Assembly: GCA_964016885.1 (NCBI GenBank)
Contig: OZ024743.1
Coordinates: 139,686,001 to 139,750,000, forward strand
Source: Eledone cirrhosa
Lineage: Eukaryota
Length of the DNA: 64,000 nt
Direction of reading: 5' to 3'
A program made the translations under genes and the position numbers. The notes under the pieces were generated by a model. The model had not been told where the DNA came from and searched no databases. It saw only the letters and a list, made by a program, of their open reading frames with translations. Positions 1-64,000 of the stretch are shown piece after piece (position 1 is the first letter of the stretch; each line of letters starts with the position of its first letter).

Positions 1-1829
1 TCACAAAACACTAATCACCAAGCACCAAGCACCAAACACCGAGCACCAAGCATCAAGCACCAAACACCAAGCAACAAACACCGAGCACCAAGCATCAAGC
101 ACCAAACACCAAGCACCAAGCACCAAACACCAAAACCCAAGCACCAAAGACCAAGCACCAAGCACCAAGGACCAAACACCAAGCAGCAAGCAGCAAGCAC
201 CAAACACCAAACACCAAGCACCAAGCACCAAACACCAAGCACCAAGGACCAAACATCAAACACCAAGCACCAAGCACCAAACACCTAACACCAAGCACCA
301 AGAACCAAGCACCAAGCACCGAACACCAAGCACATAACACCAAGCACCAAACACCAAGCACCAAGCACCAAACACCAAGCACCAAACACCAAGCACCAAG
401 CACCAAGCACCAAACACCAAGCACCATGCACCAAGCACCAAGCCCCAAACACTTAACACCAAGCACCAAGCACCAAGCACCAAACACCAATCACCAAAAA
501 CCAAACACCAAGTACCAAGTACCAAACACCAAGCACCAAGCACCAAACACCAACCACCAAACACAAAGCACCAAGCACCAAGCACCAAGCACCATACACC
601 AAACACCAAGCACCAAACACCAGCCACCATGCACCAAGCACCAAACACCAAACACCAAGCACTAAGCACCAAACACCAAACAACAAGCACCAGCACCAAA
701 CACCAAACACCAAGCACGCATCACCAAGCACCAAGCACCAAGCACCAAACACCAAGCACCAAGCACCAAGCACCAAACACCAAACACCAAACACCAAGCA
801 CCAAGAACCAAACACCAAACACCAAACAGCAAGCAGCAAGCACCAAACACCAAACACCAAGCACCAAGCACCAAATACCAAACACCAAGCACCAAGGACC
901 AAACATCAAACACCAAGCACCAAGCACCAAACGCCTAACACCAAGCACCAAGCACCAAGCACCAATCACCAAACACCAAGCACCAATCACCAAACACCAA
1001 GCACCAAGCACCAAACACCAAGCACCAGGCACCAAGCACCAAACACCAAGCACCAAGCACCAAACTACAAGCACCAAGACCGAAGCACCAAACACCAAGC
1101 ACCAAGCACAAAGCACCAAGCACCAAGCACCAAAAACCAAACACCAAGCACCAAGTACCAAACACCAAGCACCAAGCACCAAACACCAAGCACCAAGCAC
1201 CAATCACCAAACACCAAGAACCAAGCACCAAATACCAAGCACCAAGCACCAAGCACCAGGCACCAAGCACCAAGCACCAAACACAAAACACCAAGCACCA
1301 AGAACCAAGCAGCAAACACCAAGCATCAAACACCAAACACCAAACACCAAGCACCAAACACCAAGCACCAAGCACCAAACACCAAACACCAAGCACCAAG
1401 GACCCAGCACCAAACACCAAACACCAAGCACCAAACACCAGATACCAAGCACCAAGCACCAAACACCAAACTCCAAGCACCAAGCACCAAACACCAAACA
1501 ACAAGCACCAGGCACCAAACACCAAACACCAAGCACCAAGCACCAAACACCAAACACCAAGCACGCAGCATCAAACACCAAGCACCAAGCACCAAGCACC
1601 AAATACCAAGCACCAAGCACCAAACACCAACCACCAAACACAAAGCACCAAGCACCAAACACCAAGCACCAAGCACCAAACACCAAGCACCAAGCACCAA
1701 ACACTAATCACCAAGCACCAAGCACCAAACAACAAGCACCAAGCACCAAGCACTAGGCACCAAGCAGCAAGCACCAAACACTAATCACCAAGCACCAAGC
1801 ACCAAGCACCAAACACCAAGCACCAAGCA

Positions 1830-4110
1830 CCAAACACCAAACACCAAGCACCAAGCACCAAACACCAAGCACCAAGGACCACACATCAAACACCAAGCAC
1901 CAAGCACCAAACACCTAACACCAAGCACCAAGCACCAAGCACCAAGCACCGAACACCAAGCACCAAACACCAAGCACCAAACACCAAGCACCAAGCACCA
2001 AACACCAAGCACCAAACACCAAGCACCAAACACCAAGCACCAAAAACCAAACACCAAGCACCAACTACTAAGAACCAAGCACCAAGCACCAAACACCAAG
2101 CACCAAGCACCAAACACCAAACACCAAGAACCAAGCACCAAACACAAAGCACCAAGGACCAAGCACCAGGCACCAAGCACCAAGCACCAAACACCAAGCA
2201 TCAAACACCAAACACCAAACACCAAGCACCAAACACCAAGCACAAAGCACCAAACACCAAACACCAAGCACAAAGCACCAAACAACAAGCACCAGGCACC
2301 AGGCACCAAGCACCAAACACCAAACACCAAGCACGCAGCATCAAACACCAAGCACCAAGCACAAAGCACCAAACACCAAGCACCAAGCACCAAGCACCAA
2401 GCACCAAACACCAAACACCAAGCACCAAACACCAGCCACCATGCACCAAGCACCAAACACCAAACACCAAGCACTAAGCACCAAACACCAAACAACAAGC
2501 ACCAGGCACCAAGCACCAAACACCAAACACCAAGCACGCATCACCAAGCACCAAGCACCAAGCACCAAACACCAAGCACCAAGCACCAAGCACCAAACAC
2601 CAAACACCAAACACCAAGCACCAAGCACCAAACACCAAGCACCAAACACCAAACCCCAAGCACCAATCACAAAACACTAATCACCAAGCACCAAGCACCA
2701 AACACCGAGCACCAAGCATCAAGCACCAAACACCAAGCACCAAGCACCAAGCACCAAGCACCAAACACCAAACACCAAGCACCAAACACCAAACCCCAAG
2801 CACCAAAGACCAAGCACCAAGCACCAAGGACCAAACACCAAGCACCAAGGACCAAGCAACAAACACCAAGCACCAAGCACCAAACACCCAGCACCAACCA
2901 CCCAGCACCAAGCACCAAGCACCAAACACCAAGCACCAAACACCAAACACCAAGCACCTAGCACCAAGCGCCAAGCACCAAACACCAGCACCAATCACCA
3001 AGGACCAAACACCAAGCAGCAAGCAGCAAGCACCAAACACCAAACACCAAGCACCAAGCACCAAACACCAAGCACCAAGGACCACACATCAAACACCAAG
3101 CACCAAGCACCAAACACCTAACACCAAGCACCAAGCACCAAGCACCAAGCACCGAACACCAAGCACCAAACACCAAGAACCAAACACCAAGCACCAAGCA
3201 CCAAACACCAAGCACCAAACACCAAGCACCAAACACGAAGCACCAAAAACCAAACACCAAGCACCAACTACTAAACACCAAGCACCAAGCACCAAACACC
3301 AAGCACCAAGCACCAAACACCAAACACCAAGAACCAAGCACCAAACACAAAGCACCAAGGACCAAGCACCAGGCACCAAGCACCAAGCACCAAACACAAA
3401 ACACCAAGCACCAAGCACCAAGCAGCAAACACCAAGCATCAAACACCAAACACCAAACACCAAGCACCAAACACCAAGCACAAAGCACCAAACACCAAAC
3501 ACCAAGCACCAAGCACCAAACAACAAGCACCAGGCACCAGGCACCAAGCACCAAACACCAAACACCAAGCACGCAGCATCAAACACCAAGCACCAAGCAC
3601 AAAGCACCAAACACCAAGCACCAAGCACCAAGCACCAAGCACCAAACACCAAACACCAAGCACCAAACACCAGCCACCATGCACCAAGCACCAAACACCA
3701 AACACCAAGCACTAAGCACCAAACACCAAACAACAAGCACCAGGCACCAAGCACCAAACACCAAACACCAAGCACGCATCACCAAGCACCAAGCACCAAG
3801 CACCAAACACCAAGCACCAAGCACCAAGCACCAAACACCAAACACCAAACACCAAGCACCAAGCACCAAACACCAAGCACCAATCACAAAACACTAATCA
3901 CCAAGCACCAAGCACCAAACACCGAGCACCAAGCATCAAGCACCAAACACCAAGCACCAAGCACCAAGCACCAAGCACCAAACACCAAACACCAAGCACC
4001 AAACACCAAACCCCAAACACCAAAGACCAAGCACCAAGCACCAAGGACCAAACACCAAGCACCAAGGACCAAGCAACAAACACCCAGCACCAAGCACCAA
4101 ACACCCAGCA
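1830..4110 (+). repeat. About 1.2-kb tandem HOR pair (offset 1238, then 1217)
   Basis: Identical or near-identical translations at 2201/3439, 2341/3579 and 2441/3679 (offset 1238), and at 2667/3884 and 2681/3898 (offset 1217). 1238 = 177x7-1, matching the 6-mer caccag at 2983. Confidence 0.85.
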
Positions 4111-4419
4111 CCAAGCACCAAGCACCAAACACCAAACACCAAGCACGCAGCATCAAACACCAAGCACCAACCACCAAGCACCAAGCACCAATTACCAAAC
4201 ACCAACCACCAAGCACCAAACACCAAACACCAATCACCAAGCACCAAGCACGAAACACCAGGCACCAAGCACCAAGTACCAAACACCAAACACCAAGCAC
4301 CAAACACCAGCCACCAAGCACCAAGCACCAAACACCAAACACCAAGCACTAAGCACCAAACACCAAACAGCAAGCACCAGGCACCAAGCACCAAACACCA
4401 AGCACCAAGCACCAAACAC

Positions 4420-5130
4420 CAAGCACCAAGACCGAAGCACCAAACACCAAGTACCAAGCACAAAGCACCAAGCACCAAGCACCAAAAACCAAACACGAAG
4501 CACCAAGTACCAAACACCAAGCACCAAGCACCAAACACCAAGCACCAAGCACCAATCACCAAACACCAAGAACCAAGCACCAAACACCAAGCACCAAGCA
4601 CCAAGCACCAGGCACCAAGCACCAAGCACCAAACACAAAACACCAAGCACCAAGAACCAAGCAGCAAACACCAAGCATCAAACACCAAACACCAAACATC
4701 AAGCACCAAACACCAAGCACCAAGCACCAAACACCAAACACCAAGCACCAAGCACCAAGCACCAAACACCAAACACCAAGCACCAAGACCGAAGCACCAA
4801 ACACCAAGCACGAAGCACAAAGCACCAAGCACCAAGCACCAAAAACCAAACACCAAGCACCAAGTACCAAACACCAAGCACCAAGCAGCAAACACCAAGC
4901 ACCAAGCACCAATCACCAAACACCAAGAACCAAGCACCAAACACCAAGCACCAAGCACCAAGCACCAGGCACCAAGCACCAAGCACCAAACACAAAAACC
5001 AAGCACCAAGAACCAAGCAGCAAACACCAAGCATCAAACACCAAACACCAAACACCAAGCACCAAACACCAAGCACCAAGCACCAAACACCAAACACCAA
5101 GCACCAAGCACCAAGCACCAAACACCAAAC
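4420..5130 (+). repeat. 357-bp (51-monomer) tandem duplication
   Basis: The rare monomer accgaag occurs at 4431 and 4788, each followed by the same series of variants (cacaaag, aaccaaa, taccaaa, caccaat, aaccaag, caccagg, cacaaaa). Confidence 0.85.
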
Positions 5131-7254
5131 ACCAAGCACCAAACACCAGATACCAAGCACCAAGCACCAAACACCAAACAACAAGCACCAGGCACCAAAC
5201 ACCAAACACCAAGCACCAAGCACCAAACACCAAACACCAAGCACGCAGCATCAAACACCAAGCACCAAGCACCAAGCACCAAATACCAAGCACCAAGCAC
5301 CAAACACCAACCACCAAACACAAAGCACCAAGCACCAAACACCAAGCACCAAGCAACAAACACCAAGCACCAAGCACCAAACACCAAACCCCAAGCACCA
5401 AGCACCAAACACTAATCACCAAGCACCAAACACCAAACAACAAGCACCAAGCACCAGGCACCATGCAGCAAGCACCAAACACTAATCACCAAGCACCAAG
5501 CACCAAGCACCAAACACCAAGCACCAAGCACCAAACACCAAACACCAAGATCCAAAGACCAAGCACCAAGCCCCAAGCACCAAGCACCAAAAAATAAGCA
5601 CCAAGCACCAAACACCAAGCACCAAGCACCAAACACCAACCACCCAGCACCAAGCACGAAGCACCAAACACCAAGCACCAAACACCAAACACCAAGCACC
5701 AAGCACCAAGCGCCAAACACCAAACACCAAGCCCCAAGCACTAAGCACCAAACACCAAGCCCCAAGCAGCAAGCACCAAACACCAAACACCAAGCACCAA
5801 GCACCAAACACCAAGCACCAAGCACCAAGCACCTAGCACCAAACACCAGACACCAAGCACCAAGCACCAAACACCAATCACCAAGCACCAAACACCAAGC
5901 AGCAAGCAGCAAGCACCAAACACCAAACACCAAGCACCAAGCACCAAACACCAAGCACCAAGGACCACACATCAAACACCAAGCACCAAGCACCAAACAC
6001 CTAACACCAAGCACCAAGCACCAAGCACCAAGCACCGAACACCAAGCACCAAACACCAAGCACCAAACACCAAGCACCAAGCACCAAACACCAAGCACCA
6101 AACACCAAGCACCAAACACCAAGCACCAAAAACCAAACACCAAGCACCAACTACTAAACACCAAGCACCAAGCACCAAAAACCAAGCACCAAGCACCAAA
6201 CACCAAACACCAAGAACCAAGCACCAAACACCAAGCACCAAGGACCAAGCACCAGGCACCAAGCACCAAGCACCAAACACAAAGCACCAAGCACCAAGCA
6301 CCAAGCAGCAAACACCAAGCATCAAACACCAAACACCAAACACCAAGCACCAAACACCAAGCACAAAGCACCAAACACCAAACACCAAGCACCAAGCACC
6401 AAACAACAAGCACCAGGCACCAGGCACCAAGCACCAAACACCAAACACCAAGCACGCAGCATCAAACACCAAGCACCAAGCACAAAGCACCAAACACCAA
6501 GCACCAAGCACCAAGCACCAAGCACCAAACACCAAACACCAAACACCAAGCACCAAGCACCAAACACCAAGCACCAAACACCAAACCCCAAGCACCAATC
6601 ACAAAACACTAATCACCAAGCACCAAGCACCAAACACCGAGCACCAAGCATCAAGCACCAAACACCAAGCACCAAGCACCAAGCACCAAGCACCAAGCAC
6701 CAAACACCAAGCACCAAGCACCAAACACCAAACCCCAAGCACCAAAGACCAAGCACCAAGCACCAAGGACCAAACACCAAGCACCAAGGACCAAGCAACA
6801 AACACCAAGCACCAAGCACCAAACACCCAGCACCAAGCACCAAGCACCAAACACCAAACACCAAGCACGCAGCATCAAACACCAAGCACCAAGCACCAAG
6901 CACCAAGCACCAAGCACCAATTACCAAACACCAACCACCAAGCACCAAACACCAAACACCAATCACCAAGCACCAAGCACGAAACACCAGGCACCAAGCA
7001 CCAAGTACCAAACACCAAACACTAAGCACCAAACACCAGCCACCAAGCACCAAGCACCAAACACCAAGAACCAAGCACCAAACACCAAGCACCAAGCACC
7101 AAGCACCAGGCACCAAGCACCAAGCACCAAACACAAAACACCAAGCACCAAGAACCAAGCAGCAAACACCAAGCATCAAACACCAAACACCAAATACCAA
7201 GCACCAAACACCAAGCACCAAGCACCAAACACCAAACACCAAGCACCAAGCAAA

Positions 7255-10200
7255 AAGCACCAAACACCAAACACCAAGCACCAAACACCAGATACCAAGC
7301 ACCAAGCACCAAACACCAAACTCCAAGCACCAAGCACCAAACACCAAACAACAAGCACCAGGCACCAAACACCAAACACCAAGCACCAAGCACCAAACAC
7401 CAAACACCAAGCACGCAGCATCAAACACCAAGCACCAAGCACCAAGCACCAAATACCAAGCACCAAGCACCAAACACCAACCACCAAACACAAAGCACCG
7501 AGCACCAAACACCAAGCACCAAGCACCAAACACCAAGCACCAAGCACCAAACACCAAACCCCAAGCACCAAGCACCAAACACTAATCACCAAGCACCAAG
7601 CACCAAATAACAAGCACCAAGCACCAAGCACCAGGCACCAAGCAGCAAGCACCAAACACTAATCACCAAGCACCAAGCACCAAGCACCAAACACCAAGCA
7701 CCAAGCACCAAACACCAAACACCAAGATCCAAAGACCAAGCACCAAGCCCCAAGCACCAAGCACCAAAAAACAAGCACCAAGCACCAAACACCAAGCACC
7801 AAGCACCAAACACCAACCACCCAGCACCAAGCACCAAGCACCAAACACCAAGCACCAAACACCAAACACCAAGCACCAAGCACCAAGCGCCAAGCACCAA
7901 ACACCAAGCACCAAGCACTAAGCACCAAATCCAAGCCCCAAGCAGCAAGCACTAAACACCAAACACCAAGCACCAAGCACCAAACACCAAGCACCAAGCA
8001 CCAAGCACCTAGCACCAAACACCAAACACCAAGCACCAAGCACCAAACACCAAGCACCAATCACCAAGCACCAAACACCAAGCAGCAAGCAGCAAGCACC
8101 AAACACCAAGGACCACACATCAAACACCAAGCACAAAGCACCAAACACCTAACACCAAGCACCAAGCACCAAGCACCAAGCACCGAACACCAAGCACCAA
8201 ACACCAAGCACCAAACACCAAGCACCAAGCACCAAACACCAAGCACCAAACACCAAGCACGAAACACCAAGCACCAAAAACCAAACACCAAGCACCAACT
8301 ACTAAACACCAAGCACCAAGCACGAAACACCAAGCACCAAGCACCAAAAACCAAACACCAAGAACCAAGCACCAAACACCAAGCACCAAGGACCAAGCAC
8401 CAGGCACCAAGCACCAAGCACCAAACACAAAACACCAAGCACCAAGCACCAAGCAGCAAACACCAAGCATCAAACACCAAACACCAAACACCAAGCACCA
8501 AACACCAAGCACAAAGCACCAAACACCAAACACCAAGCACCAAACACCAAGCACCAAGCACCAAACACCAAGCACCAAGCACCAAGCACCAAACATCAAA
8601 CACCAAACACCAAGCACCAAGCACCAAACACCAAGCACCAAACACCAAACCCCAAGCACCAATCACAAAACACTAATCACCAAGCACCAAGCACCAAACA
8701 CCGAGCACCAAGCATCAAGCACCAAACACCAAGCACCAAGCACCAAGCACCAAACACCAAGCACCAAGCACCAAACACCAAACCCCAAGCACCAAAGACC
8801 AAGCACCAAGCACCAAGGACCAAACACCAAGCACCAAGGACCAAGCAACAAACACCAAGCACCAAGCACCAAACACCCAGCACCAAGCACCAAGCACCAA
8901 ACACCAAACACCAAGCACGCAGCATCAAACACCAAGCACCAAGCACCAAGCACCAAGCACCAATTACCAAACACCAACCACCAAGCACCAAACACCAAAC
9001 ACCAATCACCAAGCACCAAGCACGAAACACCAGGCACCAAGCACCAAGTACCAAACACCAAACACCAAGCACCAAACACCAGCCACCAAGCACCAAGCAC
9101 CAAACACCAAACACCAAGCACTAAGCACCAAACACCAAACAGCAAGCACCAGGCACCAAGCACCAAACACCAAACACCAAGCACGCAGCACCAAACACCA
9201 AGCACCAAGCACCAAGCACCAAACACCAAGCACCAAGCACCAAGCACCAAACACCAAAACCAAGCACCAAGCACCAAGAATCAAACACCAAACACCAAAC
9301 AGCAAGCACCAAGCACCAAACACCAAGCACCAAACACCAAACACCAAGCACTAAGCACCAAACACCAAACAACAAGCACCAGGCACCAAGCACCAAACAC
9401 CAAACACCAAGCACGCAGCACCAAACACCAAGCACCAAGTACCAAACACCAAACACCAAGCACCAAGCACCAAGCACCAAACACCAAACACCAAACACCA
9501 AGCACCAAGAACCAGACACCAAACACCAAACAGCAGGCACCAAGCACCAAACACCAAGCACCAATCACCAAATACTAATCACCAAGCACCAAGCCCCAAA
9601 CACCAAGCACCAAGCAGCAAGCACCAAACACCAAGCACCAAGCACCAAACACCAAGCACCAAACACCAAGCACCAAGCACCAAACACCAAACCCCAAGCA
9701 CCTAACACCAAGCACCAAGCACCAAGGACCAAAAACCAAGCACCAAGCACCAAACACCAAACACCAAACAACAAGCATCAAGCACCAAACAGCAAGCACC
9801 AAACACCAAGCACCAAACACCAAGCACCAAACACAAAGTCCCACGCACCAAGCACCAAACACCAAACACCAAGCACCAAGCACCAAACACCAAGCACCAA
9901 GCACCAAGCCCCTAGCACCAAACACCAAACACCAAGCAAAAACCACAAAACATCAAGCACCAATCACCAAGCACCAAACACCAAGCAGCAAGCAGCAAGC
10001 ACCAAACACGAACGACCAAGCACCAAGCACCAAGTACCAAACACCAAGCACCAAGGACCAAACATCAAACACCAAGCACCAAGCACCAAACGCCTAACAC
10101 CAAGCACCAAGCACCAAGCACCAAGCACCAAACACCAAGCACCAATCACCAAACACCAAGCACCAAGCACCAAACACCAAGCACCAGGCACCAAGCAGCA

Positions 10201-13200
10201 AACACCAAGCACCAAGCACCAATCCCCAAGCACCAAACACCAAACCTCAAGCACCAAGCACAAAACACTAATCACCAAGCACCAAGCACCAAACAACAAG
10301 CACCAAGCACCAAGCACCAGGCACCAAGCACCAAGCACCAAACACTAATCACCAAGCACCAAGTACCAAACACCAAACACCAAGCACCAAACACCAAACA
10401 CCAAGCACCAATCACCAAGCACGAAACACCAGGCACCAAGCACCAAGCACCAAACACCAAACGCCAAGCACCATACACCAGCCACCAAGCAGCAAGCACC
10501 AAACACCAAACACCAAGCACTAAGCACCAAACACCAAACAACAAGCACCAGGCACCAAGCACCAAACACCAAACACCAAGCACGCATCACCAAACACCAA
10601 GCACCAAGCACCAAGCACCAAAAACCAAGCACCAAGCACCAAGCACCAAAAACCAAACACCAAACACCAAGCACCAAGAACCAAACACCAAACACCAAAC
10701 AGCAAGCACCAAGCACCAAACACCAAGCACCAAACACCAAACACCAAGCACCAAACACCAGATACCAAGCACCAAGCACCAAACACCAAACTCCAAGCAC
10801 CAAGCACCAAACACCAAACAACAAGCACCAGGCACCAAACACCAAACACCAAGCACCAAGCACCAAACACCAAACACCAAGCACGCAGCATCAAACACCA
10901 AGCACCAAGCACCAAGCACCAAATACCAAGCACCAAGCACCAAACACCAACCACCAAACACAAAGCACCGAGCACCAAACACCAAGCACCAAGCACCAAA
11001 CACCAAGCACCAAGCACCAAACACCAAACCCCAAGCACCAAGCACCAAACACTAATCACCAAGCACCAAGCACCAAATAACAAGCACCAAGCACCAAGCA
11101 CCAGGCACCAAGCAGCAAGCACCAAACACTAATCACCAAGCACCAAGCACCAAGCACCAAACACCAAGCACCAAGCACCAAACACCAAACACCAAGATCC
11201 AAAGACCAAGCACCAAGCCCCAAGCACCAAGCACCAAAAAACAAGCACCAAGCACCAAACACCAAGCACCAAGCACCAAACACCAACCACCCAGCACCAA
11301 GCACCAAGCACCAAACACCAAGCACCAAACACCAAACACCAAGCACCAAGCACCAAGCGCCAAGCACCAAACACCAAGCACCAAGCACTAAGCACCAAAT
11401 CCAAGCCCCAAGCAGCAAGCACTAAACACCAAACACCAAGCACCAAGCACCAAACACCAAGCACCAAGCACCAAGCACCTAGCACCAAACACCAAACACC
11501 AAGCACCAAGCACCAAACACCAAGCACCAATCACCAAGCACCAAACACCAAGCAGCAAGCAGCAAGCACCAAACACCAAACACCAAGCACCAAGCACCAA
11601 ACACCAAGCACCAAGGACCACACATCAAACACCAAGCACAAAGCACCAAACACCTAACACCAAGCACCAAGCACCAAGCACCAAGCACCGAACACCAAGC
11701 ACCAAACACCAAGCACCAAACACCAAGCACCAAGCACCAAACACCAAGCACCAAACACCAAGCACGAAACACCAAGCACCAAAAACCAAACACCAAGCAC
11801 CAACTACTAAACACCAAGCACCAAGCACGAAACACCAAGCACCAAGCACCAAAAACCAAACACCAAGAACCAAGCACCAAACACCAAGCACCAAGGACCA
11901 AGCACCAGGCACCAAGCACCAAGCACCAAACACAAAACACCAAGCACCAAGCACCAAGCAGCAAACACCAAGCATCAAACACCAAACACCAAACACCAAG
12001 CACCAAACACCAAGCACAAAGCACCAAACACCAAACACCAAGCACCAAACACCAAGCACCAAGCACCAAACACCAAGCACCAAGCACCAAGCACCAAACA
12101 TCAAACACCAAACACCAAGCACCAAGCACCAAACACCAAGCACCAAACACCAAACCCCAAGCACCAATCACAAAACACTAATCACCAAGCACCAAGCACC
12201 AAACACCGAGCACCAAGCATCAAGCACCAAACACCAAGCACCAAGCACCAAGCACCAAACACCAAGCACCAAGCACCAAACACCAAACCCCAAGCACCAA
12301 AGACCAAGCACCAAGCACCAAGGACCAAACACCAAGCACCAAGGACCAAGCAACAAACACCAAGCACCAAGCACCAAACACCCAGCACCAAGCACCAAGC
12401 ACCAAACACCAAACACCAAGCACGCAGCATCAAACACCAAGCACCAAGCACCAAGCACCAAGCACCAATTACCAAACACCAACCACCAAGCACCAAACAC
12501 CAAACACCAATCACCAAGCACCAAGCACGAAACACCAGGCACCAAGCACCAAGTACCAAACACCAAACACCAAGCACCAAACACCAGCCACCAAGCACCA
12601 AGCACCAAACACCAAACACCAAGCACTAAGCACCAAACACCAAGCACCAAGCACCAAGCACCAAACACCAAGCACCAAGCACCAAGCACCAAACACCAAA
12701 ACCAAGCACCAAGCACCAAGAATCAAACACCAAACACCAAACAGCAAGCACCAAGCACCAAACACCAAGCACCAAACACCAAACACCAAGCACTAAGCAC
12801 CAAACACCAAACAACAAGCACCAGGCACCAAGCACCAAACACCAAACACCAAGCACGCAGCACCAAACACCAAGCACCAAGTACCAAACACCAAACACCA
12901 AGCACCAAGCACCAAGCACCAAACACCAAACACCAAACACCAAGCACCAAGAACCAGACACCAAACACCAAACAGCAGGCACCAAGCACCAAACACCAAG
13001 CACCAATCACCAAACACTAATCACCAAGCACCAAGCCCCAAACACCAAGCACCAAGCAGCAAGCACCAAACACCAAGCACCAAGCACCAAACACCAAGCA
13101 CCAAACACCAAGCACCAAGCACCAAACACCAAACCCCAAGCACCTAACACCAAGCACCAAGCACCAAGGACCAAAAACCAAGCACCAAGCACCAAACACC

Positions 13201-14170
13201 AAACACCAAACAACAAGCATCAAGCACCAAACAGCAAGCACCAAACACCAAGCACCAAACACCAAGCACCAAACACAAAGTCCCACGCACCAAGCACCAA
13301 ACACCAAACACCAAGCACCAAGCACCAAACACCAAGCACCAAGCACCAAGCCCCTAGCACCAAACACCAAACACCAAGCAAAAACCACAAAACATCAAGC
13401 ACCAATCACCAAGCACCAAACACCAAGCAGCAAGCAGCAAGCACCAAACACGAACGACCAAGCACCAAGCACCAAATACCAAACACCAAGCACCAAGTAC
13501 CAAACATCAAACACCAAGCACCAAGCACCAAACGCCTAACACCAAGCACCAAGCACCAAGCACCAAGCACCAAACACCAAGCACCAATCACCAAACACCA
13601 AGCACCAAGCACCAAACACCAAGCACCAGGCACCAAGCAGCAAACACCAAGCACCAAGCACCAATCCCCAAGCACCAAACACCAAACCTCAAGCACCAAG
13701 CACAAAACACTAATCACCAAGCACCAAGCACCAAACAACAAGCACCAAGCACCAAGCACCAGGCACCAAGCACCAAGCACCAAACACTAATCACCAAGCA
13801 CCAAGTACCAAACACCAAACACCAAGCACCAAACACCAAACACCAAGCACCAATCACCAAGCACGAAACACCAGGCACCAAGCACCAAGCACCAAACACC
13901 AAACGCCAAGCACCATACACCAGCCACCAAGCAGCAAGCACCAAACACCAAACACCAAGCACTAAGCACCAAACACCAAACAACAAGCACCAGGCACAAA
14001 GCACCAAACACCAAACACCAAGCACGCATCACCAAACACCAAGCACCAAGCACCAAGCACCAAAAACCAAGCACCAAGCACCAAGCACCAAAAACCAAAC
14101 ACCAAACACCAAGCACCAAGAACCAAACACCAAACACCAAACAGCAAGCACCAAGCACCAAACACCAAGC
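7255..14170 (+). repeat. About 3.5-kb tandem HOR pair (offsets 3470/3505/3442)
   Basis: Matching ORFs at 7586/11056, 8663/12168, 9565/13007 and 9964/13406. Both copies share the 6-mers tccaag (7930/11400) and accaag (9259/12701). Confidence 0.9.
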
Positions 14171-14419
14171 ACCAAACACCAAACCCCAAGCACCAATCAC
14201 CAAACACTAATCACCAAGCACCAAGCACCAAACACCGAGCACCAAACACCAGGCACCAAGCACCAAACACCAAACCCCAACCACCATAGACCAAGCACCA
14301 AGCACCAAAGAACAAACACCAAGCACCAAGCACCAAGCACCAAACACCAAGCACCAAGCACCAAACACCCAGCACCAAGCACCAGCCACCAAGCACCAAG
14401 CACCAAACACCAAACACCA

Positions 14420-17400
14420 AGCACTAAGCACCAAACACCAAACAGCAAGCATCAGGCACCAAGCACCAAACACCAAGCACCAAGCACCAAACACCAAGCA
14501 CCAAGACCGAAGCACCAAACACCAAGCACCAAGCACAAAGCACCAAGCACCAAGCACCAAAAACCAAACACCAAGCACCAAGTACCAAACACCAAGCACT
14601 AAGCACCAAACACCAAGCACCAAGCACCAATCACCAAACACCAAGAACCAAGCACCAAACACCAAGCACCAAGCACCAAGCACCAGGCACCAAGCACCAA
14701 GCACCAAACACAAAACACCAAGCACCAAGAACCAAGCAGCAAACACCAAGCATCAAACACCAAACACCAAATACCAAGCACCAAACACCAAGCACCAAGC
14801 ACCAAACACCAAACACCAAGCACCAAGCACCAAGCACCAAACACCAAACACCAAGCACCAAACACCAGATACCAAGCACCAAGCACCAAACACCAAACTC
14901 CAAGCACCAAGCACCAAACACCAAACAACAAGCACCAGGCACCAAACACCAAACACCAAGCACCAAGCACCAAACACCAACCACCAAACACAAAGCACCA
15001 AGCACCAAACACCAAGCACCAAGCACCAAACACCAAGCACCAAGCACCAAACACCAAACCCCAAGCACCAAGCACCAAACACTAATCACCAAGCACCAAG
15101 CACCAAATAACAAGCACCAAGCACCAAGCACCAGGCACCAAGCAGCAAGCACCAAACACTAATCACCAAGCACCAAGCACCAAGCACCAAACACCAAGCA
15201 CCAAGCACCAAACACCAAACACCAAGATCCAAAGACCAAGCACCAAGCCCCAAGCACCAAGCACCAGAAAATAAGCACCAAGCACCAAACACCAAGCACC
15301 AAGCACCAAACACCAAGCACCCAGCACCAAGCACCAAGCACCAAACACCAAGCACCAAACACCAAACACCAAGCACCAAGCACCAAGCGCCAAGCACCAA
15401 ACACCAAGCACCAAGCACTAAGCACCAAACACCAAGCCCCAAGCAGCAAGCACTAAACACCAAACACCAAGCACCAAGCACCAAACACCAAGCACCAAGC
15501 ACCAAGCACCTAGCACCAAACACCAAACACCAAGCACCAAGCACCAAACACCAAGCACCAATCACCAAGCACCAAACACCAAGCAGCAAGCAGCAAGCAC
15601 CAAACACCAAACACCAAGCACCAAGCACCAAACACCAAGCACCAAGGACCACACATCAAACACCAAGCACCAAGCACCAAACACCTAACACCAAGCACCA
15701 AGCACCAAGCACCAAGCACCAAGCACCGAACACCAAGCACCAAACACCAAGCACCAAACACCAAGCACCAAGCACCAAACACCAAGCACCAAACACCAAG
15801 CACCAAACACCAAGCACCAAAAACCAAACACCAAGCACCAACTACTAAACACCAAGCACCAAGCACCAAACACCAAGCACCAAGCACCAAAAACCAAACA
15901 CCAAGAACCAAGCAGCAAACACCAAGCACCAAGGACCAAGCACCAGGCACCAAGCACCAAGCACCAAACACAAAACACCAAGCACCAAGCACCAAGCAGC
16001 AAACACCAAGCATCAAACACTAAACACCAAACACCAAGCACCAAACACCAAGCACAAAGCACCAAACACCAGACACCAAGCACCAAGCACCAAACAACAA
16101 GCACCAGGCACCAGGCACCAAGCACCAAACACCAAACACCAAGCACGCAGCATCAAACACCAAGCACCAAGCACAAAGCACCAAACACCAAGCACCAAGC
16201 ACCAAGCACCAAGCACCAAACACCAAACACCAAGCACCAAACACCAGCCACCATGCACCACGCACCAAACACCAAACACCAAGCACTAAGCACCAGACAC
16301 CAAACAACAAGCACCAGGCACCAAGCACCAAACACCAGACACCAAGCACGCATCACCAAGCACCAAGCACCAAGCACCAAACACCAAGCACCAAGCACCA
16401 AGCACCAAACATCAAACACCAAACACCAAGCACCAAGCACCAAACACCAAGCACCAAACACCAAACCCCAAGCACCAATCACAAAACACTAATCACCAAG
16501 CACCAAGCACCAAACACCGAGCACCAAGCATCAAGCACCAAACACCAAGCACCAAGCACCAAGCACCAAACACCAAGCACCAAGCACCAAACACCAAACC
16601 CCAAGCACCAAAGACCAAGCACCAAGCACCAAGGACCAAACACCAAGCACCAAGGACCAAGCAACAAACACCAAGCACCAAGCACCAAACACCCAGCACC
16701 AAGCACCAAGCACCAAACACCAAACACCAAGCACGCAGCATCAAACACCAAGCACCAAGCACCAAGCACCAAGCACCAATTACCAAACACCAACCACCAA
16801 GCACCAAACACCAAACAACAATCACCAAGCACCAAGCACGAAACACCAGGCACCAAGCACCAAGTACCAAACACCAAACACCAAGCACCAAACACCAGCC
16901 ACCAAGCACCAAGCACCAAACACCAAACACCAAGCACTAAGCACCAAACACCAAACAGCAAGCACCAGGCACCAAGCACCAAACACCAAACACCAAGCAC
17001 GCGGCACCAAACACCAAGCACCAAGCACCAAGCACCAAACACCAAGCACCAAGCACCAAGCACCAAACACCAAAACCAAGCACCAAGCACCAAGAATCAA
17101 ACACCAAACACCAAACAGCAAGCACCAAGCACCAAACACCAAGCACCAAACACCAAACACCAAGCACTAAGCACCAAACACCAAACAACAAGCACCAGGC
17201 ACCAAGCACCAAACACCAAATACCAAGCACGCAGCACCAAACACCAAGCACCAAGCACCAAACACCAAGCACCAAGCACCAAGCACCAAACACCAAACAC
17301 CAAACACCAAGCACCAAGAACCAAACACCAAACACCAAACAGCAGGCACCAAGCACCAAACACCAAGCACCAATCACCAAACACTAATCACCAAGCACCA

Positions 17401-18520
17401 AGCCCCAAACACCAAGCACCAAGCAGCAAGCACCAAACACCAAGCACCAATAACCAAACACCAAGCACCAAACACCAAGCACCAAGCACCAAGGACCAAA
17501 CCCCAAGCACCTAACACCAAGCACCAAGCACCAAGGACCAAACACCAAGCACCAAGCACCAAACACCAAACACCAAACAACAAGCATCAAGCACCAAACA
17601 GCAAGCACCAAACACCAAGCACCAAACACCAAGCACCAAACACAAAGTCCCACGCACCAAGCACCAAACACCAAACACCAAGCACCAAGCACCAAACACC
17701 AAGCACCAAGCACCAAGCCCCTAGCACCAAACACCAAACACCAAGCAAAAACCACAAAACACCAAGCACCAATCACCAAGCACCAAACACCAAGCAGCAA
17801 GCAGCAAGCACCAAACACGAACGACCAAGCACCAAGCACCAAATACCAAACACCAAGCACCAAGGACCAAACATCAAACACCAAGCACCAAGCACCAAAC
17901 GCCTAACACCAAGCACCAAGCACCAAGCACCAAGCACCAAACACCAAGCACCAATCACCAAACACCAAGCACCAAGCACCAAACACCAAGCACCAGGCAC
18001 CAAGCAGCAAACACCAAGCACCAAGCACCAAACCCCAAGCACCAAGCACCAAACAACAAGCACCAAGCACCAAGCACCAGGCACCAAGCACCAAGCACCA
18101 AACACTAATCACCAAGCACCAAGTACCAAACACCAAACACCAAGCACCAAACACCAAACACCAAGCACCAATCACCAAGCACGAAACACCAGGCACCAAG
18201 CACCAAGCACCAAACACCAAACACCAAGCACCAAACACCAGCCACCAAGCAGCAAGCACCAAACACCAAACACCAAGCACTAAGCACCAAACACCAAACA
18301 ACAAGCACCAGGCACCAAGCACCAAACACCAAACACCAAGCACGCATCACCAAACACCAAGCACCAAGCACCAAGCACCAAAAACCAAGCACCAAGCACC
18401 AAGCACCAAAAACCAAACACCAAACACCAAGCACCAAGAACCAAACACCAAACACCAAACAGCAAGCACCAAGCACCAAACACCAAGCACCAAACACCAA
18501 ACCCCAAGCACCAATCACCA
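14420..18520 (+). repeat. Third, rearranged copy of the left-domain HOR
   Basis: ORF 16479..17093 nearly matches 8663..9277. It shares the accaag 6-mer (17075) but has a normal 7-mer at about 15430, where the other two copies have tccaag. Confidence 0.8.
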
Positions 18521-18823
18521 AACACTAATCACCAAGCACCAAGCACCAAACACCGAGCACCAAACACCAAGCACCAAGCACCAAACACCAAACCCCAACC
18601 ACCATAGACCAAGCACCAAGCACCAAAGAACAAACACCAAGCACCATGCACCAAGCACCAAACACCAAGCACCAAGCACCAAACACCCAGCACCAAGCAC
18701 CAAGCATCAAACAACAAGCACCAAGCACCAAACACCAAACACCAAACACCAAGCACCAAGCACCAAACAGCAAGCCCCTAACACCAAACACCAAGCACCA
18801 AACACCAAACCCCAAGCACCAAT

Positions 18824-21800
18824 CACAAAACACTAATCACCAAGCACCAAGCACCAAACACCGAGCACCAAGCATCAAGCACCAAACACCAAGCACCAAG
18901 CACCAAGCACCAAGCACCAAACACCAAGCACCAAGCACCAAACACCAAACCCCAAGCACCAAAGACCAAGCACCAAGCACCAAGGACCAAACACCAAGCA
19001 CCAAGGACCAAGCAACAAACACCAAGCACCAAGCACCAAACACCCAGCACCAAGCACCAAGCACCAAACACCAAACACCAAGCACGCAGCATCAAACACC
19101 AAGCACCAAGCACCAAGCACCAAGCACCAATTACCAAACACCAACCACCAAGCACCAAACACCAAACACCAATCACCAAGCACCAAGCACGAAACACCAG
19201 GCACCAAGCACCAAGTACCAAACACCAAACACCAAGCACCAAACACCAGCCACCAAGCACCAAGCACCAAACACCAAACACCAAGCACTAAGCACCAAAC
19301 ACCAAACGGCAAGCACCAGGCACCAAGCACCAAACACCAAACACCAAGCACGCAGCACCAAACACCAAGCACCAAGCACCAAGCACCAAACACCAAGCAC
19401 CAAGCACCAAGCACCAAGCACCAAACACCAAGCACCAAGCACCAAGAATCAAACACCAAACACCAAACAGCAAGCACCAAGCACCAAACACCAAGCACCA
19501 AACACCAAACACCAAGCACTAAGCACCAAACACCAAACAACAAGCACCAGGCACCAAGCACCAAACACCAAACACCAAGCACGCAGCACCAAGCACCAAG
19601 CACCAAACACCAAACACCAAACACCAAGCACCAAGAACCAAACACCAAACACCAAACAGCAGGCACCAAGCACCAAACACCAAGCACCAATCACCAAACA
19701 CTAATCACCAAGCACCAAGCCCCAAACACCAAGCACCAAGCAGCAAGCACCAAACACCAAGCACCAAGCACCAAACACCAAGCACCAAACACCAAGCACC
19801 AAGCACCAAACAACAAACCCCAAGCACCTAACACCAAGCACCAAGCACCAAGGACCAAACACCAAGCACCAAGCACCAAACACCAAACACCAAACAACAA
19901 GCATCAAGCACCAAACAGCAAGCACCAAGCACCAAGCACCAAACACCAAGCACCAAGCACCAAGCCCCTAGCACCAAACACCAAACACCAAGCAAAAAGC
20001 ACAAAACACCAAGCACCAATCACCAAGCACCAAACACCAAGCAGCAAGCAGCAAGCACCAAACACGAACGACCAAGCACCAAGCACCAAATACCAAACAC
20101 CAAGCACCAAGGACCAAACATCAAACACCAAGCACCAAGCACCAAACGCCTAACACCAAGCACCAAGCACCAAGCACCAAGCACCAAACACCAAGCACCA
20201 ATCACCAAACACCAAGCACCAAGCACCAAACACCAAGCACCAGGCACCAAGCAGCAAACACCAAGCACCAAGCACCAAACACCAAGCACCAAACACAAAG
20301 CACCAAGCACCAAACACCAAACCCCAAGCACCAAACACCAAACCTCAAGCACCAAGCACAAAACACTAATCACCAAGCACCAAGCACCAGACAACAAGCA
20401 CCAAGCACCAAGCACCAGGCACCAAGCACCAAGCACCAAACACTAATCACCAAGCACCAAGTACCAAACACCAAACACCAAGCACCAAACACCAAACACC
20501 AAGCACCAATCACCAAGCACGAAACACCAGGCACCAAGCACCAAGCACCAAACACCAAACACCAAGCACCAAACACCAGCCACCAAGCAGCAAGCACCAA
20601 ACACCAAACACCAAGCACTAAGCACCAAACACCAAACAACAAGCACCAGGCACCAAGCACCAAACACCAAACACCTAGCACGCATCACCAAACACCAAGC
20701 ACCAAGCACCAAGCACCAAAAACCAAGCACCAAGCACCAAGCACCAAAAACCAAACACCAAACACCAAGCACCAAGAACCAAACACCAAACACCAAACAG
20801 CAAGCACCAAGCACCAAACACCAAGCACCAAACACCAAACCCCAAGCACCAATCACCAAACACTAATCACCAAGCACCAAGCACCAAACACCGAGCACCA
20901 CACACCAAGCACCAAGCACCAAACACCAAACCCCAACCACCATAGACCAAGCACCAAGCACCAAAGAACAAACACCAAGCACCAAACACCAAACCCCAAG
21001 CACCTAACACCAAGCACCAAGCACCAAGGACCAAACACCAAGCACCAAGCACCAAACACCAAACACCAAACAACAAGCATCAAGCACCAAACAGCAAGCA
21101 CCAAGCACCAAGCACCAAACACCAAGCACCAAGCACCAAGCCCCTAGCACCAAACACCAAACACCAAGCAAAAAGCACAAAACACCAAGCACCAATCACC
21201 AAGCACCAAACACCAAGCAGCAAGCAGCAAGCACCAAACACGAACGACCAAGCACCAAGCACCAAATACCAAACACCAAGCACCAAGGACCAAACATCAA
21301 ACACCAAGCACCAAGCACCAAACGCCTAACACCAAGCACCAAGCACCAAGCACCAAGCACCAAACACCAAGCACCAATCACCAAACACCAAGCACCAAGC
21401 ACCAAACACCAAGCACCAGGCACCAAGCAGCAAACACCAAGCACCAAGCACCAAACACCAAGCACCAAACACAAAGCACCAAGCACCAAACACCAAACCC
21501 CAAGCACCAAACACCAAACCTCAAGCACCAAGCACAAAACACTAATCACCAAGCACCAAGCACCAAACAACAAGCACCAAGCACCAAGCACCAGGCACCA
21601 AGCACCAAGCACCAAACACTAATCACCAAGCACCAAGTACCAAACACCAAACACCAAGCACCAAACACCAAACACCAAGCACCAATCACCAAGCACGAAA
21701 CACCAGGCACCAAGCACCAAGCACCAAACACCAAACACCAAGCACCAAACACCAGCCACCAAGCAGCAAGCACCAAACACCAAACACCAAGCACTAAGCA

Positions 21801-24800
21801 CCAAACACCAAACAACAAGCACCAGGCACCAAGCACCAAACACCAAACACCAAGCACGCATCACCAAACACCAAGCACCAAGCACCAAGCACCAAAAACC
21901 AAGCACCAAGCACCAAGCACCAAAAACCAAACACCAAACACCAAGCACCAAGAACCAAACACCAAACAGCAAGCACCAAGCACCAAACACCAAGCACCAA
22001 ACACCAAACCCCAAGCACCAATCACCAAACACTAATCACCAAGCACCAAGCAGCAAACACCGAGCACCACACACCAAGCTCCAAGCACCAAACACCAAAC
22101 CCCAACCACCATAGACCAAGCACCAAGCACCAAAGAACAAACACCAAGCACCAAACACCAAACACCAAACACCAAGCACCAAGCACTAAACAGCAAGCAC
22201 CAAACACCAAACACCAAACAGCAAACACCAAACAGCAAACACCAAACACCAAACAGCAAACAGCAAACGCCAAACACCAAGCACCAAGCACCAAGCACCA
22301 AACACCAAGCACCAAGCACCAAGCACAAAACACCAAACACCAAGCACCAAGGACCAAACATCAAACACCAAGCACCAAGCACCAAACACCAAACACCAAG
22401 CACCAAACACCAAGCACCAAACACCAAGCACCAAACACCAAGCACCAAACACCAAACACCAAGCACCAAGCACCAAACACCAAACACCAAACACCAAGCA
22501 CCAAGCACCAAACAGCAAGCCCCAAACACCAAACACCAAGCACCAAACACCAAACCCCAAGCACCAGTCACAAAACACTAATCACCAAGCACCAAGCACC
22601 AAACACCGAGCACCAAGCATCAAGCACCAAACACCAAGCACCAAGCACCAAGCACCAAGCACCAAACACCAAGCACCAAGCACCAAACACCAAACCCCAA
22701 GCACCAAAGACCAAGCACCAAGCACCAAGGACCAAACACCAAGCACCAAGGACCAAGCAACAAACACCAAGCACCAAGCACCAAGCACCCAGCACCAAGC
22801 ACCAAGCACCAAACACCAAACACCAAGCACGCAGCATCAAACACCAAGCACCAAGCACCAAGCACCAAGCACCAATTACCAAACACCAACCACCAAGCAC
22901 CAAACACCAAACACCAATCACCAAGCACCAAGCACGAAACACCAGGCACCAAGCACCAAGTACCAAACACCAAACACCAAGCACCAAACACCAGCCACCA
23001 AGCACCAAGCACCAAACACCAAACACCAAGCACTAAGCACCAAACACCAAACGGCAAGCACCAGGCACCAAGCACCAAACACCAAACACCAAGCACGCAG
23101 CACCAAACACCAAGCACCAAGCACCAAGCACCAAACACCAAGCACCAAGCACCAAGCACCAAACAACAAACACCAAGCACCAAGCACCAAGAATCAAACA
23201 CCAAACACCAAACAGCAAGCACCAAGCACCAAACACCAAGCACCAAACACCAAACACCAAGCACTAAGCACCAAACACCAAACAACAAGCACCAGGCACC
23301 AAGCACCAAACACCAAAAACCAAACACCAAACACCAAGCACCAAGCACCAAACACCAAACACCAAACACCAAGCACCAAGAACCAAACACCAAACACCAA
23401 ACAGCAGGCACCAAGCACCAAACACCAAGCACCAATCACCAAACACTAATCACCAAGCACCAAGCCCCAAACACCAAGCACCAAGCAGCAAGCACCAAAC
23501 GCCAAGCACCAAGCACCAAACACCAAGCACCAAACACCAAGCACCAAGCACCAAACACCAAACCCCAAGCACCTAACACCAAGCACCAAGCACCAAGGAC
23601 CAAACACCAAGCACCAAGCACCAAACACCAAACACCAAACAACAAGCATCAAGCACCAAACAGCAAGCACCAAGCACCAAGCACCAAACACCAAGCACCA
23701 AGCACCAAGCCCCTAGCACCAAACACCAAACACCAATCAAAAAGCACAAAACACCAAGCACCAATCACCAAGCACCAAACACCAAGCAGCTAGCAGCAAG
23801 CACCAAACACGAACGACCAAGCACCAAGCACCAAATACCAAACACCAAGCACCAAGGACCAAACATCAAACACCAAGCACCAAGCACCAAACGCCTAACA
23901 CCAAGCACCAAGCACCAAGCACCAAACACCAAGCACCAATCACCAAACACCAAGCACCAAGCACCAAACACCAAGCACCAGGCACCAAGCAGCAAACACC
24001 AAGCACCAAGCACCAAACACCAAGCACCAAACACAAAGCACCAAGCACCAAACACCAAACCCCAAGCACCAAACACCAAACCTCAAGCACCAAGCACAAA
24101 ACACTAATCACCAAGCACCAAGCACCAAACAACAAGCACCAAGCACCAAGCACCAGGCACCAAGCACCAAGCACCAAACACTAATCACCAAGCACCAAGT
24201 ACCAAACACCAAACACCAAGCACCAAACACCAAACACCAAGCACCAATCACCAAGCACGAAACACCAGGCACCAAGCACCAAGCACCAAACACCAAACAC
24301 CAAGCACCAAACACCAGCCACCAAGCAGCAAGCACCAAACACCAAACACCAAGCACTAAGCACCAAACACCAAACAACAAGCACCAGGCACCAAGCACCA
24401 AACACCAAACACCAAGCACGCATCACCAAACACCAAGCACCAAGCACCAAGCACCAAAAACCAAGCACCAAGCACCAAGCACCAAAAACCAAACACCAAA
24501 CACCGAGCACCAAGAACCAAACACCAAACAGCAAGCACCAAGCACCAAACACCAAGCACCAAACACCAAACCCCAAGCACCAATCACCAAACACTAATCA
24601 CCAAGCACCAAGCACCAAACACCGAGCACCACACACCAAGCTCCAAGCACCAAACACCAAACCCCAACCACCATAGACCAAGCACCAAGCACCAAAGAAC
24701 AAACACCAAGCACCAAACACCAAACACCAAACACCAAGCACCAAGCACTAAACAGCAAGCACCAAACACCAAACACCAAACAGCAAACACCAAACAGCAA

Positions 24801-27800
24801 ACACCAAACACCAAACAGCAAACAGCAAACGCCAAACACCAAGCACCAAGCACCAAGCACCAAACACCAAGCACCAAGCACCAAGCACAAAACACCAAAC
24901 ACCAAGCACCAAGGACCAAACATCAAACACCAAGCACCAAGCACCAAACACCAAACACCAAGCACCAAACACCAAGCACCAAACACCAAGCACCAAACAC
25001 CAAGCACCAAACACCAAACACCAAGCACCAAGCACCAAACACCAAACACCAAACACCAAGCACCAAGCACCAAACAGCAAGCCCCAAACACCAAACACCA
25101 AGCACCAAACACCAAACCCCAAGCACCAATCACAAAACACTAATCACCAAGCACCAAGCACCAAACACCGAGCACCAAGCATCAAGCACCAAACACCAAG
25201 CACCAAGCACCAAGCACCAAGCACCAAACACCAAGCACCAAGCACCAAACACCAAACCCCAAGCACCAAAGACCAAGCACCAAGCACCAAGGACCAAACA
25301 CCAAGCACCAAGGACCAAGCAACAAACACCAAGCACCAAGCACCAAACACCCAGCACCAAGCACCAAGCACCAAACACCAAACACCAAGCACGCAGCATC
25401 AAACACCAAGCACCAAGCACCAAGCACCAAGCACCAATTACCAAACACCAACCACCAAGCACCAAACACCAAACACCAATCACCAAGCACCAAGCACGAA
25501 ACACCAGGCACCAAGCACCAAGTACCAAACACCAAACACCAAGCACCAAACACCAGCCACCAAGCACCAAGCACCAAACACCAAACACCAAGCACTAAGC
25601 ACCAAACACCAAACGGCAAGCACCAGGCACCAAGCACCAAACACCAAACACCAAGCACGCAGCACCAAACACCAAGCACCAAGCACCAAGCACCAAACAC
25701 CAAGCACCAAGCACCAAGCACCAAACACCAAACACCAAGCACCAAGCACCAAGAATCAAACACCAAACACCAAACAGCAAGCACCAAGCACCAAACACCA
25801 AGCACCAAACACCAAACACCAAGCACTAAGCACCAAACACCAAACAACAAGCACCAGGCACCAAGCACCAAACACCAAAAACCAAACACCAAACACCAAG
25901 CACCAAGCACCAAACACCAAACACCAAACACCAAGCACCAAGAACCAAACACCAAACACCAAACAGCAGGCACCAAGCACCAAACACCAAGCACCAATCA
26001 CCAAACACTAATCACCAAGCACCAAGCCCCAAACACCAAGCACCAAGCAGCAAGCACCAAACACCAAGCACCAAGCACCAAACACCAAGCACCAAACACC
26101 AAGCACCAAGCACCAAACACCAAACCCCAAGCACCTAACACCAAGCACCAAGCACCAAGGACCAAACACCAAGCACCAAGCACCAAACACCAAACACCTA
26201 ACAACAAGCATCAAGCACCAAACAGCAAGCACCAAGCACCAAGCACCAAACACCAAGCACCAAGCACCAAGCCCCTAGCACCAAACACCAAACACCAAGC
26301 AAAAAGCACAAAACACCAAGCACCAATCACCAAGCACCAAACACCAAGCAGCTAGCAGCAAGCACCAAACACGAACGACCAAGCACCAAGCACCAAATAC
26401 CAAACACCAAGCACCAAGGACCAAACATCAAACACCAAGCACCAAGCACCAAACGCCTAACACCAAGCACCAAGCACCAACACCAAACACCAAGCACCAA
26501 TCACCAAACACCAAGCACCAAGCACCAAACACCAAGCACCAGGCACCAAGCAGCAAACACCAAGCACCAAGCACCAAACACCAAGCACCAAACACAAAGC
26601 ACCAAGCACCAAACACCAAACCCCAAGCACCAAACACCAAACCTCAAGCACCAAGCACAAAACACTAATCACCAAGCACCAAACAACAAGCACCAAGCAC
26701 CAAGCACCAGGCACCAAGCACCAAGCACCAAACACTAATCACCAAGCACCAAGTACCAAACACCAAACACCAAGCACCAAACACCAAACACCAAGCACCA
26801 ATCACCAAGCACGAAACACCAGGCACCAAGCACCAAGCGCCAAAGACCAAACACCAAGCACCAAACACCAGCCACCAAGCAGCAAGCACCAAACACCAAA
26901 CACCAAGCACTAAACACCAAACACCAAACAACAAGCACCAGGCACCAAGCACCAAACACCAAACACCAAGCACGCATCACCAAACACCAAGCACCAAGCA
27001 CCAAGCACCAAAAACCAAGCACCAAGCACCATGCACCAAAAACCAAACACCAAACACCAAGCACCAAGAACCAAACACCAAACACCAAACAGCAAGCACC
27101 AAGCACCAAACACCAAGCACCAAACACCAAACCCCAAGCACCAATCACCAAACACTAATCACCAAGCACCAAGCACCAAACACCGAGCACCACACACCAA
27201 GCACCAAGCACCAAACACCAAACCCCAACCACCATAGACCAAGCACCAAGCACCAAAGAACAAACACCAAGCACCAAACACCAAACCCCAAGCACCTAAC
27301 ACCAAGCACCAAGCACCAAGGACCAAACACCAAGCACCAAGCACCAAACACCAAACACCAAACAACAAGCATCAAGCACCAAACAGCAAGCACCAAGCAC
27401 CAAGCACCAAACACCAAGCACCAAGCACCAAGCCCCTAGCACCAAACACCAAACACCAAGCAAAAAGCACAAAACACCAAGCACCAATCACCAAGCACCA
27501 AACACCAAGCAGCAAGCAGCAAGCACCAAACACGAACGACCAAGCACCAAGCACCAAATACCAAACACCAAGCACCAAGGACCAAACATCAAACACCAAG
27601 CACCAAGCACCAAACGCCTAACACCAAGCACCAAGCACCAAGCACCAAGCACCAAACACCAAGCACCAATCACCAAACACCAAGCACCAAGCACCAAACA
27701 CCAAGCACCAGGCACCAAGCAGCAAACACCAAGCACCAAGCACCAAACACCAAGCACCAAACACAAAGCACCAAGCACCAAACACCAAACCCCAAGCACC

Positions 27801-28600
27801 AAACACCAAACCTCAAGCACCAAGCACAAAACACTAATCACCAAGCACCAAGCACCAAACAACAAGCACCAAGCACCAAGCACCAGGCACCAAGCACCAA
27901 GCACCAAACACTAATCACCAAGCACCAAGTACCAAACACCAAACACCAAGCACCAAACACCAAACACCAAGCACCAATCACCAAGCACGAAACACCAGGC
28001 ACCAAGCACCAAGCACCAAACACCAAACACCAAGCACTAAACACCAGCCACCAAGCAGCAAGCACCAAACACCAAACACCAAGCACTAAGCACCAAACAC
28101 CAAACAACAAGCACCAGGCACCAAGCACCAAACACCAAACACCAAGCACGCATCACCAAACACCAAGCACCAAGCACCAAGCACCAAAAACCAAACACCA
28201 AACACCAAGCACCAAGAACCAAACACCAAACACCAAACAGCAAGCACCAAGCACCAAACACCAAGCACCAAACACCAAACCCCAAGCACCAATCACCAAA
28301 CACTAATCACCAAGCACCAAGCACCAAACACCGAGCACCACACACCAAGCTCCAAGCACCAAACACCAAACCCCAACCACCATAGACCAAGCACCAAGCA
28401 CCAAAGAACAAACACCAAGCACCAAACACCAAACACCAAACACCAAGCACCAAGCACTAAACAGCAAGCACCAAACACCAAACACCAAACAGCAAACACC
28501 AAACAGCAAACACCAAGCACCAAGCACCAAGCACCAAACACCAAGCACCAACCACAAAACACCAAACACCAAGCACCAAGGACCAAACATCAAACACCAA
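18824..28600 (+). repeat. Modular HOR block A-B-B'-C / A-B-C / A-B-B'-C' (periods 1176, 2562, 3745, about 6300)
   Basis: ORF pairs 20020/21196 and 20370/21546 (1176); 22022/24584, 22568/25130 and 23436/25998 (2562); 18823/22568 (3745); 20853/27145 and 21196/27488 (6292). Confidence 0.9.
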
Positions 28601-28619
28601 GCACCAAGCACCAAACACC

Positions 28620-31600
28620 AAACACCAAGCACCAAACACCAAGCACCAAACACCAAGCACCAAACACCAAGCACCAAATACCAAACACCAAGCACCAAGC
28701 ACCAAGCACCAAACACCAAGTACCAAACACCAAGCACCAAACACCAAGTCCCACGCACCAAGCAGCAAACACCAAGCACCAAGCCCCAAGCACCAAACAC
28801 CAAGCACCAAGCACCAAGCCCCTAGCACCAAACACCAAACCCCAAGCACCAAGCACGCATCACCAAACACCAAGCACCAAGCACCAAGCACCAAAAACCA
28901 AACACCAAACACCGAGCACCAAGAACCAAATACCAAACACCAAACAGCAAACATAAGCACCAAGCACGAAACACCAGGCACCAAGCACCAAGTACCAAAC
29001 ACCAAACACCAAGCACCAAACACCAGCCACCAAGCACCAAGCACCAAACACCAAACACCAAGCACTAAGTACCAAACACCAAACAGCAAGCACCAGGCAC
29101 CAAGCACCAAACACCAAACACCAAGCACGCAGCACCAAACACCAAGCACCAAGCACCAAGCACCAAACACCAAGCACCAAGCACCAAGCACCAAACACCA
29201 AACACCAAGCACCAAGCACCAAGAATCAAACACCAAACACCAAACAGCAAGCACCAAGCACCAAACACCAAGCACCAAACACCAAACACCAAGCACTAAG
29301 CACCAAACACCAAACAACAAGCACCAGGCACCAAGCACGCAGCACCAAACACCAAGCACCAAGCACCAAGCACCAAACACCAAGCACCAAGCACCAAGCA
29401 CCAAACACCAAACACCAAACACCAAGCACCAAGAACCAAACACCAAACACCAAACAGCAGGCACCAAGCACCAAACACCAAGCACCAATCACCAAACACT
29501 AATCACCAAGCACCAAGCCCCAAACACCAAGCACCAAGCAGCAAGCACCAAACACCAAGCACCAAGCACCAAACACCAAGCACCAAACACCAAGCACCAA
29601 GCACCAAACACCAAACCCCAAGCACCAAAGACCAAGCACCAAGCACCAAGGACCAAACACCAAGCACCAAGCACCAAACACCAAGCACCAAGCACCAAAC
29701 ACCCAGCACCAAGCTCCAAGCACCAAACACCAAGCACCAAGCACCAAACACCAAACACCAAACACCAAACACCAAGCACCAAACACCAAGCACCAAACAC
29801 AAAGTCCCACGCACCAAGCACCAAACACCAAACACCAAGCACCAAGCACCAAACACCAAGCACCAAGCACCAAGCCCCTAGCACCAAACACCAAACACCA
29901 AGCAAAAAGCACAAAACACCAAGCACCAATCACCAAGCTCCAAACACCAAGCAGCAAGCAGCAAGCACCAAACACGAACGACCAAGCAACAAGCACCAAA
30001 TAGCAAACACCAAGCACCAAGGACCAAACATCAAACACCAAGCACCAAGCACCAAACGCCTAACACCAAGCACCAAGCACCAAGCACCAAGCACCAAACA
30101 CCAAGCACCAATCACCAAACACCAAGCACCAAGCACCAAATACCAAGCACCAGGCACCAAGCAGCAAACACCAAGCACCAAGCACCAAACACCAAGCACC
30201 AAACACAAAGCACCAAACACCAAACACCAAACCCCAAGCACCAAACACCAAACCTCAAGCACCAAGCACAAAACACTAATCACCAAGCACCAAGCACCAA
30301 ACAACAAGCACCAAGCACCAAGCACCAGGCACCAAGCACCAAGCACCAAACACTAATCACCAAGCACCAACCACCAAGCCCCAAACACCAAGCACCAAGC
30401 ACCAAGCACAAAACACCAAGCACCAAGCACCAAACACCAAACACCAAGCACCAAAGACCAAGCACGAAGCACCAAGCACCAAGCACCAAACAATAAGCAT
30501 CAAGCACCAAGCACCAAACACCAAGCACCAAGCACCATGCACCAAGCACCAAGCACTAAGCACCAAACACCAAGCACCAAGCACCATGCACCTAGCACCA
30601 AACACCAAACACCAAGCACCAAGCACCAAACACCAAGCACCAATCACCAAGCACCAAACACCAAGCAGCAAGCACCAAACACCAAGCACCAAACACCAAG
30701 CACCAAGCACCAAGCACCAAACACCAAGCACCAGGCACCAAGCACCAAACACCAAGCACCATGCACCAAGCACCAAGCCCCAAACACTTAACACCAAGCA
30801 CCAAGCACCAAGCACCAAACACCAATCACCAAAAACCAAACACCAAGCACCAAGTACCAAACACCAAGCACCAAGCACCAAACACCAAGCACCAAGCACC
30901 AATCACCAAACACCAAGGACCAAGCACCAAACACCAAGCACCAAGGACCAAACATCAAACACCAAGCACCAAGCACCAAACACCTAACACCAAGCACCAA
31001 GCACCAAGCACCGAACACCAAGCACATAACACCAAGCACCCAACACCAAGCACCAAGCACCAAACACCAAGCACCAAACACCAAGCACCAAGCACCAAGC
31101 ACCAAACACCAAGCACCAGGCACCAAGCACCAAACACCAAGCACCATGCACCAAGCACCAAGCCCCAAACACTTAACACCAAGCACCAAGCACCAAGCAC
31201 CAAACACCAATCACCAAAAACCAAACACCAAGCACCAAGTACCAAACACCAAGCACCAAGCACCAAACACCAAGCACCAAACACCAAGCACCAAACACCA
31301 AGCACCAAACACCAAGCACCAAACACCAAACACCAAGCACCAAGCACCAAGCACCAAACACCAAGTACCAAACACCAAGCACCAAACACCAAGTCCCACG
31401 CACCAAGCAGCAAACACCAAGCACCAAGCCCCAAGCACCAAACACCAAGCACCAAGCACCAAGCCCCTAGCACCAAACACCAAACCCCAAGCACCAAGCA
31501 CGCATCACCAAACACCAAGCACCAAGCACCAAGCACCAAAAACCAAACACCAAACACCGAGCACCAAGAACCAAACACCAAACACAAAACAGCAAACACC

Positions 31601-34020
31601 AATCACCAAGCACGAAACACCAGGCACCAAGCACCAAGTACCAAACACCAAACACCAAGCACCAAACACCAGCCACCAAGCACCAAGCACCAAACACCAA
31701 ACACCAAGCACTAAGCACCAAACACCAAACAGCAAGCACCAGGCACCAAGCACCAAACACCAAACACCAAGCACGCAGCACCAAACACCAAGCACCAAGC
31801 ACCAAGCACCAAACACCAAGCACCAAGCACCAAGCACCAAACACCAAACACCAAGCACCAAGCACCAAGAATCAAACACCAAGCACCAAACAGCAAGCAC
31901 CAAGCACCAAACACCAAGCACCAAACACCAAACACCAAGCACTAAGCACCAAACACCAAACAACAAGCACCAGGCACCAAGCACCAAACACCAAACACCA
32001 AGCACGCAGCACCAAACACCAAGCACCAAGCACCAAGCACCAAACACCAAGCACCAAGCACCAAGCACCAAACACCAAACACCAAACACCAAGCACCAAG
32101 AACCAAACACCAAACACCAAACAGCAGGCACCAAGCACCAAACACCAAGCACCAATCACCAAACACTAATCACCAAGCACCAAGCCCCAAACACCAAGCA
32201 CCAAGCAGCAAGCACCAAACACCAAGCACCAAGCACCAAACACCAAGCACCAAACACCAAGCACCAAGCACCAAACACCAAACCCCAAGCACCAAAGACC
32301 AAGCACCAAGCACCAAGGACCAAACACCAAGCACCAAGCACCAAACACCAAGCACCAAGCACCAAACACCCAGCACCAAGCTCCAAGCACCAAACACCAA
32401 GCACCAAGCACCAAACACCAAACACCAAACACCAAGCATCAAGCACCAAACAGCAAGCACCAAACACCAAGCACCAAACACCAAGCACCAAACACAAAGT
32501 CCCACGCACCAAGCACCAAACACCAAACACCAAGCACCAAGCACCAAACACCAAGCACCAAGCACCAAGCCCCTAGCACCAAACACCAAACACCAAGCAA
32601 AAAGCACAAAACACCAAGCACCAATCACCAAGCTCCAAACACCAAGCAGCAAGCAGCAAGCACCAAACACGAACGACCAAGCAACAAGCACCAAATACCA
32701 AACACCAAGCACCAAGGACAAAACATCAAACACCAAGCACCAAGAACCAAACGCCTAACACCAAGCACCAAGCACCAAGCACCAAGCACCAAACACCAAG
32801 CACCAATCACCAAACACCAAGAACCAAGCACCAAATACCAAGCACCAGGCACCAAGCAGCAAACACCAAGCACCAAGCACCAAACACCAAGCACCAAACA
32901 CAAAACACCAAGCACCAAACACCAAACCCCAAGCACCAAACACCAAACCTCAAGCACCAAGCACAAAACACTAATCACCAAGCACCAAGCACCAAACAAC
33001 AAGCACCAAGCACCAAGCACCAGGCACCAAGCACCAAGCACCAAACACTAATCACCAAGCACCAACCACCAAGCACCAAACACCAAGCACCAAGCACCAA
33101 GCACAAAACACCAAGCACCAAGCACCAAACACCAAACACCAAGCACCAAAGACCAAGCACGAAGCACCAAGCACCAAGCACCAAACAATAAGCACCAAGC
33201 ACCAAGCACCAAACACCAAGCACCAAGCACCATGCACCAAGCACCAAGCACTAAGCACCAAACACCAAGCCCCAAGCACCAAGCACCAAACACCAAACAC
33301 CAAGCACCAAGCACCAAACACCAAGCACTAAGCACCATGCACCTAGCACCAAACACCAAACACCAAGCACCAAGCACCAAACACCAAGCACCAATCACCA
33401 AGCACCAAACACCAAGCAGCAAGCACCAAACACCAAGCACCAAACACCAAGCACCAAGCACCAAGCACCAAACACCAAGCACCAGGCACCAAGCACCAAA
33501 CACCAAGCACCATGCACCAAGCACCAAGCCCCAAACACTTAACACCAAGCACCAAGCACCAAGCACCAAACACCAATCACCAAAAACCAAACACCAAGCA
33601 CCAAGTACCAAACACCAAGCACCAAGCACCAAACACCAAGCACCAAGCACCAATCACCAAACACCAAGAACCAAGCACCAAACACCAAGCACCAAGGACC
33701 AAACATCAAACACCAAGCACCAAGCACCAAACACCTAACACCAAGCACCAAGCACCAAGCACCGAACACCAAGCACATAACACCAAGCACCCAACACCAA
33801 GCACCAAGCACCAAACACCAAGCACCAAACACCAAGCACCAAGCACCAAGCACCAAACACCAAGCACCAGGCACCAAGCACCAAACACCAAGCACCATGC
33901 ACCAAGCACCAAGCCCCAAACACTTAACACCAAGCACCAAGCACCAAGCACCAAACACCAATCACCAAAAACCAAACACCAAGCACCAAGTACCAAACAC
34001 CAAGCACCAAGCACCAAACA
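28620..34020 (+). repeat. About 2.7-kb tandem HOR pair spanning the left/right domain transition
   Basis: ORF pairs 29065/31711 (2646), 29489/32156 (2667), 29930/32625 and 30280/32975 (2695), 30788/33539 (2751). Confidence 0.85.
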
Positions 34021-37000
34021 CCAAGCACCAAGCACCAATCACCAAACACCAAGAACCAAGCACCATACACCAAGCACCAAGCACCAAGCACCAGGCACCA
34101 AGCACCAAGCACCAAACACAAAACACCAAGCACCAAGCACCAAGCAGCAAACACCAAGCATCAAACACCAAACACCAAACACCAAGCACCAAACACCAAG
34201 CACCAAGCACCAAACACCAAACACCAAGCACCAAGCACCAAGCACCAAACAACAAACACCAAGCACCAAACACCAGATATCAAGCACAAAGCACCAAACA
34301 CCAAACACCAAGCACCAAGCACCAAACACCAAACAACAAGCACCAGGCACCAAGCACCAAACACCAAACACCAAGCACCAAGCACCAAACACCAAACACC
34401 AAGCACGCAGCATCAAACACCAAGCACCAAGCACCAAGCACCAAACACCAAGCACCAAGCACCAAACACCAAGCACCAAACACAAAGCACCAAGCACCAA
34501 ACACCAAGCACCAAGCACCAAACACCAAGCACCAAGCACCAAACACCAAACCACTAGCACCTAACACCAAACCCCAAGCACCAAGCACCAAAGACCAAGC
34601 ACGAAGCACCAAGCACCAAGCACCAAACAATAAGCACCAAGCACCAAGCACCAAACACCAAGCACCAAGCACCAAACACCAACCACCCAGCACCAAGCAC
34701 CAAGCACCAAACACCAGGCACCAAACACTAAACACCAAACACCAAGCACCAAGCACCAAGCACCAAACACCAAGCACCAAGCACTAAGCACCAAACACCA
34801 AGCCCCAAGCACCAAGCACCAAACACCAAACACCAAGCACCAAGCACCAAACACCAAGCAGCAAGCAGCAAGCACCAAACACCAAACACCAAGCACCAAG
34901 CACCAAACACCAAGCACCAAGCACCAAACACCAAGCACCAAGAACCAAGCACAAAACACCAAGCACCAAGCACCAAACACCAAACACCAAGCACCAAAGA
35001 CCAAGCACGAAGCACCAAGCACCAAGCACCAAACAATAAGCACCAAGCACCAAGCACCAAACACCAAGCACCAAGCACCAAACACCAACCACCCAGCACC
35101 AAGCACCAAGCACCAAACACCAGGCACCAAACACTAAACACCAAACACCAAGCACCAAGCACCAAGCACCAAACACCAAGCACCAAGCACTAAGCACCAA
35201 ACACCAAGCCCCAAGCACCAAGCACCAAACACCAAACACCAAGCACCAAGCACCAAACACCAAGCAGCAAGCAGCAAGCACCAAACACCAAACACCAAGC
35301 ACCAAGCACCAAACACCAAGCACCAAGCACCAAACACCAAACACCAAGCACCAAAGACCAAGTACGAAGCACCAAGCACCAAGCACCAAATAATAAGCAC
35401 CAAGCACCAAGCACCAAACACCAAGCACCAAACACCAAGCCCCAAGCACCAAGCACCAAACACCAAACACCAAGCACCAAGCACCAAACACCAAGCACCA
35501 AGCACCATGCACCTAGCACCAAACACCAAACACCAAGCACCAAGCACCAAACACCAAGCACCAATCACCAAGCACCAAACACCAAGCAGCAAGCAGCAAG
35601 CACCAAACACCAAACACCAAGCACCAAGCACCAAACACCAAGCACCAAGGACCAAACATCAAACACCAAGCACCAAGCACCAAAAACCTAACACCAAGCA
35701 CCAAGCACCAAGCACCAAGCACCGAACACCAAGCACATAACACCAAGCACCAAACACCAAGCACCAAGCACCAAACACCAAGCACCAAACACCAAGCACC
35801 AAGCACCAAACAACAACCACCCAGCACCAAGCACCAAGCACCAAACACCAGGCACCAAACACTAAACACCAAACACCAAGCACCAAGCACCAAGCACCAA
35901 ACACCAAGCACCAAGCACTAAGCACCAAACACCAAGCCCCAAGCACCAAGCACCAAACACCAAACACCAAGCACCAAGCACCAAACACCAAGCACCAAGC
36001 ACCATGCACCTAGCACCAAACACCAAACACCAAGCACCAAGCACCAAACACCAAGCACCAATCACCAAGCACCAAACACCAAGCAGCAAGCAGCAAGCAC
36101 CAAACACCAAACACCAAGCACCAAGCACCAAACACCAAGCACCAAGGACCAAACATCAAACACCAAGCACCAAGCACCAAACACCTAACACCAAGCACCA
36201 AGCACCAAGCACAAAGCACCGAACACCAAGCACATAACACCAAGCACCAAACACCAAGCACCAACCACCAAACACCAAGCACCAAGCACCAAATACCAAG
36301 CACCAGGCACCAAGCAGCAAACACCAAGCACCAAGCACCAAACACCAAGCACCAAACACAAAGCACCAAGCACCAAACACCAAACCCCAAGCACCAAACA
36401 CCAAACCTCAAGCACCAAGCACAAAACACTAATCACCAAGCACCAAGCACCAAACAACAAGCACCAAGCACCAAGCACCAGGCACCAAGCACCAAGCACC
36501 AAACACTAATCACCAAGCACCAACCACCAAGCACCAAACACCAAGCACCAAGCACCAAGCACAAAACACCAAGCACCAAGCAACAAACACCAAACACCAA
36601 GCACCAAAGACCAAGCACGAAGCACCAAGCACCAAGCACCAAACAATAAGCACCAAGCACCAAGCACCAAACACCAAGCACCAAGCACCATGCACCAAGC
36701 ACCAAGCACTAAGCACCAAACACCAAGCCCCAAGCACCAAGCACCAAACACCAAACACCAAGCACCAAGCACCAAACACCAAGCACCAAGCACCATGCAC
36801 CTAGCACCAAACACCAAACACCAAGCACCAAGCACCAAACAGCAAGCACCAATCACCAAGCACCAAACACCAAGCAGCAAGAACCAAACACCAAGCACCA
36901 AACACCAAGCACCAAGCACCAAGCACCAAACACCAAACACCAGGCACCAAGCACCAAACACCAAGCACCATGCACCAAGCACCAAGCCCCAAACACTTAA

Positions 37001-37660
37001 CACCAAGCACCAAGCACCAAGCACCAAACACCAATCACCAAAAACCAAACACCAAGCACCAAGTACCAAACACCAAGCACCAAGCACCAAACACCAAGCA
37101 CCAAGCACCAATCACCAAACACCAAGAACCAAGCACCAAACACCAAGCACCAAGGACCAAACATCAAACACCAAGCACCAAGCACCAAACACCTAACACC
37201 AAGCACCAAGCACCAAGCACCGAACACCAAGCACATAACACCAAGCACCCAACACCAAGCACCAAGCACCAAACACCAAGCACCAAACACCAAGCACCAA
37301 GCACCAAGCACCAAACACCAAGCACCAGGCACCAAGCACCAAACACCAAGCACCATGCACCAAGCACCAAGCCCCAAACACTTAACACCAAGCACCAAGC
37401 ACCAAGCACCAAACACCAATCACCAAAAACCAAACACCAAGCACCAAGTACCAAATACCAAGCACCAAGCACCAAACACCAAGCACCAAGCACCAATCAC
37501 CAAACACCAAGAACCAAGCACCATACACCAAGCACCAAGCACCAAGCACCAGGCACCAAGCACCAAGCACCAAACACAAAACACCAAGCACCAAGCACCA
37601 AGCAGCAAACACCAAGCATCAAACACCAAACACCAAACACCAAGCACCAAGCACCAAACA
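32830..37660 (+). repeat. 3458-bp (494-monomer) offset direct repeat
   Basis: ORF pairs 32975/36433, 33048/36506, 33232/36690, 33539/36997 and 33897/37355. Confidence 0.85.
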
Positions 37661-40600
37661 CCAAACACCAAGCACCAAGCACCAAGCACCAAACAACAAA
37701 CACCAAGCACCAAACACCAGATATCAAGCACCAAGCACCAAACACCAAACACCAAGCACCAAGCACCAAACACCAAACAACAAGCACCAGGCACCAAGCA
37801 CCAAACACCAAACACCAAGCACCAAGCACCAAACAGCAAACACCAAGCACGCAGCATCAAACACCAAGCACCAAGCACCAAGCACCAAACACCAAGCACC
37901 AAGCACCAAACACCAAGCACCAAATACAAAGCACCAAGCACCAAACACCAAGCACCAAGCACCAAACACCAAGCACCAAGCACCAAACACCAAACCACTA
38001 GCACCTAACACCAAACCCCAAGCACCAAGCACCAAACACTAATCACCAAGCACCAAGCACCAAACAACAAGCACCAAGCACCAAGCACCAGGCACCAAGC
38101 ACCAAGCACCAAACACTAATCACCAAGCACCAAGCACCAAGCACCAAACACCAAGCACCAAGCACCAAGCACAAAACACCAAGCACCAAGCACCAAACAC
38201 CAAACACCAAGCACCAAAGACCAAGCACGAAGCACCAAGCACCAAGCACCAAACAATAAGCACCAAGCACCAAGCACCAAACACCAAGCACCAAGCACCA
38301 AACACCAACCACCCAGCACCAAGCACCAAGCACCAAACACCAGGCACCAAACACTAAACACCAAACACCAAGCACCAAGCACCAAGCACCAAACACCAAG
38401 CACCAAGCACTAAGCACCAAACACCAAGCCGCAAGCACCAAGCACCAAACACCAAACACCAAGCACCAAGCACCAAACACCAAGCAGCAAGCAGCAAGCA
38501 CCAAACACCGAACACCAAGCACCAAGCACCAAACACCAAGCACCAAGCACCAAACACCAAACACCAAGCACCAAAGACCAAGCACGAAGCACCAAGCACC
38601 AAGCACCAAACAATAAGCACCAAGCACCAAGCACCAAACACCAAGCACCAAACACCAAGCCCCAAGCACCAAGCACCAAACACCAAACACCAAGCACCAA
38701 GCACCAAACACCAAGCACCAAGCACCATGCACCTAGCACCAAACACCAAACACCAAGCACCAAGCACCAAACACCAAGCACCAATCACCAAGCACCAAAC
38801 ACCAAGCAGCAAGCAGCAAGCACCAAACACCAAACACCAAGCACCAAGCACCAAACACCAAGCACCAAGGACCAAACATCAAACACCAAGCACCAAGCAC
38901 CAAAAACCTAACACCAAGCACCAAGCACCAAGCACCAAGCACCGAACACCAAGCACATAACACCAAGCACCAAACACCAAGCACCAAGCACCAAACACCA
39001 AGCACCAAACACCAAGCACCAAGCACCAAGCACCAAACACCACGCACCAGGCACCAAGCACCAAACACCAAGCACCATGCACCAAGCACCAAGCCCCAAA
39101 CACTTAACACCAAGCACCAAGCACCAAGCACCAAACACCAATCACCAAAAACCAAACACCAAGCACCAAGTACCAAACACCAAGCACCAAGCACCAAACA
39201 CCAAGCACCAAGCACCAATCACCAAACACCAAGAACCAAGCACCATACACCAAGCACCAAGCACCAAGGACCAGGCACCAAGCACCAAGCAGCAAACACC
39301 AAGCATCAAACACCAAACACCAAACACCAAGCACCAAACACCAAGCACCAAGCACCAAACACCAAACACCAAGCACCAAGCACCAAGCACCAAACAACAA
39401 ACACCAAGCACCAAACACCAGATATCAAGCACCAAGCACCAAACACCAAACACCAAGCACCAAGCACCAAACACCAAACAACAAGCACCAGGCACCAAGC
39501 ACCAAACACCAAACACCAAGCACCAAGCACCAAACACCAAGCACCAAGGACCAAACATCAAACACCAAGCACCAAGCACCAAACACCTAACACCAAGCAC
39601 CAAGCACCAAGCACCGAACACCAAGCACATAACACCAAGCACCAAACACCAAGCACCAAGCACCAAACACCAAGCACCAAACAACAAGCACCAAGCACCA
39701 AGCACCAAACACCAAGCACCAGGCACCAAGCACCAAACACCAAGCACCATGCACCAAGCACCAAGCCCCAAACACTTAACACCAAGCACCAAGCACCAAG
39801 CACCAAACACCAATCACCAAAAACCAAACACCAAGCACCAAGCACCAAACACAAAACACCAAGCACCAAGCACCAAGCATCAAACACCAAGCATCAAACA
39901 CCAAACACCAAACACCAAGCACCAAACACCAAGCACCAAGCACCAAACACCAAACACTAAGCACCAAGCACCAAGCACCAAACAACAAACACCAAGCACC
40001 AAACACCAGATATCAAGCACCAAGCACCAAACACCAAACACCAAGCACCAAGCACCAAACACCAAACAACAAGCACCAGGCACCAAACACCAAACACCAA
40101 ACACCAAGCACCAAGCACCAAACACCAAACACCAAGCACGCAGCATCAAACACCAAGCACCAAGCACCAAGCACCAAACACCAAGCACCAAGCACCAACA
40201 CCAAGCACCAAACACAGAGCACCAAGCACCAAACACCAAGCACCAAGCACCAAACACCAAGCACCAAGCACCAAACACCAAACCACAAGCACCAAACACC
40301 AAACCCCAAGCACCAAGCACCAAACACTAATCACCAAGCACCAAGCACCAAACAACAAGCACCAAGCACCAAGCACCAGGCACCAAGCACCAAGCACCAA
40401 ACACTAATCACCAAGCACCATGCACCAAGCACCAAACACCAAGCACCAAGCACCAAGCACAAAACACCAAGCACCAAGCACCAAACACCGAACACCAAGC
40501 ACCAATGACCAAGCACGAAGCACCACGCACCAAGCACCAAACAATAAGCACCAAGCACCAAGCACCAAACACCAAGCACCAAACACCAAGCCCCAAGCAC

Positions 40601-43600
40601 CAAGCACCAAACACCAAACACCAAGCACCAAGCACCAAACACCAAGCACCAAGCACCATGCACCTAGCACCAAACACCAAACACCAAGCACCAAGCACCA
40701 AACACCAAGCACCAATCACCAAGCACCAAATACCAAGCAGCAAGCAGCAAGCACCAAACACCAAACACCAAGCACCAAGCACCAAACACCAAGCACCAAG
40801 GACCAAACATCAAACACCAAGCACCAAGTACCAAACACCTAACACCAAGCACCAAGCACCAAGCACCAAGCACCGAACACCAAGCACATAACACCAAGCA
40901 CCAAACACCAAGCACCAAGCACCAAACACCAAGCACCAAACACCAAGCACCAAGCACCAAACACCAACCACCCAGCACCAAGCACCAAGCACCAAACACC
41001 AGGCACCAAACACTAAACACCAAACACCAAGCACCAAGCACCAAGCACCAAACACCAAGCACCAAGCACTAAGCACCAAACACCAAGCTCCAAGCACCAA
41101 GCACCAAACACCAAACACCAAGCACCAAGCACCAAACACCAAGCACCAAGCACCATGCACCTAGCACCAAACACCAAACACCAAGCACCAAGCACCAAAC
41201 ACCAAGCACCAATCACCAAGCACCAAACACCAAGCAGCAAGCAGCAAGCACCAAACACCAAACACCAAGCACCAAGCACCAAACACCAAGCTCCAAGGAC
41301 CAAACATCAAACACCAAGCACCAAGCACCAAACACCTAACACCAAGCACCAAGCACCAAGCACCAAGCACCGAACACCAAGCACATAACACCAAGCACCA
41401 AACACCAAGCACCAAGCACCAAACACCAAGCACCAAACACCAAGCACCAAGCACCAAGCACCAAACACCAAGCACCAGGCACCAAGCACCAAACACCAAG
41501 CACCATGCACCAAGCACCAAGCCCCAAACACTTAACACCAAGCACCAAGCACCAAGCACCAAACACCAATCACCAAAAACCAAACACCAAGCACCAAGTA
41601 CCAAACACCAAGCACCAAGCACCAAACACCAAGCACCAAGCACCAATCACCAAACACCAAGAACCAAGCACCATACACCAAGCACCAAGCACCAAGGACA
41701 AGGCACCAAGCACCAAGCAGCAAACACCAAGCATCAAACACCAAACACCAAACACCAAGCACCAAACACCAAGCACCAAGCACCAAACACCAAACACCAG
41801 GCACCAAGCACCAAGAACCAAACAACAAACACCAAGCACCAAACACCAGATATCAAGCACCAAGCACCAAACACCAAACACCAAGCACCAAGCACCAAAC
41901 ACCAAACAACAAGCACCAGGCACCAAGCACCAAACACCAAACACCAAGCACCAAACACCAAGCACCAAGCACCAAACACCAAACCACAAGCACCAAACAC
42001 CAAACCCCAAGCACCAAACACCAAACACCAAACACCAAGCACGCAGCATCAAAGACCAAGCACCAAGCACCAAGCACCAAACACCAAGCACCAAGCACCA
42101 AATACCAAGCACCAAACACAAAGCACCAAGCACCAAACACCAAGCACCAAGCACCAAACACCAAGCACCAAGCACCAAACACCAAACCACAAGCACCAAA
42201 CACCAAACCCCAAGCACCAAGCACCAAACACTAATCACCAAGCACCAAGCACCAAACAACAAGCACCAAGCACCAAACACCAGGCACCAAGCACCAAGCA
42301 CCAAACACTAATCACCAAGCACCAAGCACCAAGCACCAAACACCATGCACCAAGCACCAAGCACCAAAAACCAAGAACCAAGCACCAAACACCAAACACC
42401 AAGATCCAAACACCAAGCACCAAGCACCAAGCACCAACCACCCAGCACCAAGCACCAAGCACCAAACACCAAGCACCAAACACCAAGCACCAAGCACCAA
42501 GCACCAAGCACCAAACACCAAGCACCAAGCACTAAGCACCAAACACCAAGCCCCAAGTACCAAGCACCAAACACCAAACACCCAGCACCAAGCACCAAGC
42601 ACCAAACACCAGGCACCAAACACTAAACACCAAACACCAAGCACCAAGCACCAAGCACCAAACACCAAGCACCAAGCACTAAGCACCAAACACCAAGCTC
42701 CAAGCACCAAGCACCAAACACCAAACACCAAGCACCAAGCACCAAACACCAAGCACCAAGCACCATGCACCTAGCACCAAACACCAAACACCAAGCACCA
42801 AAGACCAAGCACGAAGCACCAAGCACCAAGCACCAAACAATAAGCACCAAGCACCAAGCACCAAACACCAAGCACCAAACACCAAGCCCCAAGCACCAAG
42901 CACCAAACACCAAACACCAAGCACCAAGCACCAAACACCAAGCACCAAGCACCATGCACCTAGCACCAAACACCAAACACCAAGCACCAAGCACCAAACA
43001 CCAAGCACCAATCACCAAGCACCAAACACCAAGCAGCAAGCAGCAAGCACCAAACACCAAACACCAAGCACCAAGCACCAAACACCAAGCACCAAGGACC
43101 AAACATCAAACACCAAGCACCAAGCACCAAAAACCTAACACCAAGCACCAAGCACCAAGCACCAAGCACCGAACACCAAGCACATAACACCAAGCACCAA
43201 ACACCAAGCACCAAGCACCAAACACCAAGCACCAAACACCAAGCACCAAGCACCAAGCACCAAACACCACACACCAGGCACCAAGCACCAAACACCAAGC
43301 ACCATGCACCAAGCACCAAGCCCCAAACACTTAACACCAAGCACCAAGCACCAAGCACCAAACACCAATCACCAAAAACCAAACACCAAACACCAATCAC
43401 CAAAAACCAAACACCAAGCACCAAGTACCAAACACCAAGCACCAAGCACCAAACACCAAGCACCAAGCACCAATCACCAAACACCAAGAACCAAGCACCA
43501 AACACCAAGCACCAAGGACCAAACATCAAACACCAAGCACCAAGCACCAAACACCTAACACCAAGCACCAAGCACCAAGCACCGAACACCAAGCACATAA

Positions 43601-46600
43601 CACCAAGCACCCAACACCAAGCACCAAGCACCAAACACCAAGCACCAAACACCAAGCACCAAGCACCAAGCACCAAACACCAAGCACCAGGCACCAAGCA
43701 CCAAACACCAAGCACCATGCACCAAGCACCAAGCCCCAAACACTTAACACCAAGCACCAAGCACCAAGCACCAAACACCAATCACCAAAAACCAAACACC
43801 AAGCACCAAGTACCAAACACCAAGCACCAAGCACCAAACACCAAGCACCAAGCACCAATCACCAAACACCAAGAACCAAGCACCATACACCAAGCACCAA
43901 GCACCAAGCACCAGGCACCAAGCACCAAGCACCAAACACAAAACACCAAGCACCAAGCACCAAGCAGCAAACACCAAGCATCAAACACCAAACACCAAAC
44001 ACCAAGCACCAAACACCAAGCACCAAGCACCAAACACCAAACACCAAGCACCAAGCACCAAGCACCAAACAACAAACACCAAGCACCAAACACCAGATAT
44101 CAAGCACAAAGCACCAAACACCAAACACCAAGCACCAAGCACCAAACACCAAACAACAAGCACCAGGCACCAAGCACCAAACACCAAACACCAAGCACCA
44201 AGCACCAAGCACCAAACACCAAGCACCAAGCACCAAATACCAAGCACCAAACACAAAGCACCAAGCACCAAACACCAAGCACCAAGCACCAAACACCAAG
44301 CACCAAGCACCAAACACCAAACCACAAGCACCAAACACCAAACCCCAAGCACCAAGCACCAAACACTAATCACCAAGCACCAAGCACCAAACAACAAGCA
44401 CCAAGCACCAAACACCAGGCACCAAGCACCAAGCACCAAACACTAATCACCAAGCACCAAGCACCAAGCACCAAACACCATGCACCAAGCACCAAGCACC
44501 AAAAACCAAGAACCAAGCACCAAACACCAAACACCAAGATCCAAACACCAAGCACCAAGCACCAAGCACCAACCACCCAGCACCAAGCACCAAGCACCAA
44601 ACACCAAGCACCAAACACCAAGCACCAAGCACCAAGCACCAAGCACCAAACACCAAGCACCAAGCACTAAGCACCAAACACCAAGCCCCAAGTACCAAGC
44701 ACCAAACACCAAACACCCAGCACCAAGCACCAAGCACCAAACACCAGGCACCAAACACTAAACACCAAACACCAAGCACCAAGCACCAAGCACCAAACAC
44801 CAAGCACCAAGCACTAAGCACCAAACACCAAGCTCCAAGCACCAAGCACCAAACACCAAACACCAAGCACCAAGCACCAAACACCAAGCACCAAGCACCA
44901 TGCACCTAGCACCAAACACCAAACACCAAGCACCAAAGACCAAGCACGAAGCACCAAGCACCAAGCACCAAACAATAAGCACCAAGCACCAAGCACCAAA
45001 CACCAAGCACCAAACACCAAGCCCCAAGCACCAAGCACCAAACACCAAACACCAAGCACCAAGCACCAAACACCAAGCACCAAGCACCATGCACCTAGCA
45101 CCAAACACCAAACACCAAGCACCAAGCACCAAACACCAAGCACCAATCACCAAGCACCAAACACCAAGCAGCAAGCAGCAAGCACCAAACACCAAACACC
45201 AAGCACCAAGCACCAAACACCAAGCACCAAGGACCAAACATCAAACACCAAGCACCAAGCACCAAAAACCTAACACCAAGCACCAAGCACCAAGCACCAA
45301 GCACCGAACACCAAGCACATAACACCAAGCACCAAACACCAAGCACCAAGCACCAAACACCAAGCACCAAACACCAAGCACCAAGCACCAAGCACCAAAC
45401 ACCACACACCAGGCACCAAGCACCAAACACCAAGCACCATGCACCAAGCACCAAGCCCCAAACACTTAACACCAAGCACCAAGCACCAAGCACCAAACAC
45501 CAATCACCAAAAACCAAACACCAAACACCAATCACCAAAAACCAAACACCAAGCACCAAGTACCAAACACCAAGCACCAAGCACCAAACACCAAGCACCA
45601 AGCACCAATCACCAAACACCAAGAACCAAGCACCAAACACCAAGCACCAAGGACCAAACATCAAACACCAAGCACCAAGCACCAAACACCTAACACCAAG
45701 CACCAAGCACCAAGCACCGAACACCAAGCACATAACACCAAGCACCCAACACCAAGCACCAAGCACCAAACACCAAGCACCAAACACCAAGCACCAAGCA
45801 CCAAGCACCAAACACCAAGCACCAGGCACCAAGCACCAAACACCAAGCACCATGCACCAAGCACCAAGCCCCAAACACTTAACACCAAGCACCAAGCACC
45901 AAGCACCAAACACCAATCACCAAAAACCAAACACCAAGCACCAAGTACCAAACACCAAGCACCAAGCACCAAACACCAAGCACCAAGCACCAATCACCAA
46001 ACACCAAGAACCAAGCACCATACACCAAGCACCAAGCACCAAGCACCAGGCACCAAGCACCAAGCACCAAACACAAAACACCAAGCACCAAGCACCAAGC
46101 AGCAAACACCAAGCATCAAACACCAAACACCAAACACCAAGCACCAAACACCAAGCACCAAGCACCAAACACCAAACACCAAGCACCAAGCACCAAGCAC
46201 CAAACAACAAACACCAAGCACCAAACACCAGATATCAAGCACAAAGCACCAAACACCAAACACCAAGCACCAAGCACCAAACACCAAACAACAAGCACCA
46301 GGCACCAAGCACCAAACACCAAACACCAAGCACCAAGCACCAAACACCAAACACCAAGCACGCAGCATCAAACACCAAGCACCAAGCACCAAGCACCAAA
46401 CACCAAGCACCAAGCACCAAACACCAAGCACCAAACACAAAGCACCAAGCACCAAACACCAAGCACCAAGCACCAAACACCAAGCACCAAGCACCAAACA
46501 CCAAACCACTAGCACCTAACACCAAACCCCAAGCACCAAGCACCAAACACTAATCACCAAGCACCAAGCACCAAACAACAAGCACCAAGCACCAAGCACC

Positions 46601-49600
46601 AAACACCAAGCACCAAGAACCAAGCACAAAACACCAAGCACCAAGCACCAAACACCAAACACCAAGCACCAAAGACCAAGCACGAAGCACCAAGCACCAA
46701 GCACCAAACAATAAGCACCAAGCACCAAGCACCAAACACCAAGCACCAAGCACCAAACACCAACCACCCAGCACCAAGCACCAAGCACCAAACACCAGGC
46801 ACCAAACACTAAACACCAAACACCAAGCACCAAGTACCAAACACCAAGCACCAAGCACCAAACACCAAGCACCAAGCACCAATCACCAAACACCAAGAAC
46901 CAAGCACCATACACCAATCACCAAGCACCAAGCACCAGGCACCAAGCACCAAGCACCAAACACAAAACACCAAGCACCAAGCACCAAGCAGCAAACACCA
47001 AGCATCAAACACCAAACACCAAGCACCAAGCACCAAACACCAAGCACCAAGCACTAAGCACCAAACACCAAGCCCCAAGCACCAAGCACCAAACACCAAA
47101 CACCAAGCACCAAGCACCAAACACCAAGCAGCAAGCAGCAAGCACCAAACACCAAACACCAAGCACCAAGCACCAAACACCAAGCACCAAGCACCAAACA
47201 CCAAACACCAAGCACCAAAGACCAAGTACGAAGCACCAAGCACCAAGCACCAAATAATAAGCACCAAGCACCAAGCACCAAACACCAAGCACCAAACACC
47301 AAGCCCCAAGCACCAAGCACCAAACACCAAACACCAAGCACCAAGCACCAAACACCAAGCACCAAGCACCATGCACCTAGCACCAAACACCAAACACCAA
47401 GCACCAAGCACCAAACACCAAGCACCAATCACCAAGCACCAAACACCAAGCAGCAAGCAGCAAGCACCAAACACCAAACACCAAGCACCAAGCACCAAAC
47501 ACCAAGCACCAAGGACCAAACATCAAACACCAAGCACCAAGCACCAAAAACCTAACACCAAGCACCAAGCACCAAGCACCAAGCACCGAACACCAAGCAC
47601 ATAACACCAAGCACCAAACACCAAGCACCAAGCACCAAACACCAAGCACCAAACACCAAGCACCAAGCACCAAACAACAACCACCCAGCACCAAGCACCA
47701 AGCACCAAACACCAGGCACCAAACACTAAACACCAAACACCAAGCACCAAGCACCAAGCACCAAACACCAAGCACCAAGCACTAAGCACCAAACACCAAG
47801 CCCCAAGCACCAAGCACCAAACACCAAACACCAAGCACCAAGCACCAAACACCAAGCACCAAGCACCATGCACCTAGCACCAAACACCAAACACCAAGCA
47901 CCAAGCACCAAACACCAAGCACCAATCACCAAGCACCAAACACCAAGCAGCAAGCAGCAAGCACCAAACACCAAACACCAAGCACCAAGCACCAAACACC
48001 AAGCACCAAGGACCAAACATCAAACACCAAGCACCAAGCACCAAACACCTAACACCAAGCACCAAGCACCAAGCACAAAGCACCGAACACCAAGCACATA
48101 ACACCAAGCACCAAACACCAAGCACCAACCACCAAACACCAAGCACCAAGCACCAAATACCAAGCACCAGGCACCAAGCAGCAAACACCAAGCACCAAGC
48201 ACCAAACACCAAGCACCAAACACAAAGCACCAAGCACCAAACACCAAACCCCAAGCACCAAACACCAAACCTCAAGCACCAAGCACAAAACACTAATCAC
48301 CAAGCACCAAGCACCAAACAACAAGCACCAAGCACCAAGCACCAGGCACCAAGCACCAAGCACCAAACACTAATCACCAAGCACCAACCACCAAGCACCA
48401 AACACCAAGCACCAAGCACCAAGCACAAAACACCAAGCACCAAGCAACAAACACCAAACACCAAGCACCAAAGACCAAGCACGAAGCACCAAGCACCAAG
48501 CACCAAACAATAAGCACCAAGCACCAAGCACCAAACACCAAGCACCAAGCACCATGCACCAAGCACCAAGCACTAAGCACCAAACACCAAGCCCCAAGCA
48601 CCAAGCACCAAACACCAAACACCAAGCACCAAGCACCAAACACCAAGCACCAAGCACCATGCACCTAGCACCAAACACCAAACACCAAGCACCAAGCACC
48701 AAACAGCAAGCACCAATCACCAAGCACCAAACACCAAGCAGCAAGAACCAAACACCAAGCACCAAACACCAAGCACCAAGCACCAAGCACCAAACACCAA
48801 ACACCAGGCACCAAGCACCAAACACCAAGCACCATGCACCAAGCACCAAGCCCCAAACACTTAACACCAAGCACCAAGCACCAAGCACCAAACACCAATC
48901 ACCAAAAACCAAACACCAAGCACCAAGTACCAAACACCAAGCACCAAGCACCAAACACCAAGCACCAAGCACCAATCACCAAACACCAAGAACCAAGCAC
49001 CAAACACCAAGCACCAAGGACCAAACATCAAACACCAAGCACCAAGCACCAAACACCTAACACCAAGCACCAAGCACCAAGCACCGAACACCAAGCACAT
49101 AACACCAAGCACCCAACACCAAGCACCAAGCACCAAACACCAAGCACCAAACACCAAGCACCAAGCACCAAGCACCAAACACCAAGCACCAGGCACCAAG
49201 CACCAAACACCAAGCACCATGCACCAAGCACCAAGCCCCAAACACTTAACACCAAGCACCAAGCACCAAGCACCAAACACCAATCACCAAAAACCAAACA
49301 CCAAGCACCAAGTACCAAATACCAAGCACCAAGCACCAAACACCAAGCACCAAGCACCAATCACCAAACACCAAGAACCAAGCACCATACACCAAGCACC
49401 AAGCACCAAGCACCAGGCACCAAGCACCAAGCACCAAACACAAAACACCAAGCACCAAGCACCAAGCAGCAAACACCAAGCATCAAACACCAAACACCAA
49501 ACACCAAGCACCAAGCACCAAACACCAAACACCAAGCACCAAGCACCAAGCACCAAACAACAAACACCAAGCACCAAACACCAGATATCAAGCACCATGC

Positions 49601-52600
49601 ACCAAACACCAAACACCAAGCACCAAGCACCAAACACCAAACAACAAGCACCAGGCACCAAGCACCAAACACCAAACACCAAGCACCAAGCACCAAACAG
49701 CAAACACCAAGCACGCAGCATCAAACACCAAGCACCAAGCACCAAGCACCAAACACCAAGCACCAAGCACCAAACACCAAGCACCAAATACAAAGCACCA
49801 AGCACCAAACACCAAGCACCAAGCACCAAACACCAAGCACCAAGCACCAAACACCAAACCACTAGCACCTAACACCAAACCCCAAGCACCAAGCACCAAA
49901 CACTAATCACCAAGCACCAAGCACCAAACAACAAGCACCAAGCACCAAGCACCAGGCACCAAGCACCAAGCACCAAACACTAATCACCAAGCACCAAGCA
50001 CCAAGCACCAAACACCAAGCACCAAGCACCAAGCACAAAACACCAAGCACCAAGCACCAAACACCAAACACCAAGCACCAAAGACCAAGCACGAAGCACC
50101 AAGCACCAAGCACCAAACAATAAGCACCAAGCACCAAGCACCAAACACCAAGCACCAAGCACCAAACACCAACCACCCAGCACCAAGCACCAAGCACCAA
50201 ACACCAGGCACCAAACACTAAACACCAAACACCAAGCACCAAGCACCAAGCACCAAACACCAAGCACCAAGCACTAAGCACCAAACACCAAGCCGCAAGC
50301 ACCAAGCACCAAACACCAAACACCAAGCACCAAGCACCAAACACCAAGCAGCAAGCAGCAAGCACCAAACACCGAACACCAAGCACCAAGCACCAAACAC
50401 CAAGCACCAAGCACCAAACACCAAACACCAAGCACCAAAGACCAAGCACGAAGCACCAAGCACCAAGCACCAAACAATAAGCACCAAGCACCAAGCACCA
50501 AACACCAAGCACCAAACACCAAGCCCCAAGCACCAAGCACCAAACACCAAACACCAAGCACCAAGCACCAAACACCAAGCACCAAGCACCATGCACCTAG
50601 CACCAAACACCAAACACCAAGCACCAAGCACCAAACACCAAGCACCAATCACCAAGCACCAAACACCAAGCAGCAAGCAGCAAGCACCAAACACCAAACA
50701 CCAAGCACCAAGCACCAAACACCAAGCACCAAGGACCAAACATCAAACACCAAGCACCAAGCACCAAAAACCTAACACCAAGCACCAAGCACCAAGCACC
50801 AAGCACCGAACACCAAGCACATAACACCAAGCACCAAACACCAAGCACCAAGCACCAAACACCAAGCACCAAACACCAAGCACCAAGCACCAAGCACCAA
50901 ACACCACGCACCAGGCACCAAGCACCAAACACCAAGCACCATGCACCAAGCACCAAGCCCCAAACACTTAACACCAAGCACCAAGCACCAAGCACCAAAC
51001 ACCAATCACCAAAAACCAAACACCAAGCACCAAGTACCAAACACCAAGCACCAAGCACCAAACACCAAGCACCAAGCACCAATCACCAAACACCAAGAAC
51101 CAAGCACCATACACCAAGCACCAAGCACCAAGGACCAGGCACCAAGCACCAAGCAGCAAACACCAAGCATCAAACACCAAACACCAAACACCAAGCACCA
51201 AACACCAAGCACCAAGCACCAAACACCAAACACCAAGCACCAAGCACCAAGCACCAAACAACAAACACCAAGCACCAAACACCAGATATCAAGCACCAAG
51301 CACCAAACACCAAACACCAAGCACCAAGCACCAAACACCAAACAACAAGCACCAGGCACCAAGCACCAAACACCAAACACCAAGCACCAAGCACCAAACA
51401 CCAAGCACCAAGGACCAAACATCAAACACCAAGCACCAAGCACCAAACACCTAACACCAAGCACCAAGCACCAAGCACCGAACACCAAGCACATAACACC
51501 AAGCACCAAACACCAAGCACCAAGCACCAAACACCAAGCACCAAACACCAAGCACCAAGCACCAAGCACCAAACACCAAGCACCAGGCACCAAGCACCAA
51601 ACACCAAGCACCATGCACCAAGCACCAAGCCCCAAACACTTAACACCAAGCACCAAGCACCAAGCACCAAACACCAATCACCAAAAACCAAACACCAAGC
51701 ACCAAGCACCAAACACAAAACACCAAGCACCAAGCACCAAGCAGCAAACACCAAGCATCAAACACCAAACACCAAACACCAAGCACCAAACACCAAGCAC
51801 CAAGCACCAAACACCAAACACTAAGCACCAAGCACCAAGCACCAAACAACAAACACCAAGCACCAAACACCAGATATCAAGCACCAAGCACCAAACACCA
51901 AACACCAAGCACCAAGCACCAAACACCAAACAACAAGCACCAGGCACCAAACACCAAACACCAAACACCAAGCACCAAGCACCAAACACCAAACACCAAG
52001 CACGCAGCATCAAACACCAAGCACCAAGCACCAAGCACCAAACACCAAGCACCAAGCACCAACACCAAGCACCAAACACAGAGCACCAAGCACCAAACAC
52101 CAAGCACCAAGCACCAAACACCAAGCACCAAGCACCAAACACCAAACCACAAGCACCAAACACCAAACCCCAAGCACCAAGCACCAAACACTAATCACCA
52201 AGCACCAAGCACCAAACAACAAGCACCAAGCACCAAGCACCAGGCACCAAGCACCAAGCACCAAACACTAATCACCAAGCACCAAGCACCAAGCACCAAA
52301 CACCAAGCACCAAGCACCAAGCACAAGACACCAAGCACCAAGCACCAAACACCGAACACCAAGCACCAATGACCAAGCACGAAGCACCACGCACCAAGCA
52401 CCAAACAATAAGCACCAAGCACCAAGCACCAAACACCAAGCACCAAACACCAAGCCCCAAGCACCAAGCACCAAACACCAAACACCAAGCACCAAGCACC
52501 AAACACCAAGCACCAAGCACCATGCACCTAGCACCAAACACCAAACACCAAGCACCAAGCACCAAACACCAAGCACCAATCACCAAGCACCAAATACCAA

Positions 52601-55252
52601 GCAGCAAGCAGCAAGCACCAAACACCAAACACCAAGCACCAAGCACCAAACACCAAGCACCAAGGACCAAACATCAAACACCAAGCACCAAGTACCAAAC
52701 ACCTAACACCAAGCACCAAGCACCAAGCACCAAGCACCGAACACCAAGCACATAACACCAAGCACCAAACACCAAGCACCAAGCACCAAACACCAAGCAC
52801 CAAACACCAAGCACCAAGCACCAAACACCAACCACCCAGCACCAAGCACCAAGCACCAAACACCAGGCACCAAACACTAAACACCAAACACCAAGCACCA
52901 AGCACCAAGCACCAAACACCAAGCACCAAGCACTAAGCACCAAACACCAAGCTCCAAGCACCAAGCACCAAACACCAAACACCAAGCACCAAGCACCAAA
53001 CACCAAGCACCAAGCACCATGCACCTAGCACCAAACACCAAACACCAAGCACCAAGCACCAAACACCAAGCACCAATCACCAAGCACCAAACACCAAGCA
53101 GCAAGCAGCAAGCACCAAACACCAAACACCAAGCACCAAGCACCAAACACCAAGCTCCAAGGACCAAACATCAAACACCAAGCACCAAGCACCAAACACC
53201 TAACACCAAGCACCAAGCACCAAGCACCAAGCACCGAACACCAAGCACATAACACCAAGCACCAAACACCAAGCACCAAGCACCAAACACCAAGCACCAA
53301 ACACCAAGCACCAAGCACCAAGCACCAAACACCAAGCACCAGGCACCAAGCACCAAACACCAAGCACCATGCACCAAGCACCAAGCCCCAAACACTTAAC
53401 ACCAAGCACCAAGCACCAAGCACCAAACACCAATCACCAAAAACCAAACACCAAGCACCAAGTACCAAACACCAAGCACCAAGCACCAAACACCAAGCAC
53501 CAAGCACCAATCACCAAACACCAAGAACCAAGCACCATACACCAAGCACCAAGCACCAAGGACAAGGCACCAAGCACCAAGCAGCAAACACCAAGCATCA
53601 AACACCAAACACCAAACACCAAGCACCAAACACCAAGCACCAAGCACCAAACACCAAACACCAGGCACCAAGCACCAAGAACCAAACAACAAACACCAAG
53701 CACCAAACACCAGATATCAAGCACCAAGCACCAAACACCAAACACCAAGCACCAAGCACCAAACACCAAACAACAAGCACCAGGCACCAAGCACCAAACA
53801 CCAAACACCAAGCACCAAACACCAAGCACCAAGCACCAAACACCAAACCACAAGCACCAAACACCAAACCCCAAGCACCAAACACCAAACACCAAACACC
53901 AAGCACGCAGCATCAAAGACCAAGCACCAAGCACCAAGCACCAAACACCAAGCACCAAGCACCAAATACCAAGCACCAAACACAAAGCACCAAGCACCAA
54001 ACACCAAGCACCAAGCACCAAACACCAAGCACCAAGCACCAAACACCAAACCACAAGCACCAAACACCAAACCCCAAGCACCAAGCACCAAACACTAATC
54101 ACCAAGCACCAAGCACCAAACAACAAGCACCAAGCACCAAACACCAGGCACCAAGCACCAAGCACCAAACACTAATCACCAAGCACCAAGCACCAAGCAC
54201 CAAACACCATGCACCAAGCACCAAGCACCAAAAACCAAGAACCAAGCACCAAACACCAAACACCAAGATCCAAACACCAAGCACCAAGCACCAAGCACCA
54301 ACCACCCAGCACCAAGCACCAAGCACCAAACACCAAGCACCAAACACCAAGCACCAAGCACCAAGCACCAAGCACCAAACACCAAGCACCAAGCACTAAG
54401 CACCAAACACCAAGCCCCAAGTACCAAGCACCAAACACCAAACACCCAGCACCAAGCACCAAGCACCAAACACCAGGCACCAAACACTAAACACCAAACA
54501 CCAAGCACCAAGCACCAAGCACCAAACACCAAGCACCAAGCACTAAGCACCAAACACCAAGCTCCAAGCACCAAGCACCAAACACCAAACACCAAGCACC
54601 AAGCACCAAACACCAAGCACCAAGCACCATGCACCTAGCACCAAACACCAAACACCAAGCACCAAAGACCAAGCACGAAGCACCAAGCACCAAGCACCAA
54701 ACAATAAGCACCAAGCACCAAGCACCAAACACCAAGCACCAAACACCAAGCCCCAAGCACCAAGCACCAAACACCAAACACCAAGCACCAAGCACCAAAC
54801 ACCAAGCACCAAGCACCATGCACCTAGCACCAAACACCAAACACCAAGCACCAAGCACCAAACACCAAGCACCAATCACCAAGCACCAAACACCAAGCAG
54901 CAAGCAGCAAGCACCAAACACCAAACACCAAGCACCAAGCACCAAACACCAAGCACCAAGGACCAAACATCAAACACCAAGCACCAAGCACCAAAAACCT
55001 AACACCAAGCACCAAGCACCAAGCACCAAGCACCGAACACCAAGCACATAACACCAAGCACCAAACACCAAGCACCAAGCACCAAACACCAAGCACCAAA
55101 CACCAAGCACCAAGCACCAAGCACCAAACACCACGCACCAGGCACCAAGCACCAAACACCAAGCACCATGCACCAAGCACCAAGCCCCAAACACTTAACA
55201 CCAAGCACCAAGCACCAAGCACCAAACACCAATCACCAAAAACCAAACACCA
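33571..55252 (+). repeat. Large near-identical tandem duplication (offsets 9820, 11955 and 11864)
   Basis: About 35153-43388 is repeated at about 47017-55252 (offset 11864; many identical ORFs such as 35507/47371, 38043/49907, 41505/53369, 42765/54629). About 33571-34580 recurs at +11955, and its first ~800 bp also at +9820. Confidence 0.95.
42055..46343 (+). repeat. 2135-bp (305-monomer) essentially perfect tandem duplication
   Basis: Identical ORFs at 42235/44370, 42345/44480, 42765/44900, 42960/45095, 43304/45439 and 43782/45917. The flanking mismatches I located are at 42054 and 46344. Confidence 0.93.
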
Positions 55253-57370
55253 AGCGCCAAGTACCAAACACCAAGCACCAAGCACCAAACACCAAGCACC
55301 AAGCACCAATCACCAAACACCAAGAACCAAGCACCATACACCAAGCACCAAGCACCAAGGACCAGGCACCAAGCACCAAGCCGCAAACACCAAGCATCAA
55401 ACACCAAACACCAAACACCAAGCACCAAACACCAAGCACCAAGCACCAAACACCAAACACCAAGCACCAAGCACCAAGCACCAAACAACAAACACCAAGC
55501 ACCAAACACCAGATATCAAGCACCAAGCACCAAACACCAAACACCAAGCACCAAGCACCAAACACCAAACAACAAGCACCAGGCACCAAGCACCAAACAC
55601 CAAACACCAAGCACCAAGCACCAAACACCAAGCACCAAGGACCAAACATCAAACACCAAGCACCAAGCACCAAACACCTAACACCAAGCACCAAGCACCA
55701 AGCACCGAACACCAAGCACATAACACCAAGCACCAAACACCAAGCACCAAGCACCAAACACCAAGCACCAAACACCAAGCACCAAGCACCAAGCACCATG
55801 CACCAAGCACCAAGCCCCAAACACTTAACACCAAGCACCAAGCACCAAGCACCAAACACCAATCACCAAAAACCAAACACCAAGCACCAAGCACCAAACA
55901 CAAAACACCAAGCACCAAGCACCAAGCAGCAAACACCAAGCATCAAACACCAAACACCAAACACCAAGCACCAAACACCAAGCACCAAGCACCAAACACC
56001 AAACACTAAGCACCAAGCACCAAGCACCAAACAACAAACACCAAGCACCAAACACCAGATATCAAGCACCAAGCACCAAACACCAAACACCAAGCACCAA
56101 GCACCAAACACCAAACAACAAGCACCAGGCACCAAACACCAAACACCAAACACCAAGCACCAAGCACCAAACACCAAACACCAAGCACGCAGCATCAAAC
56201 ACCAAGCACCAAGCACCAAGCACCAAACACCAAGCACCAAGCACCAACACCAAGCACCAAACACAGAGCACCAAGCACCAAACACCAAGCACCAAGCACC
56301 AAACACCAAGCACCAAGCACCAAACACCAAACCACAAGCACCAAACACCAAACCCCAAGCACCAAGCACCAAACACTAATCACCAAGCACCAAGCACCAA
56401 ACAACAAGCACCAAGCACCAAGCACCAGGCACCAAGCACCAAGCACCAAACACTAATCACCAAGCACCAAGCACCAAGCACCAAACACCAAGCACCAAGC
56501 ACCAAGCACAAAACACCAAGCACCAAGCACCAAACACCGAACACCAAGCACCAATGACCAAGCACGAAGCACCACGCACCAAGCACCAAACAATAAGCAC
56601 CAAGCACCAAGCACCAAACACCAAGCACCAAACACCAAGCCCCAAGCACCAAGCACCAAACACCAAACACCAAGCACCAAGCACCAAACACCAAGCACCA
56701 AGCACCATGCACCTAGCACCAAACACCAAACACCAAGCACCAAGCACCAAACACCAAACACCAATCACCAAGCACCAAATACCAAGCAGCAAGCAGCAAG
56801 CACCAAACACCAAACACCAAGCACCAAGCACCAAACACCAAGCACCAAGGACCAAACATCAAACACCAAGCACCAAGTACCAAACACCTAACACCAAGCA
56901 CCAAGCACCAAGCACCAAGCACCGAACACCAAGCACATAACACCAAGCACCAAACACCAAGCACCAAGCACCAAACACCAAGCACCAAACACCAAGCACC
57001 AAGCACCAAACACCAACCACCCAGCACCAAGCACCAAGCACCAAACACCAGGCACCAAACACTAAACACCAAACACCAAGCACCAAGCACCAAGCACCAA
57101 ACACCAAGCACCAAGCACTAAGCACCAAACACCAAGCTCCAAGCACCAAGCACCAAACACCAAACACCAAGCACCAAGCACCAAACACCAAGCACCAAGC
57201 ACCATGCACCTAGCACCAAACACCAAACACCAAGCACCAAGCACCAAACACCAAGCACCAATCACCAAGCACCAAACACCAAGCAGCAAGCAGCAAGCAC
57301 CAAACACCAAACACCAAGCACCAAGCACCAAACACCAAGCTCCAAGGACCAAACATCAAACACCAAGCAC
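50430..57370 (+). repeat. 4227-bp tandem HOR; second copy partial with a 42-bp (6-monomer) deletion
   Basis: ORF pairs 50597/54824 and 50941/55168 (4227), then 51678/55863, 52369/56554 and 52877/57062 (4185). The 6-mer caccaa is at 52057 and 56242. Confidence 0.9.
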
Positions 57371-60300
57371 CAAGCACCAAGCACCAAGCACCAAACACCA
57401 AGCACCAAGCACCAAGCACCAAGCCCCAAGCAGCAAGCACCAAACACCAAGCAACAAGCACCAAACACCAAGCACCAAGCACCAATCACCAAGCACCAAA
57501 CACCAAGCACCAAAAAATAAGCACCAAGCACCAAACACCAAGCACCAAGCACCAAACACCAACCACCCGGCACCAAGCACCAAGCACCAAACACCAAGCA
57601 CCAAACACCAAACACCAAGCACCAAGCACCATCGCCAAGCACCAAACACCAAGCACCAAGCACTAAGCACCAAACACCAAGCACCAAGCACCAAACACCA
57701 AGCACCAGGCACCAAGCACCAAACACCAAGCACCTAGCACCAAACACCAAACACCAAGCACCAAGCACCTAGCACCAAACACCAAACACCAAGCACCAAG
57801 CACCAAACACCAAGCACCAATCACCAAGCACCAAACACCAAGCAGCAAGCACCAAGCACAAAGCACCAAACACCAAGCACCAGGCACCAAGCACCAAACA
57901 CCAAGCACCATGCACCAAGCACCATGCCCCAAACACTTAACACCAAGCACCAAGCACCAAACACCAAGCACCAAAAACCAAACACCAAGCACCAACTACT
58001 AAACACCAAGCACCAAACACCAAACACCAAACATCAAACACCAAACACCAAACACCAAGCACCAAACACCAAGCACCAAGCACCAAACTCCAAACACCAA
58101 GCACCAAGCACCAAACAACAAGCACCAAGCACCAAACACCAAACACCAAGCACGCAGCATCAAACACCAAGCACCAAGCACCAAGCACCAAACACCAAGC
58201 ACCAAGCACCAAGCACCAAACACCAAACAACAAGCACCAGGCCCCAAGCAGCAAACACGAAACACCAAGCACGCATCACCAAGCACCAAGCACCAAACAC
58301 CAAACACCTAACACCAAGCACCAAGAACCAAACACCAAACACCAAACAGCAAGCACCAAGCACCAAACACCAAGCACCAAACACCAAACACCAAGCACCA
58401 ATCACAAAACACTAATCACCAAGCACCAAGCACCAAACACCGAGCACCAAGCATCAAGCACCAAACACCAAGCACCAAGCACCAAGAACCAAGCACCAAA
58501 CACCAAGCACCAAGCACCAAACACCAAACCCCAAGCACCAAGGACCAAGCAACAAACACCAAGCACCAAGCACCAAACACCCAGCACCAAGCACCAAGCA
58601 CCAGGCACCAAGCACCAAACACCAAACACCAAGCACGCAGCAACAAACAGCAAGCACCAAGCACCAAGCACCAAACACCAAGCACCAAGCACCATGCACC
58701 AAGTACCAAACACCAAACACCAAGCACCAAACACCAAACACCAGGCACCAAGCACCAAGCACGAAAGACCATGCACCAAGCACCAAGCACCAAACACCAA
58801 ACACCAAGCACCAAACACCAGCCACGAAGCACCAAGCAGCAAACACCAAACACCAAGCACTAAGCACCAAAAACCAAACAACAAGCACCAGGCACCAAGC
58901 ACCAAAAACCAAATACCAAGCACGCAGCACCAAACACCAAGCACCAAGCACCAAGCACCAAACACCAAACAACAAGCACCAGGTACCAAGCACCAAACAC
59001 CAAACACCAAGTACCAAGCACCAAACACCAAACACCAAGCACCAAGCACCAAACACCAAGCACCAATCACCAAGCACCAAACACCAAGCAGCAAGCAGCA
59101 AGCACCAAACACCAAACACCAAGCACCAAGCACCAAACACCTAACACCAAGCACCAAGCACCAAGCACCAAGCACCGAACACCAAGCACCAAACACCAAG
59201 CACCAAACACCAAGCACCAAGCACCAAACACCAAGCACCAAACACCAAGCACCAAGCACCAAGCACCAAACACCAAGCACCAGGCACCAAGCACCAAACA
59301 CCAAGCACCATGCACCAAGCACCAAGCCCCAAACACTTAACACCAAGCACCAAGCACCAAAAACCAAACACCAAGCACCAACTACTAAACACCAAGCACC
59401 AAGCACCAAACACCAAGCACCAAGCACCAATCACCAAACACCAAGAACCAAGCACCAAACACCAAGCACCAAGGACCAAGCACCAGGCACCAAGCACAAA
59501 GCACCAAACACAAAACACTAAGCACCAAACACAAAACACCAAGCACCAAGCACCAAGCAGCAAACACCAAGCATCAAACACCAAACACCAAACACCAAGC
59601 ACCAAACACCAAGCACCAAGCAGCAAACACCAAACACCAAGCACCAAGCACCAAGCACCAAACACCAAACACCAAGCACCAAACACCAAACAACAAGCAC
59701 CAGGCACCAAGCACCAAAAACCAAACACCAAGCACGCAGCATCAAACAGCAAGCACCAAGCACCAAGCACCAAACACCAAGCACCAAGCACCAAGCACCA
59801 AGTACCAAACACCAAACACCAAGCACCAAACACCAAACACCAGGCACCAAGCACCAAGCACGAAACACCATGCACCAAGCACCAAGCACCAAACACCAAA
59901 CACCAAGCACCAAAAACCAGCCACCAAGCACCAAGCAGCAAACACCAAACACCAAGCACTAAGCACCAAAAACCAAACAACAAACACCAGGCACCAAGCA
60001 CCAAAAACCAAACACCAAGCACGCAGCACCAAACTCCAAGCACCAAGCACCAAACACCAAGCACCAAGCACCAAGCACCAAACACCAAACACCAAACACC
60101 AAGCACCAAGAACCAAACACCAAACACCAAACCCTAATCACCAAGCACCAGGCACAAAACACCAAGCACCAAGCAGCAAGCACCAAACACCAAGCACCAA
60201 GCACCAATCACCAAACACCAAGAACCAAGAACCAAACACCAAGCACCAAGGACCAAGCACCAGGCACCAAGCACAAAGCACCAAACACAAAACACTAAGC

Positions 60301-63300
60301 ACCAAACACAAAACACCAAGCACCAAGCACCAAGCAGCAAACACCAAGCATCAAACACCAAACACCAAACACCAAGCACCAAACACCAAGCACCAAGCAG
60401 CAAACACCAAACACCAAGCACCAAGCACCAAGCACCAAACACCAAACACCAAGCACCAAACACCAAACACCAAGCACCAAGCACCAAACACCAAACAACA
60501 AGCACCAGGCACCAAGCATCAAGCACCAAACACCAAACACCAAGCACCAAACACCAGCCACCAAGCACCAAGCAGCAAACACCAAACACCAAGCACTAAG
60601 CACCAAAAACCAAACGACAAACACCAGGCACCAAGCACCAAAAACCAAACACCAAGCACGCAGCACCAAACACCAAGCACCAAGCACCAAACACCAAACA
60701 CCAAACACCAAGCACCAAGAACCAAACACCAAACACCAAAACCTAAACACCAAGCACCAAGCACCAAACACCAAACACCAAACACCAGAAACCAAGCACC
60801 AAACACCAAACACCAAACACCAAGCACCAAGCACCAAACACCAAGCACCAAGCACCAAACAGCAAACCCCAAGCACCAAGCACCAAACACCACACAACAA
60901 GCACCAAACACCAAGAACCAGGCACCAAGCACCAAGCACCAAACACAAAAAACCAAGCACCAAACACCAAACACCAAGCACTAAGCACCAAGCACCAAGC
61001 ACCAAACTCCAAGCACCCAGCAGCAAACACCAAACACCAAGCACCAAACACCAAACAACAAGCACCAGGTACCAAGCACCAAACACCAAAAACCAAGCAC
61101 CAAGCACCAAACACCAAGCACCAAGCACCAAGCACCAAACACCAAACACCAAACACCAAACAGCAAAAACCAAATACGAAACAGCAAACACCATACAGCA
61201 AACACCAAACACCAAAAAGCAGACAACAAACAGCTAACACCAAACACCAAACACCAGACACCAAACACCAAGCACCAAGCACCAACCACCAAACCCCAAG
61301 CACCAATCAACAAACACTAATCACGAAGCACCAAGCACCAAACACCAAGCACCAAGCACCAAGCACCAAACACCAAGCACCAAGCACCAAGCACAAAACA
61401 CCAAGCACCAAACAACAAGCACCAAGCACCAAGCACCAAACACCAAGCACCAAGCACCAAACACCAACCACCCAGCACCAAACACCAAGCACCAAGTACC
61501 AAACACCAAACACCAAGCACCAAACACCAAACACCAAACACCAAGCACCAAGCACCTAGCACGAAACACCATGCACCAAGCACCAAGCACCAAACACCAA
61601 ACACCAAGCACCAAACACCAGCCACGAAGCACCAAGCACCAAACACCAAACACCAAGCACTAAGCACCAAAAACCAAACAACAAGCACCAGGCACCAAGC
61701 AGCAAACACCAAGCATCAAACACCAAACACCAAACACCAAGCACCAAACACCAAGCACCAAGCAGCAAACACCAAACACCAAGCACCAAGCACCAAGCAC
61801 CAAACACCAAACACCAAGCACCAAACACCAAACACCAAGCACCAAGCACCAAACACCAAACAACAAGCACCAGGCACCAAGCACCAAACACCAAACACCA
61901 AGCACGCAGCATCAAACAGCAAGCACCAAGCACCAAGCACCAAACACCAAGCACCAAGCACCAAGCACCAAGTACCAAACACCAAACACCAAGCACCAAA
62001 CACCAAACACCAGGCACCAAGCACCAAGCACGAAACACCATGCACCAAGCACCAAGCACCAAACACCAAACACCAAGCACCAAACACCAGCCACCAAGCA
62101 CCAAGCAGCAAACACCAAACACCAAGCACTAAGCACCAAAAACCAAACAACAAACACCAGGCACCAAGCACCAAAAACCAAACACCAAGCACGCAGCACC
62201 AAACACCAAGCACCAAGCACCAAACACCAAGCACCAAGCACCAAGCACCAAACACCAAACACCAAACACCAAGCACCAAGAACCAAACACCAAACACCAA
62301 ACCCTAATCACCAAGCACCAAGCACAAAACACCAAGCACCAAGCAGCAAGCACCAAACACCAAGCACCAAGCACCAAGCACCAAACACCAAACACCAAGC
62401 ACCAAGCACCAAACACCAAACCCCAAGCACCAAAGTCCAAGCACCAAGCACCAAGAACCAAACACCAAGCACCAAGCACCAAGCACCAAACACCAAGCAC
62501 CAAGCACCAAACACCCAGCCCCAAGCACCAAGCACCAAACACCAAGCACCAAGCACCAAACACCAAGCACCAAACACCAAGCACCAAGCACCAAACAGCA
62601 AGCACCAAACACCAAACAGCAAACATCAAACAGCAAACACCAAACACCTAACAGCAAACAGCAAACGCCAAACACCAAACACCAAGCACAAAACACCAAA
62701 CACCTAGCACCAAGGACCAAACATCAAACACCAAGCACCAAACACCAAACACCAAACACCAAGCACCAAACACCAAACACCAGGCACCAAGCACCAAACA
62801 CCAAGCGCCATGCACCAAACACCAAGCACCAAGCACGAAGCACCAAACACCAAGCACCAAGCACCAAACACTTAACACCAAGCACCAAGCACCAAGCACC
62901 AAACACCAAGCACCAAACACTAAGCACCAAGCACCAAGTACATACACCAAGAACCAAACACAAAACACCAAGCACCAAGCAACAAGCATCAAACACCAAG
63001 CATCAAACACCATACACAAAGCACCAAGCACCGAAACACCAAACACCAAGAACCAAGCACCAAGCACCAAGCACAAACATCAAGCACCCAGCACCAAACA
63101 GCATGCACCAAGCACCAAGCACCAAACACAGAGCACCAAACACCAAACACCAAGCACCAAACACCAAACACCAAGCACCAAGCACCAAAACCCAAACACC
63201 AAGCACCAAGCACCAAACACCAAACACCAAACACCAGAAACCAAGCACCAAACACCAAACACCAAACACCAAGCACCAAGCACCAAACACCAAGCACCAA

Positions 63301-63335
63301 GCACCAAACAGCAAACCCCAAGCACCAAGCACCAA
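57370..63335 (+). repeat. Diverged satellite island with internal 2170-bp and 777-bp offset repeats
   Basis: Higher density of private variants (for example 61150-61330 and 62600-63130). ORF pairs 59742/61912, 59959/62129 and 60134/62304 (2170). The cacaaaa-cactaag-caccaaa-cacaaaa motif is at about 59509 and 60286 (777). Confidence 0.8.
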
Positions 63336-64000
63336 ACACTAATCACCAAGCACCAAGCACCAAGCACCAAACACCAAGCACCAAGCACCAAGCACAAAAC
63401 ACCAAGCACCAAGCACCAAACACCGAACACCAAGCACCAATGACCAAGCACGAAGCACCACGCACCAAGCACCAAACAATAAGCACCAAGCACCAAGCAC
63501 CAAACACCAAGCACCAAACACCAAGCCCCAAGCACCAAGCACCAAACACCAAACACCAAGCACCAAGCACCAAACACCAAGCACCAAGCACCATGCACCT
63601 AGCACCAAACACCAAACACCAAGCACCAAGCACCAAACACCAAACACCAATCACCAAGCACCAAATACCAAGCAGCAAGCAGCAAGCACCAAACACCAAA
63701 CACCAAGCACCAAGCACCAAACACCAAGCACCAAGGACCAAACATCAAACACCAAGCACCAAGTACCAAACACCTAACACCAAGCACCAAGCACCAAGCA
63801 CCAAGCACCGAACACCAAGCACATAACACCAAGCACCAAACACCAAGCACCAAGCACCAAACACCAAGCACCAAACACCAAGCACCAAGCACCAAACACC
63901 AACCACCCAGCACCAAGCACCAAGCACCAAACACCAGGCACCAAACACTAAACACCAAACACCAAGCACCAAGCACCAAGCACCAAACACCAAGCACCAA
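63336..64000 (+). repeat. Copy of about 56450-57114 (offset 6886), truncated by the window end
   Basis: Identical ORFs at 56453/63339, 56457/63343, 56554/63440 and 56713/63599. Confidence 0.92.

What the first reader, a model, noticed from the sequence alone, without database searches (positions are those of the whole stretch)
1..64000. A 7-bp satellite with nested higher-order repeats up to about 12 kb
Seen: the order of G- and A-ending heptamers and rare variants is copied at periods of 77, 189, 357, 385, 406, 497, 588, 777, 1176, 1238, 2135, 2170, 2428, 2562, about 2700, 3458, about 3500, 3745, 4227, about 6300, 6886, 9820 and 11864 bp. Each exact period is a multiple of 7, or a multiple of 7 minus the single-base deletions it contains. 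Known: layered HORs are typical of long-monomer centromeric satellites (primate alpha satellite, Arabidopsis CEN178), while very short repeats usually evolve by slippage into pure runs. Inference: this array grows mostly by kb-scale unequal exchange or break-induced replication, so it is a candidate centromere-type satellite built from a tiny monomer. I do not recognise it as a described family.
Basis: partly seen in the sequence, partly recalled or inferred. Interest (0 to 1): 0.75.

Follow-up and report, generated by a model that had tools for sequence, protein, structure and literature searches.

The report
Giant 7-bp satellite, serially duplicated
This window is part of one 14.6-million-base block of a seven-letter repeat on a single chromosome of a likely octopus-type animal; its nested spacings are real but are mostly one-off duplications, likely made by DNA repair copying several thousand bases at a time, and it is unlikely to be the animal's general centromere repeat.

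Summary
The window is a pure CACCAAR array of 9,144 monomers, with 532 exact repeats of 20 or more monomers against 0 in 11 controls. 21 of 23 claimed spacings were recovered. They are not iterated higher-order periods: over 600 spacings exist and no ungapped unit above 100 bp reaches three copies. The window lies in a 14.6-Mb block on contig C4 of a 3.0-Gb mollusc genome (octopod-type hemocyanin); 122 of 123 rare-word hits genome-wide fall there. Nesting continues to megabases: one inversion junction is copied ten times, and the window has a paralogue 2.64 Mb away at 0.48% divergence. Between these copies, 22 events above 700 bp carry 87% of the gapped bases; 62 slippage-sized events carry 1.4%. 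That supports kb-scale homology-directed growth. It cannot be the general centromere repeat; a C4-only centromere stays open (about 0.2). Closest known: human HSat2/3 nested repeats and heterogeneous CEN178 HORs. I found no paper on the motif. The scan had already noted this array's copied junction and similar architecture in other satellites of this genome.

The parts
1..64000 (+). Uninterrupted CACCAAR (R = G or A) satellite, 9,144 monomers; G000:C4:139,686,001-139,750,000, inside a block spanning C4:128,822,858-143,422,346
35153..55248 (+). 11,864-bp duplication: about 35153-43384 recurs at about 47017-55248 (1,176 monomers, 99.5% identical); 33564-34592 recurs at 45519 (distance 11,955). 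Both copies map to one stretch of the paralogue, so it likely postdates the megabase duplication
42061..46337 (+). Perfect 2,135-bp tandem duplication (306 identical monomers), nested in the 11.9-kb event
21337..26678 (+). 2,562-bp tandem duplication, 2.08 copies, 9 substituted monomers of 397
7258..14240 (+). About 3.5-kb tandem duplication (distances 3,470, 3,505 and 3,442 after small whole-monomer indels)
18719..28570 (+). About 6.3-kb-spaced duplicate pair overlapping the 1,176-, 2,562- and 3,745-bp events
19818..21966 (+). 1,176-bp-spaced duplicate (139 monomers, 2 differences)
50412..57375 (+). About 4.2-kb-spaced duplicate pair (distances 4,227 and 4,185)
56437..64000 (+). 6,886-bp duplication whose second copy starts at 63323 and runs beyond the window end
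4410..5137 (+). Older 357-bp tandem duplication (89% of monomers identical)
34579..35334 (+). 406-bp-spaced duplicate (50 identical monomers)

Best explanation
This is a single-locus, 14.6-Mb simple-sequence satellite, likely non-centromeric heterochromatin, whose nested spacings are mostly two-copy duplications likely made by homology-directed repair (most likely replication-based copying with template switching) rather than a fixed higher-order unit. Shown: two 7-bp monomers plus point variants act as a barcode; pieces of 0.4-12 kb are copied next to themselves in phase; megabase blocks carrying one old inversion junction are copied too, some flipped; slippage of 1-5 monomers occurs but moves few bases. 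Inferred: any 7-bp register offers homology, so the size of an event is set by the repair tract and not by the monomer; gains outnumber losses among large events, which favours break-induced replication over reciprocal unequal exchange; the block is passive heterochromatin like human HSat3.
For: 93% of window monomers lie in a segment duplicated within the window. A causal parse gives 138 segments; 78% of monomers have their best source 1-13 kb upstream at 0.4-0.6% divergence, and none under 350 bp. Paralogue 2.64 Mb away: 151 kb versus 105 kb between the same anchors, an 85-kb collinear core, 405 differences (0.48%). Gaps of 1-5 monomers: 62 events, 1.2 kb; 6-100 monomers: 51 events, 9.8 kb; over 100 monomers: 22 events, 75 kb, of which 19 of 22 match their own flanks better than the paralogue (a shuffled control aligned 1 monomer). 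Ten head-to-head junctions at 130.4-142.9 Mb share the same flanks, 8 in one orientation and 2 flipped. Single locus: 46 of 47 and 76 of 76 hits of two rare words lie in the block; density-based genome total 17 Mb (range 12-27). C4 has a separate multi-satellite cluster at 205.4-212.2 Mb with a 25-bp family shared with C2 and a 196-bp family shared with C1. Arabidopsis mutation-accumulation lines show periodicity-preserving kb indels with an insertion bias (10.1101/2025.06.02.657473, passages).
Against: No chromatin data, so 'non-centromeric' is inferred. The block has traits also seen at active centromeres: it is large, no insertion over 63 bp was found in 703 kb from 94 in-array stretches, it turns over fast, and it sits at 34-38% of the chromosome. 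One pair of paralogues cannot separate break-induced replication from unequal exchange followed by biased survival. Event counts depend on gap penalties (83-85 kb core) and nested events may be merged. No raw long reads were examined. I did not show that the 205-212 Mb cluster is a centromere or that its families occur on most chromosomes.
Confidence: 0.68

Rival explanations
1. The block is the functional, chromosome-specific centromere (or one pericentromere flank) of C4, built on a 7-bp monomer.
For: 14.6 Mb, the largest array I saw on C4; free of insertions in 703 kb sampled; kb-scale dynamics like Arabidopsis centromeres. Satellite families can be segregated on different chromosomes (10.64898/2026.09.17.752431, section 6). 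Drosophila centromeric satellites are 5-12 bp (PMC8122249, passage). The array holds a roughly 100-kb island with the 25-bp family at 140.04-140.14 Mb.
Against: No large array on any other chromosome. A second satellite cluster nearer the middle of C4 shares families with C1 and C2. HORs also occur in non-centromeric maize knobs, and HSat3 forms the largest human arrays yet is contrasted with centromeric satellites (abstract).
Confidence: 0.2
2. The seed was made by a telomerase-like or retroelement reverse transcriptase that writes YTTGGTG with one variable position; recombination then amplified it.
For: The G-rich strand is telomere-like (by eye; resemblance to 7-bp telomere repeats recalled). 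Two 1.1-kb islands on C3 and C17 are purer (87-88% consensus monomers versus 65-81% in three array controls) and share at most 115-118 bp with the sampled array; the C3 island sits between the back-to-back arms of an element that looks Penelope-like.
Against: None of six contig ends fetched carries the repeat, and none of the 123 rare-word hits is terminal. Only about 5% of the array was sampled, so the islands may be copies of unsampled parts. Pfam did not confirm the Penelope domains. This concerns origin only, not the nesting.
Confidence: 0.07
3. The nested duplications are assembly artefacts.
For: One duplication (2,135 bp) is perfect. A 57-kb island at C4:205.36-205.42 Mb starts at a 200-N gap and repeats the 140.0-Mb edge, so some mis-scaffolding is possible.
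Against: Most pairs carry substitutions and whole-monomer indels, graded from 89% to 100% identical monomers. The 180 kb and 120 kb compared hold no N. Junction copies differ by point changes.
Confidence: 0.04
4. It is a regimented, alpha-satellite-type HOR array with fixed nested units.
For: A 28-bp rhythm remains in the G/A order.
Against: No ungapped unit above 100 bp reaches three copies; over 600 distances occur; the paralogue has different spacings.
Confidence: 0.01

Closest known systems
Human HSat2/HSat3 nested tandem repeats (10.1101/2021.07.12.452052, passages read)
   Same: Tiny ancestral monomer; arrays of 13-28 Mb; multi-kb nested units that vary along the array; many strand switches (over 200 in HSat3B5 and beta satellite together); outside the alpha-satellite centromere core.
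   Different: Unrelated sequence. Here the 7-bp phase is almost intact (17 of 9,144 units off length) and units are not iterated. It is one locus, in a mollusc.
Arabidopsis CEN178 heterogeneous HORs (10.64898/2026.09.17.752431, sections 6 and 25; 10.1101/2025.06.02.657473, passages)
   Same: Paired blocks at irregular spacing; phase-preserving kb-scale indels; insertion bias; similar upper size (indels up to 11,570 bp in those lines, 11,864 bp here).
   Different: Monomer 25 times shorter; not present on every chromosome; no CENH3 evidence; no transposon insertions seen; repeated megabase inversions.
Tribolium madens macro-dyad satellite arrays (PMC13081366, abstract and passages)
   Same: Conserved inversion junctions present in many copies within megabase satellite regions.
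   Different: There, thousands of junctions with tens-of-kb arms, likely on all chromosomes; here about ten, 0.09-2.8 Mb apart, at one locus.
Maize knobs (PMC13011684, abstract)
   Same: Non-centromeric arrays with HORs and megabase similarity blocks.
   Different: Longer monomers (recalled); role in meiotic drive, for which there is no evidence here.
Drosophila simple satellites, including D. virilis AAACTAC (search listing only; PMC8122249 passage)
   Same: Very short, in D. virilis 7-bp, monomers in large (peri)centromeric blocks.
   Different: Different sequence. The main D. virilis paper was not held, so I could not compare internal structure.

Membership tests
Regimented HOR satellite (alpha-satellite type) | A fixed n-mer iterated many times with long-range periodicity | tested here: not met
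   At most 2.08 ungapped copies; 646 distances; no full-length multiples
Heterogeneous HOR satellite (CEN178 type, TRASH definition) | Paired blocks of >=4 near-identical contiguous monomers at irregular spacing | tested here: met
   716 segments scoring >=20, covering 93% of monomers; none reaches 20 in 3 shuffles (best score 16)
Heterogeneous HOR satellite (CEN178 type, TRASH definition) | Zipf-like variant frequencies | tested here: met
   log-log r2 0.92 over 118 variants; weak, generic feature
HSat2/3-type nested tandem repeat | Simple ancestral monomer with kb-scale units that vary along the array | tested here: met
   works like it, but the units are rarely iterated
HSat2/3-type nested tandem repeat | (CATTC)n ancestry in primates | tested here: not met
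   Monomer is CACCAAR; host is a mollusc
General centromeric satellite | One major array on each or most chromosomes | tested here: not met
   122 of 123 rare-word hits in one block; no C1 hit among the first 100 of 9,447 position-sorted hits
Centromeric satellite (general or C4-specific) | CENP-A occupancy or location at the primary constriction | not testable with these tools
   No ChIP, methylation, Hi-C or cytology data
Centromeric satellite (general or C4-specific) | Invasion by centrophilic transposons | tested here: inconclusive
   No insertion over 63 bp in 703 kb; about 5% of the array sampled
Telomeric repeat | Located at chromosome ends | tested here: not met
   Absent from 6 of 6 ends fetched (C2, C4, C17), which also lack TTAGGG arrays and may be incomplete; no terminal hits
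Described repeat family (Dfam, Repbase) | Database match | not testable with these tools
   No repeat database offered; paper searches found no satellite with this motif

The most novel reading that the evidence does not exclude
The size of satellite duplications is set by the repair machinery and not by the monomer: a 7-bp repeat in a mollusc shows the same 1-12 kb gain-biased spectrum as 178-bp Arabidopsis centromeres. Its ten megabase copies form a natural mutation-accumulation experiment with 7-bp breakpoint resolution, and the block may be the working centromere of one giant cephalopod chromosome.
Probability: 0.2. Interest if true: 0.7.

Novelty: new member of a known kind. Interest (0 to 1): 0.38.

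Why it matters
How satellite arrays grow (slippage, unequal exchange or break-induced replication) is an old question. This array gives a direct count in a cephalopod: about one duplication or deletion above 700 bp per 18 substitutions, mostly gains, with slippage negligible by length. It also warns that nested repeats do not mark centromeres. My searches found no paper on cephalopod centromere DNA, so a CENP-A test on this block would be informative either way.

Tried and rejected
Sequencing-run search: three runs of one sample hold 0.69-0.73 of the words and may be the assembly's source, so they are not independent support. Other organisms and marine metagenomes hold 0.06-0.24, about the share of variant-free words (0.21 of positions). 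No reads were laid, so these rows show neither relatives, habitat nor transcription. A Silene lead (PMC13638503, passages) was a primer match. Coding potential: rejected, 118-258 stops per frame. Slippage as the main driver: rejected; pure runs are at most 5 G or 4 A monomers, and rare variants are enriched only 2.3-fold at lag 1 and mostly at or below baseline at lags 2-10. A first global alignment without a match reward failed and was redone. The free-jump alignment overstates events because of redundant paralogues, so I quote the collinear one. A divergent H3 exon at C8:25.229 Mb (59% to H3) looks CENP-A-like by recalled motifs, but the 60 best solved-structure hits shown (of 176) are all H3 and Pfam gives only Histone over cut-off: inconclusive. 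Whole-word motif search: 18 papers, none on a satellite by title or abstract start. The centromere atlas main text has no 'octopus', 'cephalopod', 'mollus' or '7 bp', but its family list is in a supplement I could not see.

Full report
Observation. The window is one array of CACCAAR: 9,144 monomers, 44.1% CACCAAG, 28.6% CACCAAA, 118 variants, 17 units off length in 12 distinct contexts. Exact repeats of 20 or more monomers number 532, against 0 in 5 shuffles and 6 Markov controls. Of the 23 claimed spacings, 21 carry a duplicated segment; 77 and 189 bp do not exceed chance. The spacings are distances between pairs: 646 distinct distances, five near-tandem segments, at most 2.08 copies, and no full-length multiples among the 25 longest. 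In the terms of the centromere atlas this is heterogeneous, not regimented, HOR structure (10.64898/2026.09.17.752431; abstract and sections 6, 19, 25 read). A damped 28-bp rhythm in the G/A order suggests an older 3-4-monomer unit (inference).

Host and extent. The window is C4:139,686,001-139,750,000 of a 3.0-Gb assembly with four sequences of 379-443 Mb and much shorter ones after them. Mollusc-type hemocyanin is present, three genes on C1 with seven units each; that seven units is the octopod type is recalled. The array runs from 128,822,858 to 143,422,346. All 40 spot samples listed are array; two further spots at 140.05 and 140.10 Mb are not and lie in an inclusion of about 100 kb (140,036,371-140,136,676) of unique DNA, a 12-bp repeat and a 25-bp satellite. 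Two rare monomer words give 46 of 47 and 76 of 76 hits in the block. A common word gives 9,447 hits, or about 17 Mb by density, range 12-27. Small islands lie on C2 (250.86-250.92 and from 251.13 Mb, within the 25-bp satellite), C4 (205.36-205.42 Mb, starting at a gap and repeating the 140.0-Mb edge), C3 and C17 (1.1 kb each).

Megabase nesting. Ten head-to-head junctions lie between 130.4 and 142.9 Mb. All share the same flanking monomer strings, eight in one orientation and two flipped, with point differences, so they are copies of one junction. Other switch points exist that my patterns missed, for example between 131.66 and 131.72 Mb; two earlier notes count eleven copies. A tail-to-tail junction 76 kb before the window has a copy 2,642,557 bp upstream, and the sequence behind it is collinear with the window.

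Mechanism. Between shared anchors the window's copy is 151 kb and the paralogue 105 kb. A collinear alignment finds an 85-kb core with 405 differences (0.48%), 88 gaps (66 kb) on the window side and 47 gaps (20 kb) on the other. By size: 62 gaps of 1-5 monomers (1.2 kb), 51 of 6-100 (9.8 kb), 22 above 100 monomers (75 kb, 87%). 19 of those 22 match their own flanks better than the paralogue, as expected of duplications after the split. A stiffer gap penalty gives 83 kb and the same divergence. Both copies of the 11,864-bp event map to one stretch of the paralogue. Parsed against upstream DNA, 78% of window monomers have their best source 1-13 kb away and none under 350 bp. Shown, then: kb-scale, in-phase, mostly gain events dominate length change, and slippage is frequent but small. 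Inferred: homology-directed repair, most likely break-induced replication with template switching, given the gain bias and flipped megabase copies. Arabidopsis lines show periodicity-preserving kb indels, and the authors offer the same mechanism (10.1101/2025.06.02.657473, passages). Unequal exchange with biased survival is not excluded by one pair.

Centromere. A single-locus repeat cannot be the centromere satellite of a genome with more than 25 chromosome-sized sequences. C4 also has a cluster at 205.4-212.2 Mb of 25-, 37-, about 59-, 55-, 99- and 196-bp repeats, with 4 of 14 spot samples not dominated by a satellite. One 25-bp variant has 18 hits on C2, 21 in that cluster and 1 in the inclusion. 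The 196-bp motif has 2,917 hits, the first 100 at C1:280 Mb. I did not show that these families are centromeric. HORs occur in non-centromeric maize knobs (PMC13011684, abstract). For a C4-only centromere: size, no insertion over 63 bp in 703 kb of 94 in-array stretches (the inclusion left out), fast turnover, a plausible position, and short centromeric satellites in Drosophila (PMC8122249 and PMC11917152, passages). Molluscs have CENP-A (PMC12210499, passages). I put this rival at 0.2.

Comparison and novelty. It works like human HSat2/3, which derive from a 5-bp unit, form 13-28 Mb arrays, carry multi-kb nested repeats that vary locally, and in HSat3B5 many strand switches (10.1101/2021.07.12.452052, passages). 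It is not a member of that family. Conserved multi-copy inversion junctions are known from Tribolium (PMC13081366, passages). Searches for the motif and for cephalopod satellites found no description, judged by titles and abstract starts. The atlas supplement and repeat databases were out of reach, so 'undescribed' is provisional. Verdict: a real, probably undescribed satellite of a known architecture, with an unusually clean internal record of duplication sizes. Interest 0.38.

Noticed in passing
G000:C3:4,193,071-4,194,164 (L047:5071-6164): A 1.09-kb CACCAAR island sits exactly between the back-to-back arms of an element that looks Penelope-like by recalled motifs (not confirmed by Pfam); it may have been captured during insertion.
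   Followed up: partly
G000:C17:26,914,676-26,915,773 (L048): A 1.1-kb island follows a 210-bp A-rich tract and is followed by a fold-back element with an (AT)n centre.
   Followed up: partly
L043:5578 (C2) and L155:6676 (C4:140,136,676): Junctions between CACCAAR and the 25-bp satellite are seamless and use short shared words (CCAAG in L155), suggesting microhomology joins.
   Followed up: partly
G000:C4:205.36-205.55 Mb versus 139.9-140.1 Mb: Same array edge, unique flank (96% identical) and 25-bp satellite, starting at a 200-N gap: a segmental duplication or a misplaced haplotype.
   Followed up: partly
G000:C4:205.4-212.2 Mb; C2:244-251.2 Mb; C1:280 Mb: Satellite clusters at 55-63% of three giant chromosomes, with degenerate TAACCC at C2:251.2 Mb; candidates for centromeres or fusion sites.
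   Followed up: partly
G000:C8:25,229,004-25,229,231 (L157:4004-4231, minus): Divergent H3 exon, a possible CENP-A; database searches were inconclusive.
   Followed up: partly
C4 plus-strand samples at 129.9, 131.5, 133.08, 134.33, 136.0, 138.8 and 140.65 Mb: A more diverged layer (63-70% consensus monomers, rich in CAGCAA) recurs in these samples, five of them 0.1-0.2 Mb before a junction copy, hinting at a repeating megabase unit.
   Followed up: partly
G000:C4:100.0 and 127.0 Mb (L001, L005): Further tandem repeats of 20 bp and 28 bp; the 28-bp one lies 1.8 Mb from the array's left edge.
   Followed up: no
G000:C1:173.7-173.9 Mb and C26:21.9-22.0 Mb: Three tandem seven-unit hemocyanin genes on C1 and an inverted pair on C26.
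   Followed up: no
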